Source: an uncultured Candidatus Binatia bacterium (GTDB lineage: Bacteria > Desulfobacterota > Binatia > UBA9968 > CAXXLF01). From it: 64,000 nucleotides of DNA. The notes beneath the pieces are model-generated. The model ran no database searches and was not told the DNA's origin. It saw only the letters and a list, made by a program, of their open reading frames with translations. The stretch covers positions 1,536,001-1,600,000 of the forward strand of contig OZ244621.1 in the NCBI GenBank assembly GCA_965218425.1, given 5' to 3'. Every line of letters starts with the position of its first letter. Within the stretch, counting starts at the first letter, position 1. Made by a program: the position numbers and the translations under genes. Positions 1-64,000 of the stretch are shown here, piece by piece.

Positions 1-569
1 TAGAGTCTTTTGATTCCACTCTGGGCTTGGAGGAGGAGTTCCTTGGTGAGATTAAGGATTGCCTCGAAGGTACTTACCAGTGAGATTTGGGACACTAGCG
101 CCGTGGCGAGGACCAAAAGAGACAGGGCGATGAGAATTGTTCCTCCAAAACCCAACAAAGAGATGAGGACTTCCTTTGAATATCCTCCGACAATCCCTCC
201 CGTTTCTCTTGCGGTTTCCGACACGCGCGAAAGACTCAGGAAAATTGTGCCGCTCCAAAGAAAAAGCAGATAACCAATAGCCTTAGGCAGTTGGAGTCCT
301 TTAGGAGTTTCACGGAACAGATGGAAGGAGACCGCGAACAGAAAAAGTGGGAGAAGATAGGCGGTTAATCCTAGACCCTGAAGCAGGAAATCCGCCAGAT
401 AGGTCCCTACCACCCCACCCCAATTGCTGGTATTCACGTTCCCCGATGGGGTATTAAAGGAGCGGTCACTTGGATCATAGGAGGCGAGGCTTATGAGGAG
501 CAGGATGGCAATGACCGCAATCGCCATCCCCCAGATTTCCCGCATAAGCTTGGAACCTCTCATAATCAT
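1..569 (-). CDS. ftsK: DNA translocase FtsK, N-terminal 4TM region (runs off window start)
   Basis: Manual translation MIMRGSKLMREIWGMAIAVIAILLLISLASYDPSDRSFNT...NWGGVVGTYLADFLLQGLG matches the FtsK_4TM pattern; rnj-ftsK synteny is common. Confidence 0.85.
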   Translation of the reverse strand, partial: MIMRGSKLMREIWGMAIAVIAILLLISLASYDPSDRSFNTPSGNVNTSNWGGVVGTYLADFLLQGLGLTAYLLPLFLFAVSFHLFRETPKGLQLPKAIGYLLFLWSGTIFLSLSRVSETARETGGIVGGYSKEVLISLLGFGGTILIALSLLVLATALVSQISLVSTFEAILNLTKELLLQAQSGIKRL

Positions 570-651
570 GGGTTGTCCTTCGCATTGGCAAACATCGATC
601 TTGTTTCAAAGCCTGTTTGAGTTTCCCGTAACGGCCCTCTAAGGCCCTCAG

Positions 652-2307
652 CTACATCTCCATGATGAGTGGGACGATGACAGGCCGTCTCCCCAAGATC
701 TTATTGAAGTACCGGCGCAGTGTTTTGCGCACCTCTTCCTTTAGCTCCAAGGGATCCGTACGAATCTCCCGGCTAACCCCCCCCAAACTCTCCAACACCA
801 GTGTCTTTGCCTGTTCCAGGATCTCCTCCCCTTCCTCTGCCCCCGCGAAACCCCGTGAGATAATATCGGGACCTGCCACGAGTTCCCCCGTTTGCTGATG
901 GATGGCCATTACCACCAGGACCATCCCTTGTTCTGAAAGGTGACGGCGGTCACGGATGACCACGTCTGCCACATCACCGACACCTTTTCCATCAACAAAG
1001 ACCTTGCCCACCGGGACGGAATCCGCCCGTGCGGCGCCGCGGTCGGTTAACTCCAGGACTTCACCGTCCTCCAACAGGAAGCAGCTCTCCTCGGGAATCC
1101 CAACTCCTTGGGCCAGATGGATATGTCGGACTAAATTTCGGTATTCCCCGTGGATAGGGATGAAGTAACGCGGGCGGGTCAATTCAATCATGGTTTTCAA
1201 TTCGTCTTGGCTCGCGTGACCCGACACGTGGACGTCCGAGACTGTTTCGTAATGGACCTCTGCGCCGCGACGGTAGAGGTGATCGATCACATTCGCAATG
1301 GTCTTCTCGTTTCCCGGGATCACCCTTGCCGAAAGAATCACCGTGTCACCGCGCTCCACCTTGATCCACTTGTGATCGTCTAAGGCAACCCTATGGAGCA
1401 CCGATAGCGGCTCCCCCTGACTCCCTGTGGTCAGAAACACAACCTGGTCCCTGGCGAGATCCTGCCACTTCTCCGTTTCGGTCATGACATCATCAGGGAG
1501 ACTGAGGCATCCCAAATCCGACGCAATTCGCGCGTTGTTTAGCATACTTCGGCCGCTGAGAATCAGCGTGCGCTCGAAGCGCTCCGAGACGTCCGCCACC
1601 TGTTGGATGCGCGGAATATTGGATGAGAATGTTGATATGAAGATTCTACCTTCGCAACCCGAAAAGAGCCCCTCTAGATTTTTTCCCACCTCTCGTTCCG
1701 AGCGGGTACGACCCCAGCGTTCCACGTTGGTGGAGTCAGACAGGAGTAGCAAAACTCCCTTCTCCCCGTAGGCGGCAAAACTGTTGGCATCGAATAGCTC
1801 ACCGTCCATGGGAGTGAGATCGATCTTGAAGTCTCCGGTATGGATTACGACGCCGACAGGTGTCTCAATGGCCAAGGCCAGACAGTGGAGTAGGCTATGG
1901 GTGACGCGGATCCCTTCCAACTGAAAAGGGCCCAGCTCCCACCGGCGCCCCGCAGAGATCTCACGGAGCGTGGCTGTCTTTTCAAGATTGTGTTCCCTGA
2001 GCTTATTCCGTAGTAGTCCAAGGGTCAGCGTGGAGCCATAAATGGGAACGAGTAATTGCTTGAGGATATAGGGGAGGGCTCCGATATGGTCTTCATGGGC
2101 ATGGGTCAGGACGATCCCATGGAGTTTCTTCTTGCCATCCACGAGATAGCTGATATCGGGAATCACCAGATCGATACCCAAAAGGTCCGTTCCAGGAAAC
2201 ATCAATCCGCAATCGACGGCGATGACAGAATCGCCATATTCGATGAGCATCATGTTTGCCCCAAACTCACCCAGTCCTCCTAAGGGAATGATTCTCAGCG
2301 GATCCAA
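652..2307 (-). CDS. rnj: Ribonuclease J
   Basis: IIPLGGLGEFGANM, THAHEDHIG, HTGDFK, SDSTN and HVSGHA motifs; probable TTG start at 2307 overlapping the plsC stop. Confidence 0.95.
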   Translation of the reverse strand: MDPLRIIPLGGLGEFGANMMLIEYGDSVIAVDCGLMFPGTDLLGIDLVIPDISYLVDGKKKLHGIVLTHAHEDHIGALPYILKQLLVPIYGSTLTLGLLRNKLREHNLEKTATLREISAGRRWELGPFQLEGIRVTHSLLHCLALAIETPVGVVIHTGDFKIDLTPMDGELFDANSFAAYGEKGVLLLLSDSTNVERWGRTRSEREVGKNLEGLFSGCEGRIFISTFSSNIPRIQQVADVSERFERTLILSGRSMLNNARIASDLGCLSLPDDVMTETEKWQDLARDQVVFLTTGSQGEPLSVLHRVALDDHKWIKVERGDTVILSARVIPGNEKTIANVIDHLYRRGAEVHYETVSDVHVSGHASQDELKTMIELTRPRYFIPIHGEYRNLVRHIHLAQGVGIPEESCFLLEDGEVLELTDRGAARADSVPVGKVFVDGKGVGDVADVVIRDRRHLSEQGMVLVVMAIHQQTGELVAGPDIISRGFAGAEEGEEILEQAKTLVLESLGGVSREIRTDPLELKEEVRKTLRRYFNKILGRRPVIVPLIMEM

Positions 2308-3092
2308 GAGATACCTTTCCTCTCGACACCGGTTTGTGCGGGAAAAAACTCTACTGATTGATTTGGCAGATCGCCGGCAGAGGCGGCTTGGCAATGGTCG
2401 TTTGGCTCCATCGCCTCTCGCACCCGGGTCATAAGTTTTCCTAAGTTCTCCACACGATACTGATCAACGGGAATAGGTTCACTTACAATCACTTCTATCT
2501 GTCCTCCCTTAATGCGCCACACCCCTTTGGGCAAAATGGCTCCTGATCCGCGAATGGTCACAGGCACTATGGGCCTATGAGTCTGTACGGCAAGGAGAAA
2601 TCCACCTCTCTTGAAGGGAAGAAGGCTTTCCCCCATGCCGCGCGTGCCTTCGGGAAAGATCACCATGGAGATCCCCCTGTTGATTTTTTCCTTTGCCTTC
2701 CTGAGGCTAACCCTGGCTTGCGAAAGGTTCTGTCGATTCACAATCACATGCTTGGAACTCCACATGGCCCAACCGAAAAGGGGAATCCACAATAGCTCTC
2801 TCTTAGCTATCCAACGCAGTTGAAATCCCAGTAAAGCTTGCATCAACGCGGGAATATCGATATAGCTCCGATGGTTGGCGATAAAGATATAGGGGCGATT
2901 CGGGTCGAGCCGTTCCAGCCCTTGTACCTTAAGTTGAATGCCAAATACCTTTAAAATGGACCAGGTCCAGAATCGGGAAATGTGGTAGGCCAGCCTCCCA
3001 TCTCGATCAAATGGTGCCAAAAAGATTATCAGGGTGCCTGTAGGAAGAGTGAGGAGGCCTAGAAGCAGCAGCTTGAGGCTATAAGGCATCAA
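2295..3092 (-). CDS. plsC: 1-acyl-sn-glycerol-3-phosphate acyltransferase
   Basis: NHRSYID (HX4D) and FPEGTR motifs. Confidence 0.9.
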   Translation of the reverse strand: MMPYSLKLLLLGLLTLPTGTLIIFLAPFDRDGRLAYHISRFWTWSILKVFGIQLKVQGLERLDPNRPYIFIANHRSYIDIPALMQALLGFQLRWIAKRELLWIPLFGWAMWSSKHVIVNRQNLSQARVSLRKAKEKINRGISMVIFPEGTRGMGESLLPFKRGGFLLAVQTHRPIVPVTIRGSGAILPKGVWRIKGGQIEVIVSEPIPVDQYRVENLGKLMTRVREAMEPNDHCQAASAGDLPNQSVEFFPAQTGVERKGISWIR

Positions 3093-3251
3093 AAGGTAAT
3101 TAATTTAGTATAAATTTCAAATAATACAAACAAGTTAGTGTAAGTCATCGTTGAGAAAAAAGCAATAAAACAGTGATTTTTTTGTTGACTCGGAAATTGG
3201 CCGGGACTAATGTCGTTGCTCCAATAACGAGCAGGGAATCGAGATTTCGCC

Positions 3252-3674
3252 ATGTCAGTCAATAAGGTTATGCTCATAGGAAATCTGGGTAAAGACCCAG
3301 AAGTCCGTTTTACTGCCAGTGGGCGGGCAATGGCCCGCTTTCCCATTGCCACCTCCGAGTTCTGGATGGATGCCGAAGGCCAACGTCAAGAGAGGACGGA
3401 GTGGCATAACATTGTGGTCTGGGGTAAGCAGGGAGAAACCTGCGGGCAGTATTTGGCTAAAGGGAGGCAGGTTTTTGTGGAAGGGAGCATCCGAAGTCGC
3501 TCCTACGACGACAAGAGCGGGAACAAACGTTATGTGACCGAGATTATAGCCCAGAGGGTTCGCTTTCTTGGAGGTGGAGGCGGAGGACGCATGGCCCCTG
3601 AGGCCGGAGGCCCGGTTGAGGATCCCGCCGCCGGTGGAGACACCCCACCCATGGATGATGATATCCCCTTCTAG
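3252..3674 (+). CDS. ssb: Single-stranded DNA-binding protein
   Basis: [22 protein letters not shown]-terminal DDDIPF. Confidence 0.97.
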
Positions 3675-3770
3675 CGCATCACGATCCTCGATCCTACCCC
3701 CATCTTAAGGGCCGTATGCCACACAACGACTCTTGATTCGTTCCTTGCCGCGAGAACCCAACTAACGGTC

Positions 3771-4631
3771 ATGTGGCCCGAGTTCATCGCCATTATGTCG
3801 GCCATGGGATGGGCGACAGACGCCATCTTGGTGCGCAAAGGCGCGCGCACCTCAAACGTTTACGCCGCGGCTCTCATTAGTTTTATTATCACCGCCATTC
3901 TCCTGTGGACCATCGTTATCCTCTTTTTCCCGCTCCATCTCCTCTGGACTCCCGCCACGGTTTATTTTGTCCTCAGCGGGTTGATCCAACCCTTTTTAGC
4001 CCGGTTGCTGCATTACATCGGCCTCACCAGGCTTGGGGTTGCCCGCTCGGGTTCATTGCGCGGCGCAAGCCCTCTATTTGCCGTTGTCCTTGCAGTGGCC
4101 TTTCTGGGGGAGCGGCCCAACTTGTTTGTCTATGGAGGGACGCTCTTCACGGTGGCGGGGGTATGGGTCATTTTATATCGTGACGAGGGCGGGAGCCAAT
4201 GGAAACTCTTCGACGTTATCTTTCCCCTTGGTGCATCCTTTGTGGCCGCCATATCCCAAAACCTGCGCAAAAAGGGACTCCTTTTGCTTCCCAATCCCTT
4301 CGTGGGCGGGGCCATCACCACCACAACGTCCCTAACCCTGTATATAATATCCATCATCATCTCTGGGAAATACCGCCTTGTTAGGCCTGATCGAACGAGC
4401 CTGCCTTATTTTGTAACCTCCGCTTTTGTTGCAGCGTCATCGCAGTTTTTGGTCTTCTTGGCACTCAGCAAAGGAGATGTCTCCGCTATGGTTCCGTTGA
4501 TCAATACGACACCTTTCTTTTCAGTCCTGTTCAGCGCCATCTTTTTACGGGATTTGGAGCAGGTAACCTCCAAGTTATTCTTTGGTTCTATACTTTTGGT
4601 GACAGGTATGGTCCTGATTACCACCCGGTAG
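3771..4631 (+). CDS. DMT/EamA family transporter
   Basis: About 10 hydrophobic segments in two repeats, SPLFAVVLAVAFLGE. Confidence 0.85.
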   Translation: MWPEFIAIMSAMGWATDAILVRKGARTSNVYAAALISFIITAILLWTIVILFFPLHLLWTPATVYFVLSGLIQPFLARLLHYIGLTRLGVARSGSLRGASPLFAVVLAVAFLGERPNLFVYGGTLFTVAGVWVILYRDEGGSQWKLFDVIFPLGASFVAAISQNLRKKGLLLLPNPFVGGAITTTTSLTLYIISIIISGKYRLVRPDRTSLPYFVTSAFVAASSQFLVFLALSKGDVSAMVPLINTTPFFSVLFSAIFLRDLEQVTSKLFFGSILLVTGMVLITTR

Positions 4632-4654
4632 AATAGGCCGGTCTGAAGGCGTAC

Positions 4655-5632
4655 TCACGAAACGCAATTTTTTTTGTCACCCTGGTGGAAGGCCTTGATA
4701 TTCTCTTCCACTTCCGCCAGCAACCGTTGGCGGGCCTCCTTGGCGGTCCAGGCGCAGTGGGGGGTGACGAGGAGGTTGTCCAATTCATGGGTTGCCCTTA
4801 CGAGCAGGTGGTTTTCAGAAGGGGGCTCCTCCGTTAGTACGTCCACTGCTGCTCCACTTAGACGCTTTTTCTTGAGGGCGTCAACTAGGGCAAGCTCATT
4901 GACCAGACCCCCTCTGGCCGTATTGATGAGAAAGGCTGTGGGTTTCATCAGTCGAATTGTGCGTTGGTCCAACAAGGACTTTGTTTCTGATGTCAGCGGA
5001 CAGTGAAGCGTGACGAAATCTGCTGTGGCCAATAAATCAGCAAAGGGAATGCGACCACTTGGAACGGGACCCGAAGAACCGGGACGGGCTGAGACCAAAA
5101 CCTCCATACCAAGCCCCCGGGCGATTTGAGCCACGGCTTGTCCGATGCTGCCATAGCCTATAATTCCCAACGTTTTGCCGGTGAGCTCTACGGATGGGAA
5201 ATCCAATCGGGTGAATGTCGCGCTCTTTTGCCACGCCCCGGAGCGTACTAACTGAGCGTACCGCCCCGCGTGAGTTGCCAGCTCGAGGATGAGGGCCATG
5301 GTAAACTGGGCCACCGCGTTGGTGGCGTATCCCGGGACGTTGACCACTGTAATCCCTCGCTCATTGGCAGCCTTCAAGTCCACTTTGTCTGTCCCTGTGG
5401 CTGCCACGGCAATCAGTTCAAGGCCTTCGGCCTCGGGAGACGCGAGTACCGTGCGGTCCATGATGATCTTATTAATCACCACGGCCTGTGCCCCCTTCAG
5501 TCGATTTACCACCTCAGCCGGGGTAGATGTTCCATGGAGTGTGCAATCCCAATGGGACGTAAAACTTCCGAGGGAGACATCGCCGAAAGTGGCAGCATCC
5601 AGGAAAACGAGTCGGAAAGGGCTTTTTTTCAT
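4655..5632 (-). CDS. D-2-hydroxyacid dehydrogenase (glycerate dehydrogenase-like)
   Basis: GIIGYGSIG, LHCPLT, INTARG, DVLTEEP, TPHCAW. Confidence 0.92.
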   Translation of the reverse strand: MKKSPFRLVFLDAATFGDVSLGSFTSHWDCTLHGTSTPAEVVNRLKGAQAVVINKIIMDRTVLASPEAEGLELIAVAATGTDKVDLKAANERGITVVNVPGYATNAVAQFTMALILELATHAGRYAQLVRSGAWQKSATFTRLDFPSVELTGKTLGIIGYGSIGQAVAQIARGLGMEVLVSARPGSSGPVPSGRIPFADLLATADFVTLHCPLTSETKSLLDQRTIRLMKPTAFLINTARGGLVNELALVDALKKKRLSGAAVDVLTEEPPSENHLLVRATHELDNLLVTPHCAWTAKEARQRLLAEVEENIKAFHQGDKKNCVS

Positions 5633-5732
5633 GGCGTTGTCCGTTCATGGATCTTAGTGCAAATGAATCGAAACTGTCCAGCCCCAAGATCACCTCGCGC
5701 CCTGGATCAATCGACGATTAGACGGTGAAACA

Positions 5733-6158
5733 ATGGATAATTCTGAGATTGCAGTCTACTTGACTGCTTTCATTGCACCCGTTAATCCACTGCCCCCATT
5801 CCCAAAGCTCCACGGTGCGAAGCGTCTTTCAGGCCCCTCTCACGTACACTCGCGGGTCCACGAGGGGAATGAGGATGAAGGGCGTGGGCATCGAACGAGC
5901 GGCTTCAGATATTCAACGGTGGGCGTAATTTTTATAAGACAAGGTTTCGAAAAAAACGGACCCTCCGGAGCGCTGCTTTTTCCCCTGGGATTTTGGCTTG
6001 GGGCGGGCACCTTGAATCTCTTGGTGGTTTACCTGGCGGCTCGTGGGAGGCGGATGCTGCCACCTCGCCTGGAACCCTATTTGCATCGCCTCTCCGGAGT
6101 CCTTTTGATTGGAAGCGGGGCGTTGGTGGCTCTCAGGACCTGGTGGACTTTTTTTTGA
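5733..6158 (+). pseudogene. LysE-like membrane protein remnant
   Basis: C-terminal LGFWLGAGTLNLLVVYLAARGRR...HRLSGVLLIGSG resembles the last LysE helices; the middle is hydrophilic and non-homologous; too short. Confidence 0.45.
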
Positions 6159-6170
6159 TAGCCGGCTTCG

Positions 6171-6197
6171 AACTTGGGGGGCTGCCCAAGTCTTTTT
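6171..6197. terminator. Hairpin between convergent genes
   Basis: ACTTGGG-ggctg-CCCAAGT followed by a T run. Confidence 0.5.
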
Positions 6198-6200
6198 GGC

Positions 6201-6992
6201 TCAGCTTTTTTTTGCCTCCTCCCAAATAACGTCCAACTCTTCCATGGAGGTCTCAGCAAAGGATTTTCCGCGTTCCTGTAGTTGCTTTGCAATATAATCG
6301 AAGCGCCTGCCGAATCGGTTGACGCATTGGGTTAATGATTCTTCCGCTTCGATATGGAGAAAGCGACATAGGTTCACCAAAGAAAAAAAGACATCGCCCA
6401 TCTCGTCCGCAATCCGGTCTTTGTGCTGAGTTGAGGCGACCGATTTGAGTTCGGCTAGCTCCTCTTCGATTTTAAGCCACACCGGATTGGGTCCTGACCA
6501 GTCGAGACCAAAGTGGGATGCCCTCTCACCGGCTCGCTGGGCCCGTGCCAGGGCGGGCATGGCCTTTGGGAGGTCGCCCAGTGGGTGAGCTACCGCGTCC
6601 GTTGCCTTTTCTTTGGCTTTTGCCCTGACCCAATGTTTTAGAACGGCTTCGGAATCGGGCAAATGGTGGTCCGAGAAAACATGCGGATGACGGCGAATCA
6701 GTTTATCTTTCAGTCGCGATAGGACCTGTTCCGCGTTAAAACGACCTTGTTCTGAAGCGATCTGGCAGTGAAAGAGAAACTGCAGCAAAAGATCACCCAA
6801 CTCTTCTTCCATATCCTCTGTTTGGTTTTTCTCGATGGCCTCCAGGAGTTCGTAGGTCTCCTCCAAAAGGAATCTTTTAAGCGAACTATGGGTTTGCTCT
6901 TTGTCCCAGGGACAACCATCGTTGCCACGAAGCCGGGCCATAATGCCGGTGAGCTCAGTAAACCTCTTGCCTGGGTCCGGTTTTTTTTTCAT
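6201..6992 (-). CDS. mazG: Nucleoside triphosphate pyrophosphohydrolase MazG
   Basis: GCPWDKEQT, EETYE, EELGDLL, KLIRRHPHVF, EMGDVFF; ATG at 6992 with GGAGG RBS. Confidence 0.95.
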   Translation of the reverse strand: MKKKPDPGKRFTELTGIMARLRGNDGCPWDKEQTHSSLKRFLLEETYELLEAIEKNQTEDMEEELGDLLLQFLFHCQIASEQGRFNAEQVLSRLKDKLIRRHPHVFSDHHLPDSEAVLKHWVRAKAKEKATDAVAHPLGDLPKAMPALARAQRAGERASHFGLDWSGPNPVWLKIEEELAELKSVASTQHKDRIADEMGDVFFSLVNLCRFLHIEAEESLTQCVNRFGRRFDYIAKQLQERGKSFAETSMEELDVIWEEAKKS

Positions 6993-7068
6993 AGCACCTC
7001 CCAACATAATTTCACCAACACTCCCATTCCCGGCTCCGTTGCTGTGCGCTCCCAATCACCCTTGAAGT

Positions 7069-7268
7069 CAACGGTATCTAAGCAGGCCCAAACCAGACGG
7101 CCTGTTTGTAGGCAATCTCAGTAAGGCTGAGCGAGACAGTATAGTTGGCCGTGCGGTGGATGGTTACGGGTACAGCCGGACAGAGGTGGCCGATTATCTA
7201 GGCCTGCACTACGCTACGGTCAGCCGGTCGGCAAACAAGGAGTGATACAAGATACATGACGTGCCCCC
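7069..7268 (+). pseudogene. 3' remnant of a RAYT (REP-associated Y1 transposase) with C-terminal HTH and terminal motif
   Basis: QRYLSRP...ERDSIVGRAVDGYGYSRTEVADYLGLHYATVSRSANKE* followed by CAAGATACATGACGTGCCCCC. Confidence 0.7.
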
Positions 7269-7303
7269 GGTGTTACTATTCGCCGGACGCCTGCGACGGT
7301 GCG

Positions 7304-8038
7304 TTAGGGCAATGAGAACCGGATGCTGGCGCCGAGGTGATGCCCTCCGTATTCACTGTCGAAGTTGCGGTCGCTCAACTTACCCTTCAGGGCTGGATCC
7401 TGGGTGCCGAAGTACCGATAGTCCAGGCTCAGGGTCGTGGCCGGGGTGATCTCGTACCCGATCCCCCCTCCCACCTGATACGCGAACACGGCGTCGTTGT
7501 CGTCGAGAAGTTTCCGGCCGGTAGTCGGAGACGTCGACTCACCCGAAAGGAAGGCAACTCCGACACCGCCGCCGACATAGGGTTTCCAGCCGGATCCTAC
7601 ATCGATGTCGTAGTACCCATTGAACATGAGGGTAACCGTCGAGACAGCGCCACTGGTGTCCTGTTTTCCCAACAGGCTTTGACGGGCCTGAGGGTTGTCC
7701 CGCTGGGAGGGCGGTAGGAGGTCGATGAGGGCGCCGGGACTCTTGACGTTAATTTTATCCAAGTCATTCCTACGGTAGCCGACTTCACCTTCGACTCGTA
7801 AGCCATTGGTAAAAGCGTACCCGACCGCGCCGTTCACGGCGAAACCCGTATCGCTGCTGCTGTCGACGTCGAGTGCGGGATAGTCGTCTACGGCTCGGCG
7901 GGTGTTGCTGGCGCCGTTCGGAAAGGTGGCCCCACCACCGACCCCAATATACACCCCGCCATCGGCCCCTACCTCACCAACCGTCAGCAAGCCTGCTACG
8001 GCGAGGGAAAAGATCAATGCAAAGAATGTTCTCCGCAT
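7304..8038 (-). CDS. Outer membrane beta-barrel protein (OmpW/Msp4-like)
   Basis: Signal peptide, YIGVGGG, GLRVEGEVGYRRN, KPYVGGGVG, AYQVGGG; AGGAGG RBS. Confidence 0.85.
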   Translation of the reverse strand: MRRTFFALIFSLAVAGLLTVGEVGADGGVYIGVGGGATFPNGASNTRRAVDDYPALDVDSSSDTGFAVNGAVGYAFTNGLRVEGEVGYRRNDLDKINVKSPGALIDLLPPSQRDNPQARQSLLGKQDTSGAVSTVTLMFNGYYDIDVGSGWKPYVGGGVGVAFLSGESTSPTTGRKLLDDNDAVFAYQVGGGIGYEITPATTLSLDYRYFGTQDPALKGKLSDRNFDSEYGGHHLGASIRFSLP

Positions 8039-8331
8039 ACCCGACCTCCTTGATCTCAAACGGCCAGAGGCACAGGCACCCTCACACATAAAGGGGCACC
8101 TGACCCCGTGGTTAGTATAACCAACTGTTATCTCAGCAATCCGGTGTAATCAAGAGATCGTAGACCTGCCGCCGGATCAGCGCCGCTGATTAGGATGGAC
8201 TCGCGTGCGTTGAGGAAAGGTTCGGTTCGCACGTAGCCCAGCCGTGCCAGCTCCGCCACGCCCGCCGCCGTCGCCCGATCCAATTCATTTCGCTCGTTTT
8301 CATTCATTTTATTTTATCCTGTTCGGCCTTT

Positions 8332-8640
8332 CTACAAAACCTTCTCGGCCTGGTGAGCACGACAAGCGTCGTCAGGCGCGGCTATTTCCACAAGCTCCGC
8401 CTTGGTCCGCGCGTTACGCTCCGCCCGCGCCGCATCGTCCGGTGCCTGGCCCGGTATGTAGTCTCCGCCGCCGGTCACATTTCCATCCCCGCCGCGCGAG
8501 TCTTCCCTATTTTGCCGCCCCTTCCGCCCGAGAGCCGGCGCGAGGGCCCTGCGCATGGCCTCCTTCCCGCGGGCGCGGACCAAGTGGTTGAAGTCGGTCA
8601 TGCCCTTGGCCCTTTCCTCCGCCGTGAACGGCGGCTCAGC
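8332..8640 (-). pseudogene. C-terminal fragment of a plasmid-type TOPRIM primase (TraC-like)
   Basis: PFTAEERAKGMTDFNHLVRARGKEAMRRAL resembles the TOPRIM C-terminal TDFNDL motif; no N-terminal part. Confidence 0.4.
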
Positions 8641-8672
8641 GGAGTCTCTGCGTCAGCGGGCGGCAAACATGT

Positions 8673-9950
8673 TCAGCCCGCTTTTGCCCGGGCCCGCTCT
8701 TTGCCAGCTTCCTCGTCAACCCGACGCAATAGCACGAAGCCGGCAACGAACAAGACCACGACTACGGCCATGCCGGCCCGTTGCGAGGTGAAAATGCGCG
8801 TCAATTCGCCCAGCAGGAACGGACCCAGAAAGGCGGTGGCCTTGCCCGAGAAGGCGAACAGGCCGTAGAACTCGTTCCCTTTATCGGGCGGCACAAAGCG
8901 GCCCATTAGGGAACGGCTGGCCGCCTGGTTGGGTCCCGCGCACAGGCCGATAAGGATGCCGGCGGCCCAAAAAAGCATCCGCTCCTGGGTGAGCAGGGCC
9001 AGCACGGAGGCCGCAACAAAGCCGATCAAGCTGATCTGGATTGTACGCTTGCCACCCAGCCAATCGTCGACAAAGCCCAGGGTAAAGGCGCCGATGCCGG
9101 CGGCCATATTGAGAACGAGGCCAAAGACCAGGAGATCCTTAAAGGTGAAGCCAAAGGTGCCGGCCGCGTAAATGCCCCCAAAGGCAAAAACCGTGTTCAG
9201 GCCGTCGTTGTAGAGCAGCCGGGCCACCAATAGGCGGAAAACATCGGGGTAGCTCCGCACTTGGCGGAAGGTCGAAACCAACTGGCCGAAGGAGACGGAC
9301 AAGAGCCGTCGAGAGGTGGCGAAGGGCGGCGGTTTTTCCTTGACCCACAAAAACAGCGGCAGGCTGAACAGAGCAAACCAGCAGGCCACCAACAGGTTGG
9401 TCGCCCTGATGTGCTGATGGTCTTCCCTGCCGAAACCGAGCCATGGAATCTCGGCATCGACAAAGCCCACCAGGGCCAGGCCCAGAGCCGCCAGACCGCC
9501 GACGTAGCCCAGAGCCCAGCCGTAGCCCGAAATGCGCCCTATTCTGTCCGGCGGTGCGACGTCGGGCAGAAAGGCATTGTAGAACACCAGGCCCATCTCG
9601 AAGGCGATATTGCCCACCGTGAACCAGAGCAGCGCTTTGACGACCTGGCCGGGCAGGGCGGTGTAGAGAAGGGTCGAGCCCACTATGGCCAGAAACGTGA
9701 AAAAACCGAGGAAGCGTTTGCGATAGCCGCCGCGGTCGGCTAGGGCGCCCAACAGCGGCGATAACAAGGCCACGGCTATGGCGCTCAGGCTGACGCTTTT
9801 GGACCACAGCCAGGTGCCAGTCACCTCGTCGGGGGCGATGACCTTGATGAAGAAAGCAGCGTAGATGAAGGTGACGACAAGGGTCGTGAAGGCCGAATTG
9901 GCAAAGTCATAAAAGCACCAGGCGACGATGGCGCGGCGGTTTGTCGGCAT
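8673..9950 (-). CDS. MFS transporter, UMF1/Atg22-like family
   Basis: AWCFYDFANSAF, FYNAFLPD, GRISGYGWALGY, QAASRSLM. Confidence 0.9.
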   Translation of the reverse strand: MPTNRRAIVAWCFYDFANSAFTTLVVTFIYAAFFIKVIAPDEVTGTWLWSKSVSLSAIAVALLSPLLGALADRGGYRKRFLGFFTFLAIVGSTLLYTALPGQVVKALLWFTVGNIAFEMGLVFYNAFLPDVAPPDRIGRISGYGWALGYVGGLAALGLALVGFVDAEIPWLGFGREDHQHIRATNLLVACWFALFSLPLFLWVKEKPPPFATSRRLLSVSFGQLVSTFRQVRSYPDVFRLLVARLLYNDGLNTVFAFGGIYAAGTFGFTFKDLLVFGLVLNMAAGIGAFTLGFVDDWLGGKRTIQISLIGFVAASVLALLTQERMLFWAAGILIGLCAGPNQAASRSLMGRFVPPDKGNEFYGLFAFSGKATAFLGPFLLGELTRIFTSQRAGMAVVVVLFVAGFVLLRRVDEEAGKERARAKAG

Positions 9951-10247
9951 AGGGGCTCCGAGGGCTGCAGCGACGCTCAGGCATGCTCAGGCACGCCAGA
10001 CCCCCTGCCGCTCCACGCAATCCTGGTTTGATTCGAGCTGCGTTGGCGAGGCCATGGTGCGTGTTGCAAACTCTCTTGGAATGAGATGAAATAAAATAGC
10101 ACATGGATAGCACGGCGGAGCGCCCGAAGCTAGATGCGAAAGCATATACCCGTGAGAATACCGGCGGGAGAGACTCTGGATACCGCGCCGGTTCATGGAG
10201 CTGGACGGATGGGAGAGCTTTGGGTGACTTCATGGGAGGAGGGATTC

Positions 10248-10718
10248 ATGAATCGCGGAAAAAACATCGGGCGTGTGGTGATTCCGATGCTTTTCATCAT
10301 AGCCTTGACGGTCGCCGTGAGCACGGCGTTGGCCATTGAGCCGGTGTTCTCGACCTATCTCGGCGGCGCCATCCGGGGATATGACCCCGTGGCATATTTC
10401 ACCGAGGGCCGGCCGGTTCGGGGAAAGAGCGCCCATCGGCTCGAGTGGATGGGGGCGACCTGGTACTTTGCCAGCGCTAAGAATCGGGAATCGTTCGAGG
10501 CGAAGCCGGAAAAGTACGCCCCCCGGTACGGCGGCTACTGCGCCTGGGCGGTAAGCCAGGGGTATACCGCCAGCACCGACCCGGACGCCTGGAGTATCGT
10601 GGAGGGCGCGCTCTACCTCAACTACAGCCTGGGTGTCAAGAAGCAGTGGGAGCAGGACATCCCCGGCAACATCGCCAAAGCGGACGTGAACTGGCCCAAG
10701 ATCCTGCAACGGAAATAA
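10248..10718 (+). CDS. YHS domain-containing secreted protein
   Basis: Signal peptide, AIRGYDPVAYF, PEKYAPRYGGYCAWAV, GALYLNY, IAKADVNWP. Confidence 0.9.
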   Translation: MNRGKNIGRVVIPMLFIIALTVAVSTALAIEPVFSTYLGGAIRGYDPVAYFTEGRPVRGKSAHRLEWMGATWYFASAKNRESFEAKPEKYAPRYGGYCAWAVSQGYTASTDPDAWSIVEGALYLNYSLGVKKQWEQDIPGNIAKADVNWPKILQRK

Positions 10719-11399
10719 GCGGCTTCGGCATTGCACGGACCCTTTCCGCGCTTTTGTCAATCCCGGCTTGCCCGGGCTCTACAGGGTCCACAGGATAATG
10801 CAACCAGCCCCGGGGAGTCATCGGCGAGTCTGAGACGGGAATAGGACCATGCGATACTCGAAGCTCGATGCGAAGGATTACGCGTGCGGGAACTGGAAGG
10901 TGTGCCACGGAAGATGAAATTCATCTAAAAAACCATGTCAGGTTTACGGAGGCATCCCGTGTTTGTTCGTGTCTCACGCGCTTGTTCGCGCTTCGGAAAT
11001 GTCGTAAGCCCCACCCTCCAGGAGCCAAGGCATGAGCGCGCGGGGGCTGCCGAGCCCATCGCCCTGTGGTTGACCGCCGCCGCGTTCATACCGTAGTGGA
11101 CGTGACATTCATGGCACTCACTACGGCCAAGTTATCGCCGTTGAAATATTGCGTAAACCGAAAAACATGGACTTGACCTCTCAAACTGGCATCCTCCAGG
11201 ATGACCGGTACGTCAAAGTGGCCCTGTAAGGACCGGTGTCGACCTGGGCTGAAAGGCGATTTTCAGCCATTCCTGCTAGTCTCTCTCCGGCGTCTTGCCA
11301 CTCCAGACCAACGGAACCGATAACTTTTCATGGACCGCAGCGCTCTTTCCCGACGTCGCCCTTGAGGAAGTCAAGTGATGTCCGAGTTGGACGGCAGAG

Positions 11400-12602
11400 T
11401 TATCCTTCACCCCCTCGCGGCGGTTCTTCACGGTGCAAACCGGTTGCGAGTGTTACCAGGATGGCGATGAGCGGGGACAACGCGGAAATCCCGAAGGTCG
11501 CGGGTAAGCTGAACCTTTGAGCGATAAAGCCCGACACCAGCGGACCCGTGGCGTGACCGAGGTCGTAGAGGACTAGGCTGGTTGCGTTGGCCGAACCCCA
11601 GCGGTTGCGCGGCACACGGTCGAGGATCATGGCGCGTATGGTCGGTTGAGCCGTACCGAAACCGACCGCCCAGAATATCGCCGCCAGCGGCAGTGTCCAG
11701 ACCTTCTCGGTGAAAGCGAGCGTCAGCGCGGCCAGCGCCACAGAAACGAGCCCGGGGATGAGGAGCGCTCCACGCCGCGGGAGACGGTCGCTCAGACGTC
11801 CCATAACGGGGCGCATGATCATAAGCATCAGGGAAATAGCGACGAAAAAGACGATGGCGCTGCCGATGTCCCGCTCCTTGGCATCGAGGGGAACAAAGGT
11901 GATCATCCCGCTCACGACGAAATTCATCAGCGCGCTGATGCAGGCGGGCGCCAAGGCACGGGGTTCTATGAGTCCCCGCACCGACCATGTCCTGGGACCG
12001 GCGGCCGGCGCATAAGGGCTCCGTACCCTCGACGCGACACCCAACCCTGCGAAGGCCAGAAACGTTGAAAGCGTAAACGAAGACCAGAAGCTGACCTCGT
12101 CTGCGAGGTAGAGCCCTATGGCCGGCCCGAAGGCGGTCCCAAGGTTACGGATCGTGCTTGAATATCCCAACCCCTCGCCACGACGGGACGCCGGGATCAG
12201 TTCCGACGTAATGGTATCGGTTGCAGGAGGCAGGCCGCTCCACGCGGCGCCCTGCAACATACGGACCCCGATCAGGGCCGATATCGTCAAGCCAAAGGGC
12301 AGCGCGGCTCCACCCACCGCAAACAGGGCGATGGAGGTCACGAGGACCGTTTTGCGGCCGAGGCCGTCCATGGCCAGTCCCGATAGTGGCCGCAGGATAA
12401 TCGCAGTGATCACAAACACGCCAGCCACGATTCCCACCATGGTTTTGTTACCGCCGATGGAGGCGACGTACAGAGAAATAACCGGCCTCAGCATCTGAGA
12501 GCTGGCGAAGACAATGAAATCGGTGGCCAGAATCTGTAATAGGGCTGAGGTCCAGAGAGGTTGCTGAGTTTTAGAAGTCTCGGTAGCGTTCAAATTGCTC
12601 AT
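11400..12602 (-). CDS. MFS transporter
   Basis: About 12 TM segments, motif A GLAMDGLGRK, ELIPASRRGEGLG. Confidence 0.9.
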   Translation of the reverse strand: MSNLNATETSKTQQPLWTSALLQILATDFIVFASSQMLRPVISLYVASIGGNKTMVGIVAGVFVITAIILRPLSGLAMDGLGRKTVLVTSIALFAVGGAALPFGLTISALIGVRMLQGAAWSGLPPATDTITSELIPASRRGEGLGYSSTIRNLGTAFGPAIGLYLADEVSFWSSFTLSTFLAFAGLGVASRVRSPYAPAAGPRTWSVRGLIEPRALAPACISALMNFVVSGMITFVPLDAKERDIGSAIVFFVAISLMLMIMRPVMGRLSDRLPRRGALLIPGLVSVALAALTLAFTEKVWTLPLAAIFWAVGFGTAQPTIRAMILDRVPRNRWGSANATSLVLYDLGHATGPLVSGFIAQRFSLPATFGISALSPLIAILVTLATGLHREEPPRGGEG

Positions 12603-12768
12603 GTATCCCGTGTGACCCGGACTGTGTAAAGCAATTGTTTGTCTCTGTTCGGGCCGATTAAGGTTTACAATGAGTTGGAATGGAAAGGAATACTTGGACA
12701 CAATCGCGTGGATGCGCTCGTATCATCCCGCGTCTTGGCCTTATGCGGCAACCAGTCTTAAAGCTGGT

Positions 12769-12955
12769 TCATCGAACCCCCAACAAGAGCGCTCCATGGA
12801 GTAAGAATTGAGGCCAGGAACTGAAGATCCGGATACTCAGGTGAGCGTAACAGTAGCCTCCCCAGGAGCAAAACTTGGAAGAACAACATACTGGCTGTCC
12901 AGACCGCCGGCCTGCCGCCGAACCAGGGGAGGGTGTATTTGGTAAAGACTTGCTT
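12769..12955 (-). pseudogene. Frameshifted N-terminal fragment of a fused MFS/spermidine synthase
   Basis: KYTLPWFGGRPAVWTASMLFFQVLLLG then, after a frameshift, GYCYAHL. Confidence 0.65.
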
Positions 12956-13068
12956 CGGGGAAATTCTCGGCGGGCAACTATGGCGTCAGGAGATGTTTTT
13001 GATCTCACGATTCTGACAATTGAGGGATACCAATGAGCAACAGAAACCGAGAGCAGCATCCTATCCTT

Positions 13069-15039
13069 TTAATAGGTCCGGTTCTCGATGAAGTCCGCCA
13101 TCTCACGGAGCAAGCGGGCATCGTTCCCGAAGGCGAGGATCGTCTCTTTTGCCTCATCGATAAGCTTTTTAGCTCGTTCGCGGGAGACCTCGACGCCGAG
13201 GACCGAAGCGAATGTGGATTTGCCGTGGCGCGAGTCGCTGCCCTGCGGCTTGCCGTGTTTCTCCGTCGGGGCGGTGACGTCCAGAATATCATCAACGATT
13301 TGAAAGGCGAGGCCAATACACTCGCCGTAAATCGAAAGCTTCTCTAGCTGTTCGTCGGTTGCGCCTCCGGCGATACCACCCGCCACAACAGATGCGCGCA
13401 GAAGTGCCGCGGTCTTCATTTGGTGCAAGCGAATGAGGGCGTCAGAATCGAGCCTTAGCCCTTCGGAAAGGATGTCGATGACCTGCCCGCCGACCATGCC
13501 GTGGGCTCCCACCGCAGATGAGATTTCATGAACGAGACGAATGGCTCGCTCGGCTCCGATGCGCTCCGTTAGCGTCGGATCCCCAAGCAGCTCGAAAGCG
13601 CGGGTCAACAATGCATCCCCGACGAGAATCGCCATCGCTTCGCCATAAACCTTGTGTGTCGTTGGTTTGCCCCGACGCAGATCGTCATTGTCCAAGGCCG
13701 GGAGATCGTCGTGGACCAGCGAATAGGTGTGAATGAACTCAACGGCCAGCGCCGGCAACATCGCGTCGTTGGCCGTGGCCCCCACGGACTCCGCAGCCGC
13801 AAGCGTCAGGACCGGGCGAAGTCGCTTCCCGCCTGTAAGCACCGAATACCGGACCGCATCCGCGAGTTGGTGAGGGATGGACCCCTTGGGGAGCAACCTG
13901 TCCAAGGCCTTTTCAACGATCTCTCGCCTGGAAGTCATATAGCGGTTCAACAAATCGGCTGATCTCTCAGCAACGGGCGTGCTTTGGTGCTGCGGCGTGT
14001 TGGTCTGAGATCCACGGTTCAGGGAGCGAAAACTGGTCCGTAGCGCCTCGTCGTTGTCTGCGTGCTCGATGCAATCCTGGATCAACTGCTCGACTTCCCC
14101 ACGGGAGATCTTCACCTCTTCACCGTGGATGAGTTGCGCGTCATTTCCCCGCGCCAAGGCAAGGGTGCGCACTGCCATCCATAACGGCAGGAGACAGAAA
14201 ACCCTCATGTCGCGCTCCTCAGCCGGGATCGCCATACAGTATGTCAACGCGTGCCCGAACCCGTGCTGGGCTCGCCCGAACAGTGGTTCCAGAGCCGCAT
14301 GGGCCCGCTCTTTCGCGTCCGGTTGCAACAGTTCGGCGACTTCCAACCCCGCATCCTGGCACACCGTGCGCGGGACATAGCAGACTCCGCGATCCCAGTC
14401 GTCAGTGATGTTCTTGAGGATGTTGGTCAGCTGCAGACCGATGGCAAACTCCTCTGCGTTGGCGTTTAGGGTATGAGTCCGCGAGGCATTGAGATCGCAA
14501 GAGGTCGTAAACAAGTCGGTGAGCATATGCCCAACCGTTCCCGCGGCAAAGTAGCAGTACCGTTCAAGGTCCGCCATTGTTGTCAACGCCACGATACCAT
14601 CCCTGCAGGCCGGGCGATGGCGGTAGATGGTCATCCCGCGGGCCATCTCGCAAACGCTCCGTCGAATCGCTAGCTTTGTGGCGTCGGTGAACTCGGTGTA
14701 GACACTGAGGACCCGCGGAAGATTTTGCATGAGCCGATGCTCGGCGCTCGTCGGTCTTTTGCAGCTGTCAGGCAACCGGCCAGCGAAGGCGAAAGGCGAA
14801 GCGTCCTGCTCCAAGCAGGCGAGGAAGGACGAAAAGAGTCCGTCCCGCTCTGCCAGTGCGAGGTTGGGCTCGTCTTCGATTGTATCGGCAATTCGGCATA
14901 GCAGGTAACCGCAGGTAACCGCACGTTCGAGCGGTTCGCGTAACATCGCAATGGGAAGACTGAAGGACCGCGAGACCTCCTTCAGCGACTGCTGGCAGAA
15001 ACCCCAATCGGTGAGGTTTAAGGCTTCATCGGCTGACAT
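13069..15039 (-). CDS. Fusion of squalene/phytoene synthase (N-terminal) and polyprenyl (farnesyl) diphosphate synthase (C-terminal)
   Basis: N: VSRSF, CRIADTIEDE, DLERYCYFAAGTVG, GLQLTNILK, FCLLPLWMAVRTL. C: GGKRLRP, YSLVHDDLPALDNDDLRRG, KTAAL, AFQIVDDILD. One open frame with a polar linker. Confidence 0.9.
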   Translation of the reverse strand: MSADEALNLTDWGFCQQSLKEVSRSFSLPIAMLREPLERAVTCGYLLCRIADTIEDEPNLALAERDGLFSSFLACLEQDASPFAFAGRLPDSCKRPTSAEHRLMQNLPRVLSVYTEFTDATKLAIRRSVCEMARGMTIYRHRPACRDGIVALTTMADLERYCYFAAGTVGHMLTDLFTTSCDLNASRTHTLNANAEEFAIGLQLTNILKNITDDWDRGVCYVPRTVCQDAGLEVAELLQPDAKERAHAALEPLFGRAQHGFGHALTYCMAIPAEERDMRVFCLLPLWMAVRTLALARGNDAQLIHGEEVKISRGEVEQLIQDCIEHADNDEALRTSFRSLNRGSQTNTPQHQSTPVAERSADLLNRYMTSRREIVEKALDRLLPKGSIPHQLADAVRYSVLTGGKRLRPVLTLAAAESVGATANDAMLPALAVEFIHTYSLVHDDLPALDNDDLRRGKPTTHKVYGEAMAILVGDALLTRAFELLGDPTLTERIGAERAIRLVHEISSAVGAHGMVGGQVIDILSEGLRLDSDALIRLHQMKTAALLRASVVAGGIAGGATDEQLEKLSIYGECIGLAFQIVDDILDVTAPTEKHGKPQGSDSRHGKSTFASVLGVEVSRERAKKLIDEAKETILAFGNDARLLREMADFIENRTY

Positions 15040-15130
15040 AGTTTCCTCCCACACTCTGCTCTTGTCATCCTATTCCAAAATGACATAGAGTCAACAAAAA
15101 TCCAAATTATGGCGGAGGAACAATGTTTAT

Positions 15131-15149
15131 AGTTGACTGTACATCAACT
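15131..15149. promoter_or_regulatory. Palindromic operator-like site upstream of the fusion gene
   Basis: AGTTGA-ctgtaca-TCAACT. Confidence 0.3.
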
Positions 15150-15209
15150 TGGGCCGATATGTCAACCACCCTAAAATCACGAACAAATTCCTCCCCGCAC
15201 ACAGGTCTC

Positions 15210-16478
15210 CTAGAAACTGTAAGTCAGGTCCAGCGCGATGAAGCTGTCCCGCCGCGTCTGATGGTGGATTCGGTCCGCTTTGTCGACACCGAGAATGACC
15301 AGCGCCTCCAGGTGCAGAGACCACTGGTCCGAAAGGCGGCGGCCCAATTCGAAAGTCATTGAGCGTGTAGAATGATCCGCGTCTCCCAGAATGCTCGCGA
15401 CGATTTCGGTGCTGTCGACATCGTTGAATGCCAGGCGCGCGGCAAGGAAGAAATCATCGTTGAAGATATTGGTCGCATTTCGCCCCCGCCCGTCATAGTT
15501 CCATTCGCCGAGCAGGCTTAGATCGGCAGCCGAGCCGAATACGGAATTGAACGTGTATTCGCCGCCGAGAACGAAGGCGCCGTAATTCTGTTCCCTGCCG
15601 ATCTGGTTTCGAGCGCCGGCTCGGTGAATGGCCTCGATCTTGAACAACCAGGATTCGATGGTGAGCTGGGCGTCCAGCCCGAACTGGCGGATCTGCTCGT
15701 AGTACGGAACCAGGACCTGCGCGCCGCTGCGGTCCAGCCTCGGCGGCAGACAAACCAGACAAGGCTCCCGGCTGGTGCCGTCGAATACGCTGACACCCAT
15801 ATCGAGGGGTCCGAAGCTCTGACTGTACCGGGCGGCAACATCCACGTGCCACTCCGCGGCCGGGCTCTCATACGAGACACGCTCCGCGTCCACGATGAGC
15901 TGGGTGCGCAGGCGGCCGGATCGGCCCGGAAAGGTACGCTCCCGGTGATATGGCAAAGCAAAGATTTCCGCTGCGCCCCAATCGCCGGACCACGTGATAT
16001 GGACCATGGGTTGTCCCAGCTTGGCTTCTTCGTTCGGATGCTCGACGAGGTCGGTCTGGTTGATGATATCCACCAAGTGGCGCGATTCCGTGACTCCCCA
16101 GAACACCCGGTCGGCCCCAAGGCGCACCTCCCACTCGTCATCGCCGATTTTACCGAACAGTAGAAGATAGGCTTCACGCAGATCGAGATGGGTACGGCGC
16201 GGATCCGCGCCGTCGTATCGAAAGAACGGCGCCACGGTGAGGCTTCTACCCTCGACGTCTTCAACGTAGAGTTTCGGCTCCATGACGAAGCCGGTGGCAT
16301 GCGACCTCTGGCCGGGATGAGCGCCGGTCTCGTAATACCACCGGCCTTCAAGAGCTAGGCGCCCGGACAGCTCGTGGTCGGCAATCTCGATCGCGGCGCG
16401 CGCTCCGGCGGCAAAGACCGAGCCCAGGATCAGGACAACGCCGAGGGCCGCGACGCAAAGAGCGGCACGGACCAGCAT
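15210..16478 (-). CDS. Putative outer membrane beta-barrel protein of an MMPL/LolA-like cluster
   Basis: Signal peptide, DLREAY, VFWGVTESRHLVDIINQTD, C-terminal YSF; TGATG coupling with the upstream gene. Confidence 0.8.
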   Translation of the reverse strand: MLVRAALCVAALGVVLILGSVFAAGARAAIEIADHELSGRLALEGRWYYETGAHPGQRSHATGFVMEPKLYVEDVEGRSLTVAPFFRYDGADPRRTHLDLREAYLLLFGKIGDDEWEVRLGADRVFWGVTESRHLVDIINQTDLVEHPNEEAKLGQPMVHITWSGDWGAAEIFALPYHRERTFPGRSGRLRTQLIVDAERVSYESPAAEWHVDVAARYSQSFGPLDMGVSVFDGTSREPCLVCLPPRLDRSGAQVLVPYYEQIRQFGLDAQLTIESWLFKIEAIHRAGARNQIGREQNYGAFVLGGEYTFNSVFGSAADLSLLGEWNYDGRGRNATNIFNDDFFLAARLAFNDVDSTEIVASILGDADHSTRSMTFELGRRLSDQWSLHLEALVILGVDKADRIHHQTRRDSFIALDLTYSF

Positions 16479-17299
16479 CAACGCGCCCGTTTCAGGCCGG
16501 TTCGAGTGAAGTCGCGATCCTTGAGGTTGGTTCGGAACTTGAAATCCGTCCAGGTCAGAACGGTGCTTTTCCCCGTGAGATAATTGACCATGGTCATCTC
16601 GCTGGCGTACCAGTAACGGCCCAGGTGCTTCTCGTACTTCTCCAGGGTGAGGGTCTTCAGATGCGCGTCCTTGCGGTCGTAGTACTGCACTTTCCGGACG
16701 CGAAGCTCGTCCTGGTCGTGCCACACCAGTTGGCGGCGGTAGCCCGATTTCTTATCCAGCGGGACGCGTTCGGAGACCGTGCACGTCGAGTCGCCGCAAG
16801 GCTCGTCACGCAGATACCGGTAGGTGAATCGCTCCACCTCCTGGACGCTCATGTCCTCATAGGCGAATTCGCTGCCCATGAAGGAGCCGGAACGGTTCGA
16901 CGAGCTGATGCGCTTGACACGTTTCAGAGCGGGCAGGTAGAGCCATTGATCATCCGCGCTGTCCCTGTGGGCGTGGATGAGCAGTGCTGTCCCCTTGACG
17001 TCCCGCGGCTGGTCGAACACGAACATGCTCTTGTCGCCGTCTCCGGCCACCTCGAGAACCTTGACACGAAGCTGGCGGCGGCTTTTCTGTCCCTGCTTGT
17101 TGCGCAGCACCATCGTCTGGAGAGCCGTGAGATTGCCGAAGCCCTCCTTGCGCACGCGGGCTTCGGTGGCGATCTTCAGACCTTTTTCTTCGGGCGTCGC
17201 GCCCTCCGCGCGCGGTGGCGCGTGGAGATGAGCCAGAACATGAAGGCAGATCACGAGAAACAAGAGCGCCGATCGGGCGGGATAGACGTGGGGCATCAT
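16478..17299 (-). CDS. Outer membrane lipoprotein-sorting protein (LolA-like)
   Basis: PRDVKGTALL, DDQWLYLPALKRVKRISS, FMGSEFAYEDM. Confidence 0.9.
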   Translation of the reverse strand: MMPHVYPARSALLFLVICLHVLAHLHAPPRAEGATPEEKGLKIATEARVRKEGFGNLTALQTMVLRNKQGQKSRRQLRVKVLEVAGDGDKSMFVFDQPRDVKGTALLIHAHRDSADDQWLYLPALKRVKRISSSNRSGSFMGSEFAYEDMSVQEVERFTYRYLRDEPCGDSTCTVSERVPLDKKSGYRRQLVWHDQDELRVRKVQYYDRKDAHLKTLTLEKYEKHLGRYWYASEMTMVNYLTGKSTVLTWTDFKFRTNLKDRDFTRTGLKRAR

Positions 17300-19584
17300 T
17301 TCCTCCGGTCAATGGCCATCAAGAGAGTCGGGAGAAGCAAGAAATCGCCTACCAGCGCGAAGATGAGCGTGATCGTCACCAGAAGGCCGAGGGCCCAACT
17401 GAGCTCGAACCCCGATGAAGAGAACACGAGCAGCCCCGCCGACAAGACCGCGGTGGTGGTCCATAGCGCGTGACCGACGGTGCGAAAGACGGAGCGCACG
17501 GCCTCGGGCGCCGGGAGCCCCTGGCGGCGGGCCTTCAGATATTCGGTGAGAAAATGAATCGTGTCGTCCACGATGATCCCGAAGGAGATCGCAACCACCA
17601 CCGAGGAGGCAATGCCCACGCGGCCGACGAGATAGCCCCACAGGCCGAAGCTCATGGCCGCGGGAATGAAATTCGGCAACAGACTGACGAGACCGAGGCG
17701 CACGCTCCTGAATACCCCGATCAGAATGAACGAAATGAGGGCCATGGCGATGATGGTGCCGCGCAGCATGCCGTGGATGTTTCGCAGGGAAAGGTGTGCG
17801 AAGACGATGCTGAGGCCCGTCGCCTCGGCGGCGAACCGAGGGGCATTGGCGCGGAGCCAGTCCTGCGCCCGCGCATCGAGCTCGCGCTGCTCCCGAGACG
17901 ACGTGCTGTTGACCACGACGGTCATGCGCGTGGCGGACTTGGCGACGTCGATGCGGTCGTTGAGGTCGCTGCCGAAGGGAAGCGAAAGCTCGTAGAGCAA
18001 CAGGTACTGCGCGGCGAGCTTCGGATCGTCCGGCAACCGGTAGAAGGCCGGGTCATCGCCGTGCATGTTCTTGTTCAGCCGTTTCATGATGTCCGGAAAG
18101 GCCTGGACGTGGCTCACCTCGGGCTGGCCCCGGTACCATTCGGCGAACGCATCCACAGCGCGCAGGTACTCGGGGTCGGTGATGCCGCCTTCGCGTCCCG
18201 CCTTGAGCGAGTACTCCAGCGTGATCAGGCTGGTCAGGTTTTCGATGACGAAGTCCGTATGGCGCCGAAACTCGTAGCGGTCGTCGAAATACTTCGTCCA
18301 GTTGTCGGTCAGTTCGTTGCGGGGAATGCCGATGGCAAGGGCCACCGCCAGAAGGGTGACGAACCAGAGCAGGAATCTGCGGCGCGCGACCACGAGGGAG
18401 CCGAAGCGGTCGAAGAAGGCAGGCCGTTCGGCGCGGACACGACGCGCGCGCAACGGCAGGATCGAAAGCATCGCCGGCAGGAGGGTCATGGAGTAGACGA
18501 AGGCGCACAACACGCCGAAGGCCACGAGATTGCCCAGGAGGTGAAACGGCGGCGAATCCGAGGCATTCAGGCTGAGAAACCCGATGGCCGTGGTGATAGC
18601 GGTGAGAAAAACCGGATAGGCGTTGAGGTGGAGCGATTCGGCGATGGCCGCATTCCTGTCCAGCCCGCGGCTCATGCCCGACAAGGTGGTGGTGACGACG
18701 TGGACCGAATGCGCCACGGCCACCGTCATGACGATGATCGGTACGCCGGAACTGGTGGGGCTCAACACCGCGCCGAGCCAGCCCGCGAACCCCATGGTGG
18801 TGCTGATGGCGAACGCAAGCACGAAAACGATGGACACGGTGCCCCATATCGAGCGCAGGAGAAGGGCCGCGGCGGCTACGATGATCAGGAACACGAGAGG
18901 TGTGAGGGTTTCGATATCGTCCTTCGTGGTGTCGGCGAAGGCGCGGTTCATGACCACGAGGCCGGTCAGGTAGTAGGCGATGTCCGGATGGCTCGCCCGG
19001 GCCTTGTCGAGGACGGCGTTGAGATAATCGGTAATCTCGACCACCGCGAGGTCCGGATTCTCGGGCAGGACGAAGTTGATCACCAACCCGCCCACGCGTC
19101 CGTCACGGGAGACCAGACGCCCGGCGATGTCGACCGCGTTCAGCGCGATCTTCTCGATCCGCGCCACGTCGGCATCGCTGAGCGACTGCGCGTCATCGAC
19201 CAGCGGCTCGACGACCAGGTCGTCACCGCGCGCCTCGCTATGGGTATAGTTGGTGAGGGAGTCGACCCGACTGGAATGGGGCGCGCGCCACGCGGCTTCG
19301 GTGAGCTCCTCGATGGCGCCGAGCGCCTCGCGGGTGAACACCGAGCCCTCTCGGGGCGCGACGGCGATCAGTGCCGAATTGGATGCCGAGTAGGTGCTCT
19401 CCAGGGCGTCGAAAGCGGCCAGTTGCGGATTGCCTTCGCCGAACATGATACGGTAATCGTTCGTGACGCCGAGGAAGCGGGCGCCCGCCGTCATGGCCAG
19501 CATGAGCAAGGTTGCGAGCGCAACTACCCACCATCGACGACGCAGAACGGCGGCGACGTAACGGTCCAATGGCACGGGAGTCAT
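17296..19584 (-). CDS. MMPL/RND family exporter
   Basis: Two MMPL repeats, TAITTAIGFLSL, GIIVDDTIHF. Confidence 0.92.
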   Translation of the reverse strand: MTPVPLDRYVAAVLRRRWWVVALATLLMLAMTAGARFLGVTNDYRIMFGEGNPQLAAFDALESTYSASNSALIAVAPREGSVFTREALGAIEELTEAAWRAPHSSRVDSLTNYTHSEARGDDLVVEPLVDDAQSLSDADVARIEKIALNAVDIAGRLVSRDGRVGGLVINFVLPENPDLAVVEITDYLNAVLDKARASHPDIAYYLTGLVVMNRAFADTTKDDIETLTPLVFLIIVAAAALLLRSIWGTVSIVFVLAFAISTTMGFAGWLGAVLSPTSSGVPIIVMTVAVAHSVHVVTTTLSGMSRGLDRNAAIAESLHLNAYPVFLTAITTAIGFLSLNASDSPPFHLLGNLVAFGVLCAFVYSMTLLPAMLSILPLRARRVRAERPAFFDRFGSLVVARRRFLLWFVTLLAVALAIGIPRNELTDNWTKYFDDRYEFRRHTDFVIENLTSLITLEYSLKAGREGGITDPEYLRAVDAFAEWYRGQPEVSHVQAFPDIMKRLNKNMHGDDPAFYRLPDDPKLAAQYLLLYELSLPFGSDLNDRIDVAKSATRMTVVVNSTSSREQRELDARAQDWLRANAPRFAAEATGLSIVFAHLSLRNIHGMLRGTIIAMALISFILIGVFRSVRLGLVSLLPNFIPAAMSFGLWGYLVGRVGIASSVVVAISFGIIVDDTIHFLTEYLKARRQGLPAPEAVRSVFRTVGHALWTTTAVLSAGLLVFSSSGFELSWALGLLVTITLIFALVGDFLLLPTLLMAIDRRK

Positions 19585-19624
19585 CGACTCGACTATCCAG
19601 GGCCGGGAGCGAGCTCAAGCATCT

Positions 19625-20785
19625 TTACCATTCGCCTGATTTCGATGTGTAGACGTGGTCGGGCATCCTGTAACTCAGTCCACCCTCGTCGTACACCGAG
19701 ATTTGGAGAAGCTGAGTAAAATTTCCTGATCTGATTAACTGGTCGCTCTTCAGAAATCGCTGTAGGCGTTGTTTCATCCGGTAAGTGAACAGTGTTGGCA
19801 GCAGGTCAAAGGTCTTTGGAAACTGGAACGAGTCAGCGAGCTTGTTTCCTATGAGCGCTCGTGAAAGGCGGTGAGCCAGAGCTACCAAATTTTTCCGTTC
19901 AACCGGATCTTGTATGTCCGCCACTGACGGAATGGACTCGATCAACAGATTCGCCACGGCTATCGAATCGGCGTCCGCCGGCGGCTCGCACATATAGCCG
20001 ATCTTGTACATTCTTTCTGCCGTCGCGCCGTCTGTATAGAGGATCGTTTCAGGTATCCCCATGAGATAGCCGGCGTAGCGCCAGACGGCGAGGACACTCT
20101 CATATTCTTCCTTGCTGAACTTCGCGCCCAACATCAACGAGTATTCCAATAGACGCTTGGAGAAGACGGAGATGGCAAAACCCAGGTGCGCTGCGCTTAC
20201 CGGCGCGCCCCAAAGTTCGTGATTCCAATCGTCGGATTTCGCCAGCAGGCCCCTTATACGAGTATGAACGAAGCGAATGCGTGTGGACAGCTTCCATCCA
20301 TCGCCGTCTCTGAGCAAGCCACCGGGAAAAAATATGTCCATCATGTGGCGGTTATTCTGCTGGAGGCGTCTTTTGGTCGACGCCACTCGCCCGGTAATCT
20401 TGAAAGATTTGGCGATAAGCGTCGAAAAACCTTCCACCAGCACCCCCGTAACGAATGCGACGAGCATGAGGTCTACGTTTGCGTGGAAGGCGCGAATCCC
20501 TGGACGAAAGGCTTCGTAGTCGAGCCAGGGAGGATCTTCAAGATTTTTGAAGAAATCGCGCAGGGGTTGCGGCGCCTCGCGTAGAATCTCATCCCGCTGC
20601 TCTATGCCGGCCCCGATGAACCGGTGCAGGTCGCTTGGACTCATCGAGGAGGAGAGTTCCTCCATGATCGGGTCCAACTCAGGGTCGCCGATGGTGGTGT
20701 GCCGGATATAGTTGTCGACCAATGCCTCGTCATAGAGACGGGCCTTCGCATAACTTTCGGCGTATGCCCGTGGAGGCTGTTCCAT
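19625..20785 (-). CDS. MpaB/Lcp-like (DUF2236) heme oxygenase family protein
   Basis: GDPELD, TGRV...RRLQQN, RIRFVHTRIR (heme His), WGAPVS, WRYAGYLMGIP. Confidence 0.8.
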   Translation of the reverse strand: MEQPPRAYAESYAKARLYDEALVDNYIRHTTIGDPELDPIMEELSSSMSPSDLHRFIGAGIEQRDEILREAPQPLRDFFKNLEDPPWLDYEAFRPGIRAFHANVDLMLVAFVTGVLVEGFSTLIAKSFKITGRVASTKRRLQQNNRHMMDIFFPGGLLRDGDGWKLSTRIRFVHTRIRGLLAKSDDWNHELWGAPVSAAHLGFAISVFSKRLLEYSLMLGAKFSKEEYESVLAVWRYAGYLMGIPETILYTDGATAERMYKIGYMCEPPADADSIAVANLLIESIPSVADIQDPVERKNLVALAHRLSRALIGNKLADSFQFPKTFDLLPTLFTYRMKQRLQRFLKSDQLIRSGNFTQLLQISVYDEGGLSYRMPDHVYTSKSGEW

Positions 20786-21094
20786 TTTGAATCTCCTTAC
20801 AGCCTGTCCGACAAGTGCCCGAGAAGGATTTCAGAAATCGGGCGTCGGACTCGGCGAGAATCACCGCATAATCCTCCTCACGCAACCACTGATTCGCGGG
20901 ACACATGAGCGAACAGATGTTTGGCTTGTTGACAAATACCGTCGGCCGTCAAGCCGTACTTCTCGCGAAACAGACCCTGGGGGCCTTGCTCGATGAACCA
21001 GTCGGGCTACCCCAGATACTTTACTAGCCTGATAATACTCTTAATCGGAAAATAGTTCAAGAACCGCAGACCCGAATCCGCCCATGGCCGTGGA

Positions 21095-21245
21095 TTCCTC
21101 CACCGTATTATCAATTATCGCCGGGGACGAGTTGCGGTCAACTTTTGGGCGACCTGGTGTCCGCCCTGTATTATCGAGATGCCCCGGATGGAAATGCTTC
21201 ATCGGGAATTCCATAGCAACGGCTTGGTCATTCTGCCGGTTTCCA
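21095..21245 (+). pseudogene. TlpA-type thioredoxin fragment
   Basis: VNFWATWCPPCIIEMPRMEMLHREFHSNGLVIL with no intact start or C-terminus. Confidence 0.75.
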
Positions 21246-21324
21246 CATTTCTCAATCAGCTTCCCTTGCTACTTTTCACACCCCAAAAACGTTTTTAAGA
21301 CCAACCGGCTCTGACAAGATGAGA

Positions 21325-21340
21325 GTTGACATCGGTCAAC
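21325..21340. promoter_or_regulatory. Palindrome overlapping a TTGACA element upstream of the solute-binding protein
   Basis: GTTGAC-atcg-GTCAAC. Confidence 0.35.
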
Positions 21341-21473
21341 ATTGTGTAATAGAGTCCTCTCCGATTCCGGAAAGACCCGGTCAGGCAAGGCGTGCGGTGA
21401 CTGGTGAGGACAAACTCCCGGGGACCGCGTACATGCGAATGGGTAAAAACAGGACGATCAGGAGGTTGGACCG

Positions 21474-22598
21474 ATGTTCAAAAGGTATGTTCTAGCCGGC
21501 GTGCTGACGGCGGGGCTGCTTATGGCGGCTTATGGGGCTCCCGAGCCCGTGGCGGCGCAGTCTACCGATTTCAAGGAAAAGTGGGCGGCTCTGAAGGCCG
21601 CGGCGCAGAAAGAAGGGCGGGTCGTGTTTCGCATTGGCTCATCCGAGGCGCGGGCCTTTCGCCAGCACCGACGAGAGTTTGAGAAAATCCTAGGCATCAA
21701 GCTGGAGATCATCACAGGTAGCTCTCGGCGACTGATTCCGAAGCTCGTCGCGGAACGCGGCGCGGGCAGGTATACCATGGACCTGTGGCTGAGCGGTCCA
21801 TCGTCGGTGTACTCGCTGCTCATACCCGCGGGTGGCGTGGCGAAGTTGCAGCCGAACTTCCTGTTTCACCCCGAGGTGGTGGGAGATCCAGGTGTCTGGT
21901 TTGGGGATGGATTCCCCTATGCCGACCCCGAGCAAGAGCGGCAGTGGGCTTACGGGGCGGACCCGGACCCTCAGATCTGGTACAACACCAAGCGGGTGAA
22001 TCCCGACGAATTCAATTCCTTTCAGGACCTGCTGAACCCCAAGTGGAAGGGGAAGATCGTAGCGAGGGACCCTCGGCTATCAGGTGTAACCGGTCCGGCG
22101 GGGTTCCTCGTCGAAGTGGTGGGTAAGGAATGGGTCCGCAAGCTATGGAGTACGCAGAAGATTGTCATTGCGCCTGATGCCCGCACAGGCGCGGAGTGGC
22201 TGGCGCAGGGGCGGTACCTCGTGGGAATCTACGGATTACAAAGGGCGGTGAACGCCGCGATGCGAGACGGCCTACCCGTGAAGCCGCTGGAGAAGCCCTT
22301 CCCGGAAGGTGTGCAGGTGGGTATGGGTGGCCGAGGCTTTCAGGCGTTGACAAAGGCTCCTCACCCTAACGCTGCAAGGTACTTCGGTAACTGGTTCCTG
22401 AGCCGGGAGGGCCAGATTTTGTACCAGAGGATCACCGGTGACAACTCCCTGCGGACGGACATCCCCAAGGACGACGTGTCCCTGGACGACCGGATCGACC
22501 CCAAGGGCAAGAACTGGTACGACTGGAAGAAGACGATCGAGCGTGACGCAGCACAAGAGTGGCACCGCAAGCTACTGAAAGAGATCGGCGGATATTAA
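21474..22598 (+). CDS. ABC transporter extracellular solute-binding protein (iron/polyamine/thiamine class)
   Basis: Signal peptide, AAAQKEGRV, YNTKRV, DLLNPKWKGKI, APHPNAARYFGNWFLSREGQ. Confidence 0.88.
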   Translation: MFKRYVLAGVLTAGLLMAAYGAPEPVAAQSTDFKEKWAALKAAAQKEGRVVFRIGSSEARAFRQHRREFEKILGIKLEIITGSSRRLIPKLVAERGAGRYTMDLWLSGPSSVYSLLIPAGGVAKLQPNFLFHPEVVGDPGVWFGDGFPYADPEQERQWAYGADPDPQIWYNTKRVNPDEFNSFQDLLNPKWKGKIVARDPRLSGVTGPAGFLVEVVGKEWVRKLWSTQKIVIAPDARTGAEWLAQGRYLVGIYGLQRAVNAAMRDGLPVKPLEKPFPEGVQVGMGGRGFQALTKAPHPNAARYFGNWFLSREGQILYQRITGDNSLRTDIPKDDVSLDDRIDPKGKNWYDWKKTIERDAAQEWHRKLLKEIGGY

Positions 22599-22713
22599 GG
22601 TAAGCAGCTGGAGCTGGGCTGCTCGTGCCTTGCATTGCTCCGCTCCAGCGCGCCTCCATTTCTTCAAGGCGGGTCCCAGTTAGTTCAAAAATAATTCTAG
22701 CACCGGAAATTAG

Positions 22714-24489
22714 CTAGGTGGATGTCCGCTCAAACCGCTGTAGCCCGAATCTCGAGCTCACCTTCCGAGCGACCAACGCCAGTGCAACGGATATGAGAAC
22801 AATGAACAAGCTGATGATCCCCGCCTCCTCCAGCTTTGCCCCTGAGTCGTCCGTCATGAACTCCAACGCCAGGATCGACAACGTCAACGTCTCGCGGGTC
22901 GCCAACAAGATGATGCTGGAGGTGGTGTTCGCCGCCAGGACGAAGTTGAAGATTCCAATCATGATCATCATCGGCAGAAGCAGCGGCAACCAGATCTTCA
23001 AATAGGTGCGGAGCCATCCTGCGCCGCTGACCCGCGCTGACTCCTCCAAGTCGGCGCCCAACTGTAAGATTACCCCCTTGCTCATCTGTGTGCTGAGCAG
23101 TTTCCCCTGCAAGACGACCACCAGCATAAGCGCGTAGATCGTGCCGTAAATCATCGTCAGTACGGGGGTCTTCAGGAACAGGGCCACCAGGGCCAGGCCC
23201 GCAACCATCCCCGGAATCGCACTGGATGTCCAGAAGACAGAATCAAGGACCCCCTTTCCAGGCCAATTCGTCCGCACCAGGACGAAGGCCACCAGCGAAA
23301 AGATGATGGGCGATAGTATCGCCGTGGTACTCGCCAGGACCAGAGTCGTCTTCAATGCCCGCTGGAATCCCGGGTCTCCCAGGATTAACCCCCAGTGTCT
23401 TGTGGTGAACAGAGGCGTTGCGTCAAAGAAGCCCACGCGGGTCATGAAGCTGCCGCCCAACAGCGTCAGGACGGGTATGACCGTCAGCATTGCCAGCAAG
23501 GTCACGATGGCCGCAAAAACGAAGGGTCTGGCCTTCCCTAGATCAATGAAGCCGGGCTTGTACTGTCCCGTCACTGTGGTGTACCGCCGGCGGGTGGTGA
23601 GCCACCGCTGCACCGGAATGACGATTAATAACACCGCCATGGTCAAAATGCCCAGCGCGGATGCAGGTCCGTACGCCGGGGGCTCGAAGAACCTGATAAA
23701 GTCGAAAATCCGCGTCGAGTAGATAAAGAACCCGACGGGCCTCCCCAGAATCTGCTCGATCTCGAAGGACTGGAACATGCGCACCATCATCAGCATGAAG
23801 ACCAGCACCATCGGTGGCGTCATCAGGGGCAACGTGATCCGAAACGCCGTTCCCATCTTCGAAGCCCCCGACGTTCTCCCGGCCTCTTCCAGGGAGACGT
23901 CCATGTTCCGAAAGGCAGGCGTCAGCAGCATGACGCTCTGCGATATGGCGTTGGCCATCAGATGGGCGAAGATGATGCCCGGGAGACTGAAGATATTGAA
24001 GACGGGCTTGTCGATGAAAGGCACCCACCGCATCAAGGCGATGTTCAGCATACCCACGTTATCGGCCAGGAGGAACGTCCAGCCGATGGTAACCGATAGG
24101 GTGGGCATCATGAAGGATATCCAGAACCCGAACTCCAGGTTCCTGCTGAAGGGGATATTTGTTCGAGCGAGGGTCCACGCGATGAGCACTGCCGTGGGGT
24201 ACCCTATGGCCATGTAGAGCGCGAACACCAGGATACTGTTGCCCAAGGCCCCGAAGATGCGGGCATCAGAAAAAGCGAGTTGCCAGTTCGCCAGGGTCCA
24301 CACGGTAGGCTGGCCGATGGCAGCACCATTGAAGCTCTGAAGGACGATCAGCGCGAGCGGGTAGAAAACCCAGGCGCCGAAGATAAAAATCAGGATAGCC
24401 ATCACAAGGAGGCCCCTGTGATCGCCCATGCGTGAAAACAGAGAGCGATTCCGGACGGAAATCAAGGGTGGCGCCAGCGGGACTGCCAT
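22714..24489 (-). CDS. FbpB-like ABC transporter permease
   Basis: Two EAA loops (SLEEAGRTSGA, DLEESARVSGA). Confidence 0.9.
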   Translation of the reverse strand: MAVPLAPPLISVRNRSLFSRMGDHRGLLVMAILIFIFGAWVFYPLALIVLQSFNGAAIGQPTVWTLANWQLAFSDARIFGALGNSILVFALYMAIGYPTAVLIAWTLARTNIPFSRNLEFGFWISFMMPTLSVTIGWTFLLADNVGMLNIALMRWVPFIDKPVFNIFSLPGIIFAHLMANAISQSVMLLTPAFRNMDVSLEEAGRTSGASKMGTAFRITLPLMTPPMVLVFMLMMVRMFQSFEIEQILGRPVGFFIYSTRIFDFIRFFEPPAYGPASALGILTMAVLLIVIPVQRWLTTRRRYTTVTGQYKPGFIDLGKARPFVFAAIVTLLAMLTVIPVLTLLGGSFMTRVGFFDATPLFTTRHWGLILGDPGFQRALKTTLVLASTTAILSPIIFSLVAFVLVRTNWPGKGVLDSVFWTSSAIPGMVAGLALVALFLKTPVLTMIYGTIYALMLVVVLQGKLLSTQMSKGVILQLGADLEESARVSGAGWLRTYLKIWLPLLLPMMIMIGIFNFVLAANTTSSIILLATRETLTLSILALEFMTDDSGAKLEEAGIISLFIVLISVALALVARKVSSRFGLQRFERTST

Positions 24490-24560
24490 GGTTACAAAAA
24501 GGGGACGTTGCGTCTTTTATGGCTTTTCATTTCACCGGGGTTGTCACTCGGATCGCGCCT

Positions 24561-24575
24561 CATCGGGGTCAAGTC
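24561..24575 (+). repeat. Left arm of REP-like target hairpin
   Basis: CATCGGGGTCAAGTC; 14/15 inverted match to 44237-44251. Confidence 0.75.
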
Positions 24576-24968
24576 GCTCCGAGCTGTTGCCCAAACATCG
24601 GTTAAATAGCGCAATAGATCCAACCGAACTATAACCCGCCGTGTTTGTTTCTTCAAACCCCCGCCGCTTGCTGCAAGGCCATGGGATGGCGGCGGATCAT
24701 CCGGGGCCGTCCTTAAGCCATCTCACCAGCGCCATGATGGACAATCAGACCTTCAAAGCCCTGGGGGGGGAGAGAAAGGGGGAGCATGCGAATTTGGAGG
24801 AACAACCCCATACAAAGGAGATTGCCCATGCACTGCCGCGCTCAAGCATGGGCGCGACACGCATCCGTCTGCCTGTCTCAATAATCTTCTTCGCCCCGAT
24901 ACGGAAAGTTTACCCACGGCGTGAGAGTCTCGGTTCAGATCGGAATTGATCGCATCCGCAGGGAAAGG

Positions 24969-25245
24969 CCGGGGTCAGGTAACATGAAAGAGGGGTCAAG
25001 CTCCAGCAGGATGGCGGTTGTAGCGGCCGTCAAACCTGAAAGGAGAAGACCCCATGCTTTACGTCGGGTTAGACTATCACAAACGATACGCTCAGCTAAA
25101 TGCAATCGACGAGAAAGGATCGCATCCATGCTTTGGTGGACCGCGTCCAGATGTTCAGGATATTCCACAAGAGAATCGGCGCGATACAAGCTGGAATCCG
25201 AAGGGGAAGGGAACCCGGAATAGCAATAAGGCAAGCATGAACCCG
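24969..25245 (+). mobile_element. Miniature element A, copy 1 (IS110 5' end joined to a RAYT-like 3' end)
   Basis: Starts CCGGGGTCAGG; encodes MLYVGLDYHKRYAQLNAIDEKG (IS110 DEDD N-terminus); similar copies at 32750 and 43741. Confidence 0.75.
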
Positions 25246-25468
25246 ACCCAGCCTGGGCACGGTCTTGCTCCTCGGATTCTCGTTTCGCCTGCAGAACCCG
25301 AATGGCCTCTTCGATGACCTCGGGATGTTCGAGCAGGTATTCCCTGACGATCCTCCGGACCGCATCCCTGTCGGGCATCGGGGCGGCTGCCGACCCGGTG
25401 CGGCCATTCGGGACGAATGACGTGCCGGCAATGACTGCCAGCAGTGGCAGCAATATTCGGTTTCTCAC
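25246..25468 (-). pseudogene. DsbA/ScsC-like protein, N-terminal fragment
   Basis: VRRIVREYLLEHPEVIEEAIRVLQ; truncated at element A before the CxxC domain. Confidence 0.7.
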
Positions 25469-25526
25469 GAGTGGTATCCCTTGCGGTATTGCAATTTCAG
25501 AAGTCGTTTGTTCGCGAACAGCCCGG

Positions 25527-25961
25527 TCATTGCGCGTGGGTCGGGTTTCTCCCGGCCTGGATCTTCCGGATCCTGTCCGGCCAGGTGGAGCGGATATACG
25601 CCAGAATGTCCCATATCTTGTCGTCGGACAGAACATCGCCGAACCCAGGCATGCCGCTCTTGAACCCGGTCATGCCCCGCGCCTCCATCAGGCCCTTGCC
25701 GCCGAGTTTCGTGTAGTCGAAGAGCAGCCGGTTGTCGTGGTGCCAGGTATGGCCAGTCCGGTCATGCGGCGGCGCGCGCAAGACCCTGTCCGGCCCGATG
25801 CTCCGCCAGTCGGGCTGACCTTCGAGTTTGGCCCCGTGACAGGAAGCGCATTCCCTTGCGTAGAGCATCCGTCCGTTGCGGAGATCCCGGTTTTCAAGCT
25901 CATGGTCTGCGAATGCCACGGCGGGAAGCAGCAACAAGACGGATGCCAGGACGTGCTTCAC
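25527..25961 (-). CDS. Cytochrome c (copper-resistance-cluster type)
   Basis: Signal peptide, CASCH, APPHDRTGHTWHH, GMPGF; GTG start overlaps the upstream stop. Confidence 0.85.
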   Translation of the reverse strand: MKHVLASVLLLLPAVAFADHELENRDLRNGRMLYARECASCHGAKLEGQPDWRSIGPDRVLRAPPHDRTGHTWHHDNRLLFDYTKLGGKGLMEARGMTGFKSGMPGFGDVLSDDKIWDILAYIRSTWPDRIRKIQAGRNPTHAQ

Positions 25962-26100
25962 ACAACCTCGACCCATGTTTTCATGCCCGGCGCCTGGCGC
26001 CCGAGCGTACGGCAGTGCGGAAGCCATTTGCCGGGATTGCCGAACAAGCAGAGGATATCCCGGCTCTGCTGCGGCATGACCATCGTCGTGTCCCGGATGG
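25958..26100 (-). pseudogene. Multicopper oxidase C-terminal remnant
   Basis: RDTTMV...FGNPGKWLPHCRTLGRQAPGMKTWVEVV*, a degenerate NPGxWxxHCHxxxHxxxGM motif. Confidence 0.7.
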
Positions 26101-26464
26101 ATTAATCATCCTCAGGTCTCGTCTACTTACAGAGCCACGTATTCGGTGAGAATATGGCATCATCCCGGTCGACCCCTCGGATGATCCAGGAGACGGAGGC
26201 GGCATTTCAGGCATAGGTGAGCCTGAATGAACAGGCCACTGACCCCAGGAGCCGCACCTCCGTCAGGACTCTTGTACTATATGCCCTCTTGTCCTGTCAC
26301 CTGCAAAATCCTATGGTAGACTCTGGTTTCGTTCGCCTACACCGATATTCAAGCCGTGGTGCCGGAGTGATGAGCCGTGGGTTGCGGCAATTAGAAGACC
26401 GTCTTCAAAAGGACAGAAATTTATACAAGAGAATTGGCGCGATACAAGCCGGAATCCGAAAGGG

Positions 26465-26695
26465 AAGGAAACCTGAAATAGCAATAAGGCAAGTAAGACG
26501 CCGGTTTCAAAAGACGACATGGCCGAGCCGCTCCACGTCATGCGACGGCGTGTTGACGCATATTGCGGCAGCCGCCACCCCGTGGTGTCGGGACAGTGCA
26601 ACCTGGGAGGCGACAGTGGCGGGAGACCTTTAGTGCTCTCTCAATAACTTTTGAGAAGGCGAGATGAATCATGTCAAATGTCAAGGTCTGACCCC
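26465..26695 (+). repeat. Direct repeat B, copy 1 (miniature RAYT-like element ending in TGACCCC)
   Basis: Near-identical to 27397-27627; ends ATGTCAAATGTCAAGGTCTGACCCC. Confidence 0.9.
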
Positions 26696-26762
26696 TACAC
26701 GCGTCGGCATCAGGGAGTCCCAGGTCCGCTGGCACGTTGCCGCTGGAGCGTTCGATCTGCAT
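26696..26762 (-). pseudogene. XRE/HigA-like antitoxin N-terminal fragment
   Basis: MQIERSSGNVPADLGLPDADA (SSGNVFADLGL motif); cut at the repeat-B end. Confidence 0.7.
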
Positions 26763-26766
26763 CGAT

Positions 26767-27063
26767 TCACACCGTCGGCTGCGGCTGGTATCTCTCGACT
26801 TTGATCCGGTGTTCTTCCTTCCGCGCTTGCACGAGATCGTAGGTGGTCTGTCGGCGCAGCCAGAACTCGGCATTGGACCAGCCCGCCTTCTCCAGCCGAA
26901 TGGCCATCTCTGGAGAAATGGCCGCGTGGCCGTTGAGGACCCGCGAGAGGGTGTGACGGGCAACGCCCAGGACCCGCGCCGCTTCGGTCACGTTCAAACC
27001 GAGCGGGTCCAGGCAGTTCTCGCGGATGCTGCATCCGGGATGCGGGGGATTGTTCATCGCCAT
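26767..27063 (-). CDS. higA: HigA family antitoxin
   Basis: [48 protein letters not shown]. Confidence 0.92.
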
Positions 27064-27077
27064 GTTGCTGCCTCCTG

Positions 27078-27356
27078 CTAGTGGTAGTCGATCAGGTCGA
27101 CGTCGTAGGCATCGCCATCTTCGAAGCGGAAGATCACCCGCCAGTTTCCGGAAATCGATATGCTCCAGTACCCCTTCAGGTCGCCCTTCAGCGGGTGAAG
27201 CCGGTAGCCGGGCAAGTCGAGGTCCGAGGGCTTGCAGGCATCGTCGAGGTCCGCCAAGGCGAGCGCGGCGCGGCCCGCCAAGTCCGGACCCACTCGGCTC
27301 GGATCGCCGCGCTCGTACATGCGCTTCAGGCCGCGATGACGAAACCTTCGAATCAT
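27078..27356 (-). CDS. higB: HigB (RelE/ParE superfamily) toxin
   Basis: [45 protein letters not shown]. Confidence 0.92.
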
Positions 27357-27361
27357 GAGGC

Positions 27362-27390
27362 AGTGTATCGCATACCGGTACGCATGTCAA
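27362..27390 (-). promoter_or_regulatory. Sigma70 promoter of higBA with an operator palindrome in the spacer
   Basis: Minus strand TTGACA-17 bp-TACACT; spacer contains GCGTACCGGTATGC. Confidence 0.7.
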
Positions 27391-27396
27391 TTGGAC

Positions 27397-27627
27397 AAGG
27401 GAACCCAAATAGCAAGAAGGCGTGCCTGACGCCGGTTTCAAAAGACGACATGGCCGAGCCGCTCCACGTCATGCGACGGCGTGTTGACGCATATTGCGGC
27501 AGCCGCCGCCCCGTGGTGTCGGGACAGTGCAACCTGGGAGGCGATATTGGCGGGAGACCTTTAGTGCTCTCTCAATAACTTTTGAGAAGGCGAGATGAAT
27601 CATGTCAAATGTCAACGGTCTGACCCC
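27397..27627 (+). repeat. Direct repeat B, copy 2
   Basis: Near-identical to 26465-26695. Confidence 0.9.
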
Positions 27628-27630
27628 ATA

Positions 27631-27665
27631 AACGCATTAAAAATATCGATTTGGGCAACAGACCG
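27631..27665. mobile_element. Isolated IS1182 terminal segment
   Basis: AACGCATTAAAAATATCGATTTGGGCAACAGACCG, identical to 30715-30749. Confidence 0.8.
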
Positions 27666-27805
27666 AATAGATCACAGCCTAACCCATCCTCTTCGCACTA
27701 CTCTGCGGTAATCGGCGTAAATCTGCGGTTAGTATACCTTCTCTGAACCTGGCGCCCTTTGCGACTTTGCGCGAGGTAATCCGATTTTTGTCCGCAATAG
27801 AGACA

Positions 27806-27839
27806 TTTTTGTTTGTCGTCGTCTCCCGACAAACAAAAA
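27806..27839. terminator. Probable bidirectional intrinsic terminator
   Basis: TTTTTGTTTGTCG-tcgtctcc-CGACAAACAAAAA, downstream of the nitrile hydratase-like genes. Confidence 0.6.
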
Positions 27840-27973
27840 ATGAGTTCTCTGCGCTCTCTGCGCCTCTGCGGTGAATGGCCGAGTCCTAATCTTCAACTTT
27901 TATCCGGGGCGCTTTGCTGTTTGCTGGTCTGCGTGGGTCTACGGTTAAGTATCTTTTGACTTTGAAGTTTGGC

Positions 27974-28303
27974 TTACACCGGCTCCAGCCACTCCTCGGT
28001 CAGGTCCACTAGGATCTTGTCCTTCGACGCCTTACCGCTGATCTCGCTCACGTCGAACGCCACCGTGTACAGGTAGGGGTAGACCCCTCGGTGATCGTGC
28101 GGAGCGTACGTCGCCCCGTGGAGCTCCGCTATCACGCCTGTCTTGCCAAATAAATAAGTGGGCGTGCGCGGGTTGGCCCCCGTGCGGCTCATCCGCACTC
28201 TCACTTGCTCGCCCTTCTTGAACCGGTGTTCCATACCCTCTTTCCTCGCGCCCGGCCCCGACCAGGTAGTGTTCTTGGGCTCGCTATTCATTCGCTTACT
28301 CAC
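27974..28303 (-). CDS. Nitrile hydratase beta C-terminal SH3-like domain protein (thiocyanate hydrolase alpha-like)
   Basis: RFKKGEQVRV, RTPTYLFGKTGVI, YLYTVAF, DKILVDLTEEWLEP. Confidence 0.8.
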   Translation of the reverse strand: MSKRMNSEPKNTTWSGPGARKEGMEHRFKKGEQVRVRMSRTGANPRTPTYLFGKTGVIAELHGATYAPHDHRGVYPYLYTVAFDVSEISGKASKDKILVDLTEEWLEPV

Positions 28304-29358
28304 GTCTTATGATCGGCTTTACTCACCCCGACCAGACTCTCAATGGTTACCAGCTCCGCCAGTTTCTCCTCACTCCACCCCTCTGTCCAGGCCGGACGCT
28401 GCGGCAGGACTATCCAACGCAGGTCCGCCGTGCTGTCGTGCACCTGGATCGTCACCTCCTCCGGAACATTTAGACCGAACGTCTCCCTCAGCATCCCTCT
28501 CGGGTCCATCACGATCTGCTGCTTGTAGCTGTCGTGCCGGTACCACCAAGGCGGGTCACCGAACAGGTTGCGCGGGTAGCAGGAGCAGAGCGTGCACACC
28601 ACAACGTTGTGCACCGAGTCGGTGTTCTCCGCTACCCCCAGCTTGGCCAGCAGGCCCGGCGGGATGTCCAGCTCCCGCACCGCCTCCCGACCGTTGGCTT
28701 TCAGCCTCTCTTTGAAATCCGGATCAACCCACGCCCGCGCCACGATCCTCGCGCCGTTCTTGGCCCCAAGGTTCTCCTGCTGGGCGCGCCGCTTCGCTAA
28801 CGTCTCCTCGGTGAGCAGCCCGTTCTCCATCAGAGAGCGGGTGAACGTCTCCAGCACCTGCATGTTCTGCTTGAGCTCTCGGTCGAGCTGCGCAAGCCGC
28901 TCCTCCAACGAGCCCCCGTGCGCGCGCTTGGTGAACTTGAAGAAGGGGTCGTAGGCCCCGCTCTCCGTGCGCGAGTCGTCGATCACGAAGTCCACCTTGC
29001 CTGAGTCCGTGGCTGAGAGCGCAATGGACGACACGTAGTCGTCCAGCCGATCCTCTAGACTTCGGATGCGCTCCTCCAGCTCCTCGTGCTTGTGGTCGTG
29101 TTCATGGTTGTGCTCCTCTTCGCCCGTTTTCCCGTCAGATCGGATCAAGATGGGCTTGCCGGCTCCATTTGTCCCCATCCTCGCGGCCGTCGCGAACAGC
29201 GCGTGCAGCGGTAAGATGTTGCGCCGCACGAAGTGCAGCATCCGCGGCTCGCAGCGTTTGGCCCTCCAGTACTCCAAATCCGCCTCGATCGCCGTCACGT
29301 GGGCCTCGAAATCTTTCATGTTCGGGTCGGAACTCACCTGTTCAATTACGTCTAGCAT
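28300..29358 (-). CDS. Cobalt-type nitrile hydratase alpha / thiocyanate hydrolase gamma subunit with a long His-rich N-terminal extension
   Basis: GARIVARAWVDP, HNVVVCTLCSCYP, VHDSTADLRWIVLPQRP. Confidence 0.88.
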   Translation of the reverse strand: MLDVIEQVSSDPNMKDFEAHVTAIEADLEYWRAKRCEPRMLHFVRRNILPLHALFATAARMGTNGAGKPILIRSDGKTGEEEHNHEHDHKHEELEERIRSLEDRLDDYVSSIALSATDSGKVDFVIDDSRTESGAYDPFFKFTKRAHGGSLEERLAQLDRELKQNMQVLETFTRSLMENGLLTEETLAKRRAQQENLGAKNGARIVARAWVDPDFKERLKANGREAVRELDIPPGLLAKLGVAENTDSVHNVVVCTLCSCYPRNLFGDPPWWYRHDSYKQQIVMDPRGMLRETFGLNVPEEVTIQVHDSTADLRWIVLPQRPAWTEGWSEEKLAELVTIESLVGVSKADHKT

Positions 29359-29720
29359 GATTTACCCTCTCAGCGTCTGCAGTGAGACGCGCGGCCAACC
29401 TCGCGGACACCTGCATCCCCGCCCCCCTACAATCGCCTGCCAACATGGCTTTTAAGAACCGGAAGGGGCCTGCCGGAAAGAGCGACTAGCCTAAGACCTC
29501 TGTTTATGGGGGGTAAATTATCCGATAATGGGATGTGATGTCAACCGGATGTAGCAGTAGAAGCAGTTGGGGGCTGAACATGGCGGTCAGAACTTGGGAG
29601 TCAGGCTGACCCAACTTTCGTTTTGATGAGTATCAATCAACAAACGTAAACTTGACTCTCTCACTAAAATAGCAAGAAGCAAGCATGAATTTTTTACGCT
29701 AACGCAGAAATTCAAGATTC

Positions 29721-30751
29721 AACGGTCTGTTGCCCAAACGTCGGTTCAATAGCGCAATGTGAGCCATTACCCCACGGTCATAGCACTCCAGAAAATTAGC
29801 TGTAGTCCCGTACTTGCTGTCGGCTACCACCACCTGGGCACTGCGTTGGGTATGGGCCTGATGATCCTTAAGGAGATCTGTCATGCGATGTGCTTCATTC
29901 TCATCCCCAGGGCCAACCATCGTCGCGGTAATCACCCCATACGCACCGTCAATCCCTCGGTGGGTCTGATAACGCAAATTAGAGTTCCCTTTCTTTCCCT
30001 TGCGTAGCACCGAGGCATCTGGATCGGTCGCCGACACGTAGCGCTGGTTGACAACGTTTTGCCGGGCAGGGTTCTGCGGTGGATCCTCATGCTTGTCCTC
30101 TCTTGCCTGTTCCCGCTCCTCCAATCGCCCCTCCAACTCCTTGTATGCTGGCCTCAGGTAACGTTTAAGCCCCTGGGTGTCTATGATCGAGTGGCTCGAT
30201 GCATCCGCAGCAATCAAACTGGAGTCGCAAAATAGCTTGCTCCCGTCTACTAACCCGCTCTCCACACACTGCCACACTACTCGTTCGAAAAAGGAGCGAA
30301 ACAACTCTACCCCCCAACGCCTCCTCGCCTTGCTCAGAACGCTGTGCTCGGGTATCTCCGAATCCAACTCCAATCCCAGAAACCACAACCAGTCCAGCCG
30401 CTCCGGTAATGTCGCCATCAACTCCCGCTCGCTACCAACGTTGTACAGCACCAAAAGCATCATCAGCTTTAATATCATTGGCGGTGCAATCGATACGTTG
30501 CCGTTGTATCCATATCGATCCTTGACTTCTTGGTACACAAAATCAAAATCCACCATCCGTGCTACTTTGCGTAACACGTGGTCCGCTCGTATTCGTTTCT
30601 CCAGATTGATCCCTGTGTAGAACAGTGAAGGCTGAGGGGGGGGTGATGACCCATCATAGCTTTGCTCCCTAAGTACCGAAATAACTGAGAGCATTATAAC
30701 CAGAGGGCTCTCTTAACGCATTAAAAATATCGATTTGGGCAACAGACCGTT
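29721..30751 (-). mobile_element. IS1182-family element with 3'-deleted transposase
   Basis: Perfect 18 bp IRs AACGGTCTGTTGCCCAAA (29721-29738 and 30734-30751); ORF 29699-30694 has PEHSVLSKARRRWG, DSSLIAADAS, TDPDAS, ADSKYG but no C-terminal DDE part. Confidence 0.88.
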
Positions 30752-30791
30752 CTGTTGATAATTGGGATGTGAACTGTAATTTAGGCTATCA

Positions 30792-31178
30792 ATGTCACGG
30801 CCATTACGCATTGAATATCGGGGTGCAGTCCATCGTTTGATGAAACGAGGATCTGCCCGCCGAAAGGCGTTCCTAAGCAGGGGCGACTATGGGGAATGTC
30901 TGAAGGCGGTTTCACAGGCACACGATCTATGGGGGGTACAAGATCTGGTGAGGAGCCGCAGAGGAGGGGAGAACGAGGGGAGGAAAGTTGGGATGTGCCT
31001 AATGAGAGGCTAAGCGATATGACGTTGGTGGAAGTAGCCAGGGAGTTTGGAGTGAGGAGTTGGGGTGCGGCGGGCCGGGCGTGCCACGGGATTCAATTGA
31101 AGCGTGAGGCGGATAGAAGATTTCGGAGGCGGCTGGAGAATCCGGAAGATGTTGTTCGTCAACAATAGATTTGATCCC
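30792..31178 (+). pseudogene. Internally deleted RAYT transposase
   Basis: N-terminal MSRPLRIEYRGAVHRLMKRGSARR joined to a DnaA-C-like HTH (ENEGRKVGM...MTLVEVAREFGV); HUH core missing; ends ATTTGATCCC. Confidence 0.8.
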
Positions 31179-31184
31179 TTTGTT

Positions 31185-31250
31185 TTAGCGCTCTCTCAAT
31201 AACTTTTGGGAAGGCGAGATGAATCATGTCAAATGTCAAGGTCTGACCCC
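31185..31250 (+). repeat. Repeat B 3' part, copy 3
   Basis: TTAGCGCTCTCTCAATAACTTTTGGGAAGGCGAGATGAATCATGTCAAATGTCAAGGTCTGACCCC. Confidence 0.88.
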
Positions 31251-31257
31251 ATAAAAT

Positions 31258-31397
31258 CGCTCCGGTCGCGTGCTGAACCTGGGGGATGCGCTCATCGCCG
31301 GAACCGCCAAGCCCATGACCTCTCCGTCGCAACGAGGAATGTCGCGGACCTCGAGGGCCTGGACCTGGACGTGGCCAATCCCTGGGAGCCGCCGTGA
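31258..31397 (+). pseudogene. VapC (PIN) toxin C-terminal fragment
   Basis: DALIAGTAK then, after a frameshift, HDLSVATRNVADLEGLDLDVANPW*. Confidence 0.8.
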
Positions 31398-31607
31398 CCA
31401 CCATATATATCACCCCTACGCAGGCTGAGATTGTCAAGTCCAAAAGCGCACGATTCCTCCCCTTTTCGACCTATCAGAAAGATTTCGCACAGTTCCCTTT
31501 TTTGCGGATTTAGGTGTATAATTTCCTAATCAAACGATATCGCCGCCGAGGTCGATCTGTAGCCGGCCGGGCGGCGGGCGCGACAACCGCCCAGGGAGCA
31601 TCTACCC

Positions 31608-32279
31608 ATGGCAAAGAGGAAATCCGAGAAGGGGGACGAACCGACGAAAGTCGACGTCACCAAACCGCGGGAAAACAGGGGCAAGTTGAAGGCCGTCGGC
31701 GGCTCGCAGTCCGACCCCTGGAACTACACGCTCGCCACTCAGGCCCTGAGTGTGCTCTTGATCAACAACCCCGACGCCGAGCTCCGTAAGGAGCAATTGG
31801 ACGGCAACGTCGCCGCTCTGAAAAGCATCGGTCCCAAGGACGAGCTCGAAGGCATGATGGCGGCGCAGTTGATCGCCGCCCACAACGTCGCGATGGAGTG
31901 CTACCGCCGCGCCATGATAGACGAACAGACCCTTGAGGGATTGCGCGAGTACCTGAACCAGGCGAACAAGCTCTCCCGCACCTGGACGACCCTGCTTGAA
32001 GCGCTGAACAAGCACCGCGGCAAAGGCGGGCAGAAGGTGACGGTCGAGCATGTCCACGTCCATGCCGGCGGACAGGCGGTGGTCGGCGCCTTCAAGGGAG
32101 CGGGGAATGGTAAGCGCGCGAATTCGGAGAAACAAACCAGTGCAGAGCAGAATGCCCATGCACCTCAGCCCGCGCTGCGGAGCCCGGACACGAAAAAGGA
32201 GGCCATGCCGGTCGCCCGCGATGGCGAACGGCCGCTGCCGGATGCATGGGGGAACCTCGCCCGGCGCACCGATCGGTAA
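31608..32279 (+). CDS. Hypothetical protein of mobile elements (partner of HGGxSTG proteins)
   Basis: IGPKDELEGMMAAQLIAAHN, ANKLSRT...LEALNKHRGKGGQKVTVEHVHVHAGGQAVVG. Confidence 0.75.
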   Translation: MAKRKSEKGDEPTKVDVTKPRENRGKLKAVGGSQSDPWNYTLATQALSVLLINNPDAELRKEQLDGNVAALKSIGPKDELEGMMAAQLIAAHNVAMECYRRAMIDEQTLEGLREYLNQANKLSRTWTTLLEALNKHRGKGGQKVTVEHVHVHAGGQAVVGAFKGAGNGKRANSEKQTSAEQNAHAPQPALRSPDTKKEAMPVARDGERPLPDAWGNLARRTDR

Positions 32280-32403
32280 CACCAATGCGCTCAAGCATGG
32301 GCGCTACACCGCCAAGGCGATCGCCGATCGCCGGGAGCTGGCGACGCTGCTGCGCACGATGCGCGTGCTTGTGAAAAAGGCGACGGGCAAGACCAGATTC
32401 TAG
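32152..32403 (+). CDS. HGGxSTG domain protein
   Basis: PRCGARTR..PCRSPAMANGRCRMHGGTSPGAP.GN.NALKHGRYT; start uncertain. Confidence 0.8.
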   Translation: MPMHLSPRCGARTRKRRPCRSPAMANGRCRMHGGTSPGAPIGNTNALKHGRYTAKAIADRRELATLLRTMRVLVKKATGKTRF

Positions 32404-32458
32404 CGGCTTCGCCGCCGGTCGCCACGCTTTGCCAGAGGAACGATAGCGGCGCGCTCAG

Positions 32459-32671
32459 CTATCCTACTCGCGAGCATGGGTAGGCGTTCTTTATGTAAAG
32501 ATGCAGGAATCTTCCTTTAGACGCCGCCCTCATCAACTGATCGTATATATTTCCAGGGCAATTATAGTATCGATAGATCGATCCACTTCGAAACTCGACC
32601 TCCAAAGTTTGTGTCGGCGCATCGTATCCGATCGACGCAACATTCGATGACGTTACCAAGTATCGTTTCAT
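32459..32671 (-). CDS. KTSC domain protein
   Basis: VTSSNVASIGYD...LEVEFRSGSIYRYYNCP...LMRAASKGRFLHLYIK. Confidence 0.92.
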   Translation of the reverse strand: MKRYLVTSSNVASIGYDAPTQTLEVEFRSGSIYRYYNCPGNIYDQLMRAASKGRFLHLYIKNAYPCSRVG

Positions 32672-32749
32672 TCGAGTCACTCGTTCGTCCTTTGGCTCAT
32701 CAGTCACCGCTTCGCGACTGATATTGACCTCTTTAGCCACGGCACGAAA

Positions 32750-33027
32750 CCGGGGTCAGGCAACATGAAAAAGGGGGCAAGCTCCAGCAGGACGGCGGTT
32801 GTAACGGCCATTAAACCTGAAAGGAGCAGATCCCATGCCTTACGTCGGGATAGACTATCACAAACGATACGCCCGGCTAAATGCCATCGACGAGAAAGAA
32901 CCGCATCCATGCTTTAGAACACCGCGTCCAAATGGACAGGACATTCCAAGGGAGAATTGGCGCAATACAAGCCGGAATCCGAAAGGGAAGGAAACCCAAA
33001 ATAGCAAGAAGGCAAGCCTGATACCGG
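32750..33027 (+). mobile_element. Miniature element A, copy 2
   Basis: CCGGGGTCAGGC...MPYVGIDYHKRYARLNAIDEK...GCCTGATACCGG (imperfect terminal IR). Confidence 0.78.
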
Positions 33028-33071
33028 TTACTTGACAAAAACCATTGAGGTAGCCATCCGTGTTTTTTGCA

Positions 33072-36000
33072 TCACGTCTTCGATCGTGGAAAGAGGGGCA
33101 TCCACTGGGCACCTCCCTTGCCGGACCCGTGCAAGATGGGCAACGAGTTGTTTGGACAATTGCGTGAAAACGTGAGTAAAAGTCCTTGGTCCTTGAACCC
33201 TAAGGGGGTGCGCTTTTGCACTCGGACTCCGAGGTCTCTAAGCAGAGTCTTAGCAGCGCTCATCTCCTCTTTCGACTCCCAGAAGCCAATGGAGCTAGTG
33301 AACGCAAAATGCTTGCTCTCCAGTGTTTCGCAAATCTCCAGGTCGGCATTTGGCATGGATTTGTTCAAATGCGCTCTGACTCGATACTCGCCCTCCACGG
33401 TGCTACAAAGTACGATCACTGACAAAGGTACTTCCGTTCCAACCTTTACCTGTTGGAACAAGTCCGAAAGTTCCGTTAGCTTCTCCACAAGGTTGTGTCC
33501 CGTACCAATCATATCATCTACGATGACCAAGCCGATATGTTTCCCGTCGTACTTGTTACCGACGACGTCATCAAGTTGAAGAGGTGTGACCACGTTCTCT
33601 GAACGAATCTCATTCGTGCGCGCATAGAGTTCTGCATAGAGTGCGCCACTCTTTCCAGGTCCATCGACGTAGGAGACCAAGATATCGTCCCGATGTTGTG
33701 AACGACTCTTTTGCACAGGCACCGGCAGTTTGCCACGGATCCATCTATGCGCCTCCGAAAGTTTCTTTCTGGTCTCGAGGTCACTAACAAAACGAACATT
33801 TTGCAGCAACTTGAGCAACCACCTCCGTTCAATGTTTGACTCTACTTGTTCAATCCATGCTCTTATCTTGTCTTCTGTGATCTGGCGTCCCTGGTAAAGG
33901 TCCCATTTATTTGCAACATCGACGATTTCCGTTGCTCGGACGTACGCTATGTCTTCACGATGTTGTTTAGCCTCAGCTAGTTCGTCACCCAACTGGTCAC
34001 TAACAAGCATTGAAAACCCACTTTCCCTTAGCCAAACGGCGAACAAATCAACGGCAGGCAGATACGCGCCGTTCTTCTCTCTAAACACTCTACGTCGGCA
34101 TAAGTCTTCCAAGAGGGGCAAGACTTCAGTAGTATTGAATACGCCAGAAAGTACATTTGCGCCAATGGACTCGTGAGTCAACGGCTTCTTTGATCGTGCG
34201 GTGCGTGCCCAGGCCATAAACAAGCGACACCGCTTAATCGAAACAATCTCAATGTCATTAGAGTCACCGCGTATGCCGTCTCTCCAGTAGTGCGCGAATG
34301 CATTTGTGTCGAGAGTTGCAACGACTTGTTCCGCGGCCTTCTCGACTTCAGCACTTGATATTTCAGCGTCCTTGGTCTCAACTGCGCACTCATAGACTTT
34401 TGCACATAGCATCTTGGTAAAATACGGGTGCCCGTCCGTAAGTTCGAACAATTTGCGGAGGGCAGGTTCGTGCAATTTAATCACATTCTCCACAGGAGTC
34501 TGGATCAAGGCGCGATAATCTCCCCACTCAGTCTGTAGACTGAAGCTGTCAAGTGATTCGCGATTAAATTTATTTAGTTTCTCTCCTTGAGATGCCATCA
34601 CATAAGGCATCCGTTCAGCGCCTACCAGCACGAATGCGATGTTACTCTTGGACGAAAGCGTTCGCAGATTTAGGAAGAACGTGTTCGCTAACTCTCCGTA
34701 CCTGTACAGAGACTCGTTGATTTCGTCGAACTCATCTAAAATCACAACAAAACGCGATTCCGGCTTTTGAGTTCTTAGTTGGTCTAGAAGACTGTTTAGA
34801 GGTATTAGAGACGATGAAAAGTCCTCCGATAGCCAACCAGCGGACTGTGGCAAATTTTCCGCGAGAAATCTCTCCAATTGTGTTCCGAGCTCCTTCAACG
34901 TGTCCTCGCCCGACGAATGCCGGATTTCACCACACTCAAGATATAGAACGTTATAGTCACCTGGATGTATGTTATTTTTGATTTTAGTCTCGACGGCACG
35001 AGCAAGAGAGCTCTTTCCTACGCGCTTTTGACCGGTGATGTAACAGGACTGCATCGAGTCGGAAGCCAAGCGGCGTAGAATTCTTTGCACAGCGTCTTTA
35101 CGCCCGTAAAACTCCTGGTCATGAGCGACTTCGAGGCTATAAGGCTGTTGGCGCGAGAGGTCATCCCAATTGAGGTCGTTACGCTGGCCCTTAGCCGTCA
35201 CAGAGAATGTTCGGGTATGATTCGAGGGGTCACCGATCACGCCCCACTGGATTTCTACTTCTAGCTCCAGGCTTTCACGTGGCTCGGTCACGTTGACGAT
35301 CAGTGTCAGCACAAACGAGCCGGGTTCTACATCGCCTAAGCTCGTCTCCTCGCTTTGTATCTCGCAGTGGTCTGCAACACAGGTAGCCCGAACATTTTGT
35401 GCCACGCCTGGGCCTTCGTTGGTAAGTGGTATAAAAATCTGAATCTCAGAGTCGGTTACGTGAAGTGGATATTTCTTTTCGATTTCAAACGGACTGACAG
35501 GCACAGAAATTATGCAAGCAAACTTATCAGCCATGGTTTCTTGCTGCGCCCGTGCAGCAGTCTGGGCTTGTAGAAGGAAAGGAAGCATGTACTCTTGCAC
35601 AATGAAGGTCGGAGTATTCGCGTATTGATTTAGTTCGTCAGCGATGCTCTCTAGCAGACACTGCATGCTTGCCTGTAGCTTGTGTCCCTGAGACTGCGCA
35701 AGACCATCAACAAGTTTGAGTAGGCTACTAACAGATGACCGCACAGGGTCGAATCCAAAAGCGTTCAGATAGCTCTTCGTCGGTCCGTGATTAAGTTCCG
35801 TCAGAATTGTCTGACGGCGACCCCATAAATCCTGTACGCTAGTGAACGGTTGCTGTAGATAACTCAAATGTTTACAAGCTGTATGGTGTATCGTTTTAGC
35901 CCATTGGATCTTTTTGTGATTTGGAGCATTCTTGTCCGGGAAAACCTTCGAGATCAGGTCAGGGCAACCTTCTTCGATTAGCCGCACAATGTGGCGTCGA

Positions 36001-36281
36001 CCTTTATTGATGTCGTCCGTAGTCAGAACGTCCGTACAACTGACCAGTCGAATGGAGATTAAACCCATGTCTCTCTTCATGTTATCGTTGCAACCTTTCG
36101 CGATTGCTTCGAATGTGTCGGCCAGAGAAAGGGAAGAGTCTGGCGCGATCTGAGCTAGATTCTGGAGCGAATCGCTAATGATGCGACGTGCGTTGGAAAG
36201 GTTGGAAGGATCGGTATTCAATTCGTAGAGTACAGATTCGATTCGAAGAATATCGTCATGCAAGTCATTCATTTTGTACAC
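33072..36281 (-). CDS. Large STAND-like P-loop ATPase with C-terminal phosphoribosyltransferase-like domain
   Basis: FYGR, Walker A GQKRVGKS, Walker B VVILDEFD, TDGHPY; C-terminal GKSG, VIVDDMIGTG, PLGF, PNNSLPIL, WMPLFPR. Confidence 0.8.
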   Translation of the reverse strand: MYKMNDLHDDILRIESVLYELNTDPSNLSNARRIISDSLQNLAQIAPDSSLSLADTFEAIAKGCNDNMKRDMGLISIRLVSCTDVLTTDDINKGRRHIVRLIEEGCPDLISKVFPDKNAPNHKKIQWAKTIHHTACKHLSYLQQPFTSVQDLWGRRQTILTELNHGPTKSYLNAFGFDPVRSSVSSLLKLVDGLAQSQGHKLQASMQCLLESIADELNQYANTPTFIVQEYMLPFLLQAQTAARAQQETMADKFACIISVPVSPFEIEKKYPLHVTDSEIQIFIPLTNEGPGVAQNVRATCVADHCEIQSEETSLGDVEPGSFVLTLIVNVTEPRESLELEVEIQWGVIGDPSNHTRTFSVTAKGQRNDLNWDDLSRQQPYSLEVAHDQEFYGRKDAVQRILRRLASDSMQSCYITGQKRVGKSSLARAVETKIKNNIHPGDYNVLYLECGEIRHSSGEDTLKELGTQLERFLAENLPQSAGWLSEDFSSSLIPLNSLLDQLRTQKPESRFVVILDEFDEINESLYRYGELANTFFLNLRTLSSKSNIAFVLVGAERMPYVMASQGEKLNKFNRESLDSFSLQTEWGDYRALIQTPVENVIKLHEPALRKLFELTDGHPYFTKMLCAKVYECAVETKDAEISSAEVEKAAEQVVATLDTNAFAHYWRDGIRGDSNDIEIVSIKRCRLFMAWARTARSKKPLTHESIGANVLSGVFNTTEVLPLLEDLCRRRVFREKNGAYLPAVDLFAVWLRESGFSMLVSDQLGDELAEAKQHREDIAYVRATEIVDVANKWDLYQGRQITEDKIRAWIEQVESNIERRWLLKLLQNVRFVSDLETRKKLSEAHRWIRGKLPVPVQKSRSQHRDDILVSYVDGPGKSGALYAELYARTNEIRSENVVTPLQLDDVVGNKYDGKHIGLVIVDDMIGTGHNLVEKLTELSDLFQQVKVGTEVPLSVIVLCSTVEGEYRVRAHLNKSMPNADLEICETLESKHFAFTSSIGFWESKEEMSAAKTLLRDLGVRVQKRTPLGFKDQGLLLTFSRNCPNNSLPILHGSGKGGAQWMPLFPRSKT

Positions 36282-36421
36282 ATCCTCATTCCTAATCTTC
36301 CCTCTTAGCCTTCTTGACTAACAAACGATTTGACGGGTTCAATTGGCCTATGAGCGGCTTGCACATTGGCTGCTTCCGATCCGTATCGTCCATCGGACTC
36401 TGGCGTTTTCAAGGTAAAACA

Positions 36422-38065
36422 TCAAGAGCCAGTATTACCAGACATTATGGGTCCAGCCCCGAGCGCAGCAGCGAGAGGTTCAATGCGTTTTCTGAGTTTC
36501 TTGGCCAGAGCCTCGTCACCCTGAACTCGGGAGATCAACGTTTGCTCATACGTCTTTCTACCTTTAAGTTCGAGGGCTTCAGTAATAGCTTTAAAAACGC
36601 TGCTCTCGCGGAGCGGATAGCGAGCAACGAGTTCGTCCAGTTTCTTCTCAGCAACAAGTTTCTTGAAGCGCACCAACTCATCTTGATAGGGAGAATCGGC
36701 AGACAGGTCGAATTTTGGCTTGGTTTTGATACATTTCCAATCGGGGACTTGCCGTAGTATCATATCACGTACTCGACCTTCGCAACGCCGCGCCGCCATC
36801 TTTTCGGCAAGGCTGTCCTGATTCAGGGCATCAAGTGCTTTCCGTGTCGCAGACTTTATCATATCGTTTGCGTCGCAACCCAGTGACTCTGCTTGTCGGT
36901 GGGCGACCGCGGCAATGGCATCTGAGCAATAGTAGAGTGCTTCGACCGAGTACACGTCCAAGGCAAACACGCCCTCCTTTGCAAGCTCCTGTATTTTGTC
37001 TTCCGCTTGATTGTCCCCATCGATAAGCCCAAACGCCTCGACGTGATGGAGATATCGGGATCCTCGCAGGCCGCTCACCGCTCTATGGACATCGATGCAA
37101 CTTCCCTTCGGCACCACCGAGATATCCGGAAATAGCGTGTGATAAAGTGGAAGGTCCAAACTTTGGGGCTCGCCTTCAACAAAGAGAATTCTTTTCCGGG
37201 AACCCAAGATAGCCCGTTTAAGATCCTCCGGCAGGTGTGCGTTCGCTTCAAGGAGTTTGACATCCCAAGCTTTTGCTGCGTCGCCGCTCCATTCGCATGA
37301 GCGAACCATCAGGACGCGTGCTTCCGGGTTGGCGACCGGCAGGTCGACCTCATGCGTTGAGACGACAAATGCGCAATCCGTGCGACGATCAAACAGTGCC
37401 GACAGAAATGGCTCGATGATGGACCGATGAAGATGCCGTTCCGGCTCATCAATCAACAACACGGTTCCCGGATCGACGGTTAGCATGGTGGCCGCTATTA
37501 TTGCGGCGTTCCGCTCCCCATCCGACATCTGAGCGATACTGTACGGCGCACTGCCGTCTCGATGCTGCGCGAGTATCTCTTCGTCATTGGAATTTTTGAG
37601 AGTGACCGCCAGCGTTCCGAGCGCGAGCAATTCGTTGAGTTGATCAAACGGAGAGGGCGATTTATCAAATTCCGCCTGTGCCTGTGATGGGTTTCGAGCA
37701 GCATGATGCTTGATGATGGACCGAGCCCGGGTGTTCTCCTTGGCAACCAAGTCAAATAGAACGGCCGATTGTCTTTCTTGTGCGTTATCATCTCGCCAAC
37801 GAGATTGGTTTTGTATTTCGCGCGGCGTGTTACTCTGATCAAACCATTTGCGCTGCTGCGGCGTGAGGTTGATGCTCCCGGACTGAAACCATGTCTGTCG
37901 ATGCGCCGAAATGCGCCTGATTTTCTTACCTGGATTCGATGAAACAAGGTGTTGAATCAATGCCGATTTTCCAGAGCCATTGGCGCCAACAATGAAGAGC
38001 CGGTCGTTGTCATCGAGAGATATTTGGAGCGGTTGGCCTGAAATTTGAGGAATATTCCAATTCAT
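36422..38065 (-). CDS. ABC-type ATPase fused to a TOPRIM (DUF4435-like) domain
   Basis: GANGSGKS, MSDGER, LLIDEPERHLH, STH; then ILFVEGE and GLIDGD. Confidence 0.8.
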   Translation of the reverse strand: MNWNIPQISGQPLQISLDDNDRLFIVGANGSGKSALIQHLVSSNPGKKIRRISAHRQTWFQSGSINLTPQQRKWFDQSNTPREIQNQSRWRDDNAQERQSAVLFDLVAKENTRARSIIKHHAARNPSQAQAEFDKSPSPFDQLNELLALGTLAVTLKNSNDEEILAQHRDGSAPYSIAQMSDGERNAAIIAATMLTVDPGTVLLIDEPERHLHRSIIEPFLSALFDRRTDCAFVVSTHEVDLPVANPEARVLMVRSCEWSGDAAKAWDVKLLEANAHLPEDLKRAILGSRKRILFVEGEPQSLDLPLYHTLFPDISVVPKGSCIDVHRAVSGLRGSRYLHHVEAFGLIDGDNQAEDKIQELAKEGVFALDVYSVEALYYCSDAIAAVAHRQAESLGCDANDMIKSATRKALDALNQDSLAEKMAARRCEGRVRDMILRQVPDWKCIKTKPKFDLSADSPYQDELVRFKKLVAEKKLDELVARYPLRESSVFKAITEALELKGRKTYEQTLISRVQGDEALAKKLRKRIEPLAAALGAGPIMSGNTGS

Positions 38066-38084
38066 CAGATATTCTCCTAGTGGA

Positions 38085-40604
38085 TTAACCGCCCCACACT
38101 CGCCCGATGGCCGCGCTGATCTTCTTCTCGAAACGTTCGATCAACTCGCGGTTGGCGGCGACGAGGGCTTGCTCGGCTTCGATTTCGGCGACGATTGCTT
38201 GCTGCGTGTCAGGAGGCGGCAGAGGTATTTCTGTATGGAATAGTTGGGATCTGTTGATCTTTGGAATGCTCGCACGCTCGTAGTGGTGGCAAATACGCTG
38301 GTTAAATGATTCTGACAACATGTATACGGACAAATAGTGAATTTTAATCTTCGAACTGTTCGTTATCAGCGGATAGATGTCGGAACTGCAATAGCCATGA
38401 ATGTCAACAATTCCGAGTTTGTTCAGGTAAGGTCGGATTTTACTGTACAAAAGGCGCTCGCCGGAGAACTCGTAGACTGGTCCGCTGACTCCTTGATTCT
38501 GAGCTGTCTCCACTTTTAAAAATTTACCGGTATGTGATTCAATGCTGTCAGAGCCGAAGTAAGGTAGTGTAGGATTCACTGTCTTCGTAATTGATCCACC
38601 CATTGTGCAGATCTTTCCCAACTCCACCATCGGCCACTCGGGGTCAATTGCGATATGCGGCCGGTAGTTGTCTACCACCGCCCGCGCCCCGTCTATCACA
38701 CGCTGGTAGCCCTCTATCTCCGCCACGATCTCCCGCTGCACCTCCGGCGGGGGCAGGGGGATTTCCAGATTTGCGAACGACTGCCAGCCTATACGAGGAA
38801 GCTGTGCACCTTTGAGTTGGCTCAAGACTTCATCATTAAAGTGACCACTTCGAAAGACATAGGCGTACAAGGCTGGTAAGACGCGTCCATCCAAGGATCG
38901 GACAACGAATATATCAGTCGAGCAGATGCCCTTCCGATCCGAGAGCCACACCTTGTTGAGGTTCGGCCGTAACTTTCCATAGAGAATATCGCCGGGACAG
39001 AAGACATTCTTAAGACTCTTGATCCCTGCTGGATTATCGGTCGCGACATTCCCCGATAGTTGCCCGCTGGTCTGAGTGATGTTTTCCAGCCCTATGCAAT
39101 TCACGGGACCACGGAGCGACATCGGCAAGACAGTTTCCTCCGCCTTCTTGAATACATCTCTCACTCTCACGGAAGGCCACTCGGATAGGATGGAGTGTTC
39201 AGTCCGATACCTTTCCCCGCTCAGGTTGTAGTCCCCGCCCGCCGCTATCTTCTCCTTCTCGGCGATCAGACCGAATGCGGGTCGATAGTCGTCCGTTGTG
39301 TACCGCGCCCCAGGTTCCGCTACACGATCCGTCGGCGTCGGCTGAATTGCGTCCACGGATTCGCCCGCCCGCAACCGGCGCAGATATTCGCCAAGCTCGG
39401 CCCGCACGTGAGGCAGGTCGTTCCTGTCGATGGGCCGGCGCTGGGCGCCGAGGTCGTAGCCGTCGTTTGCCACCTTGAAGAAACCTATGCGGCCGGTCTT
39501 CTTCGCCAGCGACTTGTCGAGGATCAGGATCGAGGTCTTGACGCCGGAGTAGGGATTGAACACCCCGGCGGGCAGCGAGACGACGGCGACGAGGCACTCC
39601 TCCACCAGCATCCTGCGCAGTCCCTTGTGGGCGGTCTGGCTCTGGAAGACGATGCCTTCGGGCACGATGATGCCGGCGCGGCCGGAAGGCGTCAGGTGCT
39701 CGGCCATGTAGTCCACGAACAGCACCTCGCTCCGCTTGGACTGGACGGAGAAGCGGTTGTGCGGCCTGATGCCGCCCTTGGGCGACATGAACGGAGGGTT
39801 GGCGAGGATCACGTCGGCGTACTCGTTCCAGCGGTCCTGGCTGGTGAGGGTGTCGTATTCGGATATGTGCGGATCGGCGAAGCCGTGCAGGTACAGGTTC
39901 ACCAGCGACAGGCGCACCATGTCGGGCGAGATGTCGTAGCCGTTGAAGTCGGCGGCAAGCTTCCCTTTTTCGTCGGGTGTCAGCGTGCTGTGCCTCTCGT
40001 CGTCGGTGTTGGCTTCGAGGATGTGCTTGTAGGACGAGATCAGGAATCCGGCGGTGCCGCAGGCGGGGTCGAGTACGGCCTCGTCCTTCTTCGGGTCGAC
40101 GACGGCGACGATGAAGTCGATGATATGGCGCGGGGTGCGGAACTGTCCGGCGTCGCCCTGCGAGCCGAGGACGGACAGCAGGTACTCGAAGGCGTCGCCG
40201 AGCCGTTCGGAGTGGTCGTAGGCGAACTCGTCGATGACCTTGAGAAAGGCGCGCAGGGTCTCGGGGTCGCGGTAGGGCAGGAAGGCGTTCTTGAAGATCT
40301 CGCGGAACAGCGGCGGGATGCCGGGGTTCTCCGGCATCCTGGCGATAGCCTCGGCGTAGAGGTCGAGAACCTCGTGTCCCCCCAGCCCCGAGCGCATCAG
40401 CTTGGCCCAGCCGTAGCGGGCGAACCCGCCGGCGAAAAATCTCCGCGCGCCCCCGAGTTCCTCGCTCCCGGCGTCCATGTCGTCCATGAACTTGTAGATC
40501 AGCGCGATGGTGATCTGCTCGACCTGGCTCTTGGGGTCGGGCACCTTGCCCACGAGAACGTCGCGGGCGGTGTCGATGCGGCGCTTGGTGTCGGTGTCCA
40601 GCAT
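38085..40604 (-). CDS. Type I R-M N6-adenine methyltransferase fused to the specificity subunit (HsdM-HsdS)
   Basis: GQFRTPRH, DPACGTAGFL, NPPF, then two TRDs each followed by IPLPP...Q..IV. Confidence 0.9.
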   Translation of the reverse strand: MLDTDTKRRIDTARDVLVGKVPDPKSQVEQITIALIYKFMDDMDAGSEELGGARRFFAGGFARYGWAKLMRSGLGGHEVLDLYAEAIARMPENPGIPPLFREIFKNAFLPYRDPETLRAFLKVIDEFAYDHSERLGDAFEYLLSVLGSQGDAGQFRTPRHIIDFIVAVVDPKKDEAVLDPACGTAGFLISSYKHILEANTDDERHSTLTPDEKGKLAADFNGYDISPDMVRLSLVNLYLHGFADPHISEYDTLTSQDRWNEYADVILANPPFMSPKGGIRPHNRFSVQSKRSEVLFVDYMAEHLTPSGRAGIIVPEGIVFQSQTAHKGLRRMLVEECLVAVVSLPAGVFNPYSGVKTSILILDKSLAKKTGRIGFFKVANDGYDLGAQRRPIDRNDLPHVRAELGEYLRRLRAGESVDAIQPTPTDRVAEPGARYTTDDYRPAFGLIAEKEKIAAGGDYNLSGERYRTEHSILSEWPSVRVRDVFKKAEETVLPMSLRGPVNCIGLENITQTSGQLSGNVATDNPAGIKSLKNVFCPGDILYGKLRPNLNKVWLSDRKGICSTDIFVVRSLDGRVLPALYAYVFRSGHFNDEVLSQLKGAQLPRIGWQSFANLEIPLPPPEVQREIVAEIEGYQRVIDGARAVVDNYRPHIAIDPEWPMVELGKICTMGGSITKTVNPTLPYFGSDSIESHTGKFLKVETAQNQGVSGPVYEFSGERLLYSKIRPYLNKLGIVDIHGYCSSDIYPLITNSSKIKIHYLSVYMLSESFNQRICHHYERASIPKINRSQLFHTEIPLPPPDTQQAIVAEIEAEQALVAANRELIERFEKKISAAIGRVWGG

Positions 40605-40613
40605 GGAGAGACT

Positions 40614-43142
40614 CTATGGGGCGAACTGGTTCAGGGAGACGTAATCCTTGACGTATTCCGGAATGAGACTGCGGTATTTCTCCGGCACGGCGCGGAAGTC
40701 GCGGGTGGAGAAAACCGGGTTGGTTGCCAGGTCGGTGAAGCGCTTGCCGTCGATGATCTCGCGGATCCGGTTGCTGGCGGCATAAGCCTTGAAGTAGCTC
40801 TTGATGGCCGGGATGGACCTGAACTCTTCGGGCTTGTAGTCGGCGACGAACTTGGCGAACTCCTCTTCCAGCAGCTCGTCCTTGGACTTGAAGCGGGGGA
40901 TAAGGCCGAAGACCTTCTCCAGGATCTCGCGCAAGGTCAGGCGGCGGTCCACGGCCGCGGCCCGGCGCAGCTTGGCGAGGGTGTAGTACTCCTCGGGCTT
41001 GTCGAAGACCTCGCGGTTGACGTAGTCGATGACCCGGTCCCACTGGCCGGCTTCGATGGCCGTCGCGATGATTTCGTCCTTACGCACGGCGTCTTCGAAC
41101 TTCTCGAAGAACATGCGGTCGATCTTCATCCCTTCGAATCCGATTTCTTCCTCCTTGATGAGCGACAGGATGTCGGGTCCCAAGTGCTCGTATGCGCCGC
41201 CGACGACCACGGGGCCATCGCCCCCGTCGCCGTTGCCGTCCCCGGGCGGCGGCAGCGTCAGCACCTCGTCGTAGTTGAACTCGGTCTCGAAGTACTCGCA
41301 GTTGCCGAAGAAATCGAAGAGCTTGAAGGCCGTCTTGTCCGGCCTGGCGACGGCGGCCTTGAGGCTGTCGTCGAAAAGCTGTTCGAGGAAGTCGTGCCTG
41401 CGGGTGCCGCGTCCCTTGATCTGGATGAAGTCGGTGGGTGAGAAGATGGGCCGGAACATGCCGAGATTGAGGATATCGGTGCAGTCGTAGCCGGTGGTCA
41501 TCATGCCGACCGTCACGCAGATACGGGCCTTGCCGGTCCTGTAGCCGGGCAGGAAGTTGCCCGAGCCGAGCAGGTTGTTGTTGGCGAAGTTGATGGTGAG
41601 CCGTTGGGCGTCCGGTATCTCGGAGGTGACCTGCACGGCGAAGTCCGACTGGTACTTGCCGGGGAACATGCGGTCGGCCATCCGGTTGAGGATCTGCGCC
41701 AGCTTGGCCGCGTGGTTCTGGCTGACGGCGAAGACGATGGATTTGCCGATCTCGCCGCTGACGGGGTCGCGCAGCGCATTCTCGAGAAAGGTCTTGCAGA
41801 AGAGCCGGTTGGTGGCTTCGGAAAAGAAGCGCTTCTCGAACTCGCGCTGCCCGTACGCCTCCTGCTCATCCTCGCCGCCGTTATCGGTGAACGGGACGAT
41901 AAAGCCTTCTTGGGAGAGGAGTCGGGTGGTTACTTCCGTACGCGCGTCCACCACGGTCGGGTTGACCAGAAAACCGTCTTTCACGCCGTCGAGCAGTGAG
42001 TAGCGAAAGGTCGGCTCACCGCTCTCGCAGCCGAAGGTGCGGTAGGTGTCCATCAGCAGCCGGCGCTCGGCTTCGCGCGGGTCCGTCGCCGCGGGGACGG
42101 CATGGTCGAAGCCCTTCAGGTAGTCGCGGGGCGTCGCGGTGAGGCCGAGCTTGTAGCCGACGAAGTAATCGAACACCGCCCGGGCGTTGCCGCCGATGGA
42201 GCGGTGCGCTTCATCCGAGATGACGAGGTCGAAGTCGGTGGGCGAGAAGAGCTTTTGGTACTTGTTGTTGAACAGCAGGGACTGCACGGTGGCGACGACG
42301 ATCTCCGCGCGACGCCAGTCGTCCCGCTTCTCCTTGTAGATGACCGTCTGGAAGTCGGCGGAAAGCAGCGCGGTGAAGACCTTGCGGGCCTGGTCCTCCA
42401 GCTCCAGGCGGTCCACCAGGAAAAGCGCGCGGCGGGCGTTGCGGGAGCGCAGGAACAGCTTGACGACGGCGGCGGCCGTGAGCGTCTTGCCCGTGCCGGT
42501 GGCCATCTCGAACAGGAACCGGTCCCCGCCGTCCTTTACGCTGCGTTGAAGGGCATGGACGGCTTTAAGCTGATAAGGGCGCAGAAAGCGCAGCTTGTCG
42601 GCCTGGATAAAGCCGGGGCGCTCGGCTTCGTTCTTCCAGGCCGCCTCGGAGGCGTAGTTCGGACGCTGGGTCAGGACGATATAGTCACCGGCGACCGGCT
42701 CATCGATCAAGCGCTTCGGGTCGGGCGTGACCTTTCGGTAGCCGTCCGCCGAGTCGGGCGCAGGGAACGAGGTGATGACGTAGGGGTTGCCGCGTTCGAG
42801 ATCCCAAAAGTAGTGCAGGTTGCCGTTCGAGAGGATCACGAAGCGGCAGTTCTGCGACCGGGCGTACTTGCGGGCCTGCTCTTTACCCGCCAGCGGACTC
42901 TTGTCCTCGGCCTTGGCCTCAAGAACGATGAGCGGGAATCCCTTGCCGTCGAGCAGCAGGAAGTCGATGAAACCCTTGGAGGTCTTCTCGAAATCGTGAC
43001 CCAGCGCGTCGAGGTCGGATTGCTCGATCGTGACGCTTAGTTCGAGGCAGACGTTGGCGGGGCCGTCTCCCTCCGGGAAGAAACGCCAGCCGGCTGCTTC
43101 CAGCAGCTTGTTGATCTTGATACGCGCTGCGGCTTCGCTCAT
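40614..43142 (-). CDS. hsdR: Type I restriction endonuclease subunit R
   Basis: IDFLL...VLEAK nuclease motif, RPYQ, MATGTGKT, DEAHRS, TATP, QIKGRGTR. Confidence 0.9.
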   Translation of the reverse strand: MSEAAARIKINKLLEAAGWRFFPEGDGPANVCLELSVTIEQSDLDALGHDFEKTSKGFIDFLLLDGKGFPLIVLEAKAEDKSPLAGKEQARKYARSQNCRFVILSNGNLHYFWDLERGNPYVITSFPAPDSADGYRKVTPDPKRLIDEPVAGDYIVLTQRPNYASEAAWKNEAERPGFIQADKLRFLRPYQLKAVHALQRSVKDGGDRFLFEMATGTGKTLTAAAVVKLFLRSRNARRALFLVDRLELEDQARKVFTALLSADFQTVIYKEKRDDWRRAEIVVATVQSLLFNNKYQKLFSPTDFDLVISDEAHRSIGGNARAVFDYFVGYKLGLTATPRDYLKGFDHAVPAATDPREAERRLLMDTYRTFGCESGEPTFRYSLLDGVKDGFLVNPTVVDARTEVTTRLLSQEGFIVPFTDNGGEDEQEAYGQREFEKRFFSEATNRLFCKTFLENALRDPVSGEIGKSIVFAVSQNHAAKLAQILNRMADRMFPGKYQSDFAVQVTSEIPDAQRLTINFANNNLLGSGNFLPGYRTGKARICVTVGMMTTGYDCTDILNLGMFRPIFSPTDFIQIKGRGTRRHDFLEQLFDDSLKAAVARPDKTAFKLFDFFGNCEYFETEFNYDEVLTLPPPGDGNGDGGDGPVVVGGAYEHLGPDILSLIKEEEIGFEGMKIDRMFFEKFEDAVRKDEIIATAIEAGQWDRVIDYVNREVFDKPEEYYTLAKLRRAAAVDRRLTLREILEKVFGLIPRFKSKDELLEEEFAKFVADYKPEEFRSIPAIKSYFKAYAASNRIREIIDGKRFTDLATNPVFSTRDFRAVPEKYRSLIPEYVKDYVSLNQFAP

Positions 43143-43243
43143 GGGCACGAAGCCTCTTTGCCGACGCCTCGGGTCGAGGCCGGCGCTTCTCGCAATACCC
43201 TTTTCCCCATGAACAAATCCCTCTGCTTACCGGAGCTTATCGC

Positions 43244-43561
43244 CTATCGAACGGTGTGGATCTTCAGGTGAAGCCCCTCGCGTTTCTGGAGGTAGCCGAT
43301 GATCTTAAACAGGTTGCGGGCCTGAGGATTGCCGTTGGGGCCGAACATGCGCATCAGGCTCTTGGGCGACTTCGCGATCAACCCGCCAAGCTCCTGGAAG
43401 CCGATGGTGGCGTTGATGTAGTCGTGCAGTACCGCCTTGCCGGTGTCCAGGTCGCCGGAGAGCAGGCACTCGACTCCTTCTTTGAGCAACTCCTCGCGGA
43501 AGGCAGGGTCGCGCTCAATACGCGCCAGAATCGTTTCCTTGAAGTTTCGTGTCAAAGACAT
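43244..43561 (-). CDS. Addiction-module antidote / HTH transcriptional regulator
   Basis: MSLTRNFKET...DYINATIGFQEL...KSLMRMFGPNGNPQARNLF. Confidence 0.8.
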   Translation of the reverse strand: MSLTRNFKETILARIERDPAFREELLKEGVECLLSGDLDTGKAVLHDYINATIGFQELGGLIAKSPKSLMRMFGPNGNPQARNLFKIIGYLQKREGLHLKIHTVR

Positions 43562-43566
43562 GGTTC

Positions 43567-43654
43567 TCAAGTCTCCCGCCGCTTGCGCCGCCTGTATTCC
43601 CGCCAGAGGTCGTGGGCGGCCTTGGGTGTCAAAGTACTCCCTGATTTCAATCAT
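43567..43654 (-). pseudogene. RelE/ParE-family killer toxin with internal deletion
   Basis: MIEIREYFDTQG joined out of frame to AHDLWREYRRRKRRET*. Confidence 0.7.
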
Positions 43655-43662
43655 TGCCGTCA

Positions 43663-43680
43663 GGTAACCGATACGTTACC
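43663..43680. promoter_or_regulatory. Toxin-antitoxin operator palindrome
   Basis: GGTAAC-cgatac-GTTACC just upstream of the toxin start. Confidence 0.55.
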
Positions 43681-43740
43681 ATCCAGCGAGCCTCGGCTGC
43701 AAGTGTCTGTATTGGGCCTCCACATTTTGCACTTTCGTAT

Positions 43741-43885
43741 CCGGGGTCAGGCAACATGAAAAAGGGGTCAAGCTCCAGCAAGATGGCGGTTGTACCGGCC
43801 GTCAAACCTGAAAGGAGAAGACCCCATGCTTTACGTCGGGTTAGACTGTCACAAACGATGCGCCCGGGTAAATGCCATCGACGAG
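43741..43885 (+). mobile_element. Miniature element A, copy 3 (5' half)
   Basis: CCGGGGTCAGGCAACATG...ATGCTTTACGTCGGGTTAGAC. Confidence 0.78.
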
Positions 43886-44039
43886 GCGCCCGTCGGCGCA
43901 GCGGTTCGGAAATAATTGAGAACGGCCGGGAAAATCGGAGAAATTCCCGGGCAAGATAACCCAAAAATCGCCCATGCAAAGCCCCTAAAAGGGGCGTGCA
44001 TCGACCGCGCTCGATGCCGCCGGAAACAGAAAAACGTCA

Positions 44040-44229
44040 TGCATGCAGGAAGTCGATACGGACTGAAACGGTCACGGTGGCGTGGTCGTCGGCGGGCACC
44101 GATTCGGGATTGCTTGACAGCGATAGTGCAGAACATCGAGCTGTTGATTGATCATGCACGGCCAAAACCCGGAGCGGTTATGACTCGGTTGGATCTATTG
44201 CGCTATTTAACCGACGCTTGGGCAACAGC
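44040..44229 (+). pseudogene. IS1182 transposase 3' remnant with its right end
   Basis: SRYGLKRSRWRG...IRDCLTAIVQNIELL, then TTGGGCAACAGC. Confidence 0.72.
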
Positions 44230-44236
44230 CCGACAA

Positions 44237-44251
44237 GACGTGACCCCGATG
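44237..44251 (-). repeat. Right arm of REP-like target hairpin
   Basis: GACGTGACCCCGATG. Confidence 0.75.
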
Positions 44252-44403
44252 CGTAGAGCTTGCAGCCGAATCGGGTCGGCAGACCTTTAAGATAAGAATC
44301 GTAAGGTGATGTTCCCGGTCATCGTCATCGCGGAAGATGAGCCGGCGGCGGATACGAAGTTCCATTGTAGTTCCGAATGGGAGGGGGACGGTCGGATGAT
44401 TCG

Positions 44404-45189
44404 TCAGAGATGGCGGTTCAGGAAATCTATGGTCCGCTGGTGGGCGAGACGTGCCGCCGGCGCATCGAACGCCGCCCCGTCCTCGACGTCAAAACGGTCG
44501 CCGGCGCCTTTGTAGATGTGGACTTCCGTATTCTTATTCCGCGCCATAACTCGTTCGGCGAGCTCCTTCACGGCGTCCAGATCGCTGTCGGCCGCTTTTT
44601 CCGGATAGTGCGCGATAAGCGGCGCTTCCATTTTGTCCAGCCGGTAGGCGGCCGGGGCCGTGATGGCCCCGCTATCGCTATAGTAGACAACGGATGCGCC
44701 GATGTCGAACCCGGCCACCGCCATGTGAAATGACCAGGCGGCCCCGTATCCCCAGCCTGCTACCGCGACGCGCCCGCCATCGACCTGAGGCAGGGAGCGG
44801 AGGTAGGAGAGTCCGCTTCTCATGTTTCTAAACACCACACGGTGATTGCTTTTCTTTATCTGCTCGCCAATGACGGGTCGGACCTCTTCTGCCGAGGCAT
44901 AGGTCTTGCCGTCGAAAGCGTCCAGCGCCAAAGTGACGAACCCGGCGGCGGCAAAGGCCCTCGCCCTTTTCCGCATCTCGTTATTCAGCCCCCCGAAATC
45001 ATGCATGAGGATCAACGTCGGCGCTTTCCCGGCGTTGTCGGGCGTAGCGAGAAACCCCCTTACGTCCCCGTAATAGGCAACCGTTTTTTCCTGAACCGCA
45101 TGGGCACCGAACGGCGCAAGGAGCGTAGCCGCAACGGCCAGCGCCGCCTTGCAGATCAGCCTTCGTGCTCGATGTTTCATCGAATGCAT
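44404..45189 (-). CDS. Secreted dienelactone hydrolase-family protein, catalytic residues substituted
   Basis: HDFGGLN, AGFVTLALD, RVAVAGWGYGA, VVYY, HIYKGAGDRF. Confidence 0.8.
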   Translation of the reverse strand: MHSMKHRARRLICKAALAVAATLLAPFGAHAVQEKTVAYYGDVRGFLATPDNAGKAPTLILMHDFGGLNNEMRKRARAFAAAGFVTLALDAFDGKTYASAEEVRPVIGEQIKKSNHRVVFRNMRSGLSYLRSLPQVDGGRVAVAGWGYGAAWSFHMAVAGFDIGASVVYYSDSGAITAPAAYRLDKMEAPLIAHYPEKAADSDLDAVKELAERVMARNKNTEVHIYKGAGDRFDVEDGAAFDAPAARLAHQRTIDFLNRHL

Positions 45190-45355
45190 GCTCGTTCCCT
45201 CCAGTCGTCACATGTTCGCAGCACCCCGCCGTGCGTCTGGCCCGAACACCTCGGTTTCCCACCCATGCTACGATAATAGACTCTATCCGGTTCCATGCCG
45301 CCCGGTTCAGCAACCGGACCCGCGTCATCGGCGCCTCCCCAGGCGGTCCCGCCGC

Positions 45356-45558
45356 TACACCGAAGCGAGAGAGGTGGCGAACTATCTAACGGGGTGGTAC
45401 AGTTCAATGGGGCGAGTGGAGACGGGCGGGCCGGCCGGGCTGGATCATGGAACGGTAAGCAATGCGGTCGGCCGAGCCGCCGAGAGCAAGGACCGGGGCC
45501 TGGGCGCGGCTTTGAACGAAGCCGTGGCAGAAACCGAGAATCCATAGACACGGGCCCC
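45356..45558 (+). pseudogene. RAYT C-terminal HTH remnant
   Basis: EAREVANYL...GLDHGTVSNAVGR...* followed by ACACGGGCCCC (degenerate end motif). Confidence 0.5.
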
Positions 45559-45576
45559 GGGGCGGGAGACAACGAA

Positions 45577-46443
45577 ATGAGATCGTCATCGTGGAAACTA
45601 AGCGCCATCGGAGCCGCACTGGGAATATGCGCCGTGATCGGCGCGGCGGGACAGAGCGCGGCCGGAGAGGCGAAGCGTTCGGGGTGGTACATAGGCGCGG
45701 GCGTCGGGATGAACTGGACATCCGAGATGGAGCAGGCGGGCCGCAACCGGGACACCATCTGTTACCCGAACAACGATTGCACCGGCGCCGCGCCCGGGGG
45801 CTATCGATGGCACTACGACCTCTCTGCGGACGGCGGCGCCGCGTTCGAAATCTCAGCCGGCCGCATGTTCGACAGAGCGCGCCTGGAATTGTCTTTGACC
45901 GAGCGAAGAAACGACGTTGAACAAAAATTCACCGGCATCACCTACCTTGACGGATCCGCCATCGTACCCGACCCGGCGAGCAACTATACGGAGTCCGCCG
46001 CGACCGAGATCGATCGTCTGACGGTGCGCACCGTTTCGCTCAACGTCTACTACGACTTCCCCCTTGCGAAGAGCCGGCTCACGCCTTACCTGGGCGCCGG
46101 AGTGGGTGTCTCTTTCGTCAAATTGTCGGGGCTGTATTACCACAGCCGATACTCGTGCAAGGATCCCTCATCGAATTGCGAGAGACCCGAGCAGTACAAC
46201 GGCCGGCAGGATGTCGACCTGTCCGATACCGTCCTCTCCAAGAGCCTCTACGCCGGCGTCGACTACCGCCTGAATGACAGTTTTCTGCTGGGCCTGAAGC
46301 TATCTTACGGCCTGGTGGACGACATGGAGGACAAAAGCGGTTACTCCGAGCATGCGGTTCCCGGCCTCACCAGCCTCACCAAAATAAGCGACATGGACCA
46401 CCTGTCTCTGATGCTCGCCCTGAAGTACCGGTTCGGCGACTGA
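45577..46443 (+). CDS. Outer membrane beta-barrel protein (OmpW/Msp4-like)
   Basis: Signal peptide, GWYIGAGVG, LNVYYDF, TPYLGAGVG, C-terminal KYRF. Confidence 0.82.
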   Translation: MRSSSWKLSAIGAALGICAVIGAAGQSAAGEAKRSGWYIGAGVGMNWTSEMEQAGRNRDTICYPNNDCTGAAPGGYRWHYDLSADGGAAFEISAGRMFDRARLELSLTERRNDVEQKFTGITYLDGSAIVPDPASNYTESAATEIDRLTVRTVSLNVYYDFPLAKSRLTPYLGAGVGVSFVKLSGLYYHSRYSCKDPSSNCERPEQYNGRQDVDLSDTVLSKSLYAGVDYRLNDSFLLGLKLSYGLVDDMEDKSGYSEHAVPGLTSLTKISDMDHLSLMLALKYRFGD

Positions 46444-46479
46444 CGCCGCTCAACGTTCCCCTCGCCTGCGGCCGAGCCG

Positions 46480-48876
46480 CTAGACAACGGGGGCGCCTTC
46501 CGTTGGCTTTGCCGTCTTCGGCCTCACCAGCCACGCGCCGAGCGCCGGCAGGAGCACGATGGCCGCGACCATGTTGACGAGAAACATGAACATCAGCACC
46601 GTGCCCATATCGGCCTGGAACTTGAGCGGCGCGAAGATCCACGTCGCGACCCCCGCCGCCAGAGTGAGGCCGGTGAGCACCACGCCGGCGCCGGTGGTGG
46701 AGAGCGTCCGCTCGTACGCCGCGGCGAAGTCGAGCCCCTGCGCGAGATGGACGCGAAGCCGCCCGTAGATGTAGATCCCATAGTCCACCCCGATGCCCAC
46801 CCCGAGGGCGACCACCGGCAGGGTGGAGATCTTGAGTCCGATCTCCAGCAGAGCCATGAGCGCGTAGGCGAGCAGGGAGACCATGGCGAGCGGCGCGGTG
46901 ATGCAGACCGTTGCCGCCACCGAGCGGAAGGATAGCAGGCACAGGACGATGACCGCGGCGAACACGTAGCCGAGGATCGGGAACTGCGACGCCTCGACCT
47001 CCTCGTTGGTCGCCGCCATCACCCCGACGTTGCCGGCGGCGAGCCGGAAGGCGATGCGGTCGTCGGCGCCGGGGTACGCGGCGCGGAAGCCCTTCACGGC
47101 GTTGACGATGCGCTCGATGGTCTCGGCCTTGTGGTCGGCTGTGAAGATCAACACCGGCATCACGCTGCAATCGGTGTTGAGCAGGCCGGTGCTCGTGGCC
47201 ACGGGGGACACTGCCTGCACGAGCGTATACCGATTGCGCGGCAGGGTCCGCCACTTGAGACTTCCCTCGTTCCAGTTCGCGTTGACGTTACGGGCGACGC
47301 CGGCGAGCCCGATCACCGACTGGACGCCGTCCACGTTGCGCATGTGCCATTCGAAGTCGTCGAGAGTGCTCATCACCTTGTAGTCGACGCAGCCCTCCTT
47401 CACGGCTTCCGCGATCACCGTCAGCACGTCCACGCCGACCTCGAAGCGCTCGGTGATGACGGCGCTGTCGCGGTTGTATTTGGAATCGGCGCGCAACTCC
47501 GGCACGCCGCGGCGCTCGTCGCCCACCCGGACCTCCGTCGCATGGCGCGCCCCCACCGCGAGCAGCAACACTGCCGCGCCGATCACCACCGCGGCAGGAC
47601 CCCGCAGCGCCACCCGCGCGACCCGCGACCACACCGGGCGCAGGAAGTCGTCGCGCGCGCGCGCGGCGCTGCGCTCGTCGTCGTCCACCTCGAAGTACGA
47701 GAGCCACACCGGCAGCAGCGCCAGATTGGTGAGGATGATCGCGGCGACCCCGAGGCTCGCGGTGACGGCGATCTCCTGGATGACCTGCACCTCGATGAGC
47801 GAGATGGTGATGAAGCCGACGGAGTCGGAAGCGAGCGCCACCGAACCCGGCAGCAGCAGGCGGCGGAAGCTCGCCCGCGCGGCATCGAGGCCGCCGGCAC
47901 CGGCGACCGCCTCCGCGCGAACCGCGCTCACCATCTGAACCCCGTGGCTGACTCCGATGGCGAACACCAGGAACGGCACCAGGATGGACATCGGATCAAC
48001 GCCGAAGCCCAGCGCCGTGAGCCCGCCGAGCTGCCACACCACCGCCACCAGGGAGCAGGCCAACGGAGGCACGGTCATACGGATCGACCGGGTGTAGACA
48101 TACACGAACAGGGCGGTGATGAGGAAGGTGAGCCCGAAGAACGCCATCACCCGGGTCGCACCCGCCGCGATGTCCCCCACCAGCTTGGCGAACCCGATGA
48201 CGTGCATGTCTATGTGCACGTCCACGTCGGCGCGGGCCTGCGCCTCGCTGCGTATGCGTTCCAGCTCGCTCGCCACCTCGATGTAGTCGAGCCGCTCGCC
48301 GGTGTTGGGATGAAACTCCTGGAGCTTGCCGCTCACAATGGCGCCGGTGAAATCGTTAGCCACCAGACGGCCGACGATGCCCGCCTTGATGATGTTCTCA
48401 CGCACCCGCGCGAAGCCGGCCTCGGTAGGCTGGAAGTCCGCCGGCAACACGTCGCCGGCAGTGATGCCGTCCTCCACCACCTCGATGAAGCGCACGTTCG
48501 GGGTGAGGACGGAGTAAACCTGAGTCCGGTCGATGCCGGGCAGGAAGAACATCGCATCGGTCACCTGGCGCAACGCGGCGAAGAATTCGGGGGTGAACAT
48601 GTCGCCCTTGCGCGCCACCAGCGCGACCAACACGCGGTCCGCGCCGCCGAACTCGTCCCGGTACTTGAGGAAGGTCCGCATGTACTCGTGCTCGAGGGGA
48701 ACCAGCTTGGTGAAGCCGGCGTCGATCCGGAGCCCCGTCGCGCTCCACGCCATCGCCAGGGTGATGAGCGCGAACGCCGCGAGCACGAGGCCGCGGCGGG
48801 CGAACAGCAGCTTCTCCGAGAGGGCCGTGAACGAAGCCCGCGAGGGAGGGGGAGAAGGGGGTATGGCGGCAGGCAC
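46480..48876 (-). CDS. MMPL/RND family transporter
   Basis: PFLVFAIGVSHGVQ, ALGVGIGVDYGIY, LKFQADMG. Confidence 0.92.
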   Translation of the reverse strand: MPAAIPPSPPPSRASFTALSEKLLFARRGLVLAAFALITLAMAWSATGLRIDAGFTKLVPLEHEYMRTFLKYRDEFGGADRVLVALVARKGDMFTPEFFAALRQVTDAMFFLPGIDRTQVYSVLTPNVRFIEVVEDGITAGDVLPADFQPTEAGFARVRENIIKAGIVGRLVANDFTGAIVSGKLQEFHPNTGERLDYIEVASELERIRSEAQARADVDVHIDMHVIGFAKLVGDIAAGATRVMAFFGLTFLITALFVYVYTRSIRMTVPPLACSLVAVVWQLGGLTALGFGVDPMSILVPFLVFAIGVSHGVQMVSAVRAEAVAGAGGLDAARASFRRLLLPGSVALASDSVGFITISLIEVQVIQEIAVTASLGVAAIILTNLALLPVWLSYFEVDDDERSAARARDDFLRPVWSRVARVALRGPAAVVIGAAVLLLAVGARHATEVRVGDERRGVPELRADSKYNRDSAVITERFEVGVDVLTVIAEAVKEGCVDYKVMSTLDDFEWHMRNVDGVQSVIGLAGVARNVNANWNEGSLKWRTLPRNRYTLVQAVSPVATSTGLLNTDCSVMPVLIFTADHKAETIERIVNAVKGFRAAYPGADDRIAFRLAAGNVGVMAATNEEVEASQFPILGYVFAAVIVLCLLSFRSVAATVCITAPLAMVSLLAYALMALLEIGLKISTLPVVALGVGIGVDYGIYIYGRLRVHLAQGLDFAAAYERTLSTTGAGVVLTGLTLAAGVATWIFAPLKFQADMGTVLMFMFLVNMVAAIVLLPALGAWLVRPKTAKPTEGAPVV

Positions 48877-48883
48877 GGGCGGC

Positions 48884-49858
48884 CTACTCCGCCGGGGGCA
48901 CGGAAAGGCGCCGCACCCCGAACTCGCCGATCAGCAGCGCGCCGCCACCGGCGAGCGCTACCGCTGCCGAGATCCCTCGGCGCGACGGGAGCTGCACGGA
49001 CGACACGCTGCGCCCATCGTCCCGGCTGGTGAGCAGAGTCCCTTCGAGGCCGGTAATCAGGACCACGTCGCCCTTCAACCTAACGGCATCGGTCAGGGTC
49101 GCGGTGGTCGCGGTGGCCACCCGTGTCCAGCTATCGCCCGCGTCCTCGGAGCGGAATAGATGACCCCGGAGCCCGAGCAGCAGCACCCGATCCACGTCGA
49201 GCGCGAGGGCGCCGAACCACGAGCCGCGGTAAGGAGAGGACAGCGCGCGCCAGGTCTCGCCGCCGTCGTCGGAACGGTACGCGACCCCCGCCTCCGCCGC
49301 GATGAACAGCCGCCGGGCCCCGGCAGGCACGAGCTTGTTCAGGTGAAAATCGTCTTTGCTGATGGCGCGCGAGGTCCAGGTGCCGCCGCCGTCCCGTGTG
49401 ACCAGGAAATAGCCGTAGGCCCCAACCGCGAAGCCGTTGCGCTCGTCGCGGAACCAGACGTCGAGCAGGGGGCGCTCCTCTTCGGGGGCGCGGTGCATCA
49501 GCCGCCAAGTGTCGCCGCCGTCGTCGGTGCGCAGGATCACCGCGTCGTGGCCCACCGCCCAGCCAGTGCTTGGATCGTGCATGTGCACCGCGGTGAGCAG
49601 GGCCCTGGCGGGCACCCGCGCCTGCTTCCAGCTCGCGCCGCTGTCGGTGGAGATCAGGATATGGCCGCGCTCACCGACCACCACCAGCCGCGAACCGGCC
49701 AGCGCCCCGTCGAGCAGCAAGGACTTGATGGCGAGTGGGGCCTCGACGGCCCGTTCAGCGCTTGCGCCGTCCGGTATGAGGAGAATCGACCAGGCGATAA
49801 AAGCGAAAGTTAGTGGCCTGTGCCACGTATAGGCGCGCCAGAATGCGCAGGGCTTCAT
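48884..49858 (-). CDS. YCF48/BNR-repeat beta-propeller protein
   Basis: VGERGHIL.S.D.G.SW, GWAVGHD, repeated SxDGGxTW; ATGA overlap with the upstream gene. Confidence 0.9.
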   Translation of the reverse strand: MKPCAFWRAYTWHRPLTFAFIAWSILLIPDGASAERAVEAPLAIKSLLLDGALAGSRLVVVGERGHILISTDSGASWKQARVPARALLTAVHMHDPSTGWAVGHDAVILRTDDGGDTWRLMHRAPEEERPLLDVWFRDERNGFAVGAYGYFLVTRDGGGTWTSRAISKDDFHLNKLVPAGARRLFIAAEAGVAYRSDDGGETWRALSSPYRGSWFGALALDVDRVLLLGLRGHLFRSEDAGDSWTRVATATTATLTDAVRLKGDVVLITGLEGTLLTSRDDGRSVSSVQLPSRRGISAAVALAGGGALLIGEFGVRRLSVPPAE

Positions 49859-51222
49859 CGCCTGCCCGCGCGGCGCAGGGCCGCCGGCGTGAAGTCCCTG
49901 GAGGTGAACTTGACATCGTAGGAGCACATCGGGAACTCGTTGTCGAGTCCGAGGGCGAGATAGCGTCCCGCCTGCAAGTCGGTATGCACCTCGAGCGTCG
50001 GCCATAGCAGCGGCTTCTCGTAGTAGTTGATGACGTGACCTTCCGACACCCGCCAGAGCTGGTCGCGGTTGTCGTAGATGTCGACGAGAAGGATCTGCCA
50101 GGAGTCCTCGTCCACGTACAGGGTGCGCCGCTTGTAGATGTGGCGCGCGCCCTCCTTGAGCGTCGCCTCCACCACCCACAGCCGATGCAGCTCGTAGCGC
50201 AGATGCTTCGGGTTGACGTGCAACGGCGTAAGGATGTCGTCGAAGGCAAGCTCGCTGCTGTGCAGCTTGTAGGAGTTGTAGGGCACGACCATCTCGCGCT
50301 TGCCGACGAGCTTCCAGTCGTAGCGGTCGACGGCGCCGTTGAACATGTCGAACTGATCGGCGGTGCGCAGCCCGTCCGATGTGGTACCCGGGTTGTCATA
50401 GGCGACGTTCGGGGCGCGCCGCACCCGGCGCTGGCCGGGGTTGTAGGTCCATGCGTTGCGGGGCTGCCGGACCTGGTTCATGGTCTCGTGAACCAGCAGG
50501 AGATCGCCCGCGAGCCGCGCCGGCGCCAGCACCTTCTGCTTGAACAGCACCATCGTGTTGCCGAGCCGCTCCTCGGTCATGCCCGGGAGCGAGTAACGGA
50601 CCTCGATCTCGAGCCCGTACTTGACCATCGTGTAGGCGCCGCCGCGGGTGACCGCAGCCTGGCCCATGTTGCATTTCACCGATTCGCCCCGGTAGCGCAG
50701 CAGGTGGTTCCAGACCACCTCCAGAGCGTTCTTCGGGATCGGGAACGGGATGCCGACCACCGCGCCGCCTACGCCGTTACCGTTGTCAACCAGCTTCGCG
50801 GTGGCGGCCACTCTCCGGGTAGCGTCGTAGATCCGCTGCGGAGCAGAGGCGCTGCGCCGGGTCGCGTAGACCGAGATCTCGAACGTCGGGTAGGTCTCCA
50901 GCATGCGCTGGTGGCCGATGGAGAGCTTGTCGCGGTGCTTATCGAGGTTGGCGGCGTTGATGACGTAAAGCGGCCGATCACCCGCGTACGGATCGCGATG
51001 GTGCTCGCCTAGCCGGTAGCCCGCGGGCGGCTCGGTGATGCCGCCGGTCCACTCGGGGATAGTGCCTTCGGCGTTGCCGGCCCGTTCCCCTCCAAGGGGG
51101 GTGAGGTCGCGGCCGAGCCGCGCGATGTCGCCCGCGGAGGTCTCCGCGGCGGCAGGCCGGGTTAGAGCGCTCGCAAGAACGAGCGCCGTGGCGAGTCGAA
51201 TAGTGAGTGTTTTCATGTTCAT
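49855..51222 (-). CDS. DUF1329 periplasmic protein
   Basis: LTPLGGERAGNAEGTIPEWTGG, PGQRRVRRAP, RYELHRLWVVEATLK. Confidence 0.92.
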   Translation of the reverse strand: MNMKTLTIRLATALVLASALTRPAAAETSAGDIARLGRDLTPLGGERAGNAEGTIPEWTGGITEPPAGYRLGEHHRDPYAGDRPLYVINAANLDKHRDKLSIGHQRMLETYPTFEISVYATRRSASAPQRIYDATRRVAATAKLVDNGNGVGGAVVGIPFPIPKNALEVVWNHLLRYRGESVKCNMGQAAVTRGGAYTMVKYGLEIEVRYSLPGMTEERLGNTMVLFKQKVLAPARLAGDLLLVHETMNQVRQPRNAWTYNPGQRRVRRAPNVAYDNPGTTSDGLRTADQFDMFNGAVDRYDWKLVGKREMVVPYNSYKLHSSELAFDDILTPLHVNPKHLRYELHRLWVVEATLKEGARHIYKRRTLYVDEDSWQILLVDIYDNRDQLWRVSEGHVINYYEKPLLWPTLEVHTDLQAGRYLALGLDNEFPMCSYDVKFTSRDFTPAALRRAGRR

Positions 51223-51227
51223 GGCTC

Positions 51228-53261
51228 TCAGAAGGAGTATTTGACCGTGGCGGTGATGAAGTCGCGGTCTCTCAATTTGTTTCTGCGGCCGGCGAACTGG
51301 GTGTAGCCGAGGTTGGCCTCCCAGCGGCTGAGATAGCCAGCGCGCAAGCCGAGAGTCAGCGCGGTCCGGCCCTCCACGAACGAACCGCTCGGTGAGGGGC
51401 TGTTGCCGCTGACGCCGTGTCCGAGCTGAAGATACGGGAACAGGTTCACCGCGCCGACCGCGTTGTTGTAGTCGAGCCGAGCCGCCAGCCGGTAGCCCCA
51501 GGAGGTGGCATCGGCGTCGTTGAAGTCGTCCCCTACGCCACCGGCGGGGCTTTCCAGGGGCAGGTCGCTCGGAGTCAGGGACGCGGAGGCTACGCCCTTG
51601 CCGTCCGGCATGCTGTGCACGTGCATCAGCGCCACTTCGGTCACGAACGCCCCGCTGTCCGATCCCAGGACGGGGCCGAACACCTTGGTGGCGGTGGCCT
51701 GGACCTGGCTCACGTCGCGCAGGACGTAGCCGACGGTGTCCGCGTCGTATAGACCGTCCGCGATGTTCCCGCCGATGCAGGCGGGGCCGTCCGCGGGGTT
51801 CGCGGCGCTGCGGCGGAGACAGCCGGTGAACGGCCCGAGGGCGTCAGCGAACACTTTGCGTTCCGCGAGCTGTAGCGGCGCATCGCGGCGATAGGAATAC
51901 TCGCCCTGCAGCGCCCAGCCCGTCGTTCCGATCACAGTGTTGAAGCTGACGCCGTAGAGCTGGATGTTCTCGGGATACTCGATGAAGTAGTGCCCGTTCT
52001 CGGCGTATCTGTCGATGCCGGCGGCTTGAGCGGCGGCTCCGGCGGCGGCTTTAGCCCGGGTTGCAGCCACGGTCTGAACGCTGCTTGCGATGGCGCCGCA
52101 CTGCGGGCTGTGAGCCGGGGAGGGACACTGCGCCGCAGTCAAGGCGGCGGTCACGGCGGCCTGCACGATCTCCGGGACGGCCGTGCCGGCAGCGGCGAAC
52201 ATATCCCCGGCGGCCCTCAAGCCGGCCACGGCGTCAGCCGCCGTCCCGGTATGCGCGCTGACGACCGGCAGGCGGCTGTGGTAGTTCATGTAGTAGAAGC
52301 CGAACTCGGTGTTGTTCAATCCCTCGGCGAGATAACGGAACGCGATGCCCCATTGGCCCGAGTCGCGGGGGTCGTGATCCGCTTCACGGCCTGCTATCAG
52401 GAAGTCGGGATCCTCCTCGGTGACGGCGCTGAAAGCGCCGGCGACAGAGGTCCGGGAGAAGATGGTGAAGGGATTGTTTTCCGTGGTCAGGCCCATGTCG
52501 CCGAGGTCCAGGCCGGGGAGGGCGATCACCGCTTGTTCCGCGCCCGGACCAACGTAGTCGACGGTCGAGAAGTAGCTGCCGACCGGGTCGATCTCGGTCT
52601 TCTCCCAGTCGAGCTGGTAGAAGCCCTCCACCGACAGGTTGGGGGTCGGCGCCACTGACGCCGAAACCATCGGGATCGCCAGCAACGCCTCTCGCAACTC
52701 TGCGCCCGGAACCCTGAGCTTGCTCACGTCGAACGGGTTGATGGCGTTGACGCCGTTCTGGATGAACGTGCTCTCTCCCCAGTTGAGCACGTGCTTACCG
52801 AGCCGCACATCGACCGCGGCGTCACCGACATCGAACGCTCCGGTAAGGTAGGCGTCGAGCACATCGATGTCTTTCCCCACCCCGGCCTTCGCCTGCGGGG
52901 ACAGGGGGGTGCGCTCCCGCGAGCCGTTTTCGTTTTCGAAGTCGAAGAATCCGCTGGCGCGAACGAACAACCCGAAGTTGCGGTAGTCGAGATCGAGGTC
53001 GCTGGTGAGCTTGAAGGCATTGCTGACGATGCCGCGCTTGTAGTTGAGATCGCCGTCGTTGTCGTTGACGTCGGCGGCCAATATTTTGTCGCGCTTGTCG
53101 ACACGGAAAGTCAGGCCGTACGAGATCGTGGTGTCGAGGCTCGCCTCGAGCTCACCGGAACCGAACTCCACCGCCTGCGCCTGCGTTCCGCACAGGAACC
53201 AGCCGAGCGCAAGTACGCAGGCCGACATGAAGACGAACTCACGGACGGATTCGAGCTTCAT
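51228..53261 (-). CDS. DUF1302 outer membrane protein
   Basis: DTTISYG, NDGDLNY, WGESTFIQNG, YYMNYHSRLP, DRDF...KYSF. Confidence 0.92.
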   Translation of the reverse strand: MKLESVREFVFMSACVLALGWFLCGTQAQAVEFGSGELEASLDTTISYGLTFRVDKRDKILAADVNDNDGDLNYKRGIVSNAFKLTSDLDLDYRNFGLFVRASGFFDFENENGSRERTPLSPQAKAGVGKDIDVLDAYLTGAFDVGDAAVDVRLGKHVLNWGESTFIQNGVNAINPFDVSKLRVPGAELREALLAIPMVSASVAPTPNLSVEGFYQLDWEKTEIDPVGSYFSTVDYVGPGAEQAVIALPGLDLGDMGLTTENNPFTIFSRTSVAGAFSAVTEEDPDFLIAGREADHDPRDSGQWGIAFRYLAEGLNNTEFGFYYMNYHSRLPVVSAHTGTAADAVAGLRAAGDMFAAAGTAVPEIVQAAVTAALTAAQCPSPAHSPQCGAIASSVQTVAATRAKAAAGAAAQAAGIDRYAENGHYFIEYPENIQLYGVSFNTVIGTTGWALQGEYSYRRDAPLQLAERKVFADALGPFTGCLRRSAANPADGPACIGGNIADGLYDADTVGYVLRDVSQVQATATKVFGPVLGSDSGAFVTEVALMHVHSMPDGKGVASASLTPSDLPLESPAGGVGDDFNDADATSWGYRLAARLDYNNAVGAVNLFPYLQLGHGVSGNSPSPSGSFVEGRTALTLGLRAGYLSRWEANLGYTQFAGRRNKLRDRDFITATVKYSF

Positions 53262-53671
53262 GCGCCGACATTAACGCCCGACAGCTGAGGTTGTCAAGAT
53301 GTTTCTGGCCTTATGCGGATGTCTGTCAGCGTAAAGCGGCAATATCCCCTTTTGAGAATAAGGGGAGGGGAAATGATAGAGAGAGACCGCTGCATAACTG
53401 CCGTGAACATGTTAAGACAAGTCATGCAAAAGTCATTCACGACGCAACCCGAGATGTTTGTATCGAGCAGGGAAGTGGATCGGAGGTCTCATATTGTAGT
53501 TGTAGCCGGTCAAACTGCAGTTTTTGGGCGAAGGGGGCCTGCACCGAAGTGAGCGATGAGTTGCGAGGGCTGCGGACTGAGCAGGTTAGAGAAGAAATTG
53601 AGAACAGAAGATTGCGGGGAGCAGAGCGCAAAGCAACCGTGGAGTGCAGGTTTAACATCCATCTCTCACCG

Positions 53672-54427
53672 TCACAGAACTTGGATGAGAGGAACCTTCA
53701 CGTAGTCGGTACGGCAAGGCGCCCCAGCCGCATGGTAATAGTGGAATTGCCCCTCATCTTTTCCGTATAGGATTATGGTTGAGGAAACCGTGCCGTAACC
53801 TTCAGCGTGGACGCATATGGCGTCTCTCGAGCCTCTGTCACCATGAACCCTATGATTGCTCAAGATCCCCTTAAACGAACCTACAAAAGAAGATCGATCA
53901 CCCTGATTCATATGGTCTACGGCCTTTGAAAACAGACCATGGGCGCCACTCGCTTTACCCGTAGGGGGATCATAAACGGCGACGTTACCTAGGACATGGA
54001 GGCCTTTATCCAGGGTCACGCAGTCGATATCTCTCTCAGTGTTAAAAGCCACAACCGCCTTGGTGGTGTCGGCAAAGAGCAAATTGAACGGCCGATATGC
54101 GGCGGCCTTTTCCCGCCGCAAGATCGCAATCGCTTTATCCGGCGCACTGGCCTTCAGAACCTCCAGACAAAGCGTGCCTCTAGATTTGATCCCTGCCCCT
54201 TCTCGGTTCACCTCAGATCTGCGATTCAAAATTCCAACCAACAAACCGTGTCTATTGACCCCCAGCCAGGTCCCCCCGGCTAAAAGGTCTTTCCCTCCAA
54301 AAATCCTGGGCTCGTCCATCAACACTTGAGGCGGGCCGGAGGGACGACCGAACTGTTCATCCCTGTTGGCGGCAACCACGAGCGGATATTCCGAGAACTG
54401 CTGGAAGTATAGGGCCAGGGTACACAT
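53672..54427 (-). CDS. NRDE/TANGO2 family protein
   Basis: MCTL, AANRDE, GGTWLGVN, SRG, YGTVSST. Confidence 0.92.
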   Translation of the reverse strand: MCTLALYFQQFSEYPLVVAANRDEQFGRPSGPPQVLMDEPRIFGGKDLLAGGTWLGVNRHGLLVGILNRRSEVNREGAGIKSRGTLCLEVLKASAPDKAIAILRREKAAAYRPFNLLFADTTKAVVAFNTERDIDCVTLDKGLHVLGNVAVYDPPTGKASGAHGLFSKAVDHMNQGDRSSFVGSFKGILSNHRVHGDRGSRDAICVHAEGYGTVSSTIILYGKDEGQFHYYHAAGAPCRTDYVKVPLIQVL

Positions 54428-54586
54428 GAAAGGGTCAGGGCAATGATAGCCTGAAAAAGGTCGGAGCCAAACCGTCGATCCCGGATTCGGTTGTCACATC
54501 CTGGTCCAGAAGCTTCCCAAGCCTTGCAAATTTATTCGATTTATGGTTTAATTTCAATAGCTTACGCCTTTAAAGAAACGCCTGTA

Positions 54587-54800
54587 ATGGACCAAAAGCC
54601 CCCGCTCCAGCGGCTACGCCATGATCGAGCTGCCGGTCAATCTCGCGATCATGGGGATCTTAACGGCTATATCCGTGTCCACCTCCATGAGCCACAAGAA
54701 GCAGGCGCACGTCACCAGCGCCAAGGCCGATTTTAAAAATGTTCACCTGGCCGTAGAGGCACTTGCAGCCGACACGGAGAAACGGCCCGGACCCAATGGG
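54587..54800 (+). pseudogene. Degenerate type IV pilin/pseudopilin
   Basis: GYAMIELPVNLAIMGILTAISV (decayed GFTLIEL motif)...AKADFKNVHLAVE; leader out of frame. Confidence 0.6.
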
Positions 54801-54869
54801 CAAGGTCAAAACGATTATGATCCCGATGACGTCTACCGGATCCTTCCCTTTCCAGTTCAAGCCGCCGTT

Positions 54870-57419
54870 TTACGCATCGGCCCGAAGCACCTCTAGGGGC
54901 GGACGGTCACAGATTCCACGGCTATTGAGCAAGCCCACCAGGACGGTCAGACCCGTGACAATGAACAGCGCAATGAAAATGGGCTCCCGGCCGGGTTGAT
55001 AAAAGACGTCAAAAACAAAATAGGCCAGCGCCCAACTGGCAGCCAACGCCAGAAGGATCCCGCTCAATGCCGCCATTCCTCCCAAACATAAGTACTCGAC
55101 GAGCATAATTTTTCTAACCTGTGCATGAGAGGCGCCCAGGGTGCGCAATAGAACGCTCTCCCTGAGCCGTTGGTATCGACTGGTCATAACCGCCCCGGCC
55201 AAAACCATGAGACCCGTCAGGATACTGAAAAGCGCAATGAAGCGGATGGCAAAAGATACTTTTCCAAGAACCGAGTCTACCGTATCTAAAATCAGGGTCA
55301 GGTCGATAGTGGACACATTGGGAAATTTTTGCACCACGGCCCGCTGCAACTGAGCGGAGACGGCGTTGGAAGGAACTCTAATGACTTGAACGTAGTACTG
55401 TGGCGTCCCCTCCAGGACTCCCTTCGGAAACACCATGAAGAAATTCGGCCGGAAGCGCTGCCAGTCCACCTCACGGATGCTTCCCACGGTGGCGGCGAGC
55501 GGCACTCCATGGATATCAAATACCAGCTCATCGCCAAGGGTAACCTGGAGATCCTCTGCAATTCCCTTTTCCACGGAAATGGAAATCGTGCCGGATACCT
55601 GCTTGCGACCTCCGTGCCAAGATCCAGCCACGAGGGTCTCGGTATCGACCAAGTCATTTCGGTAGGTGGATCGGTACTGTCGACCTATGGCCCAGTTGGG
55701 GCTGCCCGAGTTTGGATCCTCGCGTATATCGTCCACATGTTTTCCCTTAATGGAGAGAAGGCGCATGGTGACAACCGGCGTTTCTTGAATGACGTTGAGT
55801 TGGAAGGTCTTCAATAAATCTACCAACCCCTTCCTTTGGTCCGCTTGAATCTCAAATAGGACCATGTTGGGTCGATCATCGCCGCCGGCCAGTGAAACCT
55901 TCTCCAACAGCATGCCCTGGGATTGATGGAGGGTCATGATCAGAAATGTCCCCAGTCCCAGAGACAACAGAAGAACCCGGGTTTGATTGTTCGGACGGTA
56001 GAGATTGGCTAACCCTTGGCGCCAGACATAGTTCCACGAGCCGGGAGTATACCTCTTCACCAGGGTGATCATCAGATTGGCAACCCCCACCAGGAGACCA
56101 AAGGCGAGACCCAGTCCCGCAGCAAATCCCAATCCATGAAGCCAATTTTCGGTTTGCAACAAAGCAAACAGGATGATCCCCAGGGCGATTAACCCGATTA
56201 ACACGCTACGCAAGGGGTCCTTTGAGACTGCGTGAGTTTCCGGCAACGAGGCTCGAAGGGTGAGCAGCGGCGACGTATGCCGTAAGGAAACCAAAGGGAG
56301 TAGCGCAAAGAGCAGTGCTACGCCGAGTCCAATCACGAGGCCGAGAATAAGCGCCGGCCAATAAATGGATTGTTCGATCCTGACGGGTAAAAAATCGCCG
56401 AGAACGGCGGGCAATAGACGCTGGATCAAGACGCCCGCCCCCACACCAAAGATTGCACCCGGAATGCCCATGAGCAGGGCTTGGATTGCATACAGGTTCA
56501 GAGATTGGCTCGCCTTGGCGCCTAAACACCGGAGGATTGCCACAGTAGGGACTTTCTGTTTCACGTAAATATGAATACCGCTGGCTACACCCACCCCCCC
56601 GAGCACCAAGGCAATAAACCCAACCAGGTTGAGAAAGCGCGTGAGGTTGCCCATGATCCCACCGAGGCGTTCTTTCCGTTCTTCCACCGTGTCCATCCGG
56701 AGCCCGTGATTTCGAAGATGAGGTTCAAGGGTCTCGATCAATCGCTCCATATCCCGCTCGGGCTCAAACTTGAAGAAGACTCGATATCGAACGATGCTCC
56801 CCTTCTTGATGAGTTTGGTTTCAGCCAATGTGCCCATGGGGATATAGACCCGAGGATGAATCATACCAATGGCAAGGGCCTCACCCGGTATTTTTTTGAG
56901 CCTTCCAACGACTTCATAGATCCGGGCACCGATCTTGATGGGATCCCCCACATGGGCGTCAAATTGAAGCAAAAGACTGTCGTCCACCAATGCAACGGGA
57001 CGCTTTTTTAATAGGTTTGCAGCGCCCGGGGGCTCGGTTGCCAATTTACCGTAGTATGGAAAATCTCCTTCCAGCGCCCTGATCCGCGCCAACCTTGTAG
57101 ATCGACTCTTGGGAAAATATACCATGGAGGAAAAGCTGACTTGCCGGGACTGTTCCCCTCCCAGGGATTTCATCAGCTGCACCGTGTCCTGGGCAAAGGG
57201 CCGCCGGCTCTTGATGACCAAGTCCGCACCCAGCAATGCCTTGGACTGGCGATCAATGGTCCGTTCGAGATTGTTCTGAAAGGAGGTGATGGCTACCAAT
57301 ACGGCCACCCCCAGGGTCGCTGACCCCATGGCCAAAAGTAGTCTTCGCCGGCTCCTACGGCTGTCCCGCCAGGCCATTTTCCATACCCAAGGGTCAAAGA
57401 AAAAGAGCTTCGATCTCAT
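54870..57419 (-). CDS. ybbP: ABC transporter permease, YbbP-like
   Basis: MAWRDSRR, LLGADL, two FtsX-like domains, REVDW...PNFF, LLRTLGA. Confidence 0.88.
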   Translation of the reverse strand: MRSKLFFFDPWVWKMAWRDSRRSRRRLLLAMGSATLGVAVLVAITSFQNNLERTIDRQSKALLGADLVIKSRRPFAQDTVQLMKSLGGEQSRQVSFSSMVYFPKSRSTRLARIRALEGDFPYYGKLATEPPGAANLLKKRPVALVDDSLLLQFDAHVGDPIKIGARIYEVVGRLKKIPGEALAIGMIHPRVYIPMGTLAETKLIKKGSIVRYRVFFKFEPERDMERLIETLEPHLRNHGLRMDTVEERKERLGGIMGNLTRFLNLVGFIALVLGGVGVASGIHIYVKQKVPTVAILRCLGAKASQSLNLYAIQALLMGIPGAIFGVGAGVLIQRLLPAVLGDFLPVRIEQSIYWPALILGLVIGLGVALLFALLPLVSLRHTSPLLTLRASLPETHAVSKDPLRSVLIGLIALGIILFALLQTENWLHGLGFAAGLGLAFGLLVGVANLMITLVKRYTPGSWNYVWRQGLANLYRPNNQTRVLLLSLGLGTFLIMTLHQSQGMLLEKVSLAGGDDRPNMVLFEIQADQRKGLVDLLKTFQLNVIQETPVVTMRLLSIKGKHVDDIREDPNSGSPNWAIGRQYRSTYRNDLVDTETLVAGSWHGGRKQVSGTISISVEKGIAEDLQVTLGDELVFDIHGVPLAATVGSIREVDWQRFRPNFFMVFPKGVLEGTPQYYVQVIRVPSNAVSAQLQRAVVQKFPNVSTIDLTLILDTVDSVLGKVSFAIRFIALFSILTGLMVLAGAVMTSRYQRLRESVLLRTLGASHAQVRKIMLVEYLCLGGMAALSGILLALAASWALAYFVFDVFYQPGREPIFIALFIVTGLTVLVGLLNSRGICDRPPLEVLRADA

Positions 57420-57529
57420 GATGACAGTGGACTAACCCTACCTATTTGAAGATTCGCTATTTCCTAATCGGGGGAAAAATGGCTCGCGTCCCTAGAAAGC
57501 CTCAGGACCCCGGAGGGGAATCGAGGGGC

Positions 57530-57700
57530 AAAGACGTAAAGTACGCCAAGCAAAACAAATTAAAAATCCGAAATTCGAAACAAATCCAATTGGCCAAAAA
57601 ACGTAAAATTCCAAATAAGCTCGTTTTGGATTCCGATTTTTTGATTTGAACATTTCGGTTGGTTTGAGATTCCGAGCTTCGGAATCAGGATTTTAATTCG
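57530..57700. repeat. Degenerate short-period (about 7 nt) repeats in inverted arrangement
   Basis: AAATCCG AAATTCG AAACAAATCC... facing ...GATTCCG AGCTTCG GAATCAG GATTT. Confidence 0.55.
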
Positions 57701-57790
57701 TGGGGGTCCTGGCATGAAAAACTCTATTGAAGCCGCTCCGTTGAACATTTTATCGGTAAGAATCCGAACCTGGGGTTGGCACAAACCGAC

Positions 57791-58522
57791 TCACAGGGGC
57801 AAAGATTTCTGACGCTCGGGTTCAAACACCCCATCGTCGTTCAGAGTATCAGAGCAAATGCTCCCATCCTTCAATTGGATTACACGGACGGTATGTTGGG
57901 TGAGCTCAGGATCATGGGTTGCCAGGATCAACGTTGTACCCGCAACCGTGTTCAACTCAAAAAGCAGAGTAATGATCCGCTTGCCGGTTTCCCCGTCAAG
58001 ATTGCCGGTGGGCTCGTCGGCAAACAGGATGCGGGGTCGGTTAATGAAGCTCCGCGCTATGGCCACCCGCTGCTGCTCGCCGCCTGAAAGCTGTGAGGGG
58101 TAATGATTCACCCGATCCCTTAAACCCACGCAGTCCAAAAGTTCCATGGCATGACTTTTGGCCTTCGTCTCGCCACAGAGTTCAGCAGGAACCATCACGT
58201 TCTCCAGCGCAGTGAGGGTAGGGATCAATTGGAAAGTCTGAAAAACGAATCCCGTGTATTTGTTTCGCACCTCGGCAAGCTCGTCTTCATTTAATTGATT
58301 CAGCTCGATATGATTCAAGGTCACCACCCCGGTGGTGGGCCGGTCTAGACCTGCGCAAAGACCAAGGAGGGTCGTTTTGCCACTACCCGAGGGGCCCACG
58401 ATGGCACAGGTGGTTCCTTTTTCCACGCTGAAGGCGAGATTTTTCAAGACCCTAATGGTACGATCAACGCTTTGGTAGGATTGACTGAGGCCGTTGACAT
58501 TCAAGATAGTGGAATTCGTCAT
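57791..58522 (-). CDS. ybbA: ABC transporter ATP-binding protein, YbbA-like
   Basis: GPSGSGKT, LSGGEQQR, ADEPTGNLD. Confidence 0.9.
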   Translation of the reverse strand: MTNSTILNVNGLSQSYQSVDRTIRVLKNLAFSVEKGTTCAIVGPSGSGKTTLLGLCAGLDRPTTGVVTLNHIELNQLNEDELAEVRNKYTGFVFQTFQLIPTLTALENVMVPAELCGETKAKSHAMELLDCVGLRDRVNHYPSQLSGGEQQRVAIARSFINRPRILFADEPTGNLDGETGKRIITLLFELNTVAGTTLILATHDPELTQHTVRVIQLKDGSICSDTLNDDGVFEPERQKSLPL

Positions 58523-58637
58523 AGTCTCAAATCGTTCTTAAACTGACGTTGCACGCTTGAAAAAAAGAATTCTTGAGCACTCGGGTTTGCTTGACAGAAA
58601 CTAATTAAACCATAATAGATACACGATTCAGCGCAAG

Positions 58638-59300
58638 ATGAAAGATGTTTTTCTTCTTCTTTTCTGGTTTTTTTTGTGTTCGCTAATGGGGGGGCTGAAA
58701 GTACCCGACGCGGCTTATGAATCTAAGGCCATTCTATTCCTGGGCAACAGCCTGACGGCGGGATACGGCCTGGATGCCACACAGGCGTTTCCCGCCCTGA
58801 TCCAGAATCGGATCGATTCCATGGGGTGGAAATTTGAGGTTATCAATGCGGGGCAGAGCGGCGACACTTCGTCGGGCGGGCTTAGCCGGATCCAATGGTT
58901 GCTACGACGCGAGATCCATGTTTTGGTCTTAGAGCTGGGGATTAATGATGGGTTTCGCGGTATCCACGTGGAGGTCATTCGAAAAAACCTTCAAGCCATC
59001 ATCAATAGGACTAAGAGCAAATATCCGGAGGTCGAGGTGGTCCTTGCCGGAATGCAGGTGCCCCCGAATATGGGAAGTAGCTACGCTTCTAGCTTTAAGG
59101 CTATCTTTCCTCAATTGGCGAAGAAAAATGGAGCCCATCTCATACCATTTCTGCTGGAAGGGGTGGGCGGGAATCCCAACCTCAACCTCCCCGACGGCAT
59201 CCATCCTTCGGCCGAAGGTCACAAAATCGTTGCGGAAAACGTGTGGAAGGTGATGGAACCGCTGTTGAGATCCATGAAGGCTAACTCATTGCCTCAATGA
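58638..59300 (+). CDS. tesA: Arylesterase / acyl-CoA thioesterase I (SGNH)
   Basis: GNSLTAGYG, NAGQSGDTS, ELGINDG, DGIHP; divergent from ybbA as in E. coli. Confidence 0.88.
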   Translation: MKDVFLLLFWFFLCSLMGGLKVPDAAYESKAILFLGNSLTAGYGLDATQAFPALIQNRIDSMGWKFEVINAGQSGDTSSGGLSRIQWLLRREIHVLVLELGINDGFRGIHVEVIRKNLQAIINRTKSKYPEVEVVLAGMQVPPNMGSSYASSFKAIFPQLAKKNGAHLIPFLLEGVGGNPNLNLPDGIHPSAEGHKIVAENVWKVMEPLLRSMKANSLPQ

Positions 59301-59503
59301 ATGAATCATATATAGGATCACCTCGGTTGCAAATCGAGTTGGAGGCCTGTCGGCCTTCCCGGGAAGGGCAAATGGCATGGATGAAGGCGGCCATGGAAAA
59401 CGGTTACGACTATGCCACCTTGAGAGAGGACCTACCTGCGGAAAGGATACCTGCCGGTCGGCGGAAGATAAGGAGTCCAGCATATCTATACGGCAAATCC
59501 TGA
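59297..59503 (+). CDS. Short hypothetical protein or gene remnant
   Basis: ATGA overlap with the tesA stop; no recognisable motif. Confidence 0.3.
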   Translation: MNESYIGSPRLQIELEACRPSREGQMAWMKAAMENGYDYATLREDLPAERIPAGRRKIRSPAYLYGKS

Positions 59504-59599
59504 CTTGGGCAACATGACGCCCATAAAGGATCTCCTGAAAAAGGCCCGCCCCAAAGCCAAACGCAGGTAAGGCTTCTACCGAAAGTAAGGAGGCGAAGG

Positions 59600-60796
59600 A
59601 TGCTTTCCCGAGAGGAAAACGAACTGCTCACAAAAACAGGACCGGGCACCTCCATGGGCGAGATGATGAGACGGTATTGGATACCCGCCCTGCTGTCCGA
59701 AGAAATCCTCGAACCGGACTGCGAACCCAAGCATGTAAGATTGCTCGGTGAGGACCTGGTGGCCTTTCGGGATACCCATGGAAAAATTGGACTACTGGAA
59801 GAGTACTGTCCACACCGAGGGGTTTCCCTCGCCTATGGCCGTAACGAAGAGGGTGGACTACGCTGCATCTACCATGGCTGGAAAATGGACGTGGAGGGCA
59901 ATGTGCTGGAGACCCCCGCAGAGCCCTCCGGCAGTAGCTTCAAAGAGCGCATCAAACACAGGGCCTACGCCACTCGAGAAGTGGCCGATGTCGTGTGGGC
60001 CTACATGGGCCCCCCGGACAAGATGCCAGCCTTTCCGGAGTTCCAGTGGACCCAGGCACCAAAACCCCAGCGTAGCGTTTGTAAAGTATTCTCTGATTGT
60101 AATTATCTGCAAGGGGTGGAGGGAAGCATCGATTCCTCCCATTTGAATTATCTCCATTCCTCTGAATTCAGCTCCCGATCCAGGGACCGCGCGCCACAAT
60201 TAACAGACCCGGAGGATACTCCCTACGGTTTTCGGTATGCAGCCATCAGGAAGGCCGATAAGGAGTCCTACGTCCGCGTTACCCATTTCGTCGCCCCTTT
60301 TCACGTTATTATCCCGCCCGCCAGGGCGGGCGGCGAAGACGTGAGGGCACACCAGACCTGGGTACCCGCCGACGATGACCACCACTACTTTTTCAACTTC
60401 CAGTTTAACAACAACGGACCCTTCACAAGGGATTACGCCGCCCAGTTTGAACTTGATGCCGATTATCACCCGGCTCGTAACCGTCAAAACAAGCACCGGC
60501 AGGACCGGGCCGCCATGAGGGCTGGAAATTTTACCGGCATTGAGGGAATACGGTCCCAGGACATCGCCATTGTGGAGAGCATGCTTCCCGTAGTGGACCG
60601 GACCAAGGAGCACCTGGGGACTGCGGACGTTGCCATCATTCGGGCGCGCCGCCGCTTGATTAACGCAGTGCGCAGCTTTATGGCTGGAGGCGAGCCCTTA
60701 GGCCTCCACCCATCGATTGAGTACCATCGAATAAGGAGTGAGGAAAAGATCGTTCCTCCCAACACCCCCTGGCAGGAGGTGTTAGACCAGACGTAG
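59600..60796 (+). CDS. Rieske non-heme iron oxygenase (phthalate 4,5-dioxygenase/LigXa-like)
   Basis: CPHRG...CIYHGW, EGSIDSSHLNYLH, QDIAIVES, EHLGTAD. Confidence 0.92.
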   Translation: MLSREENELLTKTGPGTSMGEMMRRYWIPALLSEEILEPDCEPKHVRLLGEDLVAFRDTHGKIGLLEEYCPHRGVSLAYGRNEEGGLRCIYHGWKMDVEGNVLETPAEPSGSSFKERIKHRAYATREVADVVWAYMGPPDKMPAFPEFQWTQAPKPQRSVCKVFSDCNYLQGVEGSIDSSHLNYLHSSEFSSRSRDRAPQLTDPEDTPYGFRYAAIRKADKESYVRVTHFVAPFHVIIPPARAGGEDVRAHQTWVPADDDHHYFFNFQFNNNGPFTRDYAAQFELDADYHPARNRQNKHRQDRAAMRAGNFTGIEGIRSQDIAIVESMLPVVDRTKEHLGTADVAIIRARRRLINAVRSFMAGGEPLGLHPSIEYHRIRSEEKIVPPNTPWQEVLDQT

Positions 60797-61125
60797 GGCG
60801 CGGGTTAGTCGAACGCAGCAAGGCGCCAGGCAATCACTGAGTGACGAGGACTGAGTGGAGAGGGATAAGAGCCGAGGATAGAGAATCAAAGACAGCAACA
60901 TGAAAGAAGAAAATTAACCGCAGACTCACGCAGATCATGGTCTGGCCATACCGGCTAGAAACTCGTTTTCCCTGCGCTTTGTTTTTTCCAATCCCTTTCC
61001 GAGGCTGATAGCTGACGGTTGACAGCCTATTTCCCCTAACACTGAACCCTGGCTTCGCCGATTCCTGCTAGCTGCTTACTGCTATCCGCCTACTTTTTTC
61101 CCTTGGCGTCCTTTGCCCGACGGGC

Positions 61126-61791
61126 CTAACCGGCCACGGCCTTTTTCTTTTGAGTCTGTTGCCAGGTTTGAACAATCTCCTCAGAAGATGCCACCAGTCC
61201 AAAGTGTTGCCGGATATTTTCGAGGGTCGACTGATGAAGCGCCTGATTGTAGGCCGCCGAGCAGTCACTCACCATAGTAACGTAGTAGTCATACATGAAG
61301 GCGTCTCTAGCGGTGGTCTCCACACAGACATTAGTGGCGACACCCATGGCCAAGACACTCTCTACCCCCCTGGCCTTGAGAACAGTATTGAGGTCCGTAT
61401 TGATAAAGGAACTGTAGCGGTGCTTGACCACCACCCGCTCATGGGGAAGGGGTGCAATTCCTTCGTAGAACTCTGCCCCCCAAGTCCCTTCGCGACAGGT
61501 CTGAACATCCTTACCTTCCGGCTTGCGATAGAGCCAGGCAGGGGTGTCGGTCCATTCACTGTGGGTGGTCTTGATGTAAACAACCGGCAGGAACACCTTG
61601 CGTGCCTCTTCAATGAGATGCACCAACCTGGGAACCATCTCCATGGCCGCAGTGACATCGCTGCCCCTGCGGGCGGCAGCCCCCTTGGGGCTACAGAAGT
61701 CATTCTGGACATCCACCACGATCAGGCACCCCACCTCAGGGCTGCATCTCTCTTGCAGGCTTCTTAGAATCTTCATCTTATCCTCCGACAT
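61126..61791 (-). CDS. Cysteine hydrolase (isochorismatase family)
   Basis: VDVQNDF, KHRYSSF, GVATNVCVETTARDA. Confidence 0.92.
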   Translation of the reverse strand: MSEDKMKILRSLQERCSPEVGCLIVVDVQNDFCSPKGAAARRGSDVTAAMEMVPRLVHLIEEARKVFLPVVYIKTTHSEWTDTPAWLYRKPEGKDVQTCREGTWGAEFYEGIAPLPHERVVVKHRYSSFINTDLNTVLKARGVESVLAMGVATNVCVETTARDAFMYDYYVTMVSDCSAAYNQALHQSTLENIRQHFGLVASSEEIVQTWQQTQKKKAVAG

Positions 61792-61838
61792 CCGTTGTGA
61801 GCTATATTGTATCTGGAGGAGAAATGGACCAAGGCAAT

Positions 61839-62249
61839 CTAACTCTCGATTAGGGCCCTTAGGATATCTCTTCCGGTCACCAGGCCCTGCAATTTATCTC
61901 CCTCCACCACCGGCAAAAAGCCGATTCGTTCATCTAATAATAGGCGGCCAGCCTCTTGGACGGAGGCATCCGGTGAAATGGTGATGGCGGGTTGATTGAT
62001 CACCCCCTTGATCGAAACCGTATCGAGGAATGCCTTCTCTTGCCTCTCTCCGTAATTGACGAGAGACGAGAAAGAAGCCCGTAACAGGTCACGTTCACTG
62101 ACTACTCCAACTACCTTTTCGCCTTCCAGAACTGGAAAATGGCGGATATGACCCTGTTTCATAATGTCCTTAGCAAGTTGTAAGCTGTCGCTCCGACGCA
62201 GAGTCCGTACTTTAAGAACCATAATATCCCGTACCTTTTTTGTAGCCAT
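61839..62249 (-). CDS. CBS domain-containing protein
   Basis: IRHFPV...VGVVSERD and IGFLPVV...GLVTGRD. Confidence 0.9.
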   Translation of the reverse strand: MATKKVRDIMVLKVRTLRRSDSLQLAKDIMKQGHIRHFPVLEGEKVVGVVSERDLLRASFSSLVNYGERQEKAFLDTVSIKGVINQPAITISPDASVQEAGRLLLDERIGFLPVVEGDKLQGLVTGRDILRALIES

Positions 62250-62499
62250 GATCGTGCCTCCTCTTATGATAACAGAAGTTGGGTCCTGATTTCGGCCTTC
62301 GCAAGGAATCCAATAGCTCCCTTATCAAGCGGGTAAGTCGTCGTCAATAGGCCCCTTCAAGAAACTGCTGGCTCCCAAGGCAATGTTCAGCACGGATCTC
62401 AGACGTCCAAGTAAGCAGATTTTATGTTTTCATTGTTGAGAAGGTCTCGGGCGTCCCCGTGAAAGGCCCGGTGCCCATGTTCCAACACATAGCCACGAT

Positions 62500-62892
62500 G
62501 GGAACACTACTCTTCTCGAACTGCACGTCCTCGGAGGCAAACGCGGCAACGTCTTCGATAATCAGTGCCGCCCCAGGGCTGACCAGCACTGCCGAGGCTA
62601 GCCGGACATGCTCTTTGTGATAGCCCAAGGGTTTGATGAACCCCTTCTCGAAGAAATATCCTACGAGAAAAAAAAGCGACGCCACAAGGCCTACCAGAAC
62701 AAACGGATTCCACCCCCAGTAGTCCAATAAAAGGTAAACTATGAAACCTGAAACCATCAGGAACTCGCCGTGGGCGAGGCTCAACGCACCGCTCACGCCG
62801 AAGATGAGCGAGAGACCAAAGGCCGCCAGGGCGCAGACACCACCCAGCAAAATCCCGTCGATGATCAACTGCGCAAGGACAGCGGGTTCCAT
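62500..62892 (-). pseudogene. LivH-like branched-chain amino acid ABC permease, truncated
   Basis: GILLGGVCALAAFGLSLIFGV..LSLAHGEFLMV; C-terminal half absent. Confidence 0.75.
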
Positions 62893-62981
62893 TACCACTT
62901 GCCGCTCTTGAATCGTCGGACCTTGAGCCCTTTGTCCAAAGGCCAGAGTGACACCTGCTTTCCTCCCTGGATCTGTGTGGG

Positions 62982-63248
62982 CTAGGGGTGAAGCGTGCCA
63001 TAGCCTCGCGAATCATGTTGCTCAACCATCTTCCCGCCAAACAGAGGAAGGTTTGTCTCCCACATGGCCCGGCGGATCGCCTCCTTATCCAGACTGCCCG
63101 CCCGTTTCAGAGCATCTTCTATGCGCCTGTAAGAATTGTATCGAATCCCGGACTCCGAAAACTGCCATGGCTCGAACCCCGCTGCGCGGCAGATGGCCAG
63201 GTATTCCCTGTGATCGGGTGTCTCACCCGTAGATGTTTTGTTTACCAT
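62982..63248 (-). pseudogene. C-terminal fragment of an amino acid ABC substrate-binding protein
   Basis: IEDALKRAGSLDKEAIRRAM; directly upstream of the livH fragment. Confidence 0.6.
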
Positions 63249-63371
63249 GGCTTGCGCTCACTGCCCATTTGCCGTGGGGAGAGACTATCTGATATGAAGC
63301 TGGCATATCAACTTGAGGCGGGTTTCGTAGCGTTCATGAACTAATGAACACGGCCAGAGGAGGAAATCCCC

Positions 63372-64000
63372 ATGTTAAAGACTGATAAGGGAGAAACCAT
63401 AGACGTAGATGGTATTAAGACCTATTACATTAAGGTAGGCACTGGTGAACCACTGTTGCTGATCCACGGTGCATCCCCTGGCGCCTGTGCCCTGGTGAAC
63501 TGGGGACTGAATATCGAACCCCTCGCCGCCTCGGGTTTCACCGTAATCGCCTTTGATCAGCCTGGATTTGGTTACAGCGATCAACCAAAGGACTATTCCT
63601 TAGAGTATCGGGTGGCCCACGCGAAAGCCTTCATTGATCGGATGAATCTTCAAAGCTTTTATGTAATGGGCAATTCTCAGGGAGCTTACATCGCAGCGCG
63701 AATCGCGTTGGAGGACCCAAGAACAAAAAAGTTAGTATTGGTGTCCAGCGGCACTTTGGCGCCTCCAGGCTCCCCACAATCTCAGGCCTTGTCCAAGGAA
63801 CACTCGGAAAGACTGAGACAGTACTCACCCAGTCTGGACAACTCTCGGCTGCTCACCCGCGGCACCCTGTACCATGAAGAATTAGTGACGGACGAGCTGG
63901 TTCAGCTCCGCTATGAGATGGGCCTTGGAAAGAATCTCGCGGCTCAAGCGGAACGACGTAAAGCCTCTTCCCCCAGGCCTCTTCGTAACGAGATGCCCAA
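63372..64000 (+). CDS. Alpha/beta hydrolase, meta-cleavage product hydrolase-like (runs off window end)
   Basis: Manual translation: LLLIHGASPGA, DQPGFGYSD, GNSQG nucleophile elbow; frame open to the end. Confidence 0.88.
   Translation, partial: MLKTDKGETIDVDGIKTYYIKVGTGEPLLLIHGASPGACALVNWGLNIEPLAASGFTVIAFDQPGFGYSDQPKDYSLEYRVAHAKAFIDRMNLQSFYVMGNSQGAYIAARIALEDPRTKKLVLVSSGTLAPPGSPQSQALSKEHSERLRQYSPSLDNSRLLTRGTLYHEELVTDELVQLRYEMGLGKNLAAQAERRKASSPRPLRNEMP

Follow-up and report, generated by a model that had tools for sequence, protein, structure and literature searches.

TIRYT-type terminal inverted repeats at the joints of a gene-fragment mosaic in a Binatia genome

A 64-kb stretch (the window) of the genome of an uncultured Candidatus Binatia bacterium (G000) holds a mosaic of accessory genes and gene fragments, at several seams of which a TGACCCC-ended motif is found. 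This locus raises the question what the motif is, and whether an enzyme acting on it made the joints. A sequence-only reading had proposed that a RAYT nuclease, supplied in trans, or recombination between small elements ending in the motif (minis), assembled integron-like arrays. The ten exact 7-mers and three degenerate copies on which that reading was built were all found in place and, apart from those at 8101 and 26240, which did not prove to be seams, their identity as element ends was upheld. The bare heptamer was not rare in G000 (847 occurrences, against a Markov expectation of ~325-440 per strand), and its genome-wide enrichment was rejected, its frequency being that of background. Exact TGACCCC occurred 15 times in 7069-45558 (7.3 expected, p=0.008) and 8 times in 24480-33040 (1.6 expected, p=3e-4). 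The signal is in longer end sequences of 20-28 nt, rather than in the bare 7-mer: in a genome-wide scan the latter was at background, whereas 140 of 156 longer terminal inverted repeat (TIR) ends fell in 12 clusters (islands; 259 kb in total), across which at least five end types were mixed.

Judged by sequence similarity, the window motifs are TIRs (GGGGWSAS) of HTH-bearing Y1/HUH transposases (TIRYT, TnpA-Y1 subclass 2.1), a label that here follows domain layout, length and motif only. Two intact TIRYT genes were detected in G000, L002 (325 aa) and L003 (312 aa), both outside the window; a profile search found no intact RAYT within it, as the sequence-only reading had stated. In both proteins Y1_Tnp scored above cut-off, and a C-terminal Bac_DnaA_C-like HTH was found at E 1e-5 (L002) and 4e-4 (L003), both under the Pfam cut-off; in L065 and L070 this HTH was above it. 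The HUH motif and catalytic tyrosine were conserved (H60, H62 and Y119 invariant in 12/12 sequences). GGGGWSAS TIRs flanked L003 (perfect), L002 and L004 (slightly degenerate) and most intact genes in relatives. The TIR flanking L003 was that of module B, one of the window's repeated pieces. The suggestion that the motif is the end sequence of an HTH-bearing Y1 enzyme present in trans was supported. No Y1 gene above cut-off was present in G002, one of two related genomes compared (G001, G002), although G002 carries the island.

Both the enzyme family and the motif are already described, as TIRYT or TIRtron (PMC3733652; PMC6006769). TIRtrons (PMC3733652) correspond to subclass 2.1, the second-largest Y1 enzyme group, found in 14.9% of strains (PMC6006769), and to RAYT group 1 (PMC5581495), an equivalence stated in 10.1101/2020.03.09.984088. 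In the open-access literature searched, no biochemistry of subclass 2.1 and nothing relevant on Binatia islands was found. The idea that the ends are REP hairpins was not borne out: no REP-like fold beat shuffled sequences in 10/10 strands (best z -1.6).

Beside mazG, a Y1 3' HTH remnant with a degenerate TIR end of type F was found (7069..7268, plus strand; HTH part 7075-7245, 45% to the L039 C-terminus). It had two other copies in G000; in G001 and G002 it is interrupted at 7127 by a joint with an A end. The accessory region was thought to open here with the motif; the degenerate end is present, but homology to G001 stopped at 7007, also an inversion breakpoint, without a TIR, and no TIR was seen where the inversion bounds the mazG block on either side. 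The block 7127-8314/8380, which surrounds an outer-membrane beta-barrel gene (7304..8089, minus strand), was found again, at 93% and in different surroundings, in G001 and G002. It ran there unbroken through 8101..8107 (plus strand), a lone, single-copy TGACCCC that was rejected as a seam and is probably a chance match. In G001 and G002 (98%), an A end bounded a cargo block with a YHS-domain gene (9930..11069, plus strand). Further on lay a TIR end of GGGGACGTTGCG type (24501..24530, minus strand), matching the end of an intact gene in L059, and, by sequence match, a TIR tip with an IS1182 end 15 nt inside (24565..24636, minus strand), an arrangement also found at 44241.

The densest part of the mosaic began with element A (24971..25244, plus strand), which combines a GGGGTCAG end, the leader and first 22 codons of an IS110 element, and the 3' end and TIR of an L002-type TIRYT; a second element A was located by sequence match at 32752..33025 (plus strand). 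At the end of the first, a ScsC/DsbA N-terminal fragment was cut, as had been noticed (25245..25480, minus strand; Pfam ScsC_N, frame by eye). Position 26240 was rejected as a seam, lying inside a 226-bp repeat (26096-26322) with five copies in G001. An L002-type TIRYT 3' remnant with TIR end (26327..26502, plus strand; 71% to L002 residues 275-323) was followed by module B with its L003-type TIR end (26503..26695, plus strand). This module was joined to a 22-codon gene start (26762-26697) which we take, from its motifs and a frame read by eye, to be XRE-like, although it had no Pfam or NCBIfam hit; the joint was also present in run X20, and in the copy at G000:2586220 the same end was joined 69 nt further on. 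Next to it, a higBA toxin-antitoxin pair was intact (26767..27356, minus strand; Pfam HigB-like, TIGR02607 HigA).

An L002-type end with module B (27397..27627, plus strand) was joined into an IS1182 terminus at 27631, the fusion seen earlier being borne out by sequence match. An internally deleted IS1182-family element (29723..30749, minus strand; NF033551 partial) had four 99% copies elsewhere in G000. It adjoined a mini-TIRtron of L065 type (30750..31178, plus strand) made up of 33 5' codons (Y1 piece at 30793-30890, 73% to L065), a 3' HTH remnant at 31013-31168 (63%) and a TIR end. A short module B (31184..31250, plus strand; second copy at G000:2585503) was joined to a 3' half (31255-31397), presumably of a vapC-like gene by its motifs, that was without Pfam or NCBIfam match. 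The junctions of the reported XRE cut at 26696 and of the vapC half after 31250 were present; the gene names are putative and follow from motifs. No full-length sources of the XRE-like, vapC-like and dsbA fragments were found in G000 or the loci compared.

Between outward-pointing ends lay a defence block (33072..43148, minus strand; Pfam, PADLOC) encoding a STAND-PRTase, an AriAB-like ATPase and type I RM (M-S fusion, R); GC content was 47-53% across 33-39 kb. It was followed by an A end with an IS110 5' fragment (43743..43885, plus strand; sequence comparison). On the inner side of this end, 2.8-11.5 kb matched G001 and G002 at 98%, whereas its outer partner was not the same there. At 24971, 32752 and 43743 the motif stands at the head of an IS110 5' fragment rather than of a RAYT remnant. 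At 44177..44346 (plus strand) an IS1182 end with its TIR tip at 44247 met an L002-type TIRYT gene within its 5' part (Y1 piece 44346-44251), and at 45413..45558 (plus strand) lay a Y1 3' HTH remnant with a degenerate TIR end of L016/L070 type (51% protein, 69% DNA to L016). The earlier observation that three motif copies follow Y1 3' HTH remnants was correct for 7075-7245, 31013-31168 and 45413-45547. Four remnants of a fourth type had degenerate ends at 25244, 26502, 27433 and 33025, three of which were tested and showed 50-71% identity to the intact L002 protein. These L002-type remnants, the fifth end type at 24501 and the Y1 5' pieces at 30793-30890 and 44346-44251 had not been listed before.

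To locate the joints, TIR-free copies of the DNA beyond each end were sought, and the start of homology was measured relative to GACCCC. Such copies began 3-8 nt outside at 32/163 ends, compared with 6/489 shifted sites and 3/754 other TGACCCC occurrences. With copies removed, 18 of 37 independent joints began at +3..+6 (control 3/33, from 661 shifted sites) and none at +7 or -5..+2; the other 19 of the 37 traceable joints began elsewhere than +3..+6. Breakpoints were strongly enriched just outside the TIRs, but 356 of 476 island breakpoint clusters (36/51 in the window) were away from them, 25% being at TIRs. Some off-TIR clusters are alignment drop-offs and inner mini joints. The source base at +6 was C or T in 16 of the 18 register joints, and a pyrimidine occupied +6 at 118/147 ends (background 0.48, p about 1e-15; 0.56 at other TGACCCC). 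A universal +6 rule was not supported outside Binatia (62/104, p=0.07), where one Nitrospinota genome showed 13/14. Because one to three tail bases matched the source in 10/18 joints, the cut position may range from +2 to +5. These joints make a TIRYT joining activity likely.

A register near +5 would also result if it marked the true end of miniature TIR elements that inserted by both ends into a tolerant island and then decayed under host recombination. This account is matched by some 20 A minis that have both ends and by short doublets seen in other phyla, by the 75% of breakpoints away from TIRs and by the mismatch density within A, which was raised relative to cargo in two comparisons (12 in 148 nt against 7 in about 455; 7 in 143 against 15 in about 615). 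The latter pattern fits crossovers within minis, so that the recombination between minis proposed earlier is likely. Against two-ended insertion, no contiguous two-flank source was found among 106 source hits, an absence that is weak because only 54/222 flanks had a traceable source. In the higA-XRE region, two joints of one B end lay 69 nt from each other. Ends were also joined to their own tips, in 22 tandem duplications of an end that shared a tail of 5 nt in 10 cases (range 4-11). In two Desulfoscipio genomes, 4/5 compared minis were present in both and differed by indels or a replaced flank just outside the end; one empty Desulfoscipio site was not clean. No clean empty site was obtained for the L003 TIRtron: G001 had 1.6 kb of other DNA there, the 83% identity being too low for mapping. 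Two-ended insertion is unlikely as the main source of the joints.

IS1182 ended exactly 15 nt inside the TIR tip at 12/24 ends in G000 and in 10/16 rows in relatives; three G001 copies had 4-bp duplications, whereas flanks of G000 copies were mismatched. The A motif headed a full IS110 in L229. The best reading of these positions is that IS1182 and IS110 probably home to TIRYT ends. That the seams themselves were made by motif-targeting IS elements (IS1182 DDE enzyme, IS110 bridge recombinase), and not by the Y1 enzyme, is highly improbable: the IS joints fall within the TIR and not 3-6 nt beyond it, end types without IS show the outside register as well, and no full-length copy of the A-type IS110 was found in G000.

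Cargo recurred in G001 and G002 at 93-98% identity in another order, whereas core genes were 65-70% identical, and public contigs, assembled from the runs of as many as three studies, one of which may be the source sample, bridged 24565, 26246, 32752, 33025, 44247 and 45557 with 0 mismatches. The joints at 26696, 27631, 31250 and 43743 were not bridged by 31 letters among the pieces listed. An assembly chimera or chance motif matches, in favour of which the background frequency of the heptamer and position 8101 would speak, can practically be dismissed, because modules and cargo are shared with G001 and G002 and contigs bridge six seams. In alignments of the relatives, the outer flank differed beside the A end at 43743, and shared blocks also ended at IS insertions and a 6-bp microhomology. 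Element A was found in 2/40 relatives and, with about 40 ends in G000, also occurred in G001 and G002; the exact 16-nt B end was present as one copy in 5 of 300 genomes of the phylum, and in none as many. Among plasmids, the L003 protein matched one record at E 1e-30. Breadth beyond relatives comes from a pattern scan of 136 stretches, in 80 of which the flanks were analysed.

The gaps between ends are occupied by defence, toxin-antitoxin and surface genes, blocks are shared between genera well above core-gene identity, and the final 9 bases were invariant in 21/21 B ends. Such features could be expected of a host-maintained, integron-like platform with dedicated sites at which TIRYT inserts and reorders cassettes of use to the host. 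However, not only genes and IS ends but also TIRYT genes were cut at arbitrary points; ends faced both ways, of at least five types, with no single entry site and no adjacent enzyme, and shared blocks terminated at IS insertions and microhomology. TIGR02249 (IntI) gave no match above cut-off in G000, where the best one reached 93 of 265 bits, and none in the neighbourhood of the window; no attC-like hairpins followed the cassettes (10/10 folds no better than shuffles). A platform of this kind is very unlikely, and of the integron-like arrays without an integrase proposed earlier, only the missing integrase stands, given the cut genes, both orientations and off-TIR breakpoints. Nothing in the data points to a capture function dedicated to the host.

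Intact TIRtrons carry these ends, and the DNA beyond them is unrelated from copy to copy and, where traceable, starts 3-6 nt outside. The explanation that we favour, and consider probable, is that the motifs are TIRs of several TIRtrons, and that a trans-supplied TIRYT cuts ~5 nt outside GACCCC and links that single end to new DNA, in most cases at a pyrimidine. The HUH enzyme would nick an end via a 5'-phosphotyrosine intermediate and then transfer the strand, one end at a time; such one-ended joining could delete adjacent DNA, make short duplications of the end, cut through genes and capture pieces. Host homologous recombination between the many 70-300 bp minis may reshuffle whole blocks, and IS1182 and IS110, inserting at or carrying ends, would contribute further seams. 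The islands would then be a by-product hotspot through which cargo can move from genus to genus, and no ordered array of cassettes. A stronger version is unlikely: that TIRYTs are active one-ended HUH recombinases of which the lineage keeps several as a general, integrase-free capture and shuffling engine, grafting any DNA 5 nt outside a GGGGTC end, so that twelve islands gather genes for defence, toxin-antitoxin systems and the cell surface and hand them on from genus to genus while IS1182 and IS110 parasitise the ends. The joints predict a substrate and a product, as well as a cut that precedes a pyrimidine and lies ~5 nt outside GACCCC, and two intact enzymes are to hand. If the favoured explanation is true, it would mean that gene fragments are captured and islands remodelled by a further route, in addition to integrons, ISCR and DDE transposons, with a programmable-looking end-joining activity; if only passive insertion and decay hold, the locus is a dense case of known debris.

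Integrons likewise hold arrays of unrelated accessory, toxin-antitoxin and defence genes separated by repeats, but IntI, attC hairpins and polarity are missing here and boundaries are imprecise. One-ended rolling-circle transposition by IS91/ISCR and gene-fragment capture by Helitrons share an HUH enzyme, one fixed end and the lack of target duplication; here the TIRs are symmetric, in contrast to the oriIS/terIS asymmetry of IS91/ISCR, and the enzyme is a Y1, not Y2, protein without a helicase. IS elements are known to insert at a fixed position in REP sequences, whereas the target here is a TIRYT TIR and the element of the IS1182 family, for which no precedent was found in one literature search. 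TIRtrons/TIRYTs (PMC3733652, PMC6006769, PMC5581495) have the same Y1/HUH gene, DnaA-like C-terminal HTH and GGGGWSAS TIRs as singles, dimers and clusters; the text consulted specifies neither a cut site nor a joining register and mentions no one-ended joints, no cargo islands and no IS that target the TIRs, whereas here five or more TIR types mix in 12 islands. The related REPtron/TnpA-REP enzyme with its REP-BIME (PMC3333891, PMC8266576) cuts outside its site, performs strand transfer and was proposed to sequester flanking genes or gene fragments; the GTAG tag and hairpin are missing here, and the offset is nearly fixed, in contrast to CT sites at variable distance. For picocyanobacterial TnpA-REP of the same subclass 2.1, associated with prochlorosin genes, many C-terminal fragments were reported among variable genes and diversifying recombination was proposed; no TIR link was found there and the causal claim was later withdrawn (10.1101/2020.03.09.984088); in the Binatia islands, TIR ends and base-level joints are traceable and the cargo is mixed.

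All TGACCCC-type motifs listed by the sequence-only reading were found at their positions in the window. The bare heptamer occurred at background level genome-wide (847 copies) and was modestly enriched in the region under study (15 observed vs. 7.3 expected) and in 24480-33040 (8 vs. 1.6). The distinctive feature is extended end sequences, which fall into several types (A, R, B, C, D, F, I, and a GGGGAC type); scans placed 20 such ends in the window. These ends showed no REP-type hairpin folding. Family matches confirmed that ScsC/DsbA is cut and that an IS1182 end is present; two further cut genes are, by their motifs, presumably a vapC and an XRE gene, and the higBA pair is intact. The motifs at 8101 and 26240 did not prove to be seams. 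The latter lies in a 226-bp repeat (26096-26322) with five copies at 92-93% in a genome of the same genus (G001), and further intergenic repeats from dispersed families that have no relation to the terminal inverted repeats (TIRs) occupy 5860-5915, 27700-27876, and 57528-57764.

Four Y1 matches were detected in the source genome. One is an IS200-like fragment and one a gene with a frameshift; the other two are intact genes (325 and 312 aa), both encoding HUH, Tyr, and a DnaA-like HTH. Perfect inverted B ends flank the 312-aa gene, and the genome also contains about 50 dispersed 3' pieces of the 325-aa gene. The C, I, R, and GGGGAC types accompany intact genes of G001 and two further relatives (G003, G004), which the window remnants match at 45-73%; a family-level relative (G002) had no Y1 gene over the cut-off. 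These ends and enzymes are TIRtrons and TIRYTs (Di Nocera, 2013, PMC3733652) and, to judge by motif, length, and domain layout, belong to subclass 2.1 (Quentin, 2018, PMC6006769). At the 312-aa locus (G000:C1:1404076-1405066), a modA-like gene that has lost its own start gets an in-frame ATG from the intact element's right TIR; G001 carries 1.6 kb of other DNA there.

The ends were demonstrably clustered, with 140 of 156 falling in 12 clusters (259 kb in total). Outside each end, a loosely conserved tail gave way to DNA unlike between copies. A TIR-free copy of the flank started at +3 to +8 (nucleotides outside GACCCC) at 32/163 ends, as compared with 6/489 shifted sites and 3/754 other TGACCCC, which upheld the proposed enrichment of breakpoints just outside the ends. 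After copies were collapsed and loci of relatives added, sources found for 54 of 222 ends gave 37 independent joints. These demonstrated a register: 18 lay at +3 to +6 and none at +7 (control, 3/33), and the source base at +6 was C or T in 16 of the 18. A pyrimidine occupied +6 at 118/147 ends. In 10 of the 18 joints, 1-3 tail bases also matched the source, so that some variation in the cut is possible. At 26695, a B end was joined to the higA-XRE region 69 nt from the joint point of a copy at G000:2586220. Ends were also joined to their own tips, in 22 tandem duplications (10 with a 5-nt shared tail). None of 106 source hits held a flank pair contiguous in one source. Only 120/476 island breakpoint clusters (15/51 in the window) lay at ends, which counts against end-made seams, although chance would give 1.8%. 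That the minis (70-300 bp TIR-ended remnants) are passive MITE debris appears unlikely.

Two IS families home to TIR ends, as indicated by an IS110 leader in element A and by IS1182 positions. Element A (24971-25244 and 32752-33025) opens with the IS110 leader and first 22 codons, and one locus holds a full 351-aa IS110 with this leader, including both GGGGTCA motifs. Judged from that locus, the first motif is either the leader's own or a TIR into which IS110 inserted. The second, 21 nt inside element A (24992, 32773, 43764), could be a putative bridge-RNA target guide aimed at TIRs. When a TIR motif was sought 13-18 nt out (≤2 mismatches), the distance from a TIR tip inward to the IS1182 end was exactly 15 nt at 12/24 ends in the source genome and in 10/16 rows from relatives; three G001 copies showed 4-bp duplications. 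In G001, near 17630 of locus L051 (matching window 55294-55308), an IS1182 end and a fortuitous TIR-like sequence within a core ABC permease gene lie 15 nt apart. Seams driven by IS elements throughout seem scarcely probable.

Comparison with relatives demonstrated movement of blocks. Core genes matched the window at 81-90% in G001 and 65-70% in G002. Blocks 7127-8314/8380, 9930/10088-11069, and 43741-46573/55308 recurred in both at 93-98%, in changed order, and 24971-26471 in G001 at 96%. Of the block ends, four fell 0-4 nt outside an A end; others coincided with IS insertions or a 6-bp microhomology. Mismatches were denser within A than within its cargo, and the swaps are thus probably crossovers inside minis rather than new enzyme events. 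The G001 island holds 53483-55308 at 98%, against 81-84% for the orthologue native to G001, which suggests transfer from a donor resembling the source genome. The island adjoins one end of an inverted 14-kb core block that ends at mazG (window 7007-7069; G000:C1:1527442-1528761), reversed relative to G001 and G002; no TIR was seen at its breakpoints. Public contigs drawn from as many as three studies, one possibly the source sample, span six motif sites without mismatches, which argues against an assembly chimera.

The cargo includes a four-gene defence block (33072-43148) encoding a STAND-like ATPase-PRTase-CE fusion (1069 aa), an AriAB-like ATPase-DUF4435 fusion, a type I methyltransferase-specificity subunit fusion, and HsdR, with GC down to 47-53% across the first two genes. 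A single 661-aa ORF (13069-15054) combines squalene/phytoene synthase and polyprenyl synthase domains; DUF1302/LolA-like/MMPL and Lcp-like oxygenase genes come next. At 27974-29358 (90-92% in G001 and G002), nitrile hydratase alpha with a His-rich 170-residue N-terminal extension accompanies a short beta C-terminal gene.

The B end was also found in Bacillota, Nitrospinota, Omnitrophota, Planctomycetota, Acidobacteriota, and others, where it frequently takes the form of doublets of 45-85 bp (80/136 loci analysed). The B module of the window also occurs in Binatia loci, so that the source organism probably belongs to this group; among 300 further genomes from its phylum, none had the exact B end at high copy number. 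In other phyla, tandem end duplications recurred and the +6 pyrimidine was weak (62/104). Two Desulfoscipio genomes shared 4 of 5 compared minis, which differed directly outside an end. Short Desulfoscipio doublets (L139, L158, L161, L169) have outer tails identical over 4-9 nt, as if one flank were copied from the other.

By analogy with HUH chemistry as outlined in PMC8266576 and PMC3333891, the HTH enzyme would bind the TIR, nick about 5 nt outside it, and keep one end as a phosphotyrosine before passing it to a different 3'-OH. Its activity at a single end could produce deletions, duplications, and grafts; recombination between minis and TIR-targeting IS elements would account for the remaining seams. 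This combination is, on balance, the probable explanation. Capture of flanking genes has been proposed for TnpA-REP (PMC3333891), and subclass 2.1 C-terminal fragments have been reported among variable genes (10.1101/2020.03.09.984088), in a study whose supplements may bear on the ends. A literature search found no earlier description of the register, of joints made at one end, or of TIRs as targets of IS1182. The system fails the tests for integrons, which does not support the integron-like arrays of the sequence-only reading; a domesticated integron-like platform is very unlikely. Its ends and enzymes belong to the TIRtron family, and its mode of working may be likened to those of REPtrons and ISCR-type one-ended transposition.
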